Virus record (IMG/VR): IMGVR_UViG_3300028706_000553
Reading direction: 5' to 3' (one strand)
Source: a virus
Length of the DNA: 64,000 bases
A model generated the notes under the pieces. It saw nothing but the letters and a program-made list of their open reading frames with translations. It was not told where the DNA came from and made no database searches. Of this stretch, positions 1-64,000 are shown piece after piece. The position numbers and the translations under genes are program-made. Every line of letters starts with the position of its first letter. Positions within the stretch are counted from its first letter, which is position 1.

Positions 1-1
1 G

Positions 2-43
2 TTTAATAATGTGAAACAAAATATTTGGAAATATAATTTATGA
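2..43 (+). CDS. 3' end of an upstream gene (partial)
   Basis: Open frame from nt 2 (FNNVKQNIWKYNL) ends in TGA overlapping the ATG at 40 (ATGA), the coupling style seen throughout the array. Confidence 0.5.
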   Translation, partial: FNNVKQNIWKYNL

Positions 44-660
44 AAATATCTTTATATACTAGTGGTTCAACAGGAAAACAAAAACTAGTTACACATGCTG
101 AAAAGGATTTTTATAAAGCCGGTCATTGGTTAGTTGAAAAATGGGGAATAGGATACGATGATGTTATTATAAACCCTTTCCCAACATGGACTATTGCATG
201 CTGGGCGTTTTGTATAATACCTGCAAAAATTGCCCATTGTAATTTAGTAAATATTAAATTTGAACCTTTGAAATTCTGGGATGTTGTAGAAGAAGTTAAA
301 CCTACAATTCTTACATTAGCAATTGGAACATGGAGGACCCTTGTTAAAAGAAAAAAACCTAATCTTGAATTTGTTAGGAATTTTTCTACAGGCTCTGCGC
401 CAGTTACTGATGAAGATATATCACTAATGAAATCAACAGGCGCACAAAATGTTTGGAACATATATGGTTCTACAGAATGTATACCACCTGTAATGATATC
501 AAATAATAATATTTTTGATTTTCAAGAATCTCCATATTATTTGGAATACAAAGATAATTTATTTGTTGATGGTGTAAGCACAGGTGATACATTTGATCTT
601 AGTACAGGAAAATTTGAGAGTAGAATAAAACAGATAAAGGCGGATACATGGAAGTCTTAA
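40..660 (+). CDS. Minimal ANL-superfamily adenylating (AMP-binding) enzyme
   Basis: YTSGSTGKQK (A3 P-loop), TGSAP, NIYGSTE (A5), TGD (A7), SRIK (A8); only 206 aa. Confidence 0.75.
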   Translation: MKISLYTSGSTGKQKLVTHAEKDFYKAGHWLVEKWGIGYDDVIINPFPTWTIACWAFCIIPAKIAHCNLVNIKFEPLKFWDVVEEVKPTILTLAIGTWRTLVKRKKPNLEFVRNFSTGSAPVTDEDISLMKSTGAQNVWNIYGSTECIPPVMISNNNIFDFQESPYYLEYKDNLFVDGVSTGDTFDLSTGKFESRIKQIKADTWKS

Positions 661-1343
661 CAGAGAAAGAATATTATACATATCATACCGAAAATGCAGT
701 TCCTACGAAATTAAAAATAGATAGTGAATTGTTTGTAAAGGAAATATCCAGGTTTAATTTTATACCTTGGGGAGATGTTCACTTAGAATTTCCACGGTAT
801 GCGGTTCCTTTAATTAATGAAGATGGAATTTTTAAAAAAGATGATCCTGCGTGTTATCCATTAGATAGATGGAACTTTTTATTAGAATATCCCCAATTCA
901 AATATAAAGAATGGACAGATGACCACCTGGTTAAATGGAAAGAATGGAATTCTCGAAAAATTGATATGGATAGTATTGTAAATGAAAAACATTTTAAGGA
1001 ACCAACTGATGCATTAAAAATTTCCAGTCTATCTGTATTAAGTGAAATATTGCCTTATATGTATAGAAGCTGTATATTCAAATGGGATTATTTGGGACAT
1101 TTTAAAAAACATATAGATACTTGGCACCCAACACAGTGGATTAGGTTATGGGGGACCACTAATCCCGACGGCATGGTTTTGCGTTATGAAGAAAATGGTA
1201 CAATGGTAAGAAGGCATAATATAGAACAGGGTAGACTTTATCTACACGATTCAATTAAGCCTCACGAAGCGTTAGCCTTTACCGATGATGTATATCAATT
1301 CTTTATAGCATTAAATCCGCGTGCATTGGAGGTTTTATGGTAG
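648..1343 (+). CDS. Putative Fe(II)/2OG-dependent oxygenase (cupin fold)
   Basis: KKHIDT (HxD) and a distal DSIKPHEA His in a beta-rich C-terminal half. Confidence 0.55.
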   Translation: MEVLTEKEYYTYHTENAVPTKLKIDSELFVKEISRFNFIPWGDVHLEFPRYAVPLINEDGIFKKDDPACYPLDRWNFLLEYPQFKYKEWTDDHLVKWKEWNSRKIDMDSIVNEKHFKEPTDALKISSLSVLSEILPYMYRSCIFKWDYLGHFKKHIDTWHPTQWIRLWGTTNPDGMVLRYEENGTMVRRHNIEQGRLYLHDSIKPHEALAFTDDVYQFFIALNPRALEVLW

Positions 1344-2263
1344 AAAGATTAATAGATTCCAGTGAGCATTGGAAAAATGGAAACATTTCAGAAATTAAAG
1401 ATTTTGCAGATGAGTATGGATATCTTTTTTTCAAACAATGTTTAGATGTAGAAGAGAATTTAAACGTTAAACATCAAATAGACGAAGTTTTATTAAAATA
1501 TAATTATATTACTGAAACTGGGGATTTTAATACAGATTTTCAAGATATGTTTTATGCCGGCGGTGTGGGTCCAGATGAATATTTTACTGATATTAATTAT
1601 TTGGAAGATTTGCATTCATATATGCATCAAGATATGTTTTATGCTGTAATGAAAATAATTACCGGCAAAGATTGTATACCTATACCCAGATTAGTTCAAA
1701 GGACAATTTTTCCTAATAATCCCAGATTGACAACATTACCACATCAAGATCATTGGTATGCTGGAATGTCGAATGATTTGTGGACAATGTGGATTCCTTT
1801 TGGTGATGTGTCATCAGATATGGGTTCTATGAGAGTATATCCTAAATCTCAATTACTTGGGATTATACCTCCAGAAAAAAGATATTTTTCTGAAGAAAAC
1901 CAGATGATTGGATTTCACCCAACTAACTTTGAAGAATGGATTTCTGATAATTTTGAAGCAGGAGACTTTTTAATGTTCAATGTCCTCACTCAACATGGAA
2001 ACAATCATAATATATCATCTAAAGTCCGGTGCACCTTAGACGTTAGATACCAACCTACAGATGAGAGATTTTTTGATTTATTTTTTGATACACATTCTAA
2101 AGATTTGGAATGGAAAGATATATATTCAAATTTTAAAGATAAATCAAAATGTTTTTATTGGGACAGATATAATTTAAATATTGTTCAAGATGAATCGTTA
2201 TCCAGAGCTGTTGCTGAAAATCATGCAACTATAAAAATAGATTTCAATGATACATTAAAATGA
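1337..2263 (+). CDS. PhyH-family Fe(II)/2OG dioxygenase
   Basis: PHQDHWY (HxD), WTMWIPFGD, GDFLMFNVLTQHG, RCTLDVRY. Confidence 0.85.
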   Translation: MVERLIDSSEHWKNGNISEIKDFADEYGYLFFKQCLDVEENLNVKHQIDEVLLKYNYITETGDFNTDFQDMFYAGGVGPDEYFTDINYLEDLHSYMHQDMFYAVMKIITGKDCIPIPRLVQRTIFPNNPRLTTLPHQDHWYAGMSNDLWTMWIPFGDVSSDMGSMRVYPKSQLLGIIPPEKRYFSEENQMIGFHPTNFEEWISDNFEAGDFLMFNVLTQHGNNHNISSKVRCTLDVRYQPTDERFFDLFFDTHSKDLEWKDIYSNFKDKSKCFYWDRYNLNIVQDESLSRAVAENHATIKIDFNDTLK

Positions 2264-4083
2264 GCAAAAATATATACATGTGTCAAATAACCCCAGCTGA
2301 CGAAACTATAGGGGGGATGTCAAAATGTGAATGGGCATTTTTACCCTACACGGCAGGCGTATTATGGGAATATGCTCATCGTAATGAATTGATTAAAGAT
2401 AATTACGTTCTTAAAGACACTATTGTGATGAGGGACCCTTTAGATGATGTATTGAATAAACTAGATCAACCAGACATAGTGGCATTTTGTTGTTATGTTT
2501 GGAATACTAGCTTTCAATGTATTATAGCAGAAAAGATTAAAGAAAAATATCCTAATTGTCTTATTGTTGTTGGTGGCCCTCATATACCAGTTAAACAGGA
2601 TGAATGGTTTAAAGATCGGCCATATATTGATATTGCTGCTGTAAATGAAGGCGAAGAAATTTTTGAAAATATTTTATTAGAAGGAATTAATGATAATCCA
2701 GACTATTCTAAAATAAATGGAATCATATTAAATGATACTAATGGTATCCTGAGAACACCGAAGCATCCTAGAATGAAAGATCTTGATGTAATACCAAGTC
2801 CCTATCTTACTGGGTTTTTTGAAAAAATAATGAAAGAGTATCCTGATGTAAAATTCCATGCTACATGGGAATCTAATAGGGGGTGTCCCTTTAGATGTTC
2901 TTTTTGTGATTGGGGTGGGTTAACTTATCAAAAAGTTAAAATATTTGATATAAATAGATGTAAGGATGAAATTACATACATTGCAGATAAAAAAATGTTT
3001 GCAATGTGGATATCCGATGCAAATTTTGGTATATTTAAAAAAAGAGATGTTGAACTCGTACAACATTTAGTGGATACTTACAAAAAAGAAGGCTATCCTG
3101 AATTTTTTCCTACATTAGGGTATGCCAAGACACCTCCGAAAAGAAATGGCGTCGCTGAAATTCAGAGATTGATCAGGGAGGCATTACCTGATAATAAAAC
3201 ACCATCTCCTAGAGTAGCTATACAAAGTTTTGATCATGATACATTAACTAATATTAGACGTGATAATTTAAGCATAACTGATCTAGATCTAATAGTAGAT
3301 AATCAAAAGCAAAATGATGTACCTTTTGAAGTTGAACTTATAATTCCTTTACCGGGAATGACATATGATAGTTTTGTTGCTGATTGGGAATATTTTTTAC
3401 AAAATGATTCGTCTGATGGAATGATATATCCGGCCATGGTTCTTCCTAATTCCGAATTTGGTACGGCTGAATATCAAAAAAAATATAAAATCAAAGTTAG
3501 AAATATGCCGTACAATTATTTTGTAAGTAAGGATTTTTCTGATAGACGTATATATACCAGTTTAGACAAATATAAAAATGAACATTTGGAATATGCTGAT
3601 ATAATAGTAGAAACCTTTTCAATGTCAGAATCTAATGTTATTAAGTGTTGGATGTTTTATTGGATAATAGAATGTTTTTGGTATCACATTGTTTTAAAAG
3701 ATATTGTAAGTTATATAAGTAAATGTCTTAATATTCCGATAGTTAATGTTTTTAAGAAAATGCAAACATATATTCTCAATTCTTATGGAATCATAAATGA
3801 AAGATATTCTGAATTAGAGTCTTTAGTAAATAAAAGTTATTTTGCATATGATATGAAATCTCAAAAATTTCAAGATATTAAATTTTTCCAGGAACATCAT
3901 GAGTTTTTCTTTCATGATATCACAACATTTATTTCTGATGCGTGCAAAAATGATTTAAATGATGAACAATTCACGGAGACGATTGAAATGATAAAAAGAA
4001 AAGATGATTCGGATTTTTATTATCGAGATGTAACACAAAATATAATTGATGGGAGCGAAGTTGAATTAGGAGGAGCTCCATGA
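2260..4083 (+). CDS. B12-binding (class B) radical SAM protein
   Basis: N-terminal cobalamin-binding domain (DIVAFCCYVWN, IVVGGPH, NEGEEIF), then ESNRGCPFRCSFCDWG, DANFG, ELIIPLPG. Confidence 0.9.
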   Translation: MSKNIYMCQITPADETIGGMSKCEWAFLPYTAGVLWEYAHRNELIKDNYVLKDTIVMRDPLDDVLNKLDQPDIVAFCCYVWNTSFQCIIAEKIKEKYPNCLIVVGGPHIPVKQDEWFKDRPYIDIAAVNEGEEIFENILLEGINDNPDYSKINGIILNDTNGILRTPKHPRMKDLDVIPSPYLTGFFEKIMKEYPDVKFHATWESNRGCPFRCSFCDWGGLTYQKVKIFDINRCKDEITYIADKKMFAMWISDANFGIFKKRDVELVQHLVDTYKKEGYPEFFPTLGYAKTPPKRNGVAEIQRLIREALPDNKTPSPRVAIQSFDHDTLTNIRRDNLSITDLDLIVDNQKQNDVPFEVELIIPLPGMTYDSFVADWEYFLQNDSSDGMIYPAMVLPNSEFGTAEYQKKYKIKVRNMPYNYFVSKDFSDRRIYTSLDKYKNEHLEYADIIVETFSMSESNVIKCWMFYWIIECFWYHIVLKDIVSYISKCLNIPIVNVFKKMQTYILNSYGIINERYSELESLVNKSYFAYDMKSQKFQDIKFFQEHHEFFFHDITTFISDACKNDLNDEQFTETIEMIKRKDDSDFYYRDVTQNIIDGSEVELGGAP

Positions 4084-5108
4084 GTAATCAACAGGACGTA
4101 GAAAAACGAATTCAACATAATGCTACGGACAGTGCTGTAATGCACGGTTTATATGCAACTGTTCATAATGATTGGTCTGGTGAGATTAAAGATTATGATA
4201 TAACTCCATATACAGATTCAAGTGAGGCATTTCATGATGGTGATTATGACGAGATTAAAAAAAGAGCTAAGTCAGATGGTTACTTATATATAAAAGGAGC
4301 AGTGGATGTAGAAAGAAATATGTCTTTAAGGAATGATGTTTTGCGTATATGTGATGAACAAAATTTATTAATAAAAGATGATATTTTACGAGATGACATA
4401 GATGTTAATTCCGGTTCCGGCCCTCATGTATTTTGGGATAAGTGTGTTAAATTACAATCTTTTAATGAATATTTACATAAAGAACCTGCTGTACTTAAAT
4501 TATTTTCTCATATGTATGGCGAAGAATATGTTTTATTACCCAGAGCACTTTTTAGATTTTTTAAAAATAATGGTGAATTTTCTAAATTACATCAGGATTT
4601 TTGGTATTCCGGAGTTGCGAAAAATATGTGGACTGCATGGGTCCCATTAGGCGATATTCCTATGGATAAGGGTGTTATAGTAACTGCGAAGAATAGTCAT
4701 TTAAATATAGGCATTGTTCCAAATGAAGATAGATTTTATGACCAATCCAATCAGATAACTTATAAACTAAATAAAGATGATCATGAATGGTTGGCTAGCG
4801 ATTTTGAAAGTGGTGATGTATTATTCTTTAATTGTTTGTCTACTCATTTTAGTACAACCAATACAACGAATCATTTAAGACTATCCGCTGATTATAGATT
4901 TATACCCACATCTGATCCTATAGCAGATTATTTTTTTATACCTCATATGACCGAACATACGTGGGATGACATATATGAGGATTGGGACAGCACAGATTAT
5001 CAACGATATTGGTCCCACTTAGAATCAAAGTTTATATCTCCAGATGAAATAGACGACACAACAAACACTATTATGAGCCACACAACTCAATTTCAAAGCA
5101 ATATATGA
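4080..5108 (+). CDS. PhyH-family Fe(II)/2OG dioxygenase, paralogue of 1337-2263
   Basis: LHQDFWY, WTAWVPLGD, GDVLFFNCLSTH, RLSADYRF; shares the C-terminal W-x-DIY...YW tail with 1337-2263. Confidence 0.85.
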   Translation: MSNQQDVEKRIQHNATDSAVMHGLYATVHNDWSGEIKDYDITPYTDSSEAFHDGDYDEIKKRAKSDGYLYIKGAVDVERNMSLRNDVLRICDEQNLLIKDDILRDDIDVNSGSGPHVFWDKCVKLQSFNEYLHKEPAVLKLFSHMYGEEYVLLPRALFRFFKNNGEFSKLHQDFWYSGVAKNMWTAWVPLGDIPMDKGVIVTAKNSHLNIGIVPNEDRFYDQSNQITYKLNKDDHEWLASDFESGDVLFFNCLSTHFSTTNTTNHLRLSADYRFIPTSDPIADYFFIPHMTEHTWDDIYEDWDSTDYQRYWSHLESKFISPDEIDDTTNTIMSHTTQFQSNI

Positions 5109-6184
5109 AAACAAGTAAAATACCCGGATTAGGAAGATTTGGTCTATTCATAGACGATCTACATTATAAAGATATTACTCCTGAATTATGGAATGAGATT
5201 GCTACTTTATATTTGGATAATTTAGTAGTTATAATACGCGATTGTGATTTTACTTTAGCACAATTCGAAGAGCTAACCCTAAAATGGGGTGATGGCACTA
5301 GTACTTTTTTGGTTAACATTACCAAAAAATATGGGTTCACAGATGTTTTTCAATTTGCTGATAATATGGCAGAATTAGATTTAACTGATGAAGAGAAGCA
5401 ATGGTTCAGGGCAGTGGATAAGGTTAAGGCTACTGATATAGATCCAGAAAAAGCTGCAGCAGTTAGAGTAACATCTAGAAGAGATGAGAATGGTGATTTT
5501 ACAGGAATGTTTCCCGACGGAGAACTGCTTTGGCATGCTAATGAATCTGGTAATTTTTTATTTGCACCCAGCGTAGCTTTTTATGGATTTGCAGATGTCG
5601 TGGGATCTTCTACTGGATTTTTGACAACGACCGATTGGTATGAAGAACAAACAGAATCTTTCAGAAGTGAGCTCGATGATATGATTCTTGTTCATGATTT
5701 TACTAAAAATAGATTTACTCCTGAATTATCTGAAGATGAACAACAAGTAATAATTAAAAATAATATGTGTCCTGAAAGATGTGAATTGCCTATGGTTATG
5801 CAATCCCCAGGTGGAATAAAAGGTTTACATTATACTATTACCAGTACCGTTTCCGGAATTAAAGGTGCAACTGATTCAGAGTTTAAAAAAATAACCGATA
5901 GTATAAATGAAACATTATTAGTAGATAAATATATTTACGATCATTGGTATACTTCTAGAGATTTATGTTTTTTTGATAATGCGATTTCTCTACATAGGCG
6001 CCAAGGCGATTTATCTAAGGGTAGATTAGGATATAGGATTCAACATAATTTAAGATATATACAAAGAGTTGATAGTCTATATTTAAAAGAACCATGGAAA
6101 TCACAATATATAAAAGAAATTAATGAGATGAACGATATTTTAGGATTTAACGATGCAAGATTCCCAGCGTTCAATTCTTATTAA
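5105..6184 (+). CDS. TauD/TfdA-like dioxygenase
   Basis: LVVIIRD, LLWHANES, FFDNAISLHRR, RLGYRI follow the TauD layout. Confidence 0.7.
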   Translation: MKTSKIPGLGRFGLFIDDLHYKDITPELWNEIATLYLDNLVVIIRDCDFTLAQFEELTLKWGDGTSTFLVNITKKYGFTDVFQFADNMAELDLTDEEKQWFRAVDKVKATDIDPEKAAAVRVTSRRDENGDFTGMFPDGELLWHANESGNFLFAPSVAFYGFADVVGSSTGFLTTTDWYEEQTESFRSELDDMILVHDFTKNRFTPELSEDEQQVIIKNNMCPERCELPMVMQSPGGIKGLHYTITSTVSGIKGATDSEFKKITDSINETLLVDKYIYDHWYTSRDLCFFDNAISLHRRQGDLSKGRLGYRIQHNLRYIQRVDSLYLKEPWKSQYIKEINEMNDILGFNDARFPAFNSY

Positions 6185-6200
6185 ATAAAAGGGTAGTTAA

Positions 6201-7064
6201 ATGATACAAGATAACGGATGGTATAGAAACGAAAGCGATACAGCACTCAGAGATAAACTAGCTGATGATTTTCCCATTGGAACTAACGATGCGTCTTTCA
6301 GTTTTCATCAGAAAATATTAAATGATTTAAGTTTATCTAATACAAGAGTCTCAATAGACATTGGAGCATATACTGGGGCCTGGACATCGGTTTTGAGTGA
6401 TAATTTTAATGCAGTTTATTCATTTGAGCTTTCTGCCGATAATTGTGAATGCATTAACAAAAATACGGAAAGTAAAACCGGCATAACCTTACATAATGTT
6501 ATTATTTCACATCGGACTAGTAAGACTGTTACTCTGTCGGATGGTAAAGAATATGTCGTAGAAATATTTTTGAAAGATGGGGCACAGGTCAAACAGGGTG
6601 AAGTTGGTATCATGGAATTAACTGATGCTGCCGACTATAGTTCTTCCAGATTTGTCAGAGCCGATAGACCAACGGTTGAGGCAGTGTTTTCCGCAGAAAC
6701 TGATAGGTCTTCAGATATTACAATGAAAGAAATTGATGAATACAGTTTTACCGATGTTGATTTAATTAATTTGCATACTAATGGTAGTGAATATCTTGCT
6801 ATTATGGGTGCTATTGATACCATAGCAGCATGCAGACCTGTTATAATATATCAAGCATATGAAGCTGAAATGAGTTATTACGGTCATCAATCAGATACTT
6901 GTAATTTTGATGAAAGTGCCGGAGGTATTAGTAAGGCAGATCGCGAGACAATACAGACTCCAGAAACGATTGACGAATTTGTAACCAGCTTAGGATATTC
7001 TATTACAACAAACACATCATTTGATAAATGGGGCATGACATATAGGATAGCTGTCCCCGATTAA
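6201..7064 (+). CDS. FkbM-family SAM-dependent methyltransferase (divergent)
   Basis: IDIGAYTG motif I, VYSFE, and GSEYLAIMGAIDTI..CRPVI matching the FkbM C-terminal pattern. Confidence 0.7.
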   Translation: MIQDNGWYRNESDTALRDKLADDFPIGTNDASFSFHQKILNDLSLSNTRVSIDIGAYTGAWTSVLSDNFNAVYSFELSADNCECINKNTESKTGITLHNVIISHRTSKTVTLSDGKEYVVEIFLKDGAQVKQGEVGIMELTDAADYSSSRFVRADRPTVEAVFSAETDRSSDITMKEIDEYSFTDVDLINLHTNGSEYLAIMGAIDTIAACRPVIIYQAYEAEMSYYGHQSDTCNFDESAGGISKADRETIQTPETIDEFVTSLGYSITTNTSFDKWGMTYRIAVPD

Positions 7065-7065
7065 T

Positions 7066-8133
7066 ATGACTAAAAACTTTACATGTGAATTTCCATATAG
7101 CATGTTAAATATGACCATGGAAGGGGACTATCAAACTTGTTCTTGGTCTAAGGTATATCCAAAATATCATAATTCATCTCCGAATAGTTTTTTTAATAGT
7201 TCTTTATTGAAAAATATTCGATCAGATATGGCTAATGGTATATTTTCTTCTGATATACAAGACATGTGTCGGTTTTGTATAAAATTAGAAAATTCTAATG
7301 AAACGTCTCCTAGAATTCCTTTTATTAAACCCCCCAAAGAAGAATTAACTCATATTAATTTAAATCAAATTGGCAATCGATGCAATCTCCGATGTGCTGG
7401 TTGCGGTCCTGAGAGGTCTTCTAAGTATGGACCGTTAATAGATAATTGGAATTATAATATTGATGAGTTCAGAGATATTAAAAAAATTGGGTTTATAGGT
7501 GGCGAAGCACTATTAATGAAAAGTGTAAAAGATGTTCTATTTAATCTTGATGCAGAATTTGTACTTATAACTAATGCTACTACTTTTCCCAAATGGTTGT
7601 ATAAATTAACTAAGAAGAAAATTAAATTTATAGTTTCAATAGATGGTGTTGGACAATTAGATGATTATATTCGCCAAGGTTCCAATTTTACTAAAAAACA
7701 TTTAAATATAAAAAAATATGCAGAATACTTTGATATAGATTTTATGTGTACTATGCAAATGATGAATTATAGGTATTTAAATGATATTAAAAATTATGTG
7801 TCTGATGAATTTGGAAAAAAGTTAACTTCGGTTAATAGATTGATGGTACCCAGTATTTTAGATGCTATAAATTTACCCATACCATATAAGCTTCAATATA
7901 GTAAAAGTAACCAGTTAACGAAATCTTTTAAAGAAGCTTTTCCAGATTTAGATAAATTTAAATCAGCCATGAGTTTTTTAAAGGCACGCGATATTCAATA
8001 TAATAAATCGTTATTAGATTTTTTACCAGAATTTGAAAATGAATATATGCATGCTGAGCCTTCTGAATATGCCTTAGAGGATATGAGTAAAATGACTGAT
8101 AATGTTCCACCCATTATAATGTATAATATATGA
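7066..8133 (+). CDS. Radical SAM protein with N-terminal twitch domain
   Basis: CEFPY...C...CRFC at the N-terminus; CNLRCAGC; GGEALL; TNAT; VSIDG. Confidence 0.88.
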   Translation: MTKNFTCEFPYSMLNMTMEGDYQTCSWSKVYPKYHNSSPNSFFNSSLLKNIRSDMANGIFSSDIQDMCRFCIKLENSNETSPRIPFIKPPKEELTHINLNQIGNRCNLRCAGCGPERSSKYGPLIDNWNYNIDEFRDIKKIGFIGGEALLMKSVKDVLFNLDAEFVLITNATTFPKWLYKLTKKKIKFIVSIDGVGQLDDYIRQGSNFTKKHLNIKKYAEYFDIDFMCTMQMMNYRYLNDIKNYVSDEFGKKLTSVNRLMVPSILDAINLPIPYKLQYSKSNQLTKSFKEAFPDLDKFKSAMSFLKARDIQYNKSLLDFLPEFENEYMHAEPSEYALEDMSKMTDNVPPIIMYNI

Positions 8134-8870
8134 TATTCGGAACAGTTGAAAAATGGGCCGATGATGGCCACGCTTTAAAGGGTAAAGGTACTGGAATTAA
8201 AAATGCAGTAAAAGCTGGCTTTGATACTTTTGATACTGCACCTGGATATTTAAATGAGAAAGAAGTTGGTAATGATCTTGAGGACATCTTTCAAGTCCAA
8301 TCTAAATTAGATTATTTTAAATGGGGATATGAAAATGTTATTGAGGAGTTTGAAAAATCCAGTGAACATTTAAGTATAACAACATATTTAATACATTGGC
8401 CTGTTTTACCACTAAAAGAATTAAAAGAAACATGGAGAGCATTTGAATATCTTAAAAATGAAGGCCGAGTTGAAAAAATAGGTGTTTGTAATTTTACAAT
8501 AAAACATCTTCATAAATTATTAGATATATGTGAAACACCACCTGATATAAATCAATTTGAATTAAATATATTTTGCCAGAATGATGAATTGGTTAATGAA
8601 TGTAATCGTCACAACATTGAAGCACAGTCTTATTCTTCTATCTGTAGAGGCAAATCTATTTTTGGAGCACCGCCGATCTCATTAAATGTTATGCTTGATT
8701 GGTTATTAACTAAAGGTGTTAATCCAATTGTTAGAAGCACTAAAATTAATCGATTACAAGAAATGATAAAACTCGAAAGCAGTTTAACAGAAAGGTCTTT
8801 AGATCATTATAAGGAATATGATAGGCAATTTCGTTTCTGTCCGGACCCAAACACCATGGGGAATTGGTAA
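8130..8870 (+). CDS. Aldo/keto reductase
   Basis: FDTAPGYLNEKEVG, SKL, YLIHWP, IGVCNF, NQFE catalytic-tetrad motifs. Confidence 0.88.
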   Translation: MIFGTVEKWADDGHALKGKGTGIKNAVKAGFDTFDTAPGYLNEKEVGNDLEDIFQVQSKLDYFKWGYENVIEEFEKSSEHLSITTYLIHWPVLPLKELKETWRAFEYLKNEGRVEKIGVCNFTIKHLHKLLDICETPPDINQFELNIFCQNDELVNECNRHNIEAQSYSSICRGKSIFGAPPISLNVMLDWLLTKGVNPIVRSTKINRLQEMIKLESSLTERSLDHYKEYDRQFRFCPDPNTMGNW

Positions 8871-8878
8871 TATAAATA
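8871..8878 (+). promoter_or_regulatory. T4-type late promoter TATAAATA
   Basis: Exact consensus in an intergenic gap, directly after the upstream TAA. Confidence 0.7.
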
Positions 8879-8918
8879 TTGTATTCACTAAACTCAAATG
8901 AAGAAAAAGGATAAAAAA

Positions 8919-9131
8919 ATGCAAAAGGTATTAGTTTGCATTATTATGGTAACATGGATGGTTGTAGGATGTGAAGCAGTAAGACAAGCAGGATGTTATG
9001 GATATTGGGTAGGCGCCGATGGTCATCAGAGAGGCACTAGATGGTCTAATCAAAATAACACTAGACCTTATCGACAATGTGTAGAAAAAGAAGTACCACA
9101 TAAAAATACAGAAAAGAGACCCTATGGTTAA
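8919..9131 (+). CDS. Small putative lipoprotein
   Basis: AAGGA RBS before ATG 8919 (alternative start 8898); hydrophobic stretch ending in lipobox VVGC. Confidence 0.6.
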   Translation: MQKVLVCIIMVTWMVVGCEAVRQAGCYGYWVGADGHQRGTRWSNQNNTRPYRQCVEKEVPHKNTEKRPYG

Positions 9132-9345
9132 AATAGCATTACTAGTTGTAATGTTATTGATGATTGGTTGTTCAAAAGAAAATAACTGGCCTTATCCATT
9201 GACTCCGTTTTTCGCAGAGTGCGAATATGAAGGAAAAGTTTTTGTAGATTATGAATATCTCAAAAGAAAAAGTGCGGGCGGATGTAAAAACGACGAACCT
9301 TTTAAATATTATCCAAGAGGCGAACCGAATTTGACAAATGATTAA
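9124..9345 (+). CDS. Small putative lipoprotein
   Basis: MVKIALLVVMLLMIG-C signal peptide II-like sequence; two further Cys. Confidence 0.6.
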   Translation: MVKIALLVVMLLMIGCSKENNWPYPLTPFFAECEYEGKVFVDYEYLKRKSAGGCKNDEPFKYYPRGEPNLTND

Positions 9346-9354
9346 TAATTATAT

Positions 9355-10467
9355 ATGAAATGCTTGGCACCGTGGGTTACAATTAGACAAGATGAAGATG
9401 GTTCTGTAATGCCTTGTTCTTCTTATTTTATACGCCTTAAAGATGTTAAAATAGGATCTACTCATAGAAATATTCAAGAATTTTTTAATGGATCTGATTA
9501 TAATGATTTTCGTATGCGAATGTGCAATGATGAAGACATTAAAGGGTGTATTGAATGTAAGGTAGATGCTGAAAATGGTAATCCAAGTCATCGCGATTAT
9601 TGGAATACAAAATATGCAAATATTACAGAACCGGCAATAAGAGAATTAGAATTATGTTTAAGTAATAAATGTAATTTTCAATGTATAGCGTGTAATAGCC
9701 ATTTTAGTAATAAGTGGTATAAAGATGATAAAGCATTAAATGAATTAGGAGTAGATAAAACTGGTCAGCTATCACCTCGAAGACATTTAACTTCTCCTGA
9801 TGATATGGTTGGGGTTAATTTAGATAGTTTAGTATTATTGAGAATCCTTGGAGGCGAGCCCTTAATAGAACCCCGATTTTTAAATATCTTTGAAGTACTA
9901 AAAGAACGAAATATTATTCAAAATGTTGAACTGTTTATTAATACAAATAATTCCATCTTTCCAAATAAAGAATGGCAAGAGTATTTACGATTATTTAAAA
10001 AGATTACTATAGTATTAAGTATAGATTCTATAGGTAAGCTGGGTGAATGGAATCGCCGCGGTTTAAATATGAAGAAGTTTGAGATCAATAAAGGTCGATG
10101 GATGAACTTTCCTACTAATGTCGCATATAATTCTGTTGTCCATAATTTTTCTGTATTGGGTTTAAATGATTTAATTCATTGGGTAGATCTTCCGATTCAC
10201 TTTGGCATGGAAGGAAAAGATCACGCTTTAGATTTAACATTGGGACCATCATACCTATGTATTCAAAATTTACCTGAACATACGAAAGAGTTAATCGCGG
10301 ATAAATTGGACAGGAGATTAAATAAGGTAAAGGAATTTATGTTTGCAGAAGAACATAATCCAAGGTATGTAAAACAGTATAAAAAGTTTTATGAATACTT
10401 CGAGAAAAAATGGGGCATGCCACCGGAAAATAAATTAATTTATGAAAGCGTATGCGAGAAATATTAG
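9355..10467 (+). CDS. Radical SAM protein with N-terminal twitch domain
   Basis: CLAPW...MPC...CIEC; CNFQCIAC; ILGGEPL; SIDS. Confidence 0.9.
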   Translation: MKCLAPWVTIRQDEDGSVMPCSSYFIRLKDVKIGSTHRNIQEFFNGSDYNDFRMRMCNDEDIKGCIECKVDAENGNPSHRDYWNTKYANITEPAIRELELCLSNKCNFQCIACNSHFSNKWYKDDKALNELGVDKTGQLSPRRHLTSPDDMVGVNLDSLVLLRILGGEPLIEPRFLNIFEVLKERNIIQNVELFINTNNSIFPNKEWQEYLRLFKKITIVLSIDSIGKLGEWNRRGLNMKKFEINKGRWMNFPTNVAYNSVVHNFSVLGLNDLIHWVDLPIHFGMEGKDHALDLTLGPSYLCIQNLPEHTKELIADKLDRRLNKVKEFMFAEEHNPRYVKQYKKFYEYFEKKWGMPPENKLIYESVCEKY

Positions 10468-10937
10468 TAGTTGCATTAGAAGAAGAGTTGTCAGGTGCTG
10501 ACATATATTGTGGAATAGGACGAAGGAGCGGATATAATTTATCAAGCTTTTTAGAAAACCGCGGACCTTATCCACTACCCAAAAAAGTTATAAATTATGG
10601 TACTTGTGGATCCTTTATACATGGGCTAAGAGGATTACATAAAATAACAACCTTTAGTGATAGTGAAGAAGACCAAGGAGATGGTTTAGGTCTAAAACTT
10701 TTAACACAGGAAAAATTTGTTACAAAAATTGTACCTGGTTATGACTTAGTCGATTGTGAAGCTTTTTATTTAAAACAAATATGTGATAAAAGAGAAATAG
10801 AATTTGAATGTTACAAATATATAACAGATGAAGTTGGTAAAAATACAAAACAAGATTGGGTTAATGGAATGAAGGAAGGTGAGGCATGTTACAGAGAATA
10901 CTTGACGAAGGTTATGTCAAAATCGATTACGAAATAG
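10452..10937 (+). CDS. Purine nucleoside phosphorylase / MTA-SAH nucleosidase-like protein
   Basis: VINYGTCGS, VDCEAF (VDME-like), YKYITD in PNP_UDP-fold order. Confidence 0.65.
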   Translation: MREILVVALEEELSGADIYCGIGRRSGYNLSSFLENRGPYPLPKKVINYGTCGSFIHGLRGLHKITTFSDSEEDQGDGLGLKLLTQEKFVTKIVPGYDLVDCEAFYLKQICDKREIEFECYKYITDEVGKNTKQDWVNGMKEGEACYREYLTKVMSKSITK

Positions 10938-11416
10938 ATTTTCCCTACGAAGAATTTAAACTGGAATGGCCAGTTTTTAGAGAAACTCCATATTGGAAAT
11001 TGGAGATGATAGATTGGACTCCATTTGAAGAAATTAAATGTGAAAAATGGTGTTCTGATATGTATCAACTTAATATGGATATTCTTAATGATCCCCTTTA
11101 TGAAGATACAAGAAACTGTAGAGCTTCTATATTAAGATATAATAAAGGGTATATCAAAGAACATACAGATAGAGGAATGTTTACCTTTCTTTATAATATC
11201 TATCCCGGAATATATCTTAAAATAAATGAAAAATGGGAAGAGTTAGATTACGGACTGTTTATTTGGCTTGGTGATATCGGTGCAAAACAATTTAATAGGC
11301 CGGCAATGGAACATAAAGCTAATTGTAATGATATTCGTTGGTCACTTAATTATTTTTCAGCCCCGAGCAATATTGAAAGTCTTTGGACGGCAAATGAAAT
11401 GACCGGTACATTATGA
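10886..11416 (+). CDS. IPNS-like Fe(II)/2OG oxygenase
   Basis: EHTDRGMFTFL (HxD), WLGD, EHKA, RWSLNYF (RxS). Confidence 0.8.
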   Translation: MLQRILDEGYVKIDYEIDFPYEEFKLEWPVFRETPYWKLEMIDWTPFEEIKCEKWCSDMYQLNMDILNDPLYEDTRNCRASILRYNKGYIKEHTDRGMFTFLYNIYPGIYLKINEKWEELDYGLFIWLGDIGAKQFNRPAMEHKANCNDIRWSLNYFSAPSNIESLWTANEMTGTL

Positions 11417-11742
11417 ACAGATATATTATACAGACTTTAGTGACATGTAAAGGAAAAACCTTCTTATCTAAAGAATCATTTAAAAAATGGTTTGTAGAAA
11501 ATTTGGTTCCTCAAGATTCTGATCCTTTAAGAAAATATAATTTTACTATCATGGAACAACATGGTCATGAGAATTTCTTTTTAACATTTATTGCTCCGAA
11601 TAAAGGGATATTAACACATATATATCAAACAAAAGAAGAATATTATAATAGTATAAAATTAAGAACTGAACAACAAAACTTAATGCATAAATACAATATA
11701 GGATATGCAGTTTCAGATGTGATGAAACAGGTTATCAACTAA
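11413..11742 (+). CDS. Hypothetical protein
   Basis: 109-aa ORF, ATGA-coupled to the upstream gene; no recognised motif. Confidence 0.6.
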   Translation: MNRYIIQTLVTCKGKTFLSKESFKKWFVENLVPQDSDPLRKYNFTIMEQHGHENFFLTFIAPNKGILTHIYQTKEEYYNSIKLRTEQQNLMHKYNIGYAVSDVMKQVIN

Positions 11743-11766
11743 AAGAATTACAGTAAGGAAATTATC

Positions 11767-12438
11767 ATGTTACATGGTTCATTTAATAAGATGCTGAGAG
11801 AAACAATTCATGAATCTCAAAAGTGTCAAAGGAATTGGGATTTAAGTAAAGATATCCCTCAAGAAGATAAAGATTTAATCATCGAGGCCGCAACTAATTC
11901 TCCTTCAAAACAGAATCTTAATTACTTTAATGTTCATGTTATTGAAGATCGAGATGTAATTGAAAAAATTCATTCATATACAGAAGGTTTTGGGCCTATC
12001 TATAAAGATTTTGATACAAATAAAACCCCGCATGAAAGATCTAAAGATGGTCAAGCTCATTATGAGAAAGGAAAAGAGGATGGTAAATATTATACAAATC
12101 CTCAAGTATTAGGACAAATGCTTTTAGCATTTACTCCTAATGAACCCTCTCAAGTACGTGAAGAGAATGATTCTTATGATCAAGACAGAGATATGGCAAT
12201 TGGTATCTCAGCTGGCTATGTTAATGTTATAGCTACTCAAATGGGTTATTCAACCGGTTGTTGTAAGTGCATAAGTGATGTATCGGCAATTAGAGAAATT
12301 TTGGGTGAAGAGCCTATTTTGCTAATGGGAGTTGGTGTTGCTGATGCAAAAAGAGATAGACGAGAACATCACAACGATCCTTCTTTTACGTTTCCATCAT
12401 TAAAGCAGAATAAGAAAATTAGTGTTAATTATGTTTAG
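11767..12438 (+). CDS. Nitroreductase-family flavoprotein
   Basis: SQKCQRNW...LIIEAATNSPSKQN, GYVNVIATQMGYSTGCC, LLMGVG; AAGGA RBS. Confidence 0.8.
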   Translation: MLHGSFNKMLRETIHESQKCQRNWDLSKDIPQEDKDLIIEAATNSPSKQNLNYFNVHVIEDRDVIEKIHSYTEGFGPIYKDFDTNKTPHERSKDGQAHYEKGKEDGKYYTNPQVLGQMLLAFTPNEPSQVREENDSYDQDRDMAIGISAGYVNVIATQMGYSTGCCKCISDVSAIREILGEEPILLMGVGVADAKRDRREHHNDPSFTFPSLKQNKKISVNYV

Positions 12439-12440
12439 AA

Positions 12441-13616
12441 ATGCCTCTTTGTGATTTACCATTTAAATCTGTTTTTTTTATAAATCGAAAAAAAGACTTT
12501 CCTCTTTTTATGCCTTGTGAGGCTATAACTAAGAATAATGAAAGCCATTGCCCTATTCAAAAAATACCTAATCCTCTTGAATGGCAATCTGATGATTCAG
12601 AATTAAATCCAGAACAGATAATTAATTCTTTAAATTATCAAACCCTACAAGATAATCATCGAAAGGGTATAAAAGACAAAAGGTGTAAATTTTGTTGGGA
12701 CCTAGAAAAAATAGGACCCCACAGTCCTAGATTAAACCCCGACAAAATTGATAAAGACACTGATGGATTAATGGTGCATTTTTTATTAGATAATAAATGT
12801 AATATGGCATGCCGGATGTGTTCTCCGATGGCTTCAAGTTTACTACAAAAAGATTTTAATTATTTTAAACATCATAAAAATGTTGATGATATCACTTCGG
12901 TAACCGATGGTTTTTTTTCTTCCGATGACATATTAAGTTCAGTAGAATTGTCTCAATGGGATTGGGTGATTAATAATATCCACAAAATTGGAGCCTTAAA
13001 AGTAACTGGAGGAGAACCTCTTTTTAATAAACAATTTATTAATGCAATGACCCCATTAAAAAAAGATGGGTTAAATTTAAATGTCACAACGAATGGATCT
13101 TTATTTACCAATAAAATGTGTGATATTCTTAACGAATTTAAAGGATTGTATTTCACAATATCACTTGATTCAATAGGAAAAAATTATGAATACGTGAGAT
13201 ATCCATATAATTTTAAAAAGGTGGAAAAATCAATAGCCAATTTTATTAAAAGATGTTATAATATAAAGGAGATTAAATATAATTGTGTTGTGAGCGCATT
13301 AAACATATTTTATATAGATGAATTGATAAAATGGAATAATGATTCATTTAATATTTATTTTACTGAAGTATATCCCAATCTTAGAGGCATAGGTATAAAA
13401 AACTTGCCTGTGTTTTTATTAAAAGAATTGTATGATATAATTCTTAATGTAGAATTTAGTGATCATATGTTATTAAACATGATTCAAAAAGCTATTGATG
13501 ATAATCAAGAAGATAAACAAAAGATGATTAAAGAAATAAAATTATTTGATTCATCTCGAAATCAAAAGTTTGAAAATTATTTACATCCCAAATTAGTCCA
13601 ATGGTTGCAGTCTTAA
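12441..13616 (+). CDS. Radical SAM protein with N-terminal twitch domain
   Basis: CDLPF...MPC...CKFCW; CNMACRMC; VTGGEPL; TTNGS; SLDS. Confidence 0.9.
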   Translation: MPLCDLPFKSVFFINRKKDFPLFMPCEAITKNNESHCPIQKIPNPLEWQSDDSELNPEQIINSLNYQTLQDNHRKGIKDKRCKFCWDLEKIGPHSPRLNPDKIDKDTDGLMVHFLLDNKCNMACRMCSPMASSLLQKDFNYFKHHKNVDDITSVTDGFFSSDDILSSVELSQWDWVINNIHKIGALKVTGGEPLFNKQFINAMTPLKKDGLNLNVTTNGSLFTNKMCDILNEFKGLYFTISLDSIGKNYEYVRYPYNFKKVEKSIANFIKRCYNIKEIKYNCVVSALNIFYIDELIKWNNDSFNIYFTEVYPNLRGIGIKNLPVFLLKELYDIILNVEFSDHMLLNMIQKAIDDNQEDKQKMIKEIKLFDSSRNQKFENYLHPKLVQWLQS

Positions 13617-14383
13617 ATTACGGTCATCGGCCACTTGAAAAAGAAAAAAGAGAACAACGAAATAAATTGTTTGAAGGAATGGAACAATTCTATTATGTTT
13701 CTAATTATATTGCATCTCCAAATCATAATACAGTTTATATAATGGAAGAAGATGATAAAGTTTACATAGATGAATTGATTCCGGCGGAAAGCAAACACCT
13801 CATGGGGCTTAAAGATATTAATTATTTTGATTATTTTCGTTTATTAAATAAAGCACAATATTATTTTCCTGAGCCTTTCAAGAAATTGGTAGATGCACCA
13901 AATACTATTAATACACTAACCGCTAATCATAGTGCTCAACAGAGCTTAAACGAACTTATTTATTGGATGGAATTTTGGAATAGAGGTGATAGAGATTTTG
14001 ATAAAATTATCTTTATGTCAAATTCATATTTTTGTGAAGATGAGAAATGGATTGAGGAACAGATTCAGGAAGACAATTGGTTTATACATGATGAAGGTAA
14101 TAATAAACATGCTAAAAGTTTTTGGTCTTGTGGGAGACATATATTTGATAAAATAATAAATCAACTACCAGTGTTGGCTAAAGAACACTGGAAGAATTTT
14201 CATTCTGGAAATCAATTTGATTCCGATTCTGAAACATTTAAATATAAATTATTTTTTGAAAAATTTAAATTAACTCCGGCTCCACCGAACGGAATGACAA
14301 AACGAGGAATACAACTTCCTGAAAATGGTCATCCTATAAGAATAGAAATGGGATGCAAGAAATGGTTAGATGGACATTATTAG
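13601..14383 (+). CDS. Hypothetical protein
   Basis: 260-aa ORF overlapping both neighbours; no recognised motif. Confidence 0.6.
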   Translation: MVAVLNYGHRPLEKEKREQRNKLFEGMEQFYYVSNYIASPNHNTVYIMEEDDKVYIDELIPAESKHLMGLKDINYFDYFRLLNKAQYYFPEPFKKLVDAPNTINTLTANHSAQQSLNELIYWMEFWNRGDRDFDKIIFMSNSYFCEDEKWIEEQIQEDNWFIHDEGNNKHAKSFWSCGRHIFDKIINQLPVLAKEHWKNFHSGNQFDSDSETFKYKLFFEKFKLTPAPPNGMTKRGIQLPENGHPIRIEMGCKKWLDGHY

Positions 14384-15182
14384 AAAAAGAAATCAACATA
14401 ATACTGGAGACAATTTACGTTTACATTTAAATGAATGTATAACCCCTACATGGAAGAACTTTCAACATTATCCTGATCTCGAGAAGTATTATAAAGAGTT
14501 TGAAAATATTTTAGGACATAAATTATTTTTCACTGAGGGCATTTCAGGTGCTGTAAAAGAGATTATGTCTATTTTGAAACCACGTACGGCAGAATGGCAA
14601 GGTACTTGGGCGCTTTATGATATTTTTAAAAAGTTATATAGTTCAGATAATGGACCAGCAGTAATGTTTTGTTTATATCCAGAAACTGATATTGATAGTG
14701 TAGTTAAAGATTATGATCATGTGATTATAGATGATGCATATCAATATTTTCATGCTAGAGATTGGACTCCATTTTTAAAATATAAAAACGTAACTATCAT
14801 GAGAACATTTTCTAAGGCTTTTGGATTAGCAGGTCTTAGAATAGGGTACATTGCAGGTGAATTAGTTGATTTATTAGATATGCATAGAGGTGGATATGAA
14901 GCAAATTCTTTTGCTCTTGAAAGGGCTTTGTTTCATTTAAAAAATGAAAATCAGGTAAAGCAATATGCTAGTGAGGTAAAAAGAGTCAGGGTACATATGC
15001 TTGATAAATATTCTGACATGCGATGGGATGGATATAGCAATTCATTATATACGAAAAGAATTGACATTCATCAAAAAATGCTTGATAATAATATATTGGT
15101 TAAACAATTTGCACGCGAAGCACGGATCACATTAGCACCAATGTCACATATGAAAGAAGTATTCAATATATTAGATGAATGA
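14370..15182 (+). CDS. PLP-dependent class I/II aminotransferase or decarboxylase (HisC/CobD-like, compact)
   Basis: LHLNE, IIDDAY, RTFSKAFGLAGLRIGY with the PLP lysine. Confidence 0.85.
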   Translation: MDIIRKRNQHNTGDNLRLHLNECITPTWKNFQHYPDLEKYYKEFENILGHKLFFTEGISGAVKEIMSILKPRTAEWQGTWALYDIFKKLYSSDNGPAVMFCLYPETDIDSVVKDYDHVIIDDAYQYFHARDWTPFLKYKNVTIMRTFSKAFGLAGLRIGYIAGELVDLLDMHRGGYEANSFALERALFHLKNENQVKQYASEVKRVRVHMLDKYSDMRWDGYSNSLYTKRIDIHQKMLDNNILVKQFAREARITLAPMSHMKEVFNILDE

Positions 15183-15969
15183 ATATTTACAGTATAAAAA
15201 ATCACTTGCAAAATTTAATCCTGAGAACTATGGTTTAGCGACTATAGATTTAAACCCTACGGAGTTATGTAACAGGGTTTGTCATTTTTGTCCGCGAAGC
15301 TCTTTTTATCCTAGTTTAAATTTAAACATGTCACTTGAATCTGCTGATCTATTACAAAGACGTTTAGTAGAGTTTAATTATCAAGGTGCTCTTACAATAG
15401 CAGGAAAAGGTGAACCTCTTCTTAATAAAAACATATATGGAATAATTACAATTTTAAATTCTTGGAATCCTATTTTAATAACAAATGGTGATTCTATTTT
15501 AAAGGATAATTCAATAGCGAAGAGATTGTTTAATTCAGGAGTACATCAAGTAATTATTAGTGAATACGATAGCATGACGAAAACAGAAATTTGGGATGAA
15601 TTATTTGAAGGACGAAATTATAGAGTTAAAGATTTAACAAAAGGAGCTGAACAATATTTTAATAATAGGGGTGGCTCTTTTAATACTATTAATAATTCTT
15701 TAGAACGAACGTGTTATTTTCCTTTTTATAAGATTACTATTAATTATGACTTATCTTTAAATTTTTGTTTAAATGATTGGAAGTATAAAGAAGAGATTGG
15801 TAATTTGACCACGAATACTTTAAAAGATATTTGGATGGGCTCTAAGATGATGGCTTATAGAAAAAAGCTAATTGAAAAAAGAAGGTGTGATATTAACGCT
15901 TGTAAAAAATGTGATACTGATGGTACATTAATGGGCCAGGAGAGTTTTGAATGGTTCCAAACATTATAG
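15175..15969 (+). CDS. Radical SAM/SPASM protein
   Basis: CNRVCHFC; GKGEPL; TNGD; C-terminal CYFPF...FC...CKKC. Confidence 0.9.
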   Translation: MNEYLQYKKSLAKFNPENYGLATIDLNPTELCNRVCHFCPRSSFYPSLNLNMSLESADLLQRRLVEFNYQGALTIAGKGEPLLNKNIYGIITILNSWNPILITNGDSILKDNSIAKRLFNSGVHQVIISEYDSMTKTEIWDELFEGRNYRVKDLTKGAEQYFNNRGGSFNTINNSLERTCYFPFYKITINYDLSLNFCLNDWKYKEEIGNLTTNTLKDIWMGSKMMAYRKKLIEKRRCDINACKKCDTDGTLMGQESFEWFQTL

Positions 15970-16706
15970 AAATAAATCCAACAGAACTATGTAATCGAAA
16001 ATGTAGTTTTTGTGCTAGATCAGAAGATTATCCAAATCAAAATTTAAATTTAGATTTAAGAGGTGCTTTTATAATAAGGAAAAGGCTTGAAGAAATGGAT
16101 TGGAGAGGAAGTCTCAAATTGACCGGTCAAGGTGAACCAACTCTTAATAAAAAAATAATTAGAATTGCCCAAGCATTACAATCGCATAACTGGGAATTAA
16201 CAACTATTACTAATGGTGATTTTTTACATAATATAGATTCAAAATATTTTAAAGTTTTTGATAAAATTACAATATCTTGTTACGAAAAGGAAAAGTTTGA
16301 AGATTATAAAAAGTTTGATGTCGAAGTTAGAAAACAGTGGCTTCCAGAAAATCAAACCCTATTTAATAATTGTGGTGGAGCCCTTGAAAGCACTAAAAAA
16401 ATACCTATGCAACGGGAGTGTTATACCCCGTTTTACAGAGCTTATATCGATTGGAACTTAGATGTAAGGTTGTGTTGTCATGATTGGAAATATAAACATA
16501 CATTTGGTAATTTAAAAGATAAGACATTCAAAGAGATTTGGTATTGTAAGGAATTTCAAAAATTAAGAAAACAATTAAAAGATGGTAATAGATCATTAGC
16601 ATCATCTGCATGCTCAGAATGTAATGCAAATGGCAAAATGAATGTGCGCACAAATACTACGGATGGTAAATCAATATTTGAGAATTGGAAATATGATAAA
16701 ACATGA
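15951..16706 (+). CDS. Radical SAM/SPASM protein, tandem paralogue of 15175-15969
   Basis: NPTELCNRKCSFC; GQGEPT; CYTPF...LCC...CSEC. Confidence 0.9.
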   Translation: MVPNIIEINPTELCNRKCSFCARSEDYPNQNLNLDLRGAFIIRKRLEEMDWRGSLKLTGQGEPTLNKKIIRIAQALQSHNWELTTITNGDFLHNIDSKYFKVFDKITISCYEKEKFEDYKKFDVEVRKQWLPENQTLFNNCGGALESTKKIPMQRECYTPFYRAYIDWNLDVRLCCHDWKYKHTFGNLKDKTFKEIWYCKEFQKLRKQLKDGNRSLASSACSECNANGKMNVRTNTTDGKSIFENWKYDKT

Positions 16707-17001
16707 AGATTTAGTTTATTGTGGAGCATGGCATGGAGATAAAAAATGGAAGGAGGTTGAAATTGCATCTGATTTCTCCGTTTATCCCTGTTGTCTACTT
16801 AATGCCGCACATCAACTAAACAATACATATTTTGATAAAAAATTAGATAGCATGGACAAAGATTGGAATAATTTAAAGCATAATAAATTAAAAGATATTT
16901 TAGAAATTTGGCGTCAACATATAAAACCCGAATATTGGAAAGATGAAAAAACCTTGCCGGGTTGTTGTAATAATTTTTGTAGTATAAAATCGGACAAGTA
17001 A
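16693..17001 (+). CDS. Stand-alone SPASM/twitch-like Fe-S domain protein
   Basis: C...EIASDFSVYPCC...CCNNFC matches the C-terminal domain of the rSAM paralogues at 22118, 23258 and 29612; ATG 16693 preferred over 16642. Confidence 0.65.
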   Translation: MIKHEDLVYCGAWHGDKKWKEVEIASDFSVYPCCLLNAAHQLNNTYFDKKLDSMDKDWNNLKHNKLKDILEIWRQHIKPEYWKDEKTLPGCCNNFCSIKSDK

Positions 17002-17729
17002 TGGTAAAAGAAATAGATCATTATTATGAAAAATTGTGGCTAGATTTTGATTTCACTATATCAAGCTATTGTAATGCGGCATGCCCTTCCTGTAAAAGAT
17101 ATGAAGATTTTCTTATTACAGAATATAATCCTAATCAACCATTACATCCGGGACTAAAACAATTACATATGGATTTTGACATCTACAGATCAATTATAGA
17201 AAGAGATATCGAACTGTTCAAAAATAAATATGTGACATTTGAGGGGGAATTAGGGGACGCCCTCACTAATCCAAATATATTAAAATTTATAGATTATAGT
17301 TCTAGCGTATTTAAAAGACTCAGAATAGTTACTAACGGGGGGCTTAGAACATCTAAATTTTTTAATGACTTGGGAAATACATATAATAATTTAGAAATTA
17401 TGTTTTCTATAGATGGATTAGATAATGAGATCAATCAAAAGTATAGAAGACGTGTCAATACGCCAAAAGCATATGAGAACATGATTGCATATAAACAGAG
17501 TAAATATGGTGCCGGCACAACATTTTGGCAATATTTAATTTTTCAGCATAATTGGTTTGAAATTCCAGAAATATTAAACATTGCAAAAAAGTATAAAATT
17601 GTGATTGATATGAAAATTAATAATCGGCCTAAATTTCGAATTGAAGAGAAACTCATACCGAACGTTATGGAGACGTATGAACAAAATAAGTTTGAATGCA
17701 GTTCACTACAACAGATAAAGTCTAGATAG
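17001..17729 (+). CDS. Radical SAM core lacking its SPASM domain
   Basis: CNAACPSC; GELGDAL; TNGG; FSIDGL; FWQYLIFQHN; ends without a PCC domain. Confidence 0.85.
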   Translation: MVKEIDHYYEKLWLDFDFTISSYCNAACPSCKRYEDFLITEYNPNQPLHPGLKQLHMDFDIYRSIIERDIELFKNKYVTFEGELGDALTNPNILKFIDYSSSVFKRLRIVTNGGLRTSKFFNDLGNTYNNLEIMFSIDGLDNEINQKYRRRVNTPKAYENMIAYKQSKYGAGTTFWQYLIFQHNWFEIPEILNIAKKYKIVIDMKINNRPKFRIEEKLIPNVMETYEQNKFECSSLQQIKSR

Positions 17730-17734
17730 ATATT

Positions 17735-18751
17735 ATGATAAATTCTGAATTTCAACCACTAAAAGAAATGATCGTGGGCGCTTCATATTTAAATCATACA
17801 AGTATGATTGAAGGGTTAGATCAAGTTATAGAAGAAACAAATGAAGACTGTAGGACTTTAGCAGATATATTAACAGAGCTAGGGGTAAAAGTTCTAAGAC
17901 CTAAACAGAAGGCATTTAATAAAAAAGTTCATCATCCTATAATGCCTAGAGATGTATTTGGGTTTTACGGCAATAAAATGATACAAACGTATGGGGCTAT
18001 TCATTCAAGACAAGAAGAATTAATATGTTATGATGAAATAGTAAATACATATAAAGATAAGATTCTTATTAGAATGGGTAAGCCTGATATAGATGAAACA
18101 GAAGAAACTGAATATACTGAAGCCCATTCTAATAAGATTAAAGTACAACAAAGATATGACAAATATAAAGATTTGTGTTTGTGGGAAACAGCTAACATGG
18201 TAAAATGCGGCGAGCATATTTTGCATACTCAATCCGCTGATAAAGATCCAATAAGTGGAAAAGGAACAGAAGTAGGTTTACAGTTTATGAAAGAGATGTT
18301 ACCAGAATTTAAATTTATAGAGCTCCCAGTCGGTGGTCATATTGATGGTAAATTAGCTCTTTTAAGACCAGGACTTTTATTAACATGGCGGAAAGAATTT
18401 ATTCCTGATGCACTCAAAAATTGGGATGCTATTATAGTAAATGATAAGTCCAAGTTACCGGACGAATTTAAAAGTACTCGTAAACAGCGGTTTTATAAAG
18501 ACTATGTGCTAAAGTATTTGAGTGATTGGACAGGATATTGTGAAGAAACATATTTTGATGTTAATTGTATTTCAGTAAATGAAGATACAATAATTACTGC
18601 CGGCAGCGAAAAAGAAAATATTAAACAAATAGAAAAATATGGTATTAATGTTATAAGATGGAAGCATCGTCATAGATACTTCTGGGATGGTGGTGTCCAT
18701 TGTTTTACACAAGATACGGTAAGAAAGGGTTCCTGTGAAAGATACTTATAA
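17735..18751 (+). CDS. Amidinotransferase (glycine or inosamine-phosphate type)
   Basis: MPRD, GHIDG, NCISV, GGVHCFTQDTVR with the catalytic Cys. Confidence 0.85.
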   Translation: MINSEFQPLKEMIVGASYLNHTSMIEGLDQVIEETNEDCRTLADILTELGVKVLRPKQKAFNKKVHHPIMPRDVFGFYGNKMIQTYGAIHSRQEELICYDEIVNTYKDKILIRMGKPDIDETEETEYTEAHSNKIKVQQRYDKYKDLCLWETANMVKCGEHILHTQSADKDPISGKGTEVGLQFMKEMLPEFKFIELPVGGHIDGKLALLRPGLLLTWRKEFIPDALKNWDAIIVNDKSKLPDEFKSTRKQRFYKDYVLKYLSDWTGYCEETYFDVNCISVNEDTIITAGSEKENIKQIEKYGINVIRWKHRHRYFWDGGVHCFTQDTVRKGSCERYL

Positions 18752-20177
18752 ACAATATATAGATAATGACCCGGAGACGCCTTCTTCAACATTTTGTGCG
18801 TTACCTTGGATGCACATTTCAACTCGCCCATCAGGTCATATGAGGGTATGCTGTACTGCAAATGCTTCTGCAGTACAAGATAAGAATTCAACAAATAAGA
18901 CAATATCAGAAGCGGGTGTTCTCAGAAGAGATGATGGGAAACCTGCTAACCTAGCAACCACACGTTTACTAGATGCATGGAATAATGAGTATATGAAATC
19001 CGTGCGTAGAATGATGCTTAAAGGTGAGCGTCCTGCATCTTGTTTAAAGTGCTTTAAGGAGGAAGATGCCGGACATAGAAGTAAAAGACAATGGGAAACA
19101 TCAAAATGGGTCAACGAACTCGGACTGGAAGATGTTCTTAGCGGAACAGAAGAGGATGGAACCATTCCTCCAAGAGTACGGTATATTGATCTTCGGCTTG
19201 GCAGTAAGTGTAATCTTGCATGCGTTATGTGCAGTCCTCACGATTCATCTAAATGGGTAAAAGAATATAAACAGATTTGGCCTACTCTAGAAAATAAAAG
19301 ACTCAAGTCTAATATGGAGTGGGAAAAGGAATCTGGGAAGTTAGCATGGTCGGGTGGTTCATATGCATGGCATAAAAAGAACCCGGAATTTTGGGAAGAC
19401 TTTTATGAACAGGTACCTACACTAAGACAGTTATATTGGGCAGGTGGTGAAGCACTTATAATGAATGAACATTATGAGGTTCTTGAAAAAATTATTGAAA
19501 TGGGGCATGCTAAAAATATTGAATTGAGATATAATTCAAATGGTATAGAATGGCAACCTAATTTATTTGATCTTTGGAAAGAATTTAAAAATGTTATTAT
19601 GCATTTTAGTATAGATGATTATGGTGAACGTAATCATTATATTAGATATCCTGCACCATGGAAAAGAGTTGTAAAACAATTACACAAAATAGATGATTAT
19701 CCACATGGCAATCTAAGATTAACAACTGCAACATGTGTTACAGCTCTAAATATTTTTTACCTACCTGAATTTATAACTTGGAAATTAGAAGAAGATTGGA
19801 AGTTATTAAATAAATTTCCTGCCGGTGCCGGAATGATAGATTTGCACTTAGCATATTGGCCGCCCCAATTAAATTGTAAAGTATTACCTGATTGGTTTAA
19901 AAAAGAAACAACATTAAAATATAAAGATTTTGGAAAATGGTTAAAGAGTAATTGGAAGAAGTGTAATGGGGTTGATGATTTAACTTGGGATGAATGGAAA
20001 GAGTTACCCTATGGTATAAAGAGATTAGAAGGATTAGTATCATTCATGAACGATGAAGATTGGTCGGAAAGGTTACCAGAAACAGTTGAATGGTGTTATA
20101 CAGTATCAAAAAAAAGAGATTTAGATTTTAATAAAATATTTCCAGATCTTGAATGGTTAGAGTGGTATAATAAATAG
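18735..20177 (+). CDS. Radical SAM protein with N-terminal twitch domain
   Basis: FCALPW...VCC...CLKCF; CNLACVMC; WAGGEAL; YNSNG; FSIDD. Confidence 0.92.
   Translation: MKDTYKQYIDNDPETPSSTFCALPWMHISTRPSGHMRVCCTANASAVQDKNSTNKTISEAGVLRRDDGKPANLATTRLLDAWNNEYMKSVRRMMLKGERPASCLKCFKEEDAGHRSKRQWETSKWVNELGLEDVLSGTEEDGTIPPRVRYIDLRLGSKCNLACVMCSPHDSSKWVKEYKQIWPTLENKRLKSNMEWEKESGKLAWSGGSYAWHKKNPEFWEDFYEQVPTLRQLYWAGGEALIMNEHYEVLEKIIEMGHAKNIELRYNSNGIEWQPNLFDLWKEFKNVIMHFSIDDYGERNHYIRYPAPWKRVVKQLHKIDDYPHGNLRLTTATCVTALNIFYLPEFITWKLEEDWKLLNKFPAGAGMIDLHLAYWPPQLNCKVLPDWFKKETTLKYKDFGKWLKSNWKKCNGVDDLTWDEWKELPYGIKRLEGLVSFMNDEDWSERLPETVEWCYTVSKKRDLDFNKIFPDLEWLEWYNK
20169..20176 (+). promoter_or_regulatory. Possible late-promoter variant AATAAATA
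   Basis: One mismatch to TATAAATA, at the gap before 20190; could be chance in AT-rich DNA. Confidence 0.3.
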
Positions 20178-20189
20178 TAAAAACATATT

Positions 20190-21002
20190 ATGAAATTGAC
20201 ATATTTAAATAAAACAGTTGAAATTAATATTCCATCAACCACAAAACGGTTAAAGCAACAAGTTCTAGAAGATTTTTTTGATTCATATAAAGATGCAGAT
20301 AAGGAACCATATGAAAATGAAGAATTTTTATTTAAATTGGGTTCGTTTGAAGGTTCTTCAGATATAGAAGAAATTCCTGTTAATGTTATAGGACAATGGA
20401 TGTCTGGTGGGGCAGATAGTTCTTTATTGGCTTATCTATTGTGTAAAAAAATACGTGATGAAGAATTGGATATTAAATTTCAACCTATATCTGTTCGTAG
20501 AGGCAGAGCGAACAATCCTATATATGCCGGAAACGTAATAGACTTTATAGAGGAAGATTTGGGTGTTGATTTCATTTTACCTCACGAGGTTTATTATCCT
20601 CCATTGGATGATGAATATATGAGAGAAATAAAAATATTTTGGGAAAGAGATGATTATAATTTTCGTCATCGTAAATTTGAAATATTATATTCAGGAATCA
20701 CTTCAAATCCACCAGCGGATGATTCAACAATACCTAAGAACAAAGAACGTGTTAGGGATGTCACTGAAGTTGATAAAATTGTTGAACAACGAAATGGATA
20801 TAGACATTATATAAATCCATTTATAAATGTTAATAAAAAATGGGAGGCAGAAGCATATAAAGATAAAGGATTATTAGATTCTTTATTTCCATTGACATAT
20901 AGTTGTGAAGGAAGTATTGAAGCCACAAAACATCATACTCAACATTGTAAAAGGTGTTGGTGGTGTCAGGAACGATATTGGGCATTTGGTAGATATGTAT
21001 AA
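20190..21002 (+). CDS. QueC-like PP-loop (adenine nucleotide alpha hydrolase) protein
   Basis: MSGGADSSLL PP-loop; TYSC...HCKRCWWCQER Zn-binding tail. Confidence 0.75.
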   Translation: MKLTYLNKTVEINIPSTTKRLKQQVLEDFFDSYKDADKEPYENEEFLFKLGSFEGSSDIEEIPVNVIGQWMSGGADSSLLAYLLCKKIRDEELDIKFQPISVRRGRANNPIYAGNVIDFIEEDLGVDFILPHEVYYPPLDDEYMREIKIFWERDDYNFRHRKFEILYSGITSNPPADDSTIPKNKERVRDVTEVDKIVEQRNGYRHYINPFINVNKKWEAEAYKDKGLLDSLFPLTYSCEGSIEATKHHTQHCKRCWWCQERYWAFGRYV

Positions 21003-22143
21003 TATAGAAGACAAGTCAAATAGATATCAGATTATTTGGGATTTAGGTCGTAGATGTTCTTATGCATGTACATATTGCCCCCCTCATCGTAATAATAAAA
21101 CTTCTCCGTTTATAGATTTTGAAACATTAAGAAAAACAATGAGTGGTGTTGCAGAGTATGCTCTTCTTTATGATAATTTTAGAAAGAAACCAGCTAAAAA
21201 GAAATTAAGTTTTACAGGAGGCGAACCAACTGTTCATCCGGATTTTTTTAAACTTTTAAAATATATTAAAAACGAATTTCCTGATTTTAGTAGAGGCCTT
21301 ACAACTAATGGTTGGTTTGGAAATAATATATTAGATAAGGTATTGTCTTATACCACCGGTGGCACTATATCATATCATTGTGAATCAACAAAGAAACAAA
21401 AAAATCAAGTAATATCAAATGCAATAGTTTTAAGAGAAAAATATAAATGTAATGTAATGTTTCATAAAGATTACTTTTGGGAATGTGTAGATGTTTGTGA
21501 AAAGTTGGAAAAGAATGGTGTTGATTTTGTGCCCAGAATTATTGGTGATGATAACCCCACCGACAAGAAATCGATTAAATATGGATATACTCATGTCTAT
21601 GGTCGCGAAGAAATGAAATGGTTTCGTAATTATTGGAAACAGAAAGGACAAAATGTTACAGAAGAAGGAGACACACAAAAAGGATTGGGAAGGCCATGTT
21701 GCGGAGGAAGATGTTTCAAAGCAGACGGCGTGGATAGTTATTTTCTCGCTGATACTAACTTTCTTGGTTGGAATTGTATGGTTAATTGGTACTTTCTCTT
21801 TTTAAATTCAGAAGCAAATCGAGTTTGGACTCATCAAACATGTGGTGTTAATTTAGATGGCGAAGTTGCACCACTGGGAAAGATTACAGACTTTGAAAAG
21901 ATTATTGATGAGTTAGAACATGAATTATATGTTCATAATCGTATACCGATGATTACATGTCCTAAAACATTTTGCGGATGCGGAATGTGTGTAACAAAAA
22001 CTAGTCAGAATATTGAACCTATGTTTACTAAACACGTTGTGTCTGGTTTAGACCATTTTATTGTTCCACAAAAAGAAAGTAATTATGAAGTTGATATAAC
22101 AACTAAAAAAGTTTTAAATGAACTTGATTCCTCAAATGTTTAA
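20995..22143 (+). CDS. Radical SAM protein with C-terminal Cys-rich domain
   Basis: WDLGRRCSYACTYC; FTGGEPT; TTNG; GWNC...CPKTFCGCGMC; ATG 20995 preferred over 20905. Confidence 0.9.
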   Translation: MYNIEDKSNRYQIIWDLGRRCSYACTYCPPHRNNKTSPFIDFETLRKTMSGVAEYALLYDNFRKKPAKKKLSFTGGEPTVHPDFFKLLKYIKNEFPDFSRGLTTNGWFGNNILDKVLSYTTGGTISYHCESTKKQKNQVISNAIVLREKYKCNVMFHKDYFWECVDVCEKLEKNGVDFVPRIIGDDNPTDKKSIKYGYTHVYGREEMKWFRNYWKQKGQNVTEEGDTQKGLGRPCCGGRCFKADGVDSYFLADTNFLGWNCMVNWYFLFLNSEANRVWTHQTCGVNLDGEVAPLGKITDFEKIIDELEHELYVHNRIPMITCPKTFCGCGMCVTKTSQNIEPMFTKHVVSGLDHFIVPQKESNYEVDITTKKVLNELDSSNV

Positions 22144-23122
22144 GATAGGTGTTGTTGAAATAGAATTATCTTCTTTATGTAATGCTAAATGTTCAGCATG
22201 CATGAGAACTATTTTGGATGAAAGAGATGAATGGTATTATAAAGGCAATGTATCTTTAGATGATATAATTGATTGGTTCGAGTCTCTTGATATATCTGAT
22301 ACCAAAATAAAGATGTGTGGGGTTCTAGGTGACCCAATGATTAACCCGGAATTATATGAAATAATATTTTATTTTCTATATGAAAAAAATGTCCGGGATA
22401 TTGAAATGTCAACAAATGGCGGCACACGACCAATACAATTTTGGAAAGACTTAGGACTATTATCAAAACAATCCAATAAAAGATTTCATATTCATTGGGC
22501 GGTTGATGGAGTTACAAGAAATGATTATAGAGAAAACGTTATCCTGGATAAAGTATGGGAAAATATTAATGCTTACCATTCTACTGGCGGCCATAGTATC
22601 TGGCAGTATATCATTTTTGATTATAATGAAAGTGAAGTTGAAATGGCTAGAACAAAGGCAAAAGAAAATGGAATGAAATTTGCCACTAGAGTAAGTTGGA
22701 GAAATACATCAGAAAAAGCTAAAGTAACTTCCAAAGCCGCCAATAAAATAGATTCAGATTCTTATGAAGTAGTTGAAAAAAGGGCTAGATCGAAACAATA
22801 TGAAGATGCCAGAATTGTTTGTAGACATAAAGTAAAGGGTGAAATATATATTGGGGCTAATAAAAGATTATGGCCGTGTTGTCATTTATATGATGAATCT
22901 ATATCACATAAATCAAATGATATAAATCACTTATATGGAAAAATCGGACACGACTTTAATGATTTAACAAAATATTCAATATCTAACATTTTAGAGAGCA
23001 ATTGGTTTAAAACCGAATTAGAAGCAAGTTGGAATAAATTACATTCTCTACATTTACCTAGATGTTATTTGACTTGCGGGGATAATGGAAAAAGAGCAGT
23101 AATTAAAAATGTGGAGCCATAA
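22118..23122 (+). CDS. Radical SAM/SPASM protein
   Basis: CNAKCSAC; CGVLGDP; TNGG; WQYIIF; WPCC; CYLTC. Confidence 0.9.
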   Translation: MNLIPQMFKIGVVEIELSSLCNAKCSACMRTILDERDEWYYKGNVSLDDIIDWFESLDISDTKIKMCGVLGDPMINPELYEIIFYFLYEKNVRDIEMSTNGGTRPIQFWKDLGLLSKQSNKRFHIHWAVDGVTRNDYRENVILDKVWENINAYHSTGGHSIWQYIIFDYNESEVEMARTKAKENGMKFATRVSWRNTSEKAKVTSKAANKIDSDSYEVVEKRARSKQYEDARIVCRHKVKGEIYIGANKRLWPCCHLYDESISHKSNDINHLYGKIGHDFNDLTKYSISNILESNWFKTELEASWNKLHSLHLPRCYLTCGDNGKRAVIKNVEP

Positions 23123-23280
23123 TGAAAAAGAAAACTGGTAAACGAAAAAGTAAATCATGGCGCAGACGTATTCCACGATGTACTCTATGTACAACATGGC
23201 GCTGGCTGGGCAATGCGAAAGAACGTATACGATTTAGCGACCGAAGAAGAATGAAAAATGTGGAACCGGAAAACGATTGA
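23122..23280 (+). CDS. Small basic CxxC protein (52 aa, not in the ORF track)
   Basis: MKKKTGKRKSKSWRRRIPRCTLCTTWRWLGNAKERIRFSDRRRMKNVEPEND; TAATG-coupled to the upstream gene and fills the only gap. Confidence 0.6.
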   Translation: MKKKTGKRKSKSWRRRIPRCTLCTTWRWLGNAKERIRFSDRRRMKNVEPEND

Positions 23281-24184
23281 GTGGATAGATGTTGAGTTAA
23301 CATCATTTTGTAATATAGCTTGCCCTGGCTGTCTTAGGCAAGAAAAGAGAGAGCAAGTTGAATCTATTTTAAATAAAAATATTATTGATTTTGAAGATCT
23401 TAAAAGATGGATTACCTCTAAAGAATTTCCTAATCTTAAATTATTAAATTTTTGTGGTTCCGTAGATGAGCCCACCCTTCATCCAGATATATTAGAAATT
23501 GTAAGACATTTTAAATCTTTTACAGATGTTAATATTGCATCTAATGGGTCTACCAAAACAAAAGAATTTTGGAAGGAGTTGGGTGAACTAGGGGCCTCAG
23601 TATTTTTTGGATTAGATGGAACAGATCAGGAATCATTATTAAAATATCGAATCGGTTCTAATTTTAAAAAAGTGCAAGAAAATTGGAGAGCCTTTATAGG
23701 AGCAGGAGGCAACGCAACTTGGCAGTTTATTGTGTTTGACCATAACGAGCACTTATTTGATGATGCAGAAAGAATGTCGGAAGAGGAAGGGTTTAAAAGA
23801 TTCAGAGCAATATTTTCTCATAGAGGAGGAAGTGGTGAAGTAAAAAAAGAAGTAGAAGAGGAAAAGGAGATTCGATGCAAATATGGAAATCAAAAAAGAT
23901 TATTTATAAATCATACCGGAGCAGTGCTGCCTTGTTGTTATTTAAATTCCGAAGCTTTAGAAATAGCTGCTACTAGAAAAGGAAAAACTAAATTTGGAAA
24001 AATTTGGAATGACTCCGGCGGAATTTTAGCAAATAATTTAAAATATAATACTATATCTGAAGTTATAGATGGTGAAATGTTTGACCTTATACAGAAATCT
24101 TGGGAGTGGCCGGATCCGGTAGAGAAATGTTGGAATACTTGTAAAGTTAAAAAAAGAGATATTTTTATAGATAAGGAGATATAA
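23258..24184 (+). CDS. Radical SAM/SPASM protein
   Basis: CNIACPGC; CGSVDEP; SNGS; WQFIVF; LPCC; CWNTC. Confidence 0.9.
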   Translation: MWNRKTIEWIDVELTSFCNIACPGCLRQEKREQVESILNKNIIDFEDLKRWITSKEFPNLKLLNFCGSVDEPTLHPDILEIVRHFKSFTDVNIASNGSTKTKEFWKELGELGASVFFGLDGTDQESLLKYRIGSNFKKVQENWRAFIGAGGNATWQFIVFDHNEHLFDDAERMSEEEGFKRFRAIFSHRGGSGEVKKEVEEEKEIRCKYGNQKRLFINHTGAVLPCCYLNSEALEIAATRKGKTKFGKIWNDSGGILANNLKYNTISEVIDGEMFDLIQKSWEWPDPVEKCWNTCKVKKRDIFIDKEI

Positions 24185-24185
24185 T

Positions 24186-25589
24186 ATGAAGCAATGTTTT
24201 TATGCAATGGGTGGAATCAATTATAAAAACGGAACTGTTTCATGTTGTCCAAGGCAGGCAGATCAATTAGTTTTTCAGAATGATACTTTTTTACCTTCAG
24301 AAATTTTCAATCATGAAAATTTTAAAGAGTTGAGAAGAAAACTTCATAATGATGAATGGCCTAATGGATGCGATACATGTGAATCAATGGAGGAAGTTGG
24401 TGTCGCTTCTATGAGAAATGATTTCACTTTAGAAAAGAATGGAAGCTTTTATAAGGATCAAGGAAAACCACCTGAAGGCGCTAATATATATACTGTTCAA
24501 TTTTATGAAGAATTTCATAAAGAACATTGTCCAGAAGAACATTTTTTAATAAAGTGTTATAATCCAGAAACTCATGAGACGAGGAATGAAGGGCTGAGAC
24601 ACATAGAACTTAGGTTTAGTAATGCTTGCAATTTTGCTTGTAAACATTGTTCTAAAGTATTTTCTTCTGGATGGAAAGGTAAGCTTCAAAATTTTATACC
24701 AGATGAAGAATCAAAGTTATACGATTTAAAACAATTATTGGGGACTGAGCATAGACATGATAAGGATGACGATTATGAAATGGCTTTAACTGTTGAACAA
24801 TCCTTACAAATAGTTGATGATTTAAATGCTAATTTTCCTTATCTAGAACATATTAATTTTGCAGGAGGAGAACTTTTATATCAAAAACAATTCCTTCCGG
24901 TATTAAAAAAATTAGGAGATCATCCTAATGCTTCTAATATACATCTTAGTTTTCATTCTAATTTTAATTCTGATTTTGATGTTGTTAAATTGTCTGAATT
25001 ATTATTACCATTTAGTACTTCCACTATTACAATATCGATTGATGCAGGCCGAACGTTTTATTCTTATTTTAGAAGTGGTGGGACATGGGAACAATTAGAA
25101 AAAAATATTAAAAAGTTTAGAGAATATAATGATTATACCTGGTTGGATATTACATGTACAACTTCAATATATCAAATGCTGGACATTTATGATGTATTTG
25201 AATCTTTTATAAGTTTAGAAGCATCTGTTAATATATCTATAGTGCAATCTCCAAAATATTTAGATCCTTCATTGATATTATTAGATTTTGAAAAAGAAAC
25301 AATGAAAGATATAGAAAAAACAGAGGAGCTAATTAAGTCATTTTTCGATAAACCTATAGAAAGGGTTTCCGAAAAAACTGGACACATGTATTGGGTAAAG
25401 CATGAACAAACTCTGGAAAAACTGCATCGCATAGTTAAATATATTAAAAGTTTTAAACCCAAATATCATGATTATAATAGATTTTTAATTTATAGAAAAA
25501 AATCCGATATGATATGGAATGAAAATTTTAATGACTATTTTCAAAACTATCAAATAGATGAACATAATGAATTGATTCGCGTAAAATGA
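24186..25589 (+). CDS. Radical SAM protein with N-terminal twitch domain
   Basis: CFYA...SCC...CDTC; CNFACKHC; FAGGELL; SIDAG. Confidence 0.9.
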   Translation: MKQCFYAMGGINYKNGTVSCCPRQADQLVFQNDTFLPSEIFNHENFKELRRKLHNDEWPNGCDTCESMEEVGVASMRNDFTLEKNGSFYKDQGKPPEGANIYTVQFYEEFHKEHCPEEHFLIKCYNPETHETRNEGLRHIELRFSNACNFACKHCSKVFSSGWKGKLQNFIPDEESKLYDLKQLLGTEHRHDKDDDYEMALTVEQSLQIVDDLNANFPYLEHINFAGGELLYQKQFLPVLKKLGDHPNASNIHLSFHSNFNSDFDVVKLSELLLPFSTSTITISIDAGRTFYSYFRSGGTWEQLEKNIKKFREYNDYTWLDITCTTSIYQMLDIYDVFESFISLEASVNISIVQSPKYLDPSLILLDFEKETMKDIEKTEELIKSFFDKPIERVSEKTGHMYWVKHEQTLEKLHRIVKYIKSFKPKYHDYNRFLIYRKKSDMIWNENFNDYFQNYQIDEHNELIRVK

Positions 25590-26608
25590 AACATTTTTGC
25601 ATGGCGCCATTTACTCATATACAAATGAACCCGGCCGGAGAAATAAATCCATGTTGTATTTTTGATAAAAGAATTTATCCAAGATATGATAGTTTAGAAA
25701 TGGCTTTTAATGGTCCAGAAAATTCGGAACTTAGAAGTAAGATGTTAAACGATGAATGGATTAAGGGTTGTGAAAAATGTTATAGGGATGATGAAATAGG
25801 TAAACCAAGTTATCGTAAAAATTTCAATAACAAATATGATAAAAGTTATATTCAAAATCCAAAAATAAAGGAACTAGAATTTTCTGCTTCCAATTTATGT
25901 AATTTTAAATGCATAGGTTGTAATTCTAAATTTAGTTCGGCGATTGGTGGAAAATTATATAAAAATTTATTACCGGATTTAGATTTAAGTGAATTAGAAG
26001 ATTTAAAGATTCTTGGTGGTGAGCCATTTATGGATCCACTGTATTTAGAATTGTTTAACACTCTTAAAATTGAAAATATTAATTTAATGATTGTTACAAA
26101 TAATTCTATTTTTCCAAATGAAAAATGGAGAGAGTATCTTACCAGATTTAAAAGTTTGAATTATAATGTTAGTATTGACGGAATTGGTGAGGTAGCGGAG
26201 TTTGTTAGATATGGAACCAAGTGGTCTCGATTTGAAAAGAATTTTGATAAACAATTAAAACATTTTTTCGTAATACCTCATTACGTCTTTCATACCCTTA
26301 ATAGCACGGACTTAACTGATACGATTAAGTGGATAGAATCAAAAGGGATAACTAATAATACTATATCATATGATTTTTTAGATGGACCGGAATGGTTGAA
26401 TGCATCTTATTTGCCTTCTAATGTAAAAGATATCATAATAAATAATAATGACAATTTTTTACAAAAAGAAATAATAAACTTCTTAAAGTCTAATGAATTT
26501 GATAAAAGTTATTGTATTAAGTTAATTAAGTGGATGAATGAAAGAGATGACCTTCCAGATAAATGTGAAGAGATATATTACGAGGTCTCCAAATGCTTAA
26601 AGTCTTAA
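25586..26608 (+). CDS. Radical SAM protein with N-terminal twitch domain
   Basis: FCMAPF...PCC...CEKCY; CNFKCIGC; ILGGEPF; SIDG. Confidence 0.92.
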   Translation: MKHFCMAPFTHIQMNPAGEINPCCIFDKRIYPRYDSLEMAFNGPENSELRSKMLNDEWIKGCEKCYRDDEIGKPSYRKNFNNKYDKSYIQNPKIKELEFSASNLCNFKCIGCNSKFSSAIGGKLYKNLLPDLDLSELEDLKILGGEPFMDPLYLELFNTLKIENINLMIVTNNSIFPNEKWREYLTRFKSLNYNVSIDGIGEVAEFVRYGTKWSRFEKNFDKQLKHFFVIPHYVFHTLNSTDLTDTIKWIESKGITNNTISYDFLDGPEWLNASYLPSNVKDIIINNNDNFLQKEIINFLKSNEFDKSYCIKLIKWMNERDDLPDKCEEIYYEVSKCLKS

Positions 26609-27507
26609 CCAAAGATGGTTTAAAATATTGTAATGATCAGACTATTAAAACAAGAACAAATTTTAAAGGTTGGCATTGCAGACAAACAAACTATATTATT
26701 GATGCCGGCTGGTGGGAAGTGGGTACTTCAGTTTGCAGAACACCTTATCCCGTTTCAATAGATGATTTTACTGAACCTAAAGAAATAATATGTCCTAATG
26801 AAAATTGTTTCTGTGGTACTGATATAGCTATGCCTAAAGGTAAAACAGAAGATCATATGTTGATGATTCCTGTTTACACCGATGTAAAAGGAAAATTAAA
26901 ACCGGATGATGAGGTTCTTGCTGTTTGGGGTGATGATGGTGTTTCCGTAGATTTTTATACAGATCGCAAATGTAATTTTAGATGTAGTTATTGTGATCCA
27001 CGTAGTCACAATTATAAAGGTGATTTAACGTCATTAGAACGGATGCAAGAAGCTTGGAATAAAGTTAATCCTTTAAATGTTAAAAAAATAATTATCTCAG
27101 GTGGGGAACCAACCCTTATTCCTCGTTATATAGATTTTGTAAAATGGTTAAAAGAAAAAGAACCTGAAGCAATTATTTGGACTTTAACTAATGGAACTAA
27201 ACAGGTATCTTACTTAAGAGAATTAAATAAATTATCATTAATAAACTTTTCAATACATCCAGAGTTTATTAATCATAGATATATTAATAAGTTGGAACGA
27301 TTTTGTGAAGAAGTAAATTTACCTTGCAAGATTAAAATTATGTATCTACCAAAATATGAAGAATTAATAACAGAGATATATTCAATGTTTAAAGGAAGAT
27401 TTGAAAAGGTATATGTAATGACAGTACCTTTATGGGATATGAATAATAACATGAATTTAATGAAATATACACCTGAACAACTTGATTTTATCCATGCGAC
27501 TCAGTGA
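26593..27507 (+). CDS. Radical SAM protein with its Cys-rich auxiliary domain at the N-terminus
   Basis: N-terminal FKGWHC...C...CPNENCFCGTD; then CNFRCSYC, ISGGEPT, LTNG, FSIH. Confidence 0.88.
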   Translation: MLKVLTKDGLKYCNDQTIKTRTNFKGWHCRQTNYIIDAGWWEVGTSVCRTPYPVSIDDFTEPKEIICPNENCFCGTDIAMPKGKTEDHMLMIPVYTDVKGKLKPDDEVLAVWGDDGVSVDFYTDRKCNFRCSYCDPRSHNYKGDLTSLERMQEAWNKVNPLNVKKIIISGGEPTLIPRYIDFVKWLKEKEPEAIIWTLTNGTKQVSYLRELNKLSLINFSIHPEFINHRYINKLERFCEEVNLPCKIKIMYLPKYEELITEIYSMFKGRFEKVYVMTVPLWDMNNNMNLMKYTPEQLDFIHATQ

Positions 27508-28519
27508 AGAAGATTTTACTAAGATACCTTGGCATGATATTGTAGCTCTCGGCACTAAGACAATGCTATATCGAGATACATTTACCATATCTTGGTTGTT
27601 AGGTAGATTTTGTAACTATAAATGTTCTTATTGTTGGCCATACGCCCGGGCAGATAAAAAAGATCACAGACCAACGGAACTATGTCTTAAAACTATTGAT
27701 GAAATAAAACGTCAAGCGAGAGATCAGGGATTTAATTCTTTTAACTGGTCTTTGTCTGGAGGTGAACCAACCTTTCATCCAGGTTACTTAGATATACTTC
27801 AGCACTTAGCTGATGACGAGCATGCTAAAAGACAAAGAATACATATGACTTCAAACTGTTCTCGTAAAATAAAATGGTTTGAAACATATATTAAATATGC
27901 ACAAAAATTTGACAAAGCATCAATTACAGCATCTGCTCATTTTGAACATTTAAATACCCAAGACAAGATAGCTGACTTTGCAGATAAGTTAGTTTTTCTT
28001 CAAGATAATGGAATTAGAATAACTATTAATATGGTGATGATCCCAGAGAGATTTTGGGCACTGACAGATCATGTTTTATATTTTAAAGAACGTGGTATTC
28101 ACACTACATTAAAACCACAATCAAATCCAACAGCAACAAAAGTTGTAGAAGGATATACTCAGGGACAATTAGATATTTTACATAATGATTCTAGACCATC
28201 TGATCGAGAGATAGATTTAATAGATTCAAAAGGAAATATATATGAATTGGACCAAGCTGAAAGATTTAACGCGTTTAATTTTAATGAATTCAAAGGCTGG
28301 GACTGCACGTCGGGTTTTCGTAGTATTATTATACGCGAGCCTTGTGGGAGCATTAAGCGGTCATATTCTTGCAGTGATCTACCTTTAGGAAATATAGAAA
28401 CTGGATTCAAATTATTTGATAAACCTATGCCCTGCATAACTGATAATTGTGTAAGTTCAGCAGATAGTAAAATTCCTAAACGAAAGCCAGAAAGTAATTA
28501 TCCATTATGGAAAAATTAA
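27482..28519 (+). CDS. Radical SAM protein with C-terminal Cys-rich domain
   Basis: WLLGRFCNYKCSYC; LSGGEPT; TSN; FKGWDC...CITDNCVSSAD. Confidence 0.9.
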   Translation: MILSMRLSEEDFTKIPWHDIVALGTKTMLYRDTFTISWLLGRFCNYKCSYCWPYARADKKDHRPTELCLKTIDEIKRQARDQGFNSFNWSLSGGEPTFHPGYLDILQHLADDEHAKRQRIHMTSNCSRKIKWFETYIKYAQKFDKASITASAHFEHLNTQDKIADFADKLVFLQDNGIRITINMVMIPERFWALTDHVLYFKERGIHTTLKPQSNPTATKVVEGYTQGQLDILHNDSRPSDREIDLIDSKGNIYELDQAERFNAFNFNEFKGWDCTSGFRSIIIREPCGSIKRSYSCSDLPLGNIETGFKLFDKPMPCITDNCVSSADSKIPKRKPESNYPLWKN

Positions 28520-29619
28520 AACACTTCTGTGCATTACCCTTTACTCAATTTACTGTCTCATCATTTAATGAGTATCAGTTATGTTGTGATAATACGGGTG
28601 AATCAGGAATGTATAGTGATCAACATTCTATCTTAGAATATTTTAACTCTGATTATATTAATAAACAAAGATTATCATTTCTTAAAAATAAAAGATTAGA
28701 TATATGTCAGTCCTGTTGGAAAAGAGAAGATAAAGGTTTAAATTCAAGAAGATTAGAAAGTTTAAAAGGAAATTATAGAGAGCAAGTAAGAAGATATAAA
28801 CAAGGATTACCTTTAATTCCAAATCATCCTGTTTTTAAAATTAAGTTTGGAAATTTATGTAATCTTAGATGTATAATGTGTGGTCCGCAATCATCATCTG
28901 CATGGGCCCAGCATAAAGAAAAACATAGTGAAGGTACATGGCCGATTTATGAAAATACATTCAATGAAGGAACATATGAAGATTTAAAACAAATATTACC
29001 TAATGTAAGTCGTATTATTATATCAGGAGGTGAGCCTTTAATGAATGATAGATATTATGATTTTCTTGAATGGCTTATTGGATATAAGTTCGCAAGTAAA
29101 TTAAAAATAACAACTCTTACTAATGCTACGAAAATACCAGAACATTTGTTTCAATATAAAAAAGCTTTTAAACGATTATCTTTTAATATATCAGTTGATG
29201 GTATAGGAAAGAAAGATGAGTATATTAGAACAGGGCAGGTTTGGGAAAAGAAAAAAGAGAATATTTTCAAACTACAACAAAATTTTATGATTGGATTTGA
29301 AGTAACAGTGCAGGCACTTAATATTGGTTACTTAGATAATATTCAAGGTTATTTAAAAAACAATTTTGGAAGAATGTCTCCATTAACAAACATCTTAGTA
29401 ACTCCAAAATATTTTGATTCCACCAGCTTACCACAAGATATAAAACAACTCTACTTAAATAAAAATACAAAATATATTCCTGAGCGGATTACAAATCTAT
29501 TAAGAACACCTACAAAAGGTAAATCTTTTCAAAAAGGTTTAAGGTTTCTTAAACTGTGTGATAAAAGAAATAATACAAATTTCTTAGAAGAGTGGCCCGA
29601 ATTTAGACCGTATGTATAA
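28507..29619 (+). CDS. Radical SAM protein with N-terminal twitch domain
   Basis: FCALPF...LCC...CQSCW; CNLRCIMC; ISGGEPL; TNAT; SVDG. Confidence 0.92.
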   Translation: MEKLKHFCALPFTQFTVSSFNEYQLCCDNTGESGMYSDQHSILEYFNSDYINKQRLSFLKNKRLDICQSCWKREDKGLNSRRLESLKGNYREQVRRYKQGLPLIPNHPVFKIKFGNLCNLRCIMCGPQSSSAWAQHKEKHSEGTWPIYENTFNEGTYEDLKQILPNVSRIIISGGEPLMNDRYYDFLEWLIGYKFASKLKITTLTNATKIPEHLFQYKKAFKRLSFNISVDGIGKKDEYIRTGQVWEKKKENIFKLQQNFMIGFEVTVQALNIGYLDNIQGYLKNNFGRMSPLTNILVTPKYFDSTSLPQDIKQLYLNKNTKYIPERITNLLRTPTKGKSFQKGLRFLKLCDKRNNTNFLEEWPEFRPYV

Positions 29620-30652
29620 TCCCGATCAAATAAAACATATTCATTTAGAACCCACCCAAAGATGTCAAGCCGCATGTCCAATGTGCGATAGGACAAATAA
29701 TCCTCGTATAAAAAATGCTGAATTGACCTTAGATAATTTCATGCATATGGTGGATATTGATTTTGTGAAGCAATTAAATTCATTATTAATGTGTGGTAAT
29801 CACGGTGATCCTATTATCTCATTACATGCTCTAGATATTTTAAGATACCTTAGAGTCAACAACCCAGATATACACCTGCAAGTTACTACAAATGGTGGTG
29901 CCAGAGACGAAGACTTTTGGAGAGAATTAGCTTTCATTTTAGGTAGTAGAGGTAAAGTACAATTTAGTGTTGATGGCCTGGAAGATACAAATCATTTATA
30001 TAGAGTAAATGTTAATTGGAAAAAAATTGAAGAAGCAATGGATGTATTTACTCAAGCAGGTGGAAAAGGTGTTTGGGTTTATTTAATATTTGAACATAAT
30101 GAACATCAAGTTGAAGAAGCAGAACAAATGGCCAAGTTATTTGGATTAGACTTTATAAGAAAAAAGACTGGAAGGTGGGTACAGAGCTATAAAGGTAAGA
30201 AGATTGATAAAAAGATAACCAACAAAGGGAATGAGATTAAACCAGCTACAAAACCAGAGCATCAGAATCAAAGCGTAAATAAATATGATAGATTGGTTAA
30301 GACTCATGGTTCCTTTCAAGAGTATTTAGATCAAACATCCATCAAATGCAAATCCCTTATAACTAATGAAATATTTATCAGTGCTGAAGGTCTTGTAACT
30401 CCTTGCTGTTGGACTCATGGACGATTTTATAAAGCATATCAAGAGATTGGTGAAAATCAGATTTGGTCTTTCGTAGATGACGTGAAAAATATAAATGCTC
30501 TTCATACTCCGTTACGAGAAATCATTAAAGGAAACTTTTTCGCACAGCTGGAAAAGAGCTGGAATCTCCCTTCATGTTCTGATGGGAAATCTGTTGTATG
30601 TGCTGAGAAATGCGGTTCAGGGTTTGATGCTTTTAGAGATCAGTGGAAATGA
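29612..30652 (+). CDS. Radical SAM/SPASM protein
   Basis: CQAACPMC; CGNHGDP; TNGG; FSVDGLE; TPCC; CAEKC. Confidence 0.92.
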   Translation: MYNPDQIKHIHLEPTQRCQAACPMCDRTNNPRIKNAELTLDNFMHMVDIDFVKQLNSLLMCGNHGDPIISLHALDILRYLRVNNPDIHLQVTTNGGARDEDFWRELAFILGSRGKVQFSVDGLEDTNHLYRVNVNWKKIEEAMDVFTQAGGKGVWVYLIFEHNEHQVEEAEQMAKLFGLDFIRKKTGRWVQSYKGKKIDKKITNKGNEIKPATKPEHQNQSVNKYDRLVKTHGSFQEYLDQTSIKCKSLITNEIFISAEGLVTPCCWTHGRFYKAYQEIGENQIWSFVDDVKNINALHTPLREIIKGNFFAQLEKSWNLPSCSDGKSVVCAEKCGSGFDAFRDQWK

Positions 30653-31392
30653 CAAATTTTTATTGTTTGAAATGGGGAACAAAATATAATCGCTTTTATG
30701 TTAATAGACTGTTTAATTCTTTAAAGGAGCATTATGACGATCCTTTTAGTTTTACTTGTCTTACTGATAATACTGTGGGTCTTGATAAAGATATTATCGT
30801 AGACCCAATACCAACTGATTTTAGTGAGTTTCCAAGAACACAAATATTTACATCTGAGAAGATGTGTTATTTTAATAGTTATAAACACATCTCGGGACCG
30901 AAGGCTTGGTTTGACTTAGATATATTAATACAAAATAATATAACGGAACTTATTAATAAAAAGAAAAATAAGGTAACATATATTTGGAACTATTGGAGAA
31001 ACGAAGAAGCACATAAAACTAATTATGGTTGGATGACTACTCCAATTAATTCTTCTTTTGTTGCTTGGCAAGATGATTTAGGTTTTGATATGTATGAAAG
31101 ATTAGTTAAAAATAAAGAGAAGGCATTTTTTACTTATCCATCATATGACAAATATCTATTCTATCAAGAACATAGAAAAGGTAATTTAAATTATTGGGAA
31201 CCAGGAATAGTATATAATTATAATATAGGAGTTAAATATCCTGATGATTTAAACCCGACAAAATATAGATCTGATTATAAAGTCTGTTTATTTAATACAT
31301 CACACAAAGCATGGGCGAAACCTAATGAAACACATATAGAGTTACATCAGGCAGAAGGCTGGGCATATGACAAATGGATTAGTTATGAATGA
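30643..31392 (+). CDS. Glycosyltransferase-like protein (GT-A type)
   Basis: CLKWGTKY, FTCLTD, FDLDILI (DxD), INSSFVAW. Confidence 0.65.
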   Translation: MEMTNFYCLKWGTKYNRFYVNRLFNSLKEHYDDPFSFTCLTDNTVGLDKDIIVDPIPTDFSEFPRTQIFTSEKMCYFNSYKHISGPKAWFDLDILIQNNITELINKKKNKVTYIWNYWRNEEAHKTNYGWMTTPINSSFVAWQDDLGFDMYERLVKNKEKAFFTYPSYDKYLFYQEHRKGNLNYWEPGIVYNYNIGVKYPDDLNPTKYRSDYKVCLFNTSHKAWAKPNETHIELHQAEGWAYDKWISYE

Positions 31393-31960
31393 GTTTGATT
31401 CGTTTGCTTCTGATATCTTAAAAAATTCGGATTCAAATGCATATGATATTTTGTGGTATACTGTTCCAGAAAATAGACGACATAATGTAGGTGCGGCTAA
31501 TAACCGATATAATAAAACCTTAAATGATAAGATCCATTCTTTAATTACTCAATATTTTGACGAAGACGATTTAAACATGGTATGTTCTTGGTATATGAAT
31601 TATCATGTTGACAAAATAGAAAAATTAGGTTATAATATAACTTATTATGATTCAGATCCTTATGTGTGCGAAGATTGTGATCTTATAAGTGACAATATAC
31701 ATAACGTAGATGTTATATTTGATAGAGTGCGATTTAAAGGTCCTATCATACATAAATTTTGTGAAGATACTTATCCTATTGGTAAAGTTCATAAGGGAAA
31801 ATATATATTAGCAGGTAGTAATAAAAAAAGATTGCATATATGTAACCCTATTGAATCCTCTCAGCAATTAATAGAACAGAATGAAATCAAGTCCGTTATC
31901 TATGAAGAAGAATACGAATTTCAAAAAGTTAAATATTCAATAGTAGTAGGATGTTCATAA
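31385..31960 (+). CDS. Degenerate methyltransferase-like protein, paralogue of the next two genes
   Basis: CSWY, YYDSD, FCED, LAGSN, CNPI...SIVVG align with GSWFG, YDID, SCEH, LQSNN, NCV, FMVIG of the next two ORFs; alternative start 31367. Confidence 0.5.
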   Translation: MNEFDSFASDILKNSDSNAYDILWYTVPENRRHNVGAANNRYNKTLNDKIHSLITQYFDEDDLNMVCSWYMNYHVDKIEKLGYNITYYDSDPYVCEDCDLISDNIHNVDVIFDRVRFKGPIIHKFCEDTYPIGKVHKGKYILAGSNKKRLHICNPIESSQQLIEQNEIKSVIYEEEYEFQKVKYSIVVGCS

Positions 31961-32769
31961 AAAATTTCAAAAGTGCTGAGATTAATTTAAAAATTCTTGA
32001 AAGAGATAGACGTGCCAATATAGGTGAATGGGCTAAAAAGAATTCTATTTTAGAAAAACATAGGCGCAGATTAGATAGTAAAAGAAGACAACTCGATCAA
32101 GAAAAAATTGATGATACTGGTTTATATGAAAAGAATAAAATAGAATTTGAGAATACGATGGAATGGTCTCCTTATATGAAGGTTAAAAGATTCTTAGATG
32201 AATCTTATCCTGAATACGCTTCTAGTCTTTTAGATTCAATATCAGATGGTCAATATGAATCTAAAAAATGGATGAGTGAAGTTTTAAAATCAGGTCAATT
32301 AGGTAATAAAGATCCTTTAAAAATTGAAATAGCTGGATCCTGGTTTGGATGGCCAATGATTGAGTTATTAGAAGATGCTATTGTAAAAATAGAAAGTATT
32401 GATTTATATGATATAGATGAAGTATGCCATGAAGTAGTTAGAAAATATATATATCATTTCAAACCGAAATATCATATAAATCAATATCATGATTTTTTTG
32501 AAAGAGGTGATAAAAGGATCCGGCATTTACTTATTTGCACTTCTTGTGAGCATATGCCAGATATAAGTGAGATGAAAGAATATTATAAAGACACACCCAA
32601 ACCAATTCTTGCACTTCAAAGTAATAATTATGTTGAATTGGCAGAACATGAAAACTGTGTTAATAGCTATTCTGAGTTGGCTGAGAAGAATGAAATAAAA
32701 GATATAAGGTATCAAGGTGAAAGAGACTTTGGTTATTATAAAAGGTTTATGGTTATAGGAACATGGTAA
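31951..32769 (+). CDS. Class I SAM methyltransferase-like protein
   Basis: SKKWM, IAGSWFG (Gly-rich motif I), LYDID (acidic motif II), TSCEHM, LQSNNY. Confidence 0.6.
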   Translation: MFIKNFKSAEINLKILERDRRANIGEWAKKNSILEKHRRRLDSKRRQLDQEKIDDTGLYEKNKIEFENTMEWSPYMKVKRFLDESYPEYASSLLDSISDGQYESKKWMSEVLKSGQLGNKDPLKIEIAGSWFGWPMIELLEDAIVKIESIDLYDIDEVCHEVVRKYIYHFKPKYHINQYHDFFERGDKRIRHLLICTSCEHMPDISEMKEYYKDTPKPILALQSNNYVELAEHENCVNSYSELAEKNEIKDIRYQGERDFGYYKRFMVIGTW

Positions 32770-33428
32770 AAGAATTTCGCGATTCAAATTATTATAAAGT
32801 ATTTAAGTTTGTAAGAAACAATTTTCCAGAATATGAAGATAGTTGGTGTGATTCGATTTCTTTCGATCAGTATGAATCAAAAAAATGGTTATGTGATGTT
32901 CTAGATAATTTAAAAATAACGGAAACAGATAATGTCCGAAAATATACTAAAGATGCAGGTGTTACAGGATGGTTTTATCCTCTCTTAATAGATATAGTCG
33001 GGTCATGGTTTGGTTGGCCGTTAATAGAAATGATTGACCAGTTTTCTAAAGGAAGAATTACACGAATTGATTGTTATGATTTTGATGAAACCTGTCAAAA
33101 GGTAATGGCTCAATATAAAAATATGTTTGACCCGAAATATGATATAGTACAACATGATGATTATTTTGAAAGAAAAGAAGTAAGAAGAAGGCACTTGGTT
33201 ATTTGTACTTCTTGTGAACATATGGGAAATTTTAATAGAAGATATTATAAGGGTAATCCTTTTGTTTGTTTACAATCTAATAATTATTTTGATTTACCGG
33301 AGCATACAAATTGTGTAGAAAATGTGGATGAATTAATAAAGAAAAATAAATTGAAAAAGATATGGTATAAGGGTGAAAAAGATTTTGGCACTTATAAACG
33401 TTTTATGACAATTGGACAGTGGCAATGA
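32763..33428 (+). CDS. Class I SAM methyltransferase-like protein, tandem paralogue
   Basis: SKKWL, IVGSWFG, CYDFD, TSCEHM, LQSNNY, YKRFMTIG shared with 31951-32769. Confidence 0.6.
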   Translation: MVKEFRDSNYYKVFKFVRNNFPEYEDSWCDSISFDQYESKKWLCDVLDNLKITETDNVRKYTKDAGVTGWFYPLLIDIVGSWFGWPLIEMIDQFSKGRITRIDCYDFDETCQKVMAQYKNMFDPKYDIVQHDDYFERKEVRRRHLVICTSCEHMGNFNRRYYKGNPFVCLQSNNYFDLPEHTNCVENVDELIKKNKLKKIWYKGEKDFGTYKRFMTIGQWQ

Positions 33429-34060
33429 AACGGGCTGTTGCATGCATCTGCGTTGGAGATAAGTATAATCTTACTGATGTTAAAATATTAGAACAAATGG
33501 TATTCCAAAATACCACCTATGATATAAACTTTAGAGTATTTGATGAACCAGTATTACCTAAATGGTGGACTAAGGTTTTATATCATTCACCAGTAATAGA
33601 ACCATTTGAAGAAGATGTTGTTTTAGCTTTTGATTTAGATGTAGTTATAAAGGGAAGTATAGATCCTTTGTTTGATTGGGTAGAACAACAAGATTATCTA
33701 TGCGCAGTATGGTGTAGATGGAGAGAGCATATGGATAATTTTGAAGAACAAAGAGATAAAGATATATTTTGTACTCCTTACAATTCTTCAATATTAGGAT
33801 GGAAACCAGATACTTGTTTGAAGATTTGGGAAGAATTTGTTTTTGAAGATATAGAAAAATATAATGGATTCGATACTTATCTTTGGATGAAGAGATTGGA
33901 TCCTATTAGAATACCGGATCATTTTTATTATTCAGCACATTTTGCACAGTATCAAGAATTGGATTATCCGGTGGCCCTTTTTAATAAAGGACAAAACATT
34001 GGTTTAGAAAAACATGAAATAATATCTAAGGTACCATGGGTGAAAAAATACAGGAATTAA
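33419..34060 (+). CDS. Glycosyltransferase-like protein, paralogue of 30643-31392
   Basis: CVGDKY, FDLDVVI (DxD), YNSSILGW. Confidence 0.65.
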   Translation: MAMKRAVACICVGDKYNLTDVKILEQMVFQNTTYDINFRVFDEPVLPKWWTKVLYHSPVIEPFEEDVVLAFDLDVVIKGSIDPLFDWVEQQDYLCAVWCRWREHMDNFEEQRDKDIFCTPYNSSILGWKPDTCLKIWEEFVFEDIEKYNGFDTYLWMKRLDPIRIPDHFYYSAHFAQYQELDYPVALFNKGQNIGLEKHEIISKVPWVKKYRN

Positions 34061-34803
34061 TATTCTCTATAAACCACGGAGGGTTAGGTGATAGGTTTTG
34101 TATGCTCTCAAATATTTTACATACTATGCAGCACTCCCCTGCGGGCTCAGTGAAATTAAAGGCTTATTTGTATCCACAGGATGAAGCAGACAAAAAATTA
34201 AGAAATAATTTAAAATTTAATAATTTGTTTGAAGTAATAGATTTTTTACATCTTGAAAGGCCGAACAATCCATTTTTAGAAGATAGCGTTGAATTACTTA
34301 ATGAACATAGCGATCACTTTGAAGGATTTATGAAAAATGTTGAGAATGAAATGTATCGATCTTTTAATGATACATTACTTAGAGATGCAAAATATTGGCC
34401 TGTGAGTTATGAAAAATTCGCTAAGAAAAAATATATTACGTATCTACTTTATCACACAGAAAAACTTCATTTTGGTCAGAGTCATAAAATTCTTACTAAT
34501 GAACAGATAGACGTTTTTAAAAATATTATCAGTAATATGACAGAACTTTCTGATAAATTGGAGTTTGTTGAATTGGAGGATTATAATTATGAAAAAAATA
34601 TTGAGTTATTATCTAAGAGTTATTTTCATATAGGGTCAGAAGGAATGTGGACCCACTTATCCAGAGCAATGAATGTTTATACTATAGCGTATTCACTACT
34701 TGATGAATTTATTGGAGAATTTAATCAACAAGGTCATTTTTGTTCGAAAGAGTTTTTAGAGTGTTTGGAAAAAATGAAAGAGAAAAGCAGAGAATTAATA
34801 TGA
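34036..34803 (+). CDS. Possible GT-B (GT9-like) glycosyltransferase
   Basis: N-terminal GGLGD and C-terminal HIGSEGMWTHLSRAM resemble the GT9 GLGD and IGxDSGxxHLAxA motifs. Confidence 0.4.
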   Translation: MGEKIQELIFSINHGGLGDRFCMLSNILHTMQHSPAGSVKLKAYLYPQDEADKKLRNNLKFNNLFEVIDFLHLERPNNPFLEDSVELLNEHSDHFEGFMKNVENEMYRSFNDTLLRDAKYWPVSYEKFAKKKYITYLLYHTEKLHFGQSHKILTNEQIDVFKNIISNMTELSDKLEFVELEDYNYEKNIELLSKSYFHIGSEGMWTHLSRAMNVYTIAYSLLDEFIGEFNQQGHFCSKEFLECLEKMKEKSRELI

Positions 34804-35606
34804 TACATGTTTATTCAGATAGTTTTGGTGAAACACATGGTGCTGGTACTTGGCCTGCAAAGCTTGAATTTATTAGAGAAGAGGAAGTAAAAATTAACGG
34901 GTCTGGAGGGACCGGTCCAAATTGGAGCTTAAGAAAATTAATTAATGATTTGGAAACTTCAAAGATAAAAAATAAAGATAGTGTAATTGTTTTACTGTCC
35001 GATCAGAAGAGAATGGAATTTCCTTGGTTGGAAAATGATTGGTTAGCAGATGGTATTTTTTTATTAGCAGAAGATATTCCAGAAGAAATAGTAAAACACC
35101 TTAAAGGAGGAACACCAGAATTTGACAAATATAGATATAAGAAATATGAATATGAAATAAGAACAATTGCACAATCATTAGGTCCCATGTTTTTATATGA
35201 GAACGTCAAAAATATAACATTTTTACATTTACTTTCTCAACAGTTTAGTGAAATAAATTTTTTGGTATTTACTTGTTTTAGTCTCAATCATTTTACTTCA
35301 AGATATAAAAATTTTAATATTACATCTACAAAATTATTATATGATTTGGATTTTGAAGAATTAAATTCATCTAATTTTTATTATGTATCAACTCCGGTTT
35401 CATATATGGCCGGCACATATGATGGTGATGAAATGTTGAATAATCATATGACTGTAGAACAAAACGAAAAATTTGGTATCTTTTGTAATGACATATTAAA
35501 TAATAATACACCCGATACTAGCTGGTTTGCTTATAAGGCATATGATGATCCTTATGCAGAACATCAAGGATCAGAGCCGCCAGCACCACTTTTCATTTAC
35601 GATTGA
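34800..35606 (+). CDS. SGNH/GDSL-hydrolase-like protein
   Basis: IHVYSDSF (GDS-like block I), GSGGTG, NNHMT; ATG 34800 overlaps the upstream TGA. Confidence 0.55.
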   Translation: MIHVYSDSFGETHGAGTWPAKLEFIREEEVKINGSGGTGPNWSLRKLINDLETSKIKNKDSVIVLLSDQKRMEFPWLENDWLADGIFLLAEDIPEEIVKHLKGGTPEFDKYRYKKYEYEIRTIAQSLGPMFLYENVKNITFLHLLSQQFSEINFLVFTCFSLNHFTSRYKNFNITSTKLLYDLDFEELNSSNFYYVSTPVSYMAGTYDGDEMLNNHMTVEQNEKFGIFCNDILNNNTPDTSWFAYKAYDDPYAEHQGSEPPAPLFIYD

Positions 35607-35607
35607 T

Positions 35608-36426
35608 ATGACAATACACATTTATGGTGATAGTTTTGGAGTAATTTGTAAACATGATAAAACATGGCCGGCTGAACTATCAAGATTAAAAAAAGAAGAA
35701 ATTGATGTTAAAGCAGAATCGGGTAGTGGACCTAATTTTTCTTTAGATTTATTAATTGCAGATTTAGAAAATAGTTCCATTAAAGATGATGATACAATAG
35801 TTATTCTGTTATCCGATCAGAAGAGAATGGAGTTTCCTTTTGTAAGGAATAATGAACATGTTACAGGTGTTTTTAGAATAGCTGAGGATAATAAAGATTG
35901 GAAACATCCATTTGAGCCAGATAATAAAGATGATCCTTGGCCTGGAGTACAGAATCAGTCCTACTTAAATGATTATAAAAAGGAAACAAAAATTATAGCA
36001 CAAACATTAGGGCCTATGTTTTTATATGAGAATGTTAAGAATATATCTTTTTTACATTTGTTATCTTTAAATTTTAAAAAGATAAGATTTGTGGTATTTA
36101 CTTGTTTCAGTTTAGATCATTATCTAGGAACTTATAAAAACTTCAATATAAATTCAACTGATTTTTTACACAAAATAAAATTTGAATCTTTAGATAGTGA
36201 AAATTTTGATTATGTAAAAATTCCTGTAGGACATATTGTAGGCCTTGATGATACTGGTATTCAATTAGATAATCACATGACACCAGATAAAAATTTAAAA
36301 TTTGGTAAATTAGTATATGATATAATAATGAAAAATGAGATTGATAGATCCTGGTTTAATACACATCCCTATGATGATCCTTTTGAATACCAGTATCCAT
36401 TAGAACCCATTTTCATATACGATTAA
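35608..36426 (+). CDS. SGNH/GDSL-hydrolase-like protein, tandem duplicate
   Basis: IHIYGDSF, DNHMT; shares LSDQKRMEFP and LGPMFLYENVKNI with 34800-35606, also at DNA level. Confidence 0.6.
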   Translation: MTIHIYGDSFGVICKHDKTWPAELSRLKKEEIDVKAESGSGPNFSLDLLIADLENSSIKDDDTIVILLSDQKRMEFPFVRNNEHVTGVFRIAEDNKDWKHPFEPDNKDDPWPGVQNQSYLNDYKKETKIIAQTLGPMFLYENVKNISFLHLLSLNFKKIRFVVFTCFSLDHYLGTYKNFNINSTDFLHKIKFESLDSENFDYVKIPVGHIVGLDDTGIQLDNHMTPDKNLKFGKLVYDIIMKNEIDRSWFNTHPYDDPFEYQYPLEPIFIYD

Positions 36427-36434
36427 TATAAATA
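36427..36434 (+). promoter_or_regulatory. T4-type late promoter TATAAATA upstream of the tmRNA
   Basis: Exact consensus directly after the TAA of 35608-36426. Confidence 0.7.
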
Positions 36435-36440
36435 AGATAA

Positions 36441-36708
36441 GGTTGTTGATATAATTGGATAGCTTTTTAGGACGTGGGTTCGATTCCCACCGCCTCCACC
36501 AGAGAGATATAACTTAGATGTTGTATTTCGCTGATGGGGGCGTAACGGTATTCGACTGAGAGTGAAGGGATTAAGGAGACCTAAGGGTGGTAACCTATAA
36601 CCAATAATCTAATCGCAGATAATACCGATTATTTTCCAGCACAAGTGGCACTCGCCGCTTAATCGCTGATGGGCTTATGATTGTGCCTGGAAACAGAAAC
36701 AATCAACC
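36441..36708 (+). ncRNA. ssrA: Circularly permuted (two-piece) tmRNA; outer boundaries approximate
   Basis: T arm GTGGG-TTCGATT-CCCAC and CGCCTCC-A-CCA (ends 36501) precede the 5' half GGGGGCG...TTCGAC (starts 36536); acceptor stem has G3-U70; tag ORF 36615-36662 encodes ADNTDYFPAQVALAA. Confidence 0.92.
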
Positions 36709-36725
36709 ACACATAGAAAGGAAAA

Positions 36726-37241
36726 ATGGCTGAATATAAAAATGAAGAACCCTGCGAATTTGTATACCGCGTTAAAGCAGTATCAAAAGTAGTAGATGGA
36801 GATACAATAGATTGTTGTTTCGATTTAGGATTTGATGTAATGTTTCATAGTCGGGTTCGATTATTGGGTATAGATACTCCGGAATCCAGAACAAGACATA
36901 AGAATGAAAAGGTGTATGGTTTACTTAGTAAAGACGCACTTAAATCATGGGTGCATTGGGCTGTTATGGATGATAGAGATGATATTGATATTGAAATTAG
37001 ATGTCCTGAAGCAGATAGTCGTGGAAAGTTCGGAAGAATTTTAGGCGAAGTTTGGGTAAATTGTAATGCAGAAGGAGAGCACGGTGGTTGGACTAACGTT
37101 AACAAATGGATGTGTGAGAACGGACACGCTGTTGGTTATTGGGGTCAAAATAAAGATGATGTTAAAGGTGAACATTGGGCAAATAGAGAATATCTTTCCG
37201 AACAAGGTAAAATGGCACTTCTTCAATGGGATGAAGATTAA
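36726..37241 (+). CDS. Thermonuclease (SNase-like) family protein
   Basis: KVVDGDTI, VRLLGIDTPE, GKFGRILG, VNKWM..NGHA. Confidence 0.85.
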   Translation: MAEYKNEEPCEFVYRVKAVSKVVDGDTIDCCFDLGFDVMFHSRVRLLGIDTPESRTRHKNEKVYGLLSKDALKSWVHWAVMDDRDDIDIEIRCPEADSRGKFGRILGEVWVNCNAEGEHGGWTNVNKWMCENGHAVGYWGQNKDDVKGEHWANREYLSEQGKMALLQWDED

Positions 37242-38095
37242 TGAAAGCATTCGCTGAAGTAGCAGGTTTGGTATCAAATGCGTATCATGGACAAAATGAA
37301 GTTTCTATGATACGTAGTTTTGAAAGTCCACCAATCATTTTATCAGGGCCATTATTTAAAAGAATATTTGAACTTACAGAAAAAGAAGCTCTTCACTCAA
37401 TTGGATTAAGTGATTTAAAAAATAAATTTCCTAAGGTCCAAGGAAGAGCTAAACAAATTTCTACCTTTACTCAAATGCAACCTAATTCGCAATTTTGGCA
37501 AGGTGGAATAGATGATGAGGATAGACCTGGTGGTTTGTTATTGCATGTGAAAGGAAATGTAACAGGTCAATTCAATCAAGACATGTATACCGAAATATTA
37601 AGAGGTGGTAGACGTGTTATAATGCTAAATGATGATACCATTGAAGAGCAAGAGTTTGAAGACGAATTAAAAGGTCTTCAATCCGAATTCAGAAAATTAG
37701 TCCATGAAATTTTTAAAAAGAAATTAGGCATTAAACCTGATAGCCCTTTATCTTTTTCTGATAATAATTATCCTGAAAATATATTGCGGACAGAATTAGA
37801 TGGACGACAAAAAGCTACCCTCATTAAAAACTATTTGGATGGGATGGAAAAGCTTCTGAAAAATAAGAAGTATAAAGAAGCTGTTTCAGATATGATGTTT
37901 GATATGATTGCAGTAGGTGATTATGAATATAACGAAATTACTATGGAAAAAGTAAAGTTAATTTCAATTTATGTCACAAACTCAAATATAGATCGCTCAG
38001 ACGTCGATAATCTAAGAAAACAATTTAAAGTCCCTATCTATCCAAATGCTTCTCGAACACAAATTGAGAAGATCCTCCAAACAATAAATTCATAA
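37241..38095 (+). CDS. Hypothetical protein
   Basis: 284-aa ORF, TAATG-coupled; no confident family. Confidence 0.6.
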   Translation: MKAFAEVAGLVSNAYHGQNEVSMIRSFESPPIILSGPLFKRIFELTEKEALHSIGLSDLKNKFPKVQGRAKQISTFTQMQPNSQFWQGGIDDEDRPGGLLLHVKGNVTGQFNQDMYTEILRGGRRVIMLNDDTIEEQEFEDELKGLQSEFRKLVHEIFKKKLGIKPDSPLSFSDNNYPENILRTELDGRQKATLIKNYLDGMEKLLKNKKYKEAVSDMMFDMIAVGDYEYNEITMEKVKLISIYVTNSNIDRSDVDNLRKQFKVPIYPNASRTQIEKILQTINS

Positions 38096-38103
38096 AAAAA
38101 TAC

Positions 38104-38132
38104 TTGACATTTTGTTGAATATATCGTATAAT
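38104..38132 (+). promoter_or_regulatory. Sigma70-type (early) promoter
   Basis: TTGACA (38104-38109), 17-bp spacer, TATAAT (38127-38132) upstream of folE; AGGAG RBS follows. Confidence 0.85.
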
Positions 38133-38163
38133 AATACTATTAAATAATTAATTATAGGAGCAC

Positions 38164-38847
38164 ATGGAAGCACGAAGAAAATGCGATCCAGAGTTGGGTC
38201 AATTAGTAAGTGAACACTTGGAAAGTCTTGGTTTAGAAACACCTATGACACAAGTTCGAAAAAATTATGATAGTGAGACAGCAATTGAATCTATCAAAGG
38301 AAACATGACGGAGATTATGACATCATTAGGATTAGATCTTAAAGATGATTCATTACAAGATACACCCAAAAGAGTAGCACAGATGTTTGTGAATGAAATT
38401 TTTTGGGGACTTGATTATGACAGATTTCCTAAATGCACAAAAATTGAAAATAAGATGAACTATAAAGGTTCATTTGTATTAGAAAGAAATATCAATGTTC
38501 AATCCTATTGCGAGCATCACTTTATTGTTATTGATGGTGTTGCCAGCGTCGCTTATCTCCCAAACAAATATGTTTTAGGGTTATCTAAGTTAAATCGAAT
38601 TGTTCAATTCTTTTCAAAACGTCCTCAAGTTCAGGAAAGGCTTACTGAACAAATTAGAGCTGCGATTGCGTTTGTTGCTCAGACAGAAGATGTTGCCGTT
38701 CAAATTGATGGCGCACATTTCTGTGTTAAATCACGAGGCATTCAGGATCTCAGATCTACAACTGCAACATTCTCTGCATCAGGTGTTTTTTCAGAAGGAT
38801 CACAACGTCAAGAGTTCCTTGCAGGATGTCGTTCTTTAATGGCTTAA
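38164..38847 (+). CDS. folE: GTP cyclohydrolase I
   Basis: DTPKRVAQMF, SYCEHHF, GLSKLNRIV, RPQVQERLT, HFCVKSRG. Confidence 0.95.
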   Translation: MEARRKCDPELGQLVSEHLESLGLETPMTQVRKNYDSETAIESIKGNMTEIMTSLGLDLKDDSLQDTPKRVAQMFVNEIFWGLDYDRFPKCTKIENKMNYKGSFVLERNINVQSYCEHHFIVIDGVASVAYLPNKYVLGLSKLNRIVQFFSKRPQVQERLTEQIRAAIAFVAQTEDVAVQIDGAHFCVKSRGIQDLRSTTATFSASGVFSEGSQRQEFLAGCRSLMA

Positions 38848-38848
38848 T

Positions 38849-39700
38849 ATGACATACATTTCACATGAAATACCTAGATCACTAATAGATGAACATCAAG
38901 ACTTTATTAGCGATTATCAATTTGTATTACTTCATAAAATTCTAGAAGATAAAGATTACGCAGAGATGGTTTGTGACTTTGCGAATAATGGAGAATTTAC
39001 TTATCTTGATAATAGTTGTTTTGAATTGGGTGAATCATTAGATAATGATATTCTCTATGAATGGTTCCAAAGATTAGAACCAGACTTTGTAGTTCTACCA
39101 GATGTTCTCGGAGATAGAAAAAGAACACTGGAAAGGTCGATTGAATTTGCTAATGATTATCCAGACACAATCCCTAATGGTATGCCCGTTATTCAAGGAG
39201 CAACACCAGATGAAATGATTGATTGCTATAATGACTTTACTGAGTATAGTGATAAATGGCCGATAATTGGTATACCTTTTGTTTATCGTTGGGCTGATAA
39301 AGACCCAACACTTCAGGCGAATGAAAGAATAAAGTTACTTGAAAGAATGGACAGAGAGTGTATTGATAGAGATATCAAACATCATCTATTAGGTACGTGG
39401 CAAGCAAGAGAATTTGCACATTATAGAGATTATAATTGGATTCATAGTATAGATACTTCCAATCCAGTAATGGCAGCATTAGACGGAACACCTTATGCAG
39501 GAATTCACGGATTAACACAAAAACCAACATCAACATTTGATTCTATTTACGATATGAAAGAAGAAGATATTAACTTAGATCTTTTATATTATAATGTTGA
39601 TAGTTTTAGACAAATCGTTACGGGTAAATTTCCTGAGAGAAAATATCCAGAGAATTTAAATTGTTTTAAATACTTTACATATTCAGGACAACATGGCTAA
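38849..39700 (+). CDS. TGT-fold protein, putative DpdA-like 7-deazaguanine DNA transglycosylase
   Basis: LDNS, LPD, PVIQG, IGIP, HHLLG and SIDTS occur in the order of the TGT-barrel motifs DSGG, D, IVQG, IGG, YLMG and FDC; lies between folE and queC. Confidence 0.6.
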   Translation: MTYISHEIPRSLIDEHQDFISDYQFVLLHKILEDKDYAEMVCDFANNGEFTYLDNSCFELGESLDNDILYEWFQRLEPDFVVLPDVLGDRKRTLERSIEFANDYPDTIPNGMPVIQGATPDEMIDCYNDFTEYSDKWPIIGIPFVYRWADKDPTLQANERIKLLERMDRECIDRDIKHHLLGTWQAREFAHYRDYNWIHSIDTSNPVMAALDGTPYAGIHGLTQKPTSTFDSIYDMKEEDINLDLLYYNVDSFRQIVTGKFPERKYPENLNCFKYFTYSGQHG

Positions 39701-39923
39701 TAAGATAGATCCAGAACACTATCAAAGTAATACAAAATTGGAAGCGATTGATGTTATAGAAGCTTTCGATTTAAATTTTCATCGCGGAAACGTTGTTAAG
39801 TATGTTTTGCGAGCAGGTAAAAAATCAGAAAAGGGTTACGAGAATAAAGATAAACAATTAGAAGATTTGAAAAAAGCTAAGTGGTATCTTGAAAGAGTAA
39901 TCAAAAATGTTACGGAGGGATGA
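39693..39923 (+). CDS. DUF3310 (SaV-like) phage protein
   Basis: PEHY, EAIDVIE, FHRGNVVKYVLRAGKK, EDLKKAKWYLER. Confidence 0.85.
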   Translation: MANKIDPEHYQSNTKLEAIDVIEAFDLNFHRGNVVKYVLRAGKKSEKGYENKDKQLEDLKKAKWYLERVIKNVTEG

Positions 39924-40654
39924 TGGACTTACGAGAAGCTAGAAATAAACTTCCAGAAGTTAAAGAAAATGTTGCAGTTATATTATCCGGTGGCATGGAT
40001 AGTTCTATTGTTACAATGATGTTAGCCCGACATTATGGACCAGAAAAAGTATTTGCTTTAACATTTAACTATGGTCAAAAGCAAGCTGAAGAATGTATGA
40101 AGGCAAAAGAATTATGTCGTGAATTAGGTGTACCACATAAGCAATTAGATATAGGTTATTTCGGAGAGTTAGTTCAACCTATTAGTGCAAATATATCTGG
40201 CACTGATATTGACATGCCCAACATTAAAGAAGTGTTGGGAGATCCCCAACCTGTTACATATGTCCCGTTTAGGAATATGATGTTGTTAAGTAATGCATGC
40301 GCTTTTGCAGAAGTAGTAAATGCAGAATACATTTTTTGTGGACTTCAAGTTCATGATGAATATGGGTATTGGGATACAAGCCAAGCCTTTGTAGATGCAT
40401 TAAATGGCATTACAGTACTAAATAGAACATTCAAGACACAAATTATTGCGCCGTTCTCTTTATTAAGTAAAACAGAAGAATTAAAAATATGTAAAGAGCT
40501 AGGAACATTTAATTTATTAAAGCATACATTAACATGTTACGATCCAGATGAAGAAGGTCGTAGTTGTGGAAGGTGCCCTTCTTGTTCTGAAAGAATTAAA
40601 GCGTTTCAGAATATTCAAGAAATAGATCCAATACCTTATCAGGAAGGCGATTAA
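39920..40654 (+). CDS. queC: 7-cyano-7-deazaguanine synthase
   Basis: LSGGMDS, FNYGQK, TYVPFRNMMLL, TLTCY, CGRCPSCSER. Confidence 0.93.
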   Translation: MMDLREARNKLPEVKENVAVILSGGMDSSIVTMMLARHYGPEKVFALTFNYGQKQAEECMKAKELCRELGVPHKQLDIGYFGELVQPISANISGTDIDMPNIKEVLGDPQPVTYVPFRNMMLLSNACAFAEVVNAEYIFCGLQVHDEYGYWDTSQAFVDALNGITVLNRTFKTQIIAPFSLLSKTEELKICKELGTFNLLKHTLTCYDPDEEGRSCGRCPSCSERIKAFQNIQEIDPIPYQEGD

Positions 40655-41316
40655 TGTGTAGTATTTCTGCAAGCAAGAGCAAAGAAGTTTTATTAAAATT
40701 AGTAGAACTTAATAGATATCGGGGCGAAGAATCTCATTCAGTTTCACAGTTTTTATATCACGAAGATTTAGATCCTGACGCCAATGGTTTTTATCTTAAA
40801 CAACAGATTAAATCATATGGCCCTTTAGATGTAAAACAATTAGATGGTGAATGGGATTATTGTATTGTTCATCAACAAGCACCCACATCAAAAGAAGTTA
40901 ATAATACTGATTTAGCAACAGGAAGATTTATTCACCCAGCTGTGAAAGGAAAATCTTATTTGTGGCATAATGGTATTATTAAAGAAGGAAAATTTGAAGG
41001 TGATTGGGATACAGAATGGTTGTTTGATCTTACATTAGATGATTTAGAAAAAAGCCCTCTTAAAAGATTTGATGCTAAGATAAGTGAAGCAGATGGTACA
41101 TTCGCATGTATGATGCATCACGATAGTAGTATGTTTATATTTCGTAATGAAATTAGTCCTTTGTTTAGTGAAGGATCATCCTTTTCTTCTACTAAGTTTG
41201 AAAACTCTATTCCAGTGCCCGCAAATACAATGTGGGAATTAGATTATGAAATGGGTGGTTTAGTAGAACAATGGAAATTTGAAACAAAAGAAAATCCCTA
41301 TCATTTTGGAGAATAA
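40654..41316 (+). CDS. Class II (Ntn) glutamine amidotransferase
   Basis: N-terminal MC (Cys2 nucleophile), RG, HQQAPT, HP, WHNG, DTE, GTFA. Confidence 0.8.
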   Translation: MCSISASKSKEVLLKLVELNRYRGEESHSVSQFLYHEDLDPDANGFYLKQQIKSYGPLDVKQLDGEWDYCIVHQQAPTSKEVNNTDLATGRFIHPAVKGKSYLWHNGIIKEGKFEGDWDTEWLFDLTLDDLEKSPLKRFDAKISEADGTFACMMHHDSSMFIFRNEISPLFSEGSSFSSTKFENSIPVPANTMWELDYEMGGLVEQWKFETKENPYHFGE

Positions 41317-41783
41317 TGTTTATACACCCCGTGAATGCCTCTACTGAGGTAACCAATATCGATGATACAATGATTCAACCAAATACTGTTGATTTACGAG
41401 TCGATAAGGTTTATCGAATCGGCGCTGGTCCAATGCACATAGATGAAGAAGAAAAGATACATCGAAAGTCAATGGAAATATTTCCCGATGAAGATGGTAA
41501 TTTTCTTTTAAGTCCAGGCTGTTATGAAATGCAATCCAATCAACAAGTAGAAATAGCAGAAGGGGAAGTTGCTCTTGTTCTTGGTAGAAGTACTTTTAAT
41601 AGAAATGGCGTTTTGATTATCAGTTCAATTTATGATTCAGGTTTTAAAGATTATGCAGGGGCAACTGTGTATAATATAGGCGGAGAAACAACCGTTAAGC
41701 CTAATACGCGATTTGCACATTTAATTATTGCAAAAGCGGAATCCTTACATAAATATGATGGAGACTATGGCGAAAAAAATTGA
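41316..41783 (+). CDS. dCTP deaminase / dUTPase family protein
   Basis: QPNTVDLR, GRSTFNRNG, YDSGF, RFAHLI. Confidence 0.8.
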   Translation: MFIHPVNASTEVTNIDDTMIQPNTVDLRVDKVYRIGAGPMHIDEEEKIHRKSMEIFPDEDGNFLLSPGCYEMQSNQQVEIAEGEVALVLGRSTFNRNGVLIISSIYDSGFKDYAGATVYNIGGETTVKPNTRFAHLIIAKAESLHKYDGDYGEKN

Positions 41784-42024
41784 AAATAAAGAAAAAGAAA
41801 CTATAATAAAAATGCTGACTCCTGAAACATTCAATTTGGATGTTAAGAAGTTGTCAGATAAAATGCCGGTAATGGATGCAATTTTACATTATTGTGAAAT
41901 GAATAAATTAGAATATGAAACAGCTGCTTCTTTAATATCCACAGATCTAAAAAGAGTCTTACGAGCTGAAGCTGAAGAATTAAATTTCATACCGACCACA
42001 TCGAAACTACCTATCAATGTTTAA
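41767..42024 (+). CDS. gp33: Late-promoter transcription co-activator (T4 gp33-like)
   Basis: MDAILHYCE..LEYE.AASLIS..LK..L.AEAEELNF; directly upstream of gp59 and gp32; ATG 41767 with GGAG RBS. Confidence 0.8.
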   Translation: MAKKIENKEKETIIKMLTPETFNLDVKKLSDKMPVMDAILHYCEMNKLEYETAASLISTDLKRVLRAEAEELNFIPTTSKLPINV

Positions 42025-42104
42025 AAAAGTAAAAGAGAGTTTGGATGGGTCGTCTTTGCTAGAACACAACCACCTGATTGGGTAACCGCCCTATTCCAAA
42101 TGCC

Positions 42105-42698
42105 ATGAATGAATTTGAGTGTTATAGTCTTTATACCTCTCTTAAATTACATTTTACTACAGATTACGATTACTTTAAGTATAATGGTAAATGTAATGTT
42201 ACACCTGAGTCGTTTAACAAACGAAGAGAGCGATTCTTTTTTAAGAAATTATCTAGAGAATATCCAAATCCAGAATTAAGAGATTTTCTAGTATCGAACT
42301 TTTTAAGTGATATAAATATGTGGATAGGGGATGCTTTTGGTGAAAAGTGTGTTTCAACCTATCGTGACTGGCGGAAGCGTATTGAGAGTTTACAATACAT
42401 TTTTCGTGAAGATTGTTCGAACATCATGTCAGATGATTCGAATGAGTTCAATGCTTTATTTGAAGTAGTAGATGGACAACATCCACCTATTCTTCGTTAT
42501 GCTTTAGCGAAAAAAATAAACATTGAATCTTTTATCATCCTAGATGATATTTTATGTTTCATACCCAAATTTAATAGAGATCTTCAGGACCCAATCGTGT
42601 GGCCGGACTACTATAAGAAGTGTGTGAAATATAAGCCATTCTTTACTCATGAATTTGAAGCAAGCAGAAAAAGCTTGAAAAAAGTTCTTGACATTTAA
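42105..42698 (+). CDS. gp59: Helicase loader (T4 gp59-like)
   Basis: YTSLKLHF..DYDYFKYNGK, RRERFFFKKLSR, KYKPF; ATG 42105 preferred over TTG 42078. Confidence 0.9.
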   Translation: MNEFECYSLYTSLKLHFTTDYDYFKYNGKCNVTPESFNKRRERFFFKKLSREYPNPELRDFLVSNFLSDINMWIGDAFGEKCVSTYRDWRKRIESLQYIFREDCSNIMSDDSNEFNALFEVVDGQHPPILRYALAKKINIESFIILDDILCFIPKFNRDLQDPIVWPDYYKKCVKYKPFFTHEFEASRKSLKKVLDI

Positions 42699-42716
42699 TA
42701 AAGAATGTTATATAAT
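42688..42716 (+). promoter_or_regulatory. Sigma70-type promoter for gp32
   Basis: TTGACA (42688-42693), 17-bp spacer, TATAAT (42711-42716). Confidence 0.85.
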
Positions 42717-42782
42717 ATATGTTATATTATGATTAAGTGAATAAAGCGTATACAACGAAACAAAGCAGTTATAAGGAGAAAT

Positions 42783-43718
42783 ATGTCGTTTGCAGATATG
42801 AAGAAAAAAAGAGGTTCCTCATTAAGCCACCTCAGCGAAGAGCTTAATAAAATCAACAATCCCGGATTTGGTGTAGATGAACGTTTTTGGAAAGCCGACT
42901 TAGATAAGGCTGGAAACGGTTATGCAGTCATCAGATTCTTGCCCCCTATTGAAGGAGAAGATCTTCCTTGGGTTCGTGTTTTCAATCATGGTTTTCAAGG
43001 ACCAGGTGGATGGTATATTGAAAACAGTCTTACTACTCTTGGTAAGAAGGATCCAGTTTCTGAATATAATTCAGGTCTTTGGGCTACAGGTGTAGAAGCG
43101 AATAAAGATATTGTTCGTAAACAGAAAAGACGTTTGACTTATTATGCCAATATTATGGTAGTTGAAGATTCAAAGCGTCCTGAAAATGAAGGGAAAGTTT
43201 TCCTTTTTAAATTCGGGAAGAAGATCTTTGATAAAGTCAATGATCAGATGAATCCTCAGTTTGAGGACGAAACACCTGTTAATCCTTTTGATTTCTGGGA
43301 AGGAGCGAACTTCAAATTGAAGATTCGTAAGGTAGAAGGCTTTACAAATTATGATAAAGCTGAATTTGCTGCTCCTACACCATTGTCAGAAAATGACGAA
43401 GACATGGAAAGGATTTGGAAACAACAGTATTCACTTCAAGACTTTTTGAAGCCTGATAACTTCAAGTCATATGAAGAATTATCCTCACGTTTAAATAAAG
43501 TTCTTGGTAAAGGAATTGATCCTTCCATGCAGAGAGCTGAAGATACAGTGATAGGTCCTGTTGATCATACTAGTGTACCTTTTGATGGTGGAGTTCCTAA
43601 TAGGCCTGCACCGCAACCAACTGTAAGTGCTCAAAATGATAATTTGGATCAGGGTAGTATGGATTCTGGAGAAGGAGATACTCTTTCTTACTTTGCTAAA
43701 TTAGCTGAAGAAGAATAA
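42783..43718 (+). CDS. gp32: Single-stranded DNA-binding protein (T4 gp32-like)
   Basis: DERFWK, GNGYAVIRFLP, HGFQGPGGWYIENSLTT, FKFGKKIFDK, acidic tail YFAKLAEEE. Confidence 0.96.
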   Translation: MSFADMKKKRGSSLSHLSEELNKINNPGFGVDERFWKADLDKAGNGYAVIRFLPPIEGEDLPWVRVFNHGFQGPGGWYIENSLTTLGKKDPVSEYNSGLWATGVEANKDIVRKQKRRLTYYANIMVVEDSKRPENEGKVFLFKFGKKIFDKVNDQMNPQFEDETPVNPFDFWEGANFKLKIRKVEGFTNYDKAEFAAPTPLSENDEDMERIWKQQYSLQDFLKPDNFKSYEELSSRLNKVLGKGIDPSMQRAEDTVIGPVDHTSVPFDGGVPNRPAPQPTVSAQNDNLDQGSMDSGEGDTLSYFAKLAEEE

Positions 43719-43729
43719 TCATTCATTTA

Positions 43730-43758
43730 GTGGTCATCTACTGGGTGACCACCTTTTT
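43730..43758 (+). terminator. Rho-independent terminator after gp32
   Basis: Hairpin GTGGTCATC...GGTGACCAC (43730-43752) followed by TTTTT, where the two transcription units converge. Confidence 0.7.
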
Positions 43759-46041
43759 CAATGAATCTTTTCGTGAACTAGTATCAAGGTCAGTCTGGAG
43801 GACGATGCCTTCGGTTTTGGTGGTGACTACTGAATTATCTACTACATTTACTGGTTGTCTATCTCTTTCTTGTCTTGCTAATTCCCTCTCTTCTTTTCTT
43901 TTTCTCTCCTCGGCCGCCACAAGTCTTTTATATGCTTCTGGATCATCTTTTTCCATTTTAGCCATTTGGTAATGTTTTGAATCTTTACCGAAAATTCCTT
44001 TGGCTGCCTTTTTCCCTAAAAATCCCATATCCATCATCAACCTCGCAATAAATTGGGGAATTCTTCGGACGAAGGCAAAGACTGGTTCTAGAACATGATC
44101 GTAAATTGCATCGGTTGCCATTGTAAATAATTTTTTGATACCAGTAAATAAAGAAAAGTTACCATCTTTATCTCTTAGATTTTTATCAATAAATGCTACT
44201 GCATTTTTAAAATCGAATTTTTTTAATATCCAAGCAACTGCTTCACCTAATAGGTTTGGTATAGCAAACAATACATCGTCGAATACAGACTCTATACCGG
44301 CCCCTATTGCGCCTGTAATACCACCTTCTTTATATCCATCTACAATATTACTTATTACATCAAACGCAGAAAAAAGGAACCCAATAGGAATGAATACCTT
44401 ACCAATAACTTTTGCGATCTTACCTACAAAACCTAAAATGTCTTTTAAGGGTTTGATCCAATCAGTTAAAGGAGCAATTATACCTGAAAACGTTTTTGCG
44501 GCTTTTGTAAGAATGCCGTCTTTAGGTCCGAATGCACCTTTGAATGAATCTCTAAAAGAATTAAAAGTTTTAATTGGATGAGCTAATGCTTCTGCATTTA
44601 AAAATCCAAGAGCACCAAAGTTAAGTACGTTTACTAATTTGAAAAACCCTTTAGTAATTTTTAACATAGTACCAAAGATATTATCAATGGCAGTTAAGAA
44701 TCCAGTCTTTACTTGCATCAACTTACTACCTTCAGCAAACATTGGCATCTTAAAGAATGCTCCAAACCTTGTACTAAATCCTGCTTTTGCTTTTACTATG
44801 CCTTCAGCAACATCATCACCTATATTGAAAATTTTAGTTTTCAATTTAGAAAACATACCTTGTTTTTTAATGACAAGGTCATCAACTTTTGCAGGATCTA
44901 ATCCTAACATTTTTATAATACTGGAGTTGAATTTTGTTTTAGCTAGTTTACCTGCATCTGCCGCTTCGTCACTTATTTCTAATATATTAGCGTGCTTCTT
45001 CAAGAACTTTATTTTAGCTGCGTCGGATAATCCTTCTGCATCAGCAGCAAAAGCCAACATCTTAGATTGGGATTTTAGAAACTTTAGTTTATCTTTTTGA
45101 ATACCGTCAGTATGGTCAGCCATCCATGCTAACATTTTAGATTGCTTTTTCAAAAAGCCGGCTTTATCAGCAGCGGACATATCTTCAGCTGTATTCATCC
45201 ACTTCAACATATTCGTCTGAGCATTGAAGAACTTCAATTTATTTGCATCTGTTAATTTTTCAGCATCAGTAGCCCATGAAGCTAGTCTACCTAGAGTTTT
45301 AGTAAAGTTGTTTTTTTGAGCGAGCGCAAATTTGTCTGTGTCTGGGCCAAATTTTAAAAACTTTCCTATATCATCTGCAAATCCAGCCTTTTGTTTAGCA
45401 AGTTCATTAGGAAATTTTTGTTCAAAACCAAAGTACTTTTTTAAATTAAACCACATACCACTTTTGGTTTTTCCTAAATCTTTAACATCTCCAGGAGGAA
45501 ATCCTAAGGCACCTTTGATTTTATCAAAAAAAGATGTCCTATGAATTTTCATATTATCAAGTAATTTTGTGAACTGATCGCCAGTAAAAAAAGCTGTTAT
45601 CGAATCTTTAAATAATGCTAATCCGGCTATAGCCGCACCGCCGAGTCCGGCAGCTAATCCACCCCAACTAAAATCTAAGCCACCTAAGGATGGTGCTCCA
45701 CCTCCTCCACCACCTTTATCTTTATCTTTAGCTAAACGAGCGGCTTCCATTGCTGCTTCTAATCGCTTTCGTTCAGCATCTTTAATAAAGTCAAGGTATT
45801 CAGCAAAGAGATCGGCAGTTCTAAATGTGTTAGCTTCGACTGATTGTAATAAATTATTACTCATATCGCCCATGCGAATTGAGTTAGACCAATATTGTGT
45901 CTGCGCATCAAATGAATCTTTCATTTGATTTACAAACATGCCGCTAGAAATAGCATCTGCTCCTAATTGTGAAGACACCTCATCTTGCCATTTTTTACGG
46001 GCAGCATGTTCTTTTGGATCTGTTTTTACTGTCTCAGCCAT
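43738..46041 (-). CDS. Tape-measure-like tail protein
   Basis: 767 aa, helical and Ala/Gly/Lys-rich with about ten ~25-aa repeats; follows gp26/gp51 in the tail operon. Confidence 0.6.
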   Translation of the reverse strand: MAETVKTDPKEHAARKKWQDEVSSQLGADAISSGMFVNQMKDSFDAQTQYWSNSIRMGDMSNNLLQSVEANTFRTADLFAEYLDFIKDAERKRLEAAMEAARLAKDKDKGGGGGGAPSLGGLDFSWGGLAAGLGGAAIAGLALFKDSITAFFTGDQFTKLLDNMKIHRTSFFDKIKGALGFPPGDVKDLGKTKSGMWFNLKKYFGFEQKFPNELAKQKAGFADDIGKFLKFGPDTDKFALAQKNNFTKTLGRLASWATDAEKLTDANKLKFFNAQTNMLKWMNTAEDMSAADKAGFLKKQSKMLAWMADHTDGIQKDKLKFLKSQSKMLAFAADAEGLSDAAKIKFLKKHANILEISDEAADAGKLAKTKFNSSIIKMLGLDPAKVDDLVIKKQGMFSKLKTKIFNIGDDVAEGIVKAKAGFSTRFGAFFKMPMFAEGSKLMQVKTGFLTAIDNIFGTMLKITKGFFKLVNVLNFGALGFLNAEALAHPIKTFNSFRDSFKGAFGPKDGILTKAAKTFSGIIAPLTDWIKPLKDILGFVGKIAKVIGKVFIPIGFLFSAFDVISNIVDGYKEGGITGAIGAGIESVFDDVLFAIPNLLGEAVAWILKKFDFKNAVAFIDKNLRDKDGNFSLFTGIKKLFTMATDAIYDHVLEPVFAFVRRIPQFIARLMMDMGFLGKKAAKGIFGKDSKHYQMAKMEKDDPEAYKRLVAAEERKRKEERELARQERDRQPVNVVDNSVVTTKTEGIVLQTDLDTSSRKDSLKKVVTQ

Positions 46042-46228
46042 GTCTTTGTCTTTCTTCTTCCATACGTTGATTTTCTTCTTCTATATGTTCAATTAAGAGG
46101 GCAATATAAAGGTCTCTTTCGTAACACATCATATTTTCTATCTCAGTCAAACTCCATTTATGATTCTGTATTAGAGAAAAAATGGTTTTATAATAGTTAA
46201 CTAAACTATTGTGACTGAGTATTAACCG
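46034..46228 (-). CDS. gp51: gp51-like baseplate hub assembly protein lacking a conventional start codon (probable -1 frameshift extension of gp26)
   Basis: RLILSHNSLVNYYKTIFSLIQNHKWSLTEIENMMCYERDLYIALLIEHIEEENQRMEEERQRHG; matches the T4-like gp51 pattern; no ATG before codon 33. Confidence 0.8.
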   Translation of the reverse strand, partial: RLILSHNSLVNYYKTIFSLIQNHKWSLTEIENMMCYERDLYIALLIEHIEEENQRMEEERQRHG

Positions 46229-46944
46229 AAAAAAGCCTGTAGCCCCTCCAAGGCTACCTTGTCTTTTTTACCACATTTTTCGCACTGCCAAGATACTTCA
46301 TGTCTTAATTTAGGCATGGTATTAAAATAAGCAACAATCTTACCAAATTGATTTTGATTTAGACTGTAAATAAAATCTTCTAATTCTTGTTCGGTACTAT
46401 TTTTAATATCATGATATTCTTCTTTATCATATATTCCAGCAATACATGCTTTGGTAATTTGAAAGATAGAATCCATTTGAGATTCCTCTGCTGGTCTTGT
46501 CATTCTATCAATATCTGGATATCTTAATTGCACTGATATTTTATCATCAAGTTTAACCAGATCTTTATGGTCTTTATTAATATGTAATTTAATATCATTA
46601 CAATTAATTTCAACTTGTGTGGTGCCATTACACCCATCTTTTTCATCAGCTGTTGGGTGTCTCATCCCAACTGTTATCAATTCACCTACTGAGCGCGCTC
46701 GTAAATTTAAAAATAACATTTCAACATCAAATGCTGGTAGGTCATTTGTAACAAGATCCTCATCAAGGCAACAATTTTTAATAATTTGTTTAGTTGCAGT
46801 GACAATATCTTGCGTATCTCCACCTTCAAGTGCTGTTAATAAAATCTTTTCTTCTTTAACAAGAAAAGGTCTATATTTAACCGGCCTATCTACGCTATGT
46901 AATTTGATCGTATAGGTCGGATTATCTATTACTGGTAAACTCAT
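46222..46944 (-). CDS. gp26: Baseplate hub subunit (T4 gp26-like)
   Basis: MSLP....PTY, YRPFLVKEEKILL, DVEMLFLNLRARSVGE, FNTMPKL, CEKCG, EGLQAFF. Confidence 0.92.
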   Translation of the reverse strand: MSLPVIDNPTYTIKLHSVDRPVKYRPFLVKEEKILLTALEGGDTQDIVTATKQIIKNCCLDEDLVTNDLPAFDVEMLFLNLRARSVGELITVGMRHPTADEKDGCNGTTQVEINCNDIKLHINKDHKDLVKLDDKISVQLRYPDIDRMTRPAEESQMDSIFQITKACIAGIYDKEEYHDIKNSTEQELEDFIYSLNQNQFGKIVAYFNTMPKLRHEVSWQCEKCGKKDKVALEGLQAFFG

Positions 46945-46964
46945 AATATCTCCAATTCAATAAA

Positions 46965-47492
46965 TTATATCGTGGTCCATTTATGACATGCAAAGCTCAC
47001 ATTAAACTGACCAAGTGTGTTATTTGAATCCCATCCTAACGTGGTGGCATCAACGTTTATTGGGAATGTATCCATATATTTAGTACCTGTTGTTGCTTCT
47101 TCTTCACTAATCGATTCATTGGATTGATCAAATGCCAACACAGTTATATCGCCTTTATAATCATCAAAATATTTCATATTTCCGGTTTCAGTTGGAACAC
47201 AAAAATCCATCCATTTAATAAAAAAGTTTCTGGCTTCCCATGCATTAGTAATGATAAATTGTAATTGATATTCAGTGTAAGTATTTTCTCTTGCCATTTT
47301 ACGAACAGGGCCATAATGTTTCAAATCTGAAGTAGCTATTGTTCTCGCACCTAAGGGAGCCTGATTACAAAAGAAAGTAAGTCCTGCAGGCAAATGAACC
47401 TTACTCGGTGGTTTTATTTTCGCCACGAATCTATTCATTGGGGCTATACCACCCGCCTCATCCAATTTAGCTAAAAAATCTGTCGTATTCAT
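46965..47492 (-). CDS. Tail-tube-like / baseplate tail tube initiator (gp54/gp19 family)
   Basis: NRFVAKI, FFCNQAPL, FFIKWMD, YFDDYKGDI, DTFPINV..TTLGWD, FNVSFA..KW. Confidence 0.8.
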   Translation of the reverse strand: MNTTDFLAKLDEAGGIAPMNRFVAKIKPPSKVHLPAGLTFFCNQAPLGARTIATSDLKHYGPVRKMARENTYTEYQLQFIITNAWEARNFFIKWMDFCVPTETGNMKYFDDYKGDITVLAFDQSNESISEEEATTGTKYMDTFPINVDATTLGWDSNNTLGQFNVSFACHKWTTI

Positions 47493-48094
47493 AAGGTCCT
47501 TATCATTGCTTGACTATCCATCCAGACTTCAGATTTATCAGCTTTTCTAAAATCTTCAACAGGTAAATGTATTGCTGTAGCCCATTCATCAGCAGGAACA
47601 TGTATAAATGTGCCTGAAGAGTATGTTATATCGTATTTATGTATGGTTGGTTTAACTTCTTTATATCTAACAAAAGGTCTTATGTCGCTGTAAGAAATGT
47701 CTATATAAGTTCTTGAAGTATCCTCATTTAAATTAATCCGGACAATTAATTTTTTCATCAATGCTTCTCTTAAATGATGCGGCAGATAATGAAAATTTAT
47801 TCCTACAAAACCTCTTGACCAAGCTTCAATTGGAATAACTAACGGAAACCTATCATAATATTTTAATTTATTTTTATGCTTGGGATCATAGTTCATAAAA
47901 TACATATGACCCATTTGTATTCTGTTTTCGCCTCTAGCTAAACGAGCTTGTTCTCTGGTACCTTCTGATATAATTTTATATGGATCTTTAATTCCGCGCG
48001 ATCTACCGACGGTTAATTCCTGACGAAGGGTATTAAATTTATCCCTCAACCATACAATTGCTTCATCTGCTAGTTTTGTTAGTTTTAGTGCCAT
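47489..48094 (-). CDS. gp2: DNA end protector protein (T4 gp2-like)
   Basis: GHMYFMNYDPKHK..LKYYDRFPLV, GFVGINFHYLP, W.TAIHLPVEDF. Confidence 0.9.
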   Translation of the reverse strand: MALKLTKLADEAIVWLRDKFNTLRQELTVGRSRGIKDPYKIISEGTREQARLARGENRIQMGHMYFMNYDPKHKNKLKYYDRFPLVIPIEAWSRGFVGINFHYLPHHLREALMKKLIVRINLNEDTSRTYIDISYSDIRPFVRYKEVKPTIHKYDITYSSGTFIHVPADEWATAIHLPVEDFRKADKSEVWMDSQAMIRTL

Positions 48095-48097
48095 GTA

Positions 48098-48541
48098 TTA
48101 TTTAGATAATAATTGATCCTCGGTTAATATAACAAATTTCCAATTTTTCTTTTTGCAAACTGCACTTGCTGCTTTCCACTTTGCTTCATTAACCCCATAT
48201 CTTTTCATTTCTAATAAAAATCTACCAGTTTTTCGTTTTCTGCCGGTATCTTTAGGGGGAACAGTTTGTTTCTTAGGTTTTATTTCAATTAAGGAAATTT
48301 CTATAAGACCGTCATGTTTTTTAGTTTTTACCCAAAAGTCTGGATAGTATTTGTGTATTCTTCTATCAAGTGGGGATCTATATGGAATTACTACTTCTTC
48401 ACTAGCCCATTTAATAATACTTGGATTCTCATCACAATACACCATAAAGCGTCTTTCCCACAAACTTCTATAAATTATCTTAGTGGGATCACCTTTATAT
48501 TTGCTTCGATTTTTAGGTTTATACTTTCCTTTATAAGCCAT
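48098..48541 (-). CDS. gp4: Head completion nuclease (T4 gp4-like, TnsA-like)
   Basis: MAYKGKYKP.N..KYKGDPT.IIYRSLWER, WASEE, YYPDF, EIKP, NEAKWKAA. Confidence 0.93.
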   Translation of the reverse strand: MAYKGKYKPKNRSKYKGDPTKIIYRSLWERRFMVYCDENPSIIKWASEEVVIPYRSPLDRRIHKYYPDFWVKTKKHDGLIEISLIEIKPKKQTVPPKDTGRKRKTGRFLLEMKRYGVNEAKWKAASAVCKKKNWKFVILTEDQLLSK

Positions 48542-48551
48542 ATCAATTCGT

Positions 48552-48559
48552 TATAAATA
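48552..48559 (+). promoter_or_regulatory. T4-type late promoter for the gp48 operon
   Basis: TATAAATA exact match in the divergent intergenic gap. Confidence 0.8.
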
Positions 48560-48575
48560 ATTTAATATATTAGGC

Positions 48576-48583
48576 TATTTATA
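48576..48583 (-). promoter_or_regulatory. T4-type late promoter for the gp4-gp2-gp26 operon
   Basis: TATTTATA on the + strand is TATAAATA on the - strand. Confidence 0.8.
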
Positions 48584-48606
48584 CAAGAATAACAGGAATT
48601 TTTTAC

Positions 48607-49497
48607 ATGGCAATTTCAGACACAGAAAAAAATTTACAATATCCATCTGACTTAATGAAGACAACCGAACAACATTGGGTGGAGTTTACGGCCTATCCTG
48701 CGCTCTTTGGAGGAAAATATTCTCCAACATCAGATTTTTCAATAGCTCTTCCAATGAGTGCCCAAGCAATGATTAGTACTTCTGAAGCTATATACGCTGA
48801 ACAAGAGGGATTAGGAACCGTATTATCTGAAACGGCCGGTAAGGTTGCAGGTGGTTTAAAGCCATGGTTTACATCGGGCAAAGGCATAGAAAAAAATGTT
48901 GCAACTACTTTAGCTGGAATTACAAAGGATATGAATCAAAGTACTGGTGAAAGTGTAGCAGAACATGGCGTCGCACAAATGATAAGGAAAAATGATTTTT
49001 TAAAAAGAGCTGCCGGTGGTTTAAATGTTGCTATTAATCCTAAAATGTCTTTATTATATCAAGGACCTGGAAAGTTTAGAAAATTTACTTTTGAATTTCC
49101 CATGATAGCAAAATCAGCAGGTGAATCGGACATGATACAAGGTATTATAAAGAGATTTAGAATGGCAACATTACCAGGTTACACAGATTCTCATGTAACT
49201 AACGCCCAGACTTCTACGGGATCCGAAGCAAAAAGAGGAGCCGGATCAAACTTTTTTACATTTCCAAGTAAATTCAAAATTCATTTTGGTCACGGTGGAG
49301 GAACAGGAAGTTCGCTACAAGGGAAGGAAACACCCTTTAAAATAGCAGATAGTGTATGTAATGCTTGTGTGGTTAATTATGCCGCTGCCGGTATTCCATT
49401 CTTTTTTGAGAATAATCACCCGTTTGAAGTTAAGATGACCCTTACATTTACAGAAACAATAATTATGACCAAAGAGTTGGTCAATAATGGATTTTAA
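48607..49497 (+). CDS. gp48: Baseplate tail tube cap (T4 gp48-like)
   Basis: LQYPSD, INPKMSLLYQGP..RKFTFEF, FFTFPSKFKI, CVVNY, MTLTFTE. Confidence 0.85.
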   Translation: MAISDTEKNLQYPSDLMKTTEQHWVEFTAYPALFGGKYSPTSDFSIALPMSAQAMISTSEAIYAEQEGLGTVLSETAGKVAGGLKPWFTSGKGIEKNVATTLAGITKDMNQSTGESVAEHGVAQMIRKNDFLKRAAGGLNVAINPKMSLLYQGPGKFRKFTFEFPMIAKSAGESDMIQGIIKRFRMATLPGYTDSHVTNAQTSTGSEAKRGAGSNFFTFPSKFKIHFGHGGGTGSSLQGKETPFKIADSVCNACVVNYAAAGIPFFFENNHPFEVKMTLTFTETIIMTKELVNNGF

Positions 49498-50057
49498 TGT
49501 CTTATTTTAGTTATTTACCAAAAGTAGAATATAATATAACAAAAAGTAAATATTTTGAGACCTCAACTGCTGTTGATATATTTGTTAGAAATTTAATAAA
49601 ACAGAACGTTATAGATAAAGGCGTAACGTTTGATCTACATACTATTGGAGACGGTGAAAGACCGGATATAACATCATTCTTGATTTATGGAGATGTTAAA
49701 TATGATTGGATTATATTTTTAGCAAATAGGATGTTTAATCCTTATTTTGATTGGCCTTTGAGCAGTCAAGATTTTAGAAAATTACTTCAAAGTAAATATG
49801 GTACAGCTGAACGCGCAAGAAAAGTTATTCATGAATATCATCAAATTATACAGCCAGCAACAGATTCTGTAAGAGAAATAAAAGTTGTAGTTGATAATGA
49901 AACATGGTCATCTTTAAATGATTCGGAAAGAAGTCGAATAACAAAATATGATTATGAATTTAAAATAAATGAAAGAAATAGACAAATTAAAATAATTGAT
50001 AAACAATATATTGAAAGTATTTTTAAAGAAGCTCAATCAAAACGATATGGAACGTAA
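49497..50057 (+). CDS. gp53: Baseplate wedge subunit (T4 gp53-like)
   Basis: YFSYLP, GDGERPD, YGDVKYDWIIFLAN, DWPLS, NERNRQIKII. Confidence 0.9.
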   Translation: MSYFSYLPKVEYNITKSKYFETSTAVDIFVRNLIKQNVIDKGVTFDLHTIGDGERPDITSFLIYGDVKYDWIIFLANRMFNPYFDWPLSSQDFRKLLQSKYGTAERARKVIHEYHQIIQPATDSVREIKVVVDNETWSSLNDSERSRITKYDYEFKINERNRQIKIIDKQYIESIFKEAQSKRYGT

Positions 50058-50060
50058 AGT

Positions 50061-51851
50061 ATGGCGGGAAGAACAGATGCAGAAGAAACAGGGGAAGGGT
50101 ATGAATGGCATCAAACAGATAGAACTCCTACAACATCACCGGTAGAAGATAATTCCACTCAGGCAACTGCTCGGATTCCTGGTGACTATAAGGTTGAAAA
50201 GTTAGTTCTTTTGTCACCTAATATAGATGCAGAAATTGATTTAACACCGACTTTTGATACTATATCTATATTTGAAGATATAAGCACACCTTATTTATTA
50301 ATGGATTTGTCTATAGTGGAATCATACGGACTAAGAGAATTGATTCCTCTTATTGGTGAGGAATTTATTGAACTTGTGGCAGGCACTGCTGGTGTAACAG
50401 CAAAATCCGGTTCACCATCACAAAATAAATTTGATGGTATTATTAGTAAAGTCTTTAGAGTGACAAGCTTGTCACCGATAATATCAACATCTGAAAGAGT
50501 TAAAAATTATGTTATACATTGTGTTTCTGTAGAGGCAATTATTAATGAAAAAACTAGAATAAGTAGGGGATATAGAAAAAAGTCAATTGATCATGTTATT
50601 AAGGACATTTATAAAAAAAATATTGTTAAGCCTTTGGAGAATGAATATAGTAGTTATGTTGGAAAAGATAAAGTTAAACCATTAGTTATTGAACCAACCG
50701 AAGGTACTCATGATATTACGTTTCCTTTTAAAAAACCATTTGATATTTTTAATGATTTATCGGAAAAGGCTTTAACTCTTAATGAACCTGAAGAAGAAAA
50801 TGTTGCGCAAGCACGTGGTGATGTTCCACCGGCACGACAAGCAGGTGGTGCATTGTATATGTTTTATGAAACATTATCTAATTTTAGATTTGAAAGTTTA
50901 GAATCAGTTTTTAAACGGACCCCTAAGCGACATATATATGCAAAACCTAGTCCCTCAATCAGCGCAGATGATATCATAAATGGTTTTAATGTTTGCCTAG
51001 ATTATCAAATTGATGGGCTCTTTGATATTATTGATAACTTACGTGCCGGAATGTATGCTTCAAAATTAATAACTCATGATATGACACGGATGCGATATGA
51101 TATTACAGGTTATAGTTATGTTCTTAGAAATGATACACCTATTTCAATACCTGAACCTTCAACGGGCATAGAAACTGAAACACAATCCGGAAGCACAGAA
51201 CCAGAAGCATCTAAAAAGAAATTAGCAGATTTAACTTTGTCATTAGCTAGAACTGGTGCTGGCGGTAAATTATGTACAGATAAAAATGACCTTTTACATG
51301 ATAGTGATGATGGTGAACGTTGTAAAATAAAATTTATGGCTACGGATTTAAATCACGCTTATTTTTTTGAGGCGAATAGAAAAGATGCCGGAGGCCCTAA
51401 AGAAAAAGGAATAAAAGAAAGCAATCTTGAAAGAAGAGTACAATTAAGAGATTCACAATTACAACAATTAGATAACATTAAACTTACACTTAGAATGTAT
51501 GGTGATTCATCTTTAAGAGTTGGAGAAATTATAAACTTTTATGCTCCTTCTCAAACTTTGCAAGAAGGATCAGAACAAACAGCCGATGTATTTTTAAGTG
51601 GTAAATATATTATAACAAGAATTAAACATATTATTAATGCTGAACAATATCTGATGAATATTCAATGTAGAAAAGATGCTTGGTATTCTGATTTACCAGC
51701 GTTTGATCAAGCACTAAATGCATCTCGTTTACTTGGTAATACTTCTAAAGACGAAGCGAAGGCTAGGGCCTTAAACGTTAAAATCTCATCCGGTACAACT
51801 GATGCGAGCAATGCTCCAGATACAATTACGCCAAATGATGAAACCATATGA
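50061..51851 (+). CDS. Baseplate hub protein (gp27-like)
   Basis: IFEDI..PYL, LIPLIGEE, MFYET..FRFESL, GDSSLRVG, LSGKYIITRIKH; lies between gp53 and gp5. Confidence 0.7.
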   Translation: MAGRTDAEETGEGYEWHQTDRTPTTSPVEDNSTQATARIPGDYKVEKLVLLSPNIDAEIDLTPTFDTISIFEDISTPYLLMDLSIVESYGLRELIPLIGEEFIELVAGTAGVTAKSGSPSQNKFDGIISKVFRVTSLSPIISTSERVKNYVIHCVSVEAIINEKTRISRGYRKKSIDHVIKDIYKKNIVKPLENEYSSYVGKDKVKPLVIEPTEGTHDITFPFKKPFDIFNDLSEKALTLNEPEEENVAQARGDVPPARQAGGALYMFYETLSNFRFESLESVFKRTPKRHIYAKPSPSISADDIINGFNVCLDYQIDGLFDIIDNLRAGMYASKLITHDMTRMRYDITGYSYVLRNDTPISIPEPSTGIETETQSGSTEPEASKKKLADLTLSLARTGAGGKLCTDKNDLLHDSDDGERCKIKFMATDLNHAYFFEANRKDAGGPKEKGIKESNLERRVQLRDSQLQQLDNIKLTLRMYGDSSLRVGEIINFYAPSQTLQEGSEQTADVFLSGKYIITRIKHIINAEQYLMNIQCRKDAWYSDLPAFDQALNASRLLGNTSKDEAKARALNVKISSGTTDASNAPDTITPNDETI

Positions 51852-51876
51852 CACATAGTATAAGGATTGAAAGATA

Positions 51877-53907
51877 ATGGAAACTGACTTTATGGGCAAA
51901 GCTGGCTTTATTTGGGCCATCGGTGTTGTTGAGGATAGAAATGATCCTCTGTATCTAGGAAGATGTAAAGTAAGATACTTAGGTTGGCATACTAGAGATA
52001 AACAAGAATTACCAACAGTAGTATTACCTTGGTCATTTCCTTTAATGCCAATAACATCCGCTTCACAAACACAAGTTGGTACAAGTCCCACTGGCCCTGT
52101 TCCAGGAACTTGGGTTTTATCTTTTTTTAAAGACGGTCTAGATGCCACTGATCCAATTATGTTAGGAACATTGCCCGGTCGGCCTGATAAAGCATGTGAT
52201 CCACGTGATGGTTTTAATGATCCCCGAACTTGGCAGCCCAAACCATTTCAAGTAGATGACAACGGTGCGGTTATTGAAGGATCAGTTGAATTTAAAGATG
52301 TGCCCCAATTTCCATTAAAATTGAATCGGGTTAGGGATAAGGGCGTTGAAATTACAGAACGTACTGATGATCCTAATAAACATAAAGATAAAGATATTTG
52401 GGATTTTTCTTATAACTTTCCTAATATAAGATTTTTAAATGAACCTACTACTCCTAGATTAGCTAGGGGTTTGCAGGATACATCAGCTAAAATTCTTAAT
52501 AGAGTAAGACCAGGTCCTGGGCCTGCATCTGTAATGGTTGAAGGTAATGCAGAGTCTCCTTTACAAAATAGAAGAGATGTAAAGATGGGCAAATTTGGTA
52601 TTAGAGCTAGTGATTTTGCTGATAGGCCAACCTTCATGGAACCAGAGTCTGCATATGCCGCACAGTATCCTTATAATCATGTTCATCAGACTGAAAGTGG
52701 ACATGTTATAGAAATGGATGATACTCCAACTGCGGAAAGATTGTCTTGGACACATAGATCAGGTGCCTACCGAGAAATGGGACCAGCAGGTGATGTTGTA
52801 GATAAAGCAACCAGAGATGCGTGGTCCTGTGTTTTGAGAAACTCATATGAACAAATAAGTGGTAATAAATTTTCTTCGATAGATTATGGATATGAATTAG
52901 CTGTGGCCGCTACAGGAGGAAAAGAAGATTATTGGCTTAGAGTATGTGGTACTGGCGATGTTCATTTAGAAGCCGAAGAAGGTAACATTGAAATGTATAC
53001 TAAAAACGGCGTAACTTTTATAAATGCGAAGCGAATTGAATTTAATGCTAAAGAATATATTAGAATGTCTGCTCCGCGGATTCAACAAACAAAATTTCCA
53101 CGGAACAATCCGAGTTTAAATCCATCAGAAGCAGGAGATAAATCAGGACAGGAAGTCGAGGTAGCAGGAAATCAATCAGAAAATGTTGGCGGTGCGAAAA
53201 CAGTAAATGCTGGTCAAATTGGAATGAACACAATGGGACCTTTTACTACATCATGTCAAAGTGAATCAAAGAATATTTCTCATAGTTCAGAAACAACAGT
53301 TATGGGATTAAATATTCTTTTGGGTCAAGGTGCAGCCGGCTGGAGTACTGCAGTTCAAAATGGAATTATTAATTTAAGAAGTGCAGACGCCAAAGCTGGA
53401 ACAGGTGGAATTTTACTTCATTTAAATGAATTACCAGTTTCCAGTCCGTCATCGGCAAAGTCATCAGCGGTTGGTTATTTGTCTATTATGCCTACTGATC
53501 CAATCTCGTCGGAAATTGAATTAGCTTCGACATTTGGTAAAGTTTCTATGAAAAATAAATTCGGTGAAATAGCATTAGAAGAAGCCCCAATGGGAACCGG
53601 AGGAAATCTAAAACTAGAGACAAATGGTGTAGGCGCTGAGATGATGATGAAATCACCGATGGGAGGAATCAGTTTTGATGCAACGGGTAAGGTTAATATC
53701 TGGAATGAGGTAACTTCTTTAACGAACATAGTAAAAGTTCTCTTTAGACATCTTTTGGAACACACACACGGACATAATGATACTATTATGGGTACACCAA
53801 ACCCAATGGCCGTAACATTACCAAACGCGTTGCAACCATGGTATACAGACTTACTTACAGAACAGGCTAAACTAGATGGCTTTTTTGCGCAAAACAAGGG
53901 TTTTTAA
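51877..53907 (+). CDS. gp5: Baseplate central spike (gp5-like, no lysozyme domain)
   Basis: Gp5 OB-fold: GVVEDRNDPLYLGRCKVR, FFKDG..PIMLGTLPG; YPYNHV..TESGH..EMDDTP; C-terminal HTH. Confidence 0.88.
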   Translation: METDFMGKAGFIWAIGVVEDRNDPLYLGRCKVRYLGWHTRDKQELPTVVLPWSFPLMPITSASQTQVGTSPTGPVPGTWVLSFFKDGLDATDPIMLGTLPGRPDKACDPRDGFNDPRTWQPKPFQVDDNGAVIEGSVEFKDVPQFPLKLNRVRDKGVEITERTDDPNKHKDKDIWDFSYNFPNIRFLNEPTTPRLARGLQDTSAKILNRVRPGPGPASVMVEGNAESPLQNRRDVKMGKFGIRASDFADRPTFMEPESAYAAQYPYNHVHQTESGHVIEMDDTPTAERLSWTHRSGAYREMGPAGDVVDKATRDAWSCVLRNSYEQISGNKFSSIDYGYELAVAATGGKEDYWLRVCGTGDVHLEAEEGNIEMYTKNGVTFINAKRIEFNAKEYIRMSAPRIQQTKFPRNNPSLNPSEAGDKSGQEVEVAGNQSENVGGAKTVNAGQIGMNTMGPFTTSCQSESKNISHSSETTVMGLNILLGQGAAGWSTAVQNGIINLRSADAKAGTGGILLHLNELPVSSPSSAKSSAVGYLSIMPTDPISSEIELASTFGKVSMKNKFGEIALEEAPMGTGGNLKLETNGVGAEMMMKSPMGGISFDATGKVNIWNEVTSLTNIVKVLFRHLLEHTHGHNDTIMGTPNPMAVTLPNALQPWYTDLLTEQAKLDGFFAQNKGF

Positions 53908-53921
53908 ATAAAATAACTAAT

Positions 53922-54098
53922 ATGACAAATCAAACACAGTGGGAAAAAACAACACAATTAGTTCCTCATCCAAAGGTGTTAGAACTAATGAGCAAGTTAA
54001 AACAATTAAATGATCTCGAGACTAAATTGATGACAGAATTTAAAAATGCACTAGAAAAGCAAGCGCAAGAAGGGGATAATGGCGGAACAAGAAGCTGA
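53922..54098 (+). CDS. Small hypothetical protein (58 aa, not in the ORF track)
   Basis: MTNQTQWEKTTQLVPHPKVLELMSKLKQLNDLETKLMTEFKNALEKQAQEGDNGGTRS fills the gap between gp5 and the next gene. Confidence 0.55.
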   Translation: MTNQTQWEKTTQLVPHPKVLELMSKLKQLNDLETKLMTEFKNALEKQAQEGDNGGTRS

Positions 54099-57000
54099 TC
54101 TAGATCAGCTTCTTTCCCGGAAAATGGTGGAACAAGAAGCTGATGAGTGGTCCTCTAGAAATTTAGGAGATATAGGTTATCTAAAGCACTTTTTTGAAGT
54201 AGCAGCAAAAGGTCTGGAACTTCATAAGGAGAACGCGGCATTTATTAAGGAGGCTTATGAATTTAATAGGGCACTTGTATTTGCTAAGGTAGATCCATTA
54301 TTTGCAGCATTAGATAAAATTTTTCAAGAAATTTTAAAACTATTAGATGATCTCAGAGGTTTAGGTTTTTATTATCTACCTGTTCATTCAAAATCAATTG
54401 GTACATCTAATGAAGTACAAAGAAATCCTGTTACAGGTGGACTATTGATTGGGGGTACATATTATGCAAAAGCAACCGCCAGTGGCATACCCGGAGAATA
54501 CAAAAAAGCTAATGTTTTTCTAGGTGACACTCCAGCTACGGATAAAGAAACAGGTGAACAAATATACGTAAAAGATACAGCATGGGAAGATCCATTTGAT
54601 GCCGACGGCAACAGCACAGGAACAGAATTAACCTTAGAGAATGCTTTTGTATATGCTAATGAGAAGTTAGGTTTAACGCAATTATCTCCAACTGGTATTT
54701 TACAAACAATTGATAGATCTTTTGACGATAAAAATGATGTCCCTAAAGGTAATACGGCTTTTACAACCGATACATCACAATTATTGTCAGAAGATTATTA
54801 TCTATCAGGCCGGCCAATATTTTCAAATTCTGCAACGGTAGGTGGAATTATTATTATAATGGGAGCACCCTCTTTTGATAAATTTGGAGATATTTTAAAA
54901 ACATTTAATAAATTTATTAATTTAGAAAGTTTTAATCAGTTAGTAGCTGATGTTAAGAAAATACTCAATCCGCCTGTCGTACATAGAATAAAGTTATCTT
55001 GGGTAAGCACCAAAACTATTGATGTGGATAGTGAGTCACCGGATTTTAATACACCGCCTTCACTTTCTGATGCTCCCGGCAAGAAAACTTATATAGAAAA
55101 AGATGATACCGTAGGTTCATTTTACAAGCACGATAAGAACGAAGATGGAACATACAAAAGCAATAGAGTTTTGAAGGCTACGGTAGGCAAATCAATAGCC
55201 CGAGTCACTAAAGTTATAACGACTGAAAACATGGTAATTGAAGATAGAGAAACGCTAGGCCATAAAGCAGATACTCATAATACCAATTTAACAGAAACAA
55301 TGATTAAAAGGAATCATCAAGAAATAAAAATAGATAGAAATTTGGTTCCTTATCAAAATCAAGAATTGGAAATTGCATATATGTCACCCGGCATGGAATT
55401 TAAAAAAGGTGATATTATTGTAGAAGCGATACCCATGACGGACTCTGGAGGTACTCAAACCGCAACCGGAGATAAAATTGATCTTAATAAACAAAATGCG
55501 GGTGATCCAGGTAAAGACAATGATAAGGAATATGTTCAAGTCACTGAGGGTGAACTTATAGTCGGAAAAGTAGTGGATGAATTCTATGCAGATGCTTTAC
55601 CTGAAAAACCAGATTGGAGAGGTAAAAGATTAGAAGAATTAATTCCACCTTTAGGTTCAGTTTTAGATACTACTGAAGCACATGTAAGAAGTATATTCGC
55701 AACTATTAAAAACTATCAGGCCAGTCTAGATCCGATTATAAAATACTTAGATGGGAAAATGGATGAACTTACGGCATTCAGTAATGAAATTGAAGAATTA
55801 TTAGAATTATTTGCTGTAGGTATTCCCGCGCTTGGTATGTACACATTATACTTGAATCCCCAATTAGGGGGCACAGCTCGTTTCAGAGAAAGAATGATGG
55901 GTGCAGGAGGACCTGATAAGCCACCTGAAAATTTAAAATTTTGTGCCGGTGTTTGTTTTTTAGGTGGTGGACCAACAGGAGGACCATTAGTTAAATCTCT
56001 TGATTTTCTTGCGTTGATGCTAGGAATGAGAAAGCCGACAGAGGAAGAGGCAGTTGCGCAATCTAGATTGGAAGAATTGGCGACTCCGCTTTTTGATGAA
56101 ACAAAAACATATATGGCCGGAGATAAAATTTATTATAAGGGCGTTAATTATATTTGTTTAGTTAATTATACAACTGGCGAAGAACCTATAATAAAAGATC
56201 TGAATGATGAAAATGTGATTAATGCAGCATATTGGGAAAGACTAGGAGAAGCTGGAGTTAAGGATGAACAAGTTACAGTTGGAGATGCAAGAACTCCTGA
56301 AGAAATAAGAAAAGCCAAAATAGATTTTTTGAAAGATACTAAAAAGGCTTTAGGTGATATTTTAGTTAAATTAAATGGGGCTTCACCTGGTGCATCAAGT
56401 TTAAGAAAGAAGATTATGGATGTTCCTCTTTATGGAGCAATGGATCCACTGCAATCACCACCAGCGTTTATTTCATCTGGTGCAAATGAATCCACTTTTA
56501 ATGATCTTCTAAACTTAAGAGATATGGATTTAGAAGAGTTAGATTTATTGGTTTATAGAATCACAGAAATGTTGGTTTCAGTGGAAATTACAATGATTCA
56601 AGAAACACCAGATGTAGACACAGAACCTGGTAGTTTTAGATCAAAAGGGAAATCGTTACTTATTTTAAAAGGTGAATTTATAGATGAAGTTGATGATTTT
56701 GAAGGGGGACAAAGAAAGGTTAAACCAAATACAACTATTACTATTCTTGATCCTCTCAATCCAGGTTCTGGTTCAACAAGAACTGTAGAACGTATGTCAA
56801 ATACAACAGTGGCCGTTCTTAATGAACCATTTGAACCAGATATAGAAACTGCACTGGCTTATGATGTAATTTTAACTGATCAAAATGAAACTGAATATAA
56901 GTATAAGTCCGAATATAGAGCAAATAATACACACTATTATCATCCAGGATATAGATTACGTGAATTTGAAGCCAAGGCAAATACTATTTCAACTTATTCA

Positions 57001-57540
57001 AAAGTTGATGTAGCGGGTAATTATATAGATATACCTGAGTATGAAGCCGGGAACCCGAAAGGTTCCGGGTTCGACAACAAACCGCGAAATGTTAATGAAT
57101 ACCCGCTTGGTACCATTATAGAAATAAATGGAACTGTACCACAATCAGAAGGATATGTTGGTGGGGGTGGAATAGAAGTATTATTAGAAGAAGAAGAACA
57201 GGTGGCAGAGACATGGAATGCGATTGGTGTTTCACAGGATGATGTCTTAATTGTAACTCTTGATACAGGAGTATTTACTAAGTATATTCAAGAAGTTCTT
57301 GATGATACACATATAGCAATTGATTCCGCCATTCAAGCAGGGGGAGATGCTCCGTATCAAACCTTGTTATATCATTCTGATTGGGATTTTGAATTATCAA
57401 TCGGCAAAAAACAAGTAAAGGCCCAAGACGATAAGATACAGAGTAGTAAGAATAAATTTCTTGATTATTTGAATGATATTAATGCTCAGGCAGATGAGAT
57501 TTATGATTACTTGGATAAATTGAATAACGAGGGTTGGTAA
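54079..57540 (+). CDS. Large putative virion (baseplate-associated) protein with a CBM5/12-like module
   Basis: 1153 aa, acidic; FDETKTYMAGDKIYYKGVNYIC...YWERL at about 56092-56247; lies between gp5 and gp25. Confidence 0.55.
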   Translation: MAEQEADLDQLLSRKMVEQEADEWSSRNLGDIGYLKHFFEVAAKGLELHKENAAFIKEAYEFNRALVFAKVDPLFAALDKIFQEILKLLDDLRGLGFYYLPVHSKSIGTSNEVQRNPVTGGLLIGGTYYAKATASGIPGEYKKANVFLGDTPATDKETGEQIYVKDTAWEDPFDADGNSTGTELTLENAFVYANEKLGLTQLSPTGILQTIDRSFDDKNDVPKGNTAFTTDTSQLLSEDYYLSGRPIFSNSATVGGIIIIMGAPSFDKFGDILKTFNKFINLESFNQLVADVKKILNPPVVHRIKLSWVSTKTIDVDSESPDFNTPPSLSDAPGKKTYIEKDDTVGSFYKHDKNEDGTYKSNRVLKATVGKSIARVTKVITTENMVIEDRETLGHKADTHNTNLTETMIKRNHQEIKIDRNLVPYQNQELEIAYMSPGMEFKKGDIIVEAIPMTDSGGTQTATGDKIDLNKQNAGDPGKDNDKEYVQVTEGELIVGKVVDEFYADALPEKPDWRGKRLEELIPPLGSVLDTTEAHVRSIFATIKNYQASLDPIIKYLDGKMDELTAFSNEIEELLELFAVGIPALGMYTLYLNPQLGGTARFRERMMGAGGPDKPPENLKFCAGVCFLGGGPTGGPLVKSLDFLALMLGMRKPTEEEAVAQSRLEELATPLFDETKTYMAGDKIYYKGVNYICLVNYTTGEEPIIKDLNDENVINAAYWERLGEAGVKDEQVTVGDARTPEEIRKAKIDFLKDTKKALGDILVKLNGASPGASSLRKKIMDVPLYGAMDPLQSPPAFISSGANESTFNDLLNLRDMDLEELDLLVYRITEMLVSVEITMIQETPDVDTEPGSFRSKGKSLLILKGEFIDEVDDFEGGQRKVKPNTTITILDPLNPGSGSTRTVERMSNTTVAVLNEPFEPDIETALAYDVILTDQNETEYKYKSEYRANNTHYYHPGYRLREFEAKANTISTYSKVDVAGNYIDIPEYEAGNPKGSGFDNKPRNVNEYPLGTIIEINGTVPQSEGYVGGGGIEVLLEEEEQVAETWNAIGVSQDDVLIVTLDTGVFTKYIQEVLDDTHIAIDSAIQAGGDAPYQTLLYHSDWDFELSIGKKQVKAQDDKIQSSKNKFLDYLNDINAQADEIYDYLDKLNNEGW
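54089..54114. repeat. Perfect 26-bp palindrome inside a 21-nt direct repeat
   Basis: AAGAAGCTGATCT-AGATCAGCTTCTT; ATGG(C/T)GGAACAAGAAGCTGAT at 54079-54099 and 54124-54144. Confidence 0.9.
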
Positions 57541-57548
57541 TATAAATA
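57541..57548 (+). promoter_or_regulatory. T4-type late promoter for gp25-gp6-gp7
   Basis: TATAAATA directly after the upstream TAA; AAGGA RBS follows. Confidence 0.8.
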
Positions 57549-57567
57549 GATTAAATAAGGAACATCT

Positions 57568-57990
57568 ATGGCACAAACACGATACACAGAAATAGAGTAT
57601 GATGAAAAAACTGGCGCAACTATCTATTCTGATGTTGATATATCTTTTAAAGCTCATCCTGTAACAGGTGATATTATTAAAACAAAGAATGCGACTGTGA
57701 TAAAACAATCTATGCGTCAGATATTACAAACAAGAGCAAATGAAAGATTGGGTCATCCTGAAATTGGCGCAGGTGTTCAAGAATTATTATTCGAACCAAT
57801 GAATCAATTAACAGAAAATAGACTCGTTAGAAAAATTGCAGACTCTTTAAGAATGTTAGAACCTCGGGCTACAATAAGGGATATAATTGTAATGGGTGAT
57901 CCAGATAAAAATGCTTATAGGATAAAAATTATTTTTACGATGTTAGGGCAACAAACCGACGAAATTTTCGAAACTTATACGTATAGGTAA
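57568..57990 (+). CDS. gp25: Baseplate wedge protein (gp25/gpW family)
   Basis: YSDVDISF..HP, IKQSMRQIL.T...ER, LLFEP, EPRA. Confidence 0.92.
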   Translation: MAQTRYTEIEYDEKTGATIYSDVDISFKAHPVTGDIIKTKNATVIKQSMRQILQTRANERLGHPEIGAGVQELLFEPMNQLTENRLVRKIADSLRMLEPRATIRDIIVMGDPDKNAYRIKIIFTMLGQQTDEIFETYTYR

Positions 57991-57993
57991 GTA

Positions 57994-59880
57994 ATGGCAA
58001 CAGATGTAGCGAAATTAAATGTTTCAGAACTGGACATGCCGGCTATCAAATCCAACATGATAGCCTTTTTAAAAAGTCAAAGTGAATTCGCAAATTTTGA
58101 CTTTGCAGGTTCAGGATTGGATGTAATAATGGATATGCTAGCATATAATACTTATTATAATTCATTTTATTTAAATATGTTAGCAAATGAAATGTTTTTA
58201 GATACTGCGGAACTTAGAAATTCTGTTGTACAGAAAGCCAAACAGATGGGTTATACACCTCGATCTGTTCAAGGAACAAAGGCAATAGTTACATTGCAGA
58301 TAACTCCTAGTGATCAAGCAACCACAATGGTTGTAGAAAAAGATAAAAGATTTTCTGCTACTATAGATCAGGACAAATATATTTTTACTACTGCGGATTC
58401 GTATAATGCTATAATTGGTTCCAATGGAAGATTCACGGTTCCCGATGTACAGTTGAATCAAGGTATAAGGTTAACTCACAAATATGCAGTTGATTATTCT
58501 AACAAAGAGCAAAAATTTCTTTTACCTAATCCACAGACTGATGTTACAACATTAGAGGTTACTGTAAAGGCTTCACCGACTTCTACAATTATAGATACCT
58601 ATACAAAGGTAACAGACACAGTTAAAGTAACAGCAACATCTAAAGTATTTTTCTTATATGAAGAATTTGATGGTAGATATGAAGTACAATTTGGAGATAA
58701 TAAAGTAGGAGCGCGTCCAGCTGATGGAAGCCAAGTTATTTTAACAACAAATATTTCTGATGGCCAAGTTACAAATAAAGCCGCAACTTTTCAAGCTATT
58801 GATTTAATAGGAGGATATGCGGATGTTCAAGTAGTAACTACAACCGCTGGTTATGGTGGTGCTGTAAGGGAATCAATAGAAGAAATAAAATACGGTGCGC
58901 CTAAATTATATGAAACTCAAAATAGAGCAGTTACATTAAATGATTATAAAAGAATTGTAGAAAATGAATGGGTTAATGCAGAGTCAGTAACATGTTGGGG
59001 CGGAGAACAAAATGATCCGCCAAGATATGGAAAAGCGTATATTGCAGTAAAACCCAAGAGTGGATTATACTTAACATCAAAAGATAAAAATGCAATTAAA
59101 ACTGATATATTATTAAGAAAGAATATGGTTTCTGTAACACCAGAGATTGTTGCTCCTGATTATCTTTATCTAAAAATTACTTCAGATGTTAGATATGATC
59201 CAAATAAAACTATTCAATCTGCAGATCAAATAGGATCAAATATTGTTAATGTGGCTCTAAATTATAATCAAAATGAATTAGGAAAATTTGATTTGAGATT
59301 CAGGTATTCACGATTAACTACTTTAATTGATAATACAGATCCAGCCATTTTAAATAACCAAACAACTGTTCTTTTATTTAAGAGATTGGTGGTAGAATTA
59401 GCACAAGCTTTCAACTACGCACAGAATTTTTCGAATCAATTAAAATATCCATACGTTGGTTATAAAGGAACATTGACTTCTTCAAAATTTCAATATATTA
59501 ATGAATCAACAGAAGTTGTAGAAACTGGATGTACATTATCTGATGCAGATGGTATTATTCAAGTTGTAAAAGAAGCAGCCGGCGAAGTTGCAGTTATTAA
59601 TACTAATGTTGGGACGTTAGATTATACTACAGGTAAGATGACTTTGGTATCATTTAAACCTATAACAGTTGAAGCTGTTGTAAATAATAATACAATTGAA
59701 ATATTTGTGCAAACTAATGTATTGGATATAACACCTATAAGAGAACAAGTTATTATAGTTGAAAAGAAAGATATCCAAATTAATATGATGACCGATACTT
59801 CATTAAGTACAGGTGATTTCCAAATGGCAACATCTGATGAAACCCCCGCGCAGGTAATTTTTGGAGCTAATACTGCATAA
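57994..59880 (+). CDS. gp6: Baseplate wedge subunit (T4 gp6-like)
   Basis: FDFAGSGLDVIMDMLAYNTYYNSFY.NM.ANEMFLDTA, QNRAVTLNDY, WGGE..DPPRYGK. Confidence 0.95.
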   Translation: MATDVAKLNVSELDMPAIKSNMIAFLKSQSEFANFDFAGSGLDVIMDMLAYNTYYNSFYLNMLANEMFLDTAELRNSVVQKAKQMGYTPRSVQGTKAIVTLQITPSDQATTMVVEKDKRFSATIDQDKYIFTTADSYNAIIGSNGRFTVPDVQLNQGIRLTHKYAVDYSNKEQKFLLPNPQTDVTTLEVTVKASPTSTIIDTYTKVTDTVKVTATSKVFFLYEEFDGRYEVQFGDNKVGARPADGSQVILTTNISDGQVTNKAATFQAIDLIGGYADVQVVTTTAGYGGAVRESIEEIKYGAPKLYETQNRAVTLNDYKRIVENEWVNAESVTCWGGEQNDPPRYGKAYIAVKPKSGLYLTSKDKNAIKTDILLRKNMVSVTPEIVAPDYLYLKITSDVRYDPNKTIQSADQIGSNIVNVALNYNQNELGKFDLRFRYSRLTTLIDNTDPAILNNQTTVLLFKRLVVELAQAFNYAQNFSNQLKYPYVGYKGTLTSSKFQYINESTEVVETGCTLSDADGIIQVVKEAAGEVAVINTNVGTLDYTTGKMTLVSFKPITVEAVVNNNTIEIFVQTNVLDITPIREQVIIVEKKDIQINMMTDTSLSTGDFQMATSDETPAQVIFGANTA

Positions 59881-62800
59881 TGGCTGATAACAGAATATCT
59901 GAAATAATACAAAATCAATTACCATCCTTCTTTACTGAAGAAGGTAGTAATCTCCCTGTCTTTATGACAAAGTATTTTGAATTTTTAGAATCCTACCAAA
60001 TAGAATATACTGATTTAGAATTAGACGAATATAATATTGTCCAAGAGGATGATGACGGCGCATATTATGTTCGAGGGACTGCTATAGATCAAAGAGAACT
60101 TGTTTACGAACCTTCAGATGGTGCAGAGTCAACTGATGCCGGATTGCAATATGGACACTTTTATCCTGTTTATGGAAATAAGGCACCTGCTATAGCCGCT
60201 TCTGATGATGGTACAATTTATGAATTAGAATTAGAAGAGTTAAGGGGTAATGTATTTTATATGCCGAGAAAAGGCGGAGCAAATGGTGGTAACTATGGTA
60301 TAGCAATAAAAGATCCTCCTAGCACCTCATATACTGCATATACAGCCGCTTCTAGAATTGTAAAGGAAGATTCACCAGAAGATGGGAAAGCTAATACAGA
60401 AATTATAGTTGAATCGGAAAGAGGAGAAGATGCTACATTTGCTATTGGTGAAGTAATTATAGGCGCTACATCTGGTGCTCAACTTATAGTAACTGGTTAT
60501 CAAAGAAAAAACGAACCTGCTGGTAAATTTTTAGAAACAGCAAATACCGCATCTCCAAAATATAATTTAGATCCACATCTATTATTCGCACGTCCTATTA
60601 ATGGAAGAGTATTGATACACGGAGAATCTATTAGAGGTAGATTGACACGTGCAAAAGCTACAGTAGGTGAAACAGATAAAGATTTATTGAGAAATCCTCT
60701 TCGAGGTGCTGCCGATATAGATTTAATGACTGATGTTGATGCAGCTGACAACTACATGTTACAACAATTCAGGGAAGATTTCTTATCAAATATTCCTTTT
60801 GATGCAATTGGAGATTTAAGACAAGCGATTAAAACAGCAAGGGATATCTATAGAAGCAGAGGTACAGAAGATTCTTTTCTTTGGTTATGGAGAACAGTAT
60901 ATGGATCAGATCAACTAAGTTTTATATATCCAAAAGAAAGATTATTGAGACCTTCCGATGGTACCTGGAGTTCTGCAAAATCTGTTAAATTATATACCGG
61001 TACCGCTATAAACCCAGATGAATTTAATAGTAAAGTTATTAAAGGTCAAGATTCTCAAGCTACAGCAACTGTTGATAATTCTATTGCATATATTGAAGGA
61101 TCGACCGCAGTAACAGAATTATATTTAACAGATTATGTTAAAGGGTATGATGCTCGTTTTGATATCTATTCTGATTTTCAACCCGGCGAAAAAATAGCAA
61201 CGATTGAAGCATTTGTTGATACTGAAGCTGGGCTTTCGGAACTTATGAATAGTCCTGATTCTTCTGATGCTGTGAAAGCAATGGCATTTCCGGCAGGTTC
61301 TTCTAGAGGAGATTGTATTGCTGTTATTGGTGATATTACAATTGTAAGCGCCGGTACAGGTTATAAGGTTAATGATGAATTAGTAATAAAAGGAGGTCCC
61401 GGACAAGGTGCTTCAGCACGTGTATCCGCAACCGCTAATGGCGCAATTGATGAGATTATTGTAGATGATGGCGGTAATGGATATATGGGCGGTGAAATGT
61501 TAATAGTTGATAGTGCCGGCACACTGGGCACCAATCATACTGGCGCTATTCGCGGAATTCTAGAAACAGGAACATTTAGAGATTCTAATTCAACAATTGA
61601 TAAAGTTATTTCAACTGCAAATGGTGGTTCAGCTGCTTCCGCTATTTCATTAAATGCATTTTCATTTTCTGTTGATGATCCAGGCGATGTAAGATATCCC
61701 GAAAATATTAATACACATTTTAGTTCAAGTAATTCAACTACTTGGGTTGCTGAAGTAACAAATCAAGATACTGAAGATGGCGGCGCTAATATTTTACTTG
61801 AAGAAGGTGACGGATTAATTTTAATAGATAGTACAGATGGCTCAGCAGATGCTGGTGATAATATTCTTTTTCATACAAAGAATTTTGAAGATGATATTCA
61901 ATCAGGCTATTATGTATATGATTCTAAAACAGGAACTAAAGGAACAATTGCTGGGCCATCAGTAAACACTACATGTTTTGTTTATGTAATTGAGAGTGAA
62001 TCGGCGGCTAACTTTGTTGAAAATAGTTATGGTGATTTATACTATAGTGCAAACGCTACAGCAGTTCCTGGGAAATCCCAAATGTTTCAAATTGCTTCAA
62101 TTAAACCAGCAAGTTATTATGAAACAAATCAATTAGGAGATAATACTTATTCTATTGATAGCTATTACGGAGCAACAAAATATACCTATACTTCTTTTGG
62201 TGCAATTGCGAATGTACAGGTTATAACTACTGGAATTGATTATTTAAAAGGCCCAAGTTATGAAGCATCTAATCAAACTATATTAGGAAAGAAGGCATAT
62301 GAGTTTGAAGATCCTATTACTGGAAAAAATACTGCTGAATTATCATATTTAAATTTTGCAGAAAATGTTCAGGGGAAATATAGATTTGGTGAATATGTTA
62401 TCGGACAGACTTCAGGTAAAAAAGCTCAAGTAGTACAGCCATATGTTAATTCATCGGCGAATTCTACTGCTAGTTCAATGAAAGTGAAAGAAGTAGATAC
62501 AACATTTTCTCTTGAAGACGAAAGTGTTATTTTAAGCGGATTAGGAACATTTGAGAATAATACTTCTGCTCTTTATTCTTTTTCTACTAAGGGTGTAGGT
62601 GGTGCTGTTGTTATAGCATCAAATGGAAATGAAACTTGGGATAATCAAACAGGTGATACTGGTAATAATACTCTTTCTATTGAATCTTCAAATACAATAT
62701 ATGGATCATATAGTGGTAAGATTGCTGTTAATGATCAATTGGAAACATATGTTGGACTTAAGGGTTTAAATAATAGTACAGGTGCTGACTATGAGAATTT

Positions 62801-64000
62801 ATTAAATGCCGGTAATGAATATATTGGAAGAATAAGTTTTAGAGCTAGTACTGTTTTATCTAGTGTTGTTCTTAGATATGGACATTCTAAAACAGATGTA
62901 AACTTTGTAAGCGACGGTGCAATAGGCGGATTAACAAATGTAGATTTGTATAGTCAAGTAGGCACTAATAATGCTGATCAAATTTATACTTATGAAGGCA
63001 AATTTACAGTTGATCCTACAAATAATTATCATGCGATATATTTGTATATAAAAATGAATACATCTACAACATATACATTACATGTAGATAAAATTGAAAT
63101 GATAGATGTTACAACTCGTGGTAAGCTTGAATATGAAGGATTCAATACAGCAGATGAACCAGAATCATTTATGATTATGGAACCATCGGAATTTACTGCT
63201 GGAGAAACTGTTGTATCTTTAGTTGGTGCTAGAACAGCTGTATTAGCAAGTGCAAATGTTCAATCAGTTGAATCAACTGAGAATTATGGTAATAATGCTG
63301 TATTAAAATCCGGTGCTTTAAAAACTGGAGCTATTAAAGCTCTTACAATTGCACAGGCAGGTATAAACTATACTACAGTTCCTACAGTTACGGCCCCAAC
63401 AGGTGATAACAACGCGACATTTACAGCTAACCGTACAACTATAACTAATTATCCTGGAACGTTTAAAAGTAAATTAGGAATGATTAGTGATATTATCAGG
63501 GTACAGGATTCTTACTATTATCAAGATTTTTCATATGTTTTGAGATCTGATATTCAGATTGGTACCTTTAGAGATATGGTAAGGTCTTTTGTTCATCCAG
63601 CAGGATGGGCAGTATTTGGTGAGATAGGTATTGAATTTTTGATTAGTATGTCCATTGAGGCAGAATCAGTCACTAATAAAAAGCTTGAATTGTTCGTTGA
63701 TAGAACACCAGCATATGTTACACAATACGGCCCAATTGATAAAGATATGAGAATGGGTTATAATAGAACAATGATGCCGTTTGATAGTGAATATGGCCAA
63801 ATTGATTTTGATTGGGGTATTATTCATAATTATCATATTGAATTCTTAGATCCAAGATGTATTGGTTTTGGCGCAACGACAGATGATAAACATTTTGCAT
63901 TTCACTTAGGAAGGCAAGACAGTACTACTTGGTTAAATGGACTCGGATGGGACTATGAAAAAGATTATGCTGGTAATTTAGCTGGGCAATTTGGTGTAGC
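59880..64000 (+). CDS. gp7: Baseplate wedge initiator (gp7-like), truncated by the window end
   Basis: ATG 59880 overlaps the gp6 TAA; MADNRISEIIQNQLPSF...KYFEFLE, IYRSRGTEDSF, and QDSYYYQDFSYVLRS...VHPAGWAVFGE (63501 onward, same frame); the start and the last 500 nt were read without a stop. Confidence 0.85.
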   Translation, partial: MADNRISEIIQNQLPSFFTEEGSNLPVFMTKYFEFLESYQIEYTDLELDEYNIVQEDDDGAYYVRGTAIDQRELVYEPSDGAESTDAGLQYGHFYPVYGNKAPAIAASDDGTIYELELEELRGNVFYMPRKGGANGGNYGIAIKDPPSTSYTAYTAASRIVKEDSPEDGKANTEIIVESERGEDATFAIGEVIIGATSGAQLIVTGYQRKNEPAGKFLETANTASPKYNLDPHLLFARPINGRVLIHGESIRGRLTRAKATVGETDKDLLRNPLRGAADIDLMTDVDAADNYMLQQFREDFLSNIPFDAIGDLRQAIKTARDIYRSRGTEDSFLWLWRTVYGSDQLSFIYPKERLLRPSDGTWSSAKSVKLYTGTAINPDEFNSKVIKGQDSQATATVDNSIAYIEGSTAVTELYLTDYVKGYDARFDIYSDFQPGEKIATIEAFVDTEAGLSELMNSPDSSDAVKAMAFPAGSSRGDCIAVIGDITIVSAGTGYKVNDELVIKGGPGQGASARVSATANGAIDEIIVDDGGNGYMGGEMLIVDSAGTLGTNHTGAIRGILETGTFRDSNSTIDKVISTANGGSAASAISLNAFSFSVDDPGDVRYPENINTHFSSSNSTTWVAEVTNQDTEDGGANILLEEGDGLILIDSTDGSADAGDNILFHTKNFEDDIQSGYYVYDSKTGTKGTIAGPSVNTTCFVYVIESESAANFVENSYGDLYYSANATAVPGKSQMFQIASIKPASYYETNQLGDNTYSIDSYYGATKYTYTSFGAIANVQVITTGIDYLKGPSYEASNQTILGKKAYEFEDPITGKNTAELSYLNFAENVQGKYRFGEYVIGQTSGKKAQVVQPYVNSSANSTASSMKVKEVDTTFSLEDESVILSGLGTFENNTSALYSFSTKGVGGAVVIASNGNETWDNQTGDTGNNTLSIESSNTIYGSYSGKIAVNDQLETYVGLKGLNNSTGADYENLLNAGNEYIGRISFRASTVLSSVVLRYGHSKTDVNFVSDGAIGGLTNVDLYSQVGTNNADQIYTYEGKFTVDPTNNYHAIYLYIKMNTSTTYTLHVDKIEMIDVTTRGKLEYEGFNTADEPESFMIMEPSEFTAGETVVSLVGARTAVLASANVQSVESTENYGNNAVLKSGALKTGAIKALTIAQAGINYTTVPTVTAPTGDNNATFTANRTTITNYPGTFKSKLGMISDIIRVQDSYYYQDFSYVLRSDIQIGTFRDMVRSFVHPAGWAVFGEIGIEFLISMSIEAESVTNKKLELFVDRTPAYVTQYGPIDKDMRMGYNRTMMPFDSEYGQIDFDWGIIHNYHIEFLDPRCIGFGATTDDKHFAFHLGRQDSTTWLNGLGWDYEKDYAGNLAGQFGV

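Follow-up and report, generated by a model that had tools for sequence, protein, structure and literature searches.

Gene content of the array

The DNA analysed here (64,000 nucleotides, termed the window) stems from an uncultured marine T4-like phage and contains a biosynthetic array which makes up about 29% of the phage genome sequence. The sequence-only reading had described an array of at least 36 kb running off the left edge. It actually starts 6.9 kb left of the window edge and spans 43.4 kb (genome coordinates 27,729-71,095). The whole array consists of 51 co-oriented genes, 19 of which code for radical SAM (rSAM) proteins. As that reading had noted, most genes overlap: this applies to 40 of the 50 junctions, and a further 7 have a gap of at most 20 nt. 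Positions 1-36426 of the window contain 41 plus-strand ORFs of at least 80 aa and two small ones. The 6.9-kb stretch to the left of the window holds an NAD epimerase, one twitch rSAM, two halogenase-like genes and one B12 rSAM. The features within the window are given below; G001 is a complete 177-kb phage relative.

40-660, +, short AMP-binding (adenylate-forming) protein, 206 aa (Pfam AMP-binding, E 6.6e-20)
648-1343, +, conserved protein without assigned function, 231 aa (no Pfam match; 88% identity in G001)
1337-2263, +, PhyH-family Fe/2OG oxygenase (Pfam PhyH, E 1.4e-11)
2260-4083, +, cobalamin-dependent (class B) rSAM methylase, TokK/CysS-like (CX3CX2C at residue 209, B12-binding domain)
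4080-5108, +, PhyH-family Fe/2OG oxygenase (Pfam PhyH, E 7.4e-12)
5105-6184, +, TauD/TfdA-family Fe/2OG oxygenase (Pfam TauD, E 3.9e-11)
6201-7064, +, FkbM-type methyltransferase (Pfam Methyltransf_21, E 8.5e-8)
7066-8133, +, divergent rSAM of the N-terminal-twitch type (CX3CX2C at residue 106; NF033640, 124.8 bits, below the cut-off of 170)
8130-8870, +, aldo/keto reductase (Pfam, E 1.6e-22)
8871-8878, +, TATAAATA, T4-type late-promoter-like motif in the sole sizeable intergenic gap
8898-9345, +, two small hydrophobic, lipoprotein-like ORFs (77, 73 aa)
9355-10467, +, N-terminal-twitch rSAM (NF033640, 207 bits, above cut-off)
10452-11742, +, three conserved proteins (161, 176, 109 aa; without Pfam or PHROG function; also carried by G001 and G003)
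11767-12438, +, nitroreductase-family flavoprotein (Pfam, E 3.2e-9)
12441-13616, +, N-terminal-twitch rSAM (NF033640, about 174.6-176.7 bits)
13601-14383, +, protein without assigned function, first gene of the cassette 13601-18751
14370-15182, +, PLP aminotransferase-like protein, class I/II, short (Pfam Aminotran_1_2, E 1.3e-10)
15175-16706, +, two short rSAMs with a C-terminal SPASM/twitch domain (264, 251 aa; CX3CX2C at residues 32 and 14)
16642-17001, +, Cys-rich protein, 119 aa (7 Cys; no family match)
17001-17729, +, short rSAM, family B, 242 aa (CX3CX2C at residue 24)
17735-18751, +, amidinotransferase of the StrB1/AGAT/HsvA family (1bwd, E 3.2e-14; 5wpi, E 8e-11; Atlas lead)
18735-20177, +, N-terminal-twitch rSAM, best-conserved member (NF033640, 408 bits)
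20190-21002, +, PP-loop ATPase with QueC-like C-terminus (SGGADS at residue 72; PHROG QueC-like, E 1e-7)
20905-22143, +, rSAM, family E (Pfam, E 5.4e-10)
22118-23122 and 23258-24184, +, two rSAM genes, family B (Pfam, E 3.4e-8 and 1.3e-12)
24186-25589 and 25586-26608, +, two N-terminal-twitch rSAM genes (202 and 220 bits)
26593-27507 and 27482-28519, +, two rSAM genes, family E (Pfam, E 8e-13 and 1.8e-14)
28507-29619, +, N-terminal-twitch rSAM (NF033640, 280 bits)
29612-30652, +, rSAM, family B (Pfam, E 8.9e-11)
30643-31392, +, glycosyltransferase of GT-A fold, retaining type, with DLD motif (model pLDDT 92)
31367-33428, +, three related proteins (197, 272, 221 aa; hhalign 100% and 95.6% among themselves)
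33419-34060, +, second GT-A glycosyltransferase (hhalign to the 30643-31392 family 99.7%, E 7e-27)
34036-34803, +, protein without assigned function, 255 aa (no matches; in G004, absent from G001)
34740-36426, +, two SGNH/GDSL-like paralogues (288, 299 aa; invariant GDS, G-x-N and His)

The radical SAM proteins

The CX3CX2C motif was found in 17 plus-strand ORFs, all within 1-30652, which is the number counted previously; the 19 rSAM genes of the full array appear intact and belong to five families. Sixteen of the 17 matched Pfam Radical_SAM; 12 of these matches exceed the gathering score and 4 fall short of it. The remaining ORF, 2260-4083, carries a B12-binding domain and matched TokK (7kdx, E 1.7e-65) and CysS (E 2.4e-49); with the KedN5 subfamily it scored 226 bits, under the cut-off of 700. 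The array contains two such TokK-like B12 rSAM methylases, one of which is interrupted in the present assembly by a change of reading frame.

Eight array rSAMs resemble the N-terminal-twitch family NCBIfam NF033640, seven of them above the cut-off of 170 bits. The divergent 7066-8133 aligns with the remaining seven, and all eight retain the cluster, GGE and N-terminal Cys columns in the alignment. In 9355-10467 a SPASM-like match covers residues 3-69, ahead of the core. In a tree the eight paralogues split into no fewer than 7 lineages. For most of them the partner is an orthologue from the distant phage L018, where 24186-25589 and 25586-26608 each have a separate one. The twitch rSAMs are old paralogues. 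The best-conserved member, 18735-20177, shares 45-54% identity with homologues on bacterial and MAG contigs and groups with a gene of Micromonospora carbonacea, with weak support (SH-aLRT 83).

The short rSAM pair at 15175-16706 matched SPASM with E 4e-9 and 1.5e-12; mutual identity is 37%. In family B, 17001-17729 is related to 22118-23122, 23258-24184 and 29612-30652, the last of which shares 36-47% identity with its bacterial and MAG counterparts. In the pair at 22118-24184 the cluster motif begins at residues 18-21 and thus leaves no room for an N-terminal peptide-recognition domain. In family E, 20905-22143 has 31-34% homologues at Bdellovibrionales loci, and 27482-28519 is 54-58% identical to genes of Bdellovibrionales and MAG contigs.

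Partner enzymes and glycosyltransferases

The adenylating enzyme, amidinotransferase, PLP enzyme, PP-loop protein and reductases of the sequence-only reading were recovered by Pfam, structure-sequence and PHROG matches, and its glycosyltransferase and SGNH-like genes correspond to two GT-A and two SGNH-like proteins. From its five Fe/2OG oxygenases three were verified, two PhyH and one TauD; its nucleosidase-like protein was not found. The AMP-binding match of 40-660 is limited to profile positions 168-330, and the G001 copy is of equal length and 81% identical. No profile link connected 648-1343 to other array families. The oxygenase 1337-2263, a paralogue of 4080-5108, has PtlH as nearest solved structure (E 8.5e-6). 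The amidinotransferase has kept its catalytic His and, near the C-terminus, its catalytic Cys, both in alignment with StrB1; its 36% homologues adjoin twitch rSAMs in Bdellovibrionia. The C-terminus of the PP-loop protein aligned with the phage's own QueC (hhalign 96%). The proteins at 31367-33428 are probably methyltransferase-like, an assignment that is an Atlas lead only. The SGNH-like pair had fold matches to TesA, carbohydrate esterases and PatB at a low TM of about 0.33. The array enzymes include no membrane protein; the ORFs at 8898-9345 code for the sole hydrophobic proteins of the array. One of them has a homologue elsewhere in G001, the other has none, and both are probably passengers and not pathway enzymes.

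The model of the glycosyltransferase 30643-31392 matched LARGE1, LgtC, glycogenin and alpha-3-GalT best among solved structures (probability 1.0). The DxD motif of GT-A transferases binds metal; D91 and D93 are invariant here, and in 33419-34060 the DLD motif at 72-74 is conserved. Among 77 other viral loci with the 30643-31392 family, 58 have at least one rSAM within 10 kb and 32 at least five.

A late promoter inside the array had been taken to favour virion or surface decoration. This argument is weak or unsupported. The TATAAATA copy at 8871 is located 20 nt ahead of an ORF, preceding the two lipoprotein-like ORFs, and another lies about 75 nt ahead of the first array gene. The window contains 8 copies versus 15.8 expected by chance, the 177-kb relative does not have them at matching positions, and a perfect sigma-70 consensus is present within the array.

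The array resides in a phage genome

The array is located between rnh and gp32 within the replication and nucleotide-metabolism module, with FolE, QueC, a dCTP-deaminase-like gene, ThyX and a class II RNR as neighbours. T4-like core genes on the same contig, claimed before, were identified as gp32, gp59 and RNase H. Upstream (4 kb) lies a heptose-type block of SIS, GHMP kinase, cytidylyltransferase, GT1 and pyruvyl-transferase. The array is joined on its right to the same FolE/QueC/gp59/gp32 genes in five independent assemblies from different samples, G001 is syntenic on both flanks, and GC is uniform (0.29-0.35) in array and phage genes alike.

Near-identical contigs were binned in MAGs labelled 'Acidimicrobiaceae' and 'Mycoplasmataceae', and homologous arrays are present in Bdellovibrionia chromosomes; however, the MAG contigs are mis-binned phage (one 'bacterial' MAG has three permuted tmRNA genes), the bacterial arrays are at most 36-58% identical and differ in gene order, and the probability of an assembly artefact or of a host operon misjoined to phage DNA is, with the shared junctions and even GC, negligible. 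A chimeric join and an intact host operon were the two findings named in advance as speaking against a dedicated viral pathway; both checks were negative. The island is a dedicated, phage-borne biosynthetic one, neither a chimera nor a captured intact host operon. Related phages exchange cassettes and keep a core of about 16 genes, among them the two GT-A transferases. Cassette swapping around a kept core indicates that the product probably varies between strains.

Possible products

We favour, with slightly better than even confidence, a cytoplasmic phage-carried pathway in which a sugar decoration or glycan is built and subsequently undergoes extensive radical-based editing. Among the product options proposed from the sequence a glycan or sugar fits best because of the GT-A transferases, the amidinotransferase, the epimerase, the heptose block and the AviX12-type family. 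The StrB1-type amidinotransferase adjoins the PLP enzyme, and this was also counted in favour, as were the NAD epimerase, the TokK/CysS-like methylases, and a carbamoyltransferase and a CMP-sugar-type cytidylyltransferase among the Bdellovibrionales neighbours. As acceptor a virion or infected-cell surface glycoconjugate ranks first; DNA and protein targets are improbable.

The pathway would start with the synthesis of an activated sugar, perhaps through the isomerase, kinase and nucleotidyltransferase encoded upstream, and the GT-A enzymes would then move this sugar onto an acceptor. Each twitch/SPASM rSAM would abstract hydrogen from one particular sugar C-H bond, leading to epimerisation (AviX12-like), oxidation to a ketone (BtrN-like) or oxygen removal. 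The extra cassette of this phage may convert the ketone to an amine by transamination, and amidination of this amine would give a guanidino group. The B12 enzymes could add C-methyl groups and the oxygenases hydroxylate; methyltransferases and SGNH proteins may add or trim small groups.

Several points count against a radically edited glycan. To our knowledge, AviX12 is the sole member of these rSAM families with a known reaction. There are 19 rSAMs versus only 2-3 transferases, and we know of no characterised glycan locus with such a ratio. The PhyH enzymes of the phage have their closest match in a terpenoid hydroxylase and not among the orthosomycin oxygenases. Sugar pathways do not typically include genes of the halogenase-like, adenylating and nitroreductase kinds. 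The array contains no flippase, polymerase or initiating transferase, and about ten of its genes are without assignable function. In the homologous Bdellovibrionia arrays GT2 or Wzx genes are not nearby; these arrays are accompanied by Asp/Asn-hydroxylase-family genes, which could act on proteins or lipids.

The enzyme set also resembles a natural-product cluster. Possibly a free small molecule is made in the infected cell which acts on host or competitors and is not surface-attached, e.g. a secondary metabolite of the aminoglycoside, orthosomycin or nucleoside type, or a compound resembling a cofactor. TokK/CysS-type methylases, two flavin-halogenase-like genes, the adenylating enzyme, a PhyH protein closest to PtlH, the StrB1-type amidinotransferase, the nitroreductase and the aldo/keto reductase would agree with this, as would the solubility of all enzymes, the lack of lipid-carrier machinery and the fact that the closest characterised setting of the twitch family is an antibiotic cluster. 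Yet the array has no exporter, self-resistance gene or scaffold synthase (PKS, NRPS or cyclitol synthase), the conserved core includes two GT-A transferases, and a lytic phage has little time to gain from a diffusible product. We consider such a molecule unlikely.

SPASM/twitch rSAMs are best known as peptide maturases. The rSAMs might thus modify a peptide or protein, by RiPP-like maturation or amino-acid hypermodification of virion proteins, with the sugar enzymes as side players. There are weak NCBIfam matches to such families, among solved structures the twitch family matches SkfB best by sequence, a related phage array includes a Peptidase_S58 gene, and the Asp/Asn-hydroxylase-family genes of the bacterial arrays would fit. 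However, a precursor peptide was looked for in the array and not found; no small ORF is conserved between the phage studied and G001 and none is situated beside the bacterial copies. RiPP-recognition or PqqD-like domains were not detected, the N-termini being twitch or directly cluster motif, and the array lacks a leader peptidase or transporter. This makes a peptide target very improbable.

Lastly, the island might hypermodify phage DNA, e.g. by a base-attached edited sugar or other group, to escape host nucleases. Its location in the replication and nucleotide-metabolism module next to the 7-deazaguanine precursor genes FolE and QueC, with the dCTP-deaminase-like gene, ThyX and class II RNR around it, is in line with this, as are the second QueC-like PP-loop protein within the array and the cytoplasmic nature of all enzymes. 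DNA-decorating phage glycosyltransferases are known (bioRxiv 10.1101/2023.12.21.572611). But neither a TGT/DpdA base-exchange enzyme nor a ThyA-type pyrimidine hydroxymethylase was detected in this phage or in the complete G001, and no DNA-binding, glycosylase or kinase domain was found in the array. DNA as the target has a very slim chance.

Comparison with known systems

In the NF033640 family all eight phage proteins have the auxiliary-cluster Cys domain before the rSAM core. The family is without assigned function; here eight old paralogues are combined in one phage operon with three other rSAM families. The single NF033640 gene of M. carbonacea, which aligned with g71 over its full length, sits in an everninomicin-type cluster next to a halogenase, two PhyH, an EryCIII-type glycosyltransferase, methyltransferases, a SpoU rRNA methylase and an NAD epimerase. 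AviX12 has been reported as an rSAM epimerase acting on an avilamycin sugar (PMC8234114). Going by its gene context, the M. carbonacea gene is the probable counterpart of AviX12; the phage rSAMs would be tied to AviX12 by membership in one family and similar gene surroundings, with about 27% identity. The phage array and orthosomycin clusters have a twitch rSAM, PhyH oxygenases, a flavin halogenase, an NAD epimerase, methyltransferases and glycosyltransferases in common. However, orthosomycin clusters have one rSAM each versus 19, direct sequence similarity is confined to the rSAM (about 27% identity), and the polyketide part, resistance gene and exporter have no match in the phage array.

The cassette 13601-18751 is reminiscent of streptomycin biosynthesis by its StrB1 homologue with catalytic residues and its PLP aminotransferase-like protein. 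The two rSAMs of about 250 aa with a C-terminal auxiliary-cluster domain resemble BtrN, the rSAM dehydrogenase of butirosin, in their architecture. Together this corresponds to aminocyclitol gene logic, from C-OH via C=O and C-NH2 to guanidino. Different from aminocyclitol clusters, the cassette lacks a kinase as well as a synthase for inositol or 2-deoxy-scyllo-inosose, and it is absent from G001, the closest complete relative. The similarity to TokK and CysS is strong and full-length, comprising B12-binding domain and rSAM core, whereas their known substrates are a carbapenem (TokK) and an aromatic ether (CysS).

The array had been considered the strongest candidate for an undescribed system. 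In part this must be revised because rSAM richness in marine T4-like phages is already known since 2017 and 2020: TARA_ERS488813_N000010, a marine T4-like genome, has 12 rSAM genes (PMC5332604), and pelagimyophages carry rSAM cassettes (PMC7029224). Many rSAM genes, Fe-S supply genes (IscU in G001) and cassette-type gain and loss are shared features. Yet in these reports rSAM genes were counted and no pathway was proposed, the number here is higher (19), and the array, flanked by rnh and gp32, is placed outside the tail-fibre 'host recognition cluster'. The glycosyltransferase (LPS/glycan) islands of cyano- and pelagimyophages, in which GT8-like GT-A transferases are common (PMC7029224), are likewise hypervariable sugar-enzyme islands from the identical phage supergroup. 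There, transferases and nucleotide-sugar enzymes dominate, whereas rSAM enzymes dominate the array described here.

Results

Phage residence of the array

The array is phage DNA. G001, a complete relative from IMG/VR (177,419 bp, CheckV 100%), is collinear with G000, the phage under study, through the replication genes at left, the entire array and the SNase, FolE, QueC, gp59 and gp32 genes at right. Protein identity is 44-97% across the collinear region. In three further contigs from other samples the right junction recurs, and GC content is even over the array region. This bears out the sequence-only reading, which had the array sharing a contig with T4-like core genes. Array genes are also deposited under bacterial names. 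The same phage type, at 74-99% identity, is represented by an 80-kb contig assigned to an 'Acidimicrobiaceae' MAG. Two MAG-deposited contigs, L023 (PBYV01000081.1, 'Acidimicrobiaceae' MAG) and L024 (JABSQC010000110.1, 'Mycoplasmataceae' MAG), carry array genes at 70-99% identity; both are almost certainly phage DNA placed in bacterial bins. Directly after the array, and just downstream of a copy of TATAAATA at window position 36427, lies an RNA gene:

36441-36662, plus strand: circularly permuted (two-piece) tmRNA gene (Rfam RF04321, 99.7 bits; ARAGORN tag ADNTDYFPAQVALAA)

Similar permuted tmRNA genes are present in three contigs of one 'Rickettsiales' MAG and in a Bacteroidota MAG contig of 2.9 kb, suggesting that phage DNA was mis-binned. 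Because the 'Rickettsiales' MAG, which has a similar array, holds three such genes, it must contain mis-binned phage contigs.

A nucleotide search of cultured phages gave no match, and none of these phages is close. The gp32 protein shares 56% identity with Synechococcus myophages, and one tail protein shares 26% with Pelagibacter phage Mosig. A typical cyanophage was rejected since psbA is absent from the genome. The tmRNA did not assign a host; in 401 genomes searched it had only T-arm-sized matches of about 30 nt. The genome further encodes a class II (B12-dependent) ribonucleotide reductase left of the window (L001:16313-18361), besides two B12 radical SAM (rSAM) genes. Therefore, the phage needs cobalamin from its host, which speaks against a host without synthesis or import of B12. 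An intact gene for the Fe-S scaffold IscU is present in G001 (C1:139543-139914) and was not found in the 150.8 kb of G000. The tail, baseplate and fiber genes (window 43738-64000 and on to genome position of about 124,650; genome 78-125 kb) have almost no G001 homologue at E 1e-5, unlike the replication, array and capsid/terminase regions, which are 60-92% identical. The tail module seems to have been replaced as a whole.

Extent, layout and timing

The window corresponds to bases 34,670-98,669 of a 150,810-bp IMG/VR virus record, which is estimated to be about 90% complete. The earlier statement that the array runs off the left edge was correct, and the genome to the left now supplies its beginning, a gene for an NAD epimerase/dehydratase at genome position 27,729. 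Next in order are a further twitch rSAM, a pair of Trp-halogenase-family genes and the second B12 rSAM. The island thus spans 43.4 kb, about 29% of the 150.8-kb record, and comprises 51 plus-strand genes, 19 of them for rSAM proteins; 40 of its 50 gene junctions overlap. From window position 40 to 36,426 all non-nested ORFs of at least 80 aa are on the plus strand. In G000 the left B12 rSAM gene (L002:13589-15713, i.e. genome 32588-34712, left of the window) is split into ORFs of 550 and 164 aa, which overlap in different frames; the G001 counterpart is a single 732-aa ORF. The split results from a frameshift or from an error in the assembly. A separate block is located 4 kb further left, past a T4-type rnh. 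It codes for a polysaccharide-pyruvyl-transferase-like protein, a GT1 transferase, a cytidylyltransferase, a GHMP kinase and a SIS isomerase, a set that follows the gene logic of NDP-heptose synthesis.

The motif TATAAATA is rarer than chance (8 copies vs 15.8 expected in the window, 1 vs 4.8 in the left locus). Several copies are just ahead of gene starts; among these, one is about 75 nt upstream of the first array gene, a second is at 8871 and a third immediately precedes the tmRNA. A late promoter inside the array had been taken to favor virion or surface decoration. This argument is weak: the array-internal motifs of G001 are at other positions than in G000, a perfect sigma-70 consensus is inside the array, and no convincing plus-strand terminator interrupting the array was found. 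The sigma-70 sites and the genes behind the second of them are:

31608-31636, plus strand: perfect 12/12 sigma-70 consensus (TTGACA, 17 nt spacer, TATAAT), inside the array ahead of 31951
38104-38132, plus strand: perfect 12/12 sigma-70 consensus (TTGACA, 17 nt spacer, TATAAT), in the gap before FolE
38164-41316, plus strand: GTP cyclohydrolase I (FolE) and QueC (7-deazaguanine precursor genes), with three unnamed neighbors

Radical SAM genes

The count of 17 proteins with CX3CX2C stands, as 17 window ORFs have the motif. Of these, 16 match PF04055, the rSAM superfamily, 12 with scores above the gathering score and four with lower ones. The 17th has a B12-binding domain and matches the solved methylase TokK with E 1.7e-65.

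By BLAST the rSAM genes of the island group into five families. Family A (eight members) is of the N-terminal-twitch type NCBIfam NF033640 (N_Twi_rSAM), with auxiliary-cluster cysteines ahead of the core. The curated cut-off of NF033640 is a whole-protein score of 170 bits; seven of the eight score 173-408 bits and the twitch rSAM at 7066-8133 stays below with 124.8 bits. SPASM matches are located at residues 3-106, on the N-terminal side of the core, and the cluster, GGE, C8, C67 and C70 are invariant in all eight. The four members of family B carry the cluster motif right at the protein start. Family C consists of two proteins of about 250 aa whose SPASM/twitch domain is C-terminal, and the B12 pair forms family D. 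An N-terminal B12-binding domain (PF02310), the rSAM core and the similarity to TokK mark a class B (cobalamin) rSAM methyltransferase; with 226 bits vs a cut-off of 700 bits it does not belong to the KedN5 subfamily NF033712. The three members of family E are without a specific relative, and a sequence search of the PDB had no match for families B and E.

Did family A arise by recent tandem expansion? This was rejected. In a phylogeny that includes phage and bacterial members, branches with good support force the eight copies into at least seven separate lineages, and most copies pair with the orthologue of a distant phage contig, not with each other. Therefore, they are old specialized paralogues. 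Searching 1.84 billion representative proteins with a profile gave 6,679 family members at E 1e-30 or better, and the NF033640-type family has more than 6,000 clusters at 50% identity. Many of the best-scoring twitch relatives (P0313-P0341) are 790-1400 aa long with two or three tandem copies; thus, natural fusions of twitch rSAMs are common. In the window a 119-aa protein with seven cysteines (16642-17001, plus strand) is encoded directly ahead of a 242-aa rSAM which has no auxiliary-cluster domain of its own. It might supply this domain in trans.

Partner enzymes and the conserved core

Among the partners we verified two PhyH and one TauD oxygenase, an FkbM methyltransferase, an aldo/keto reductase, a nitroreductase, a PLP aminotransferase-like protein and a short AMP-binding protein. 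The amidinotransferase is related to StrB1, HsvA and AGAT (1bwd, E 3.2e-14); its catalytic His and C-terminal Cys (...HC...) align with StrB1/AGAT. A PP-loop protein has an SGGADS motif and a QueC-like C-terminus. Two genes code for GT-A glycosyltransferases:

30643-31392, plus strand: GT-A glycosyltransferase (model pLDDT 92; best solved matches LARGE1, LgtC, glycogenin and alpha-3-GalT; DLD invariant)
33419-34060, plus strand: second GT-A transferase, homologue of the first by profile comparison, with the same DLD motif

The top solved structural matches of the first are all GT8 or GT6 enzymes, and the model, with its Rossmann-like GT-A fold, predicts a retaining, GT8/GT6-like transferase. 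Three proteins encoded between the two form one family and are possibly methyltransferases. The last two array genes are SGNH-like: the GDS block I, Gly/Asn blocks and the C-terminal His are invariant in 24 sequences, and the fold matches, weak as they are (TM about 0.33, E 2e-4), are all SGNH enzymes.

About ten array genes have no assigned function. A sequence search of the PDB gave no match for the ORFs at 34740-35606, 30643-31392, 20190-21002 and 13601-14383. In PHROGs, ten proteins of unknown function were searched and none was named beyond the QueC-like one; profile comparison did not link nine unassigned array proteins to the annotated array families.

All close relatives keep the region 18735-34060 (about 16 genes), with ten rSAMs, the PP-loop protein, both GT-A transferases and the three-protein family encoded between them. 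This core is also present in a more distant phage contig, in a similar, partly rearranged order. The left part of the array varies between relatives, e.g. the cassette 13601-18751 (an unassigned protein, the PLP enzyme, two short rSAMs, the Cys-rich protein, an rSAM and the amidinotransferase) is absent from G001. The GT-A family is present in at least 302 IMG/VR stretches. At 58 of 77 examined GT-A loci at least one rSAM of family A, B or E is within 10 kb, and at 32 of 77 there are five or more. Therefore, the module is widespread in phages.

Bacterial relatives

NF033640 is absent from 14 model genomes and strongly expanded in Bdellovibrionota (10-20 copies per genome, often clustered). Five further array genes have homologues that cluster with it there, at 29-58% identity. 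One such array adjoins rpoD and dnaG and hence is chromosomal. Neighbors of the Bdellovibrionota arrays include genes for a carbamoyltransferase, a CMP-sugar-type cytidylyltransferase, an amidinotransferase homologue and Asp/Asn-hydroxylase-family proteins; GT2 and Wzx genes were not found near the Bdellovibrionia arrays.

Discussion

What does the island make? The enzyme families are established; from these we infer every reaction. On balance we favor a cytoplasmic pathway for an extensively re-worked sugar. A sugar would be activated and then transferred by the GT-A enzymes. The rSAM enzymes would carry out epimerization, oxidation to ketones and deoxygenation, the B12 enzymes C-methylation and the oxygenases hydroxylation. 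The PLP enzyme together with the amidinotransferase would turn a ketone into a guanidino group, and methyltransferases and SGNH proteins would cap the product. No membrane span is predicted in any array enzyme, and a surface polysaccharide system of the Wzx/Wzy or ABC type does not apply: a membrane-spanning initiating transferase, a flippase/transporter and a polymerase were not found in the array.

The natural-product flavor of the left half of the array would suit a free metabolite, yet the array is without a scaffold synthase, an exporter or a resistance gene, and we consider such a product unlikely. That the enzymes modify a peptide is very improbable: no precursor was found, no small ORF is conserved in G001, no small precursor-like ORF is located beside the bacterial copies, and Pfam detects no RiPP-recognition (PqqD-like) domain in any array protein. 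About as improbable is a DNA target. The location beside nucleotide-metabolism genes and FolE/QueC, which are just downstream and outside the array, would suit it, yet neither G000 nor G001 has a detectable ThyA-type hydroxymethylase or TGT/DpdA, where a divergent DpdA could escape a TGT-family match.

Possibly, the N-terminal-twitch rSAMs and their partner families constitute a large, unrecognized class of enzymes that edit C-H bonds of carbohydrates (as epimerases, dehydrogenases or deoxygenases). Phages would carry them as swappable cassettes and thereby give virions or infected cells strain-specific, chemically exotic sugar coats. If true, this would be a radical-chemistry route to glycan diversity without a characterized viral precedent. 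A lytic phage which devotes about 29% of its genome to oxygen-sensitive iron-sulfur enzymes must draw a strong benefit from the product. The island also shows that marine phages rely on host iron, SAM and cobalamin, and it bears on how they alter recognition surfaces. With the core module found in hundreds of viral contigs, and with thousands of uncharacterized proteins in the main enzyme family, a single identified reaction would annotate much viral and Bdellovibrionota dark matter and could bring to light new sugar chemistry for glycoengineering.

Comparison with known systems

Earlier work described a marine T4-like genome that carries 12 rSAM genes besides genes for Fe-S carriers (Nishimura et al., 2017; PMC5332604), and rSAM cassettes in pelagimyophages (Zaragoza-Solas et al., 2020; PMC7029224). 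Neither put forward a pathway. We believe that the full extent and gene count of the island, proof of phage residence on both flanks, the ancient paralogues, the amidination cassette and the link to an everninomicin-type cluster are new here.

This last link is the most useful anchor among the bacterial relatives. Micromonospora carbonacea has a single NF033640 gene (343 bits), and its product aligns over the full length with g71, a twitch rSAM of the array, at 27% identity. Its neighbors code for a flavin halogenase, two PhyH proteins, an EryCIII-type glycosyltransferase, methyltransferases, a SpoU rRNA methylase and an NAD epimerase, the make-up of an everninomicin cluster. The phage halogenase-like and PhyH proteins have no direct similarity to their counterparts at this locus. 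Among the orthosomycins, the avilamycin pathway is the sister of that for everninomicin and has its own rSAM, AviX12. Judged by gene context, the M. carbonacea gene would be the counterpart of AviX12, which, as reported in PMC8234114 with reference to Boll 2006, epimerizes a sugar of the oligosaccharide.
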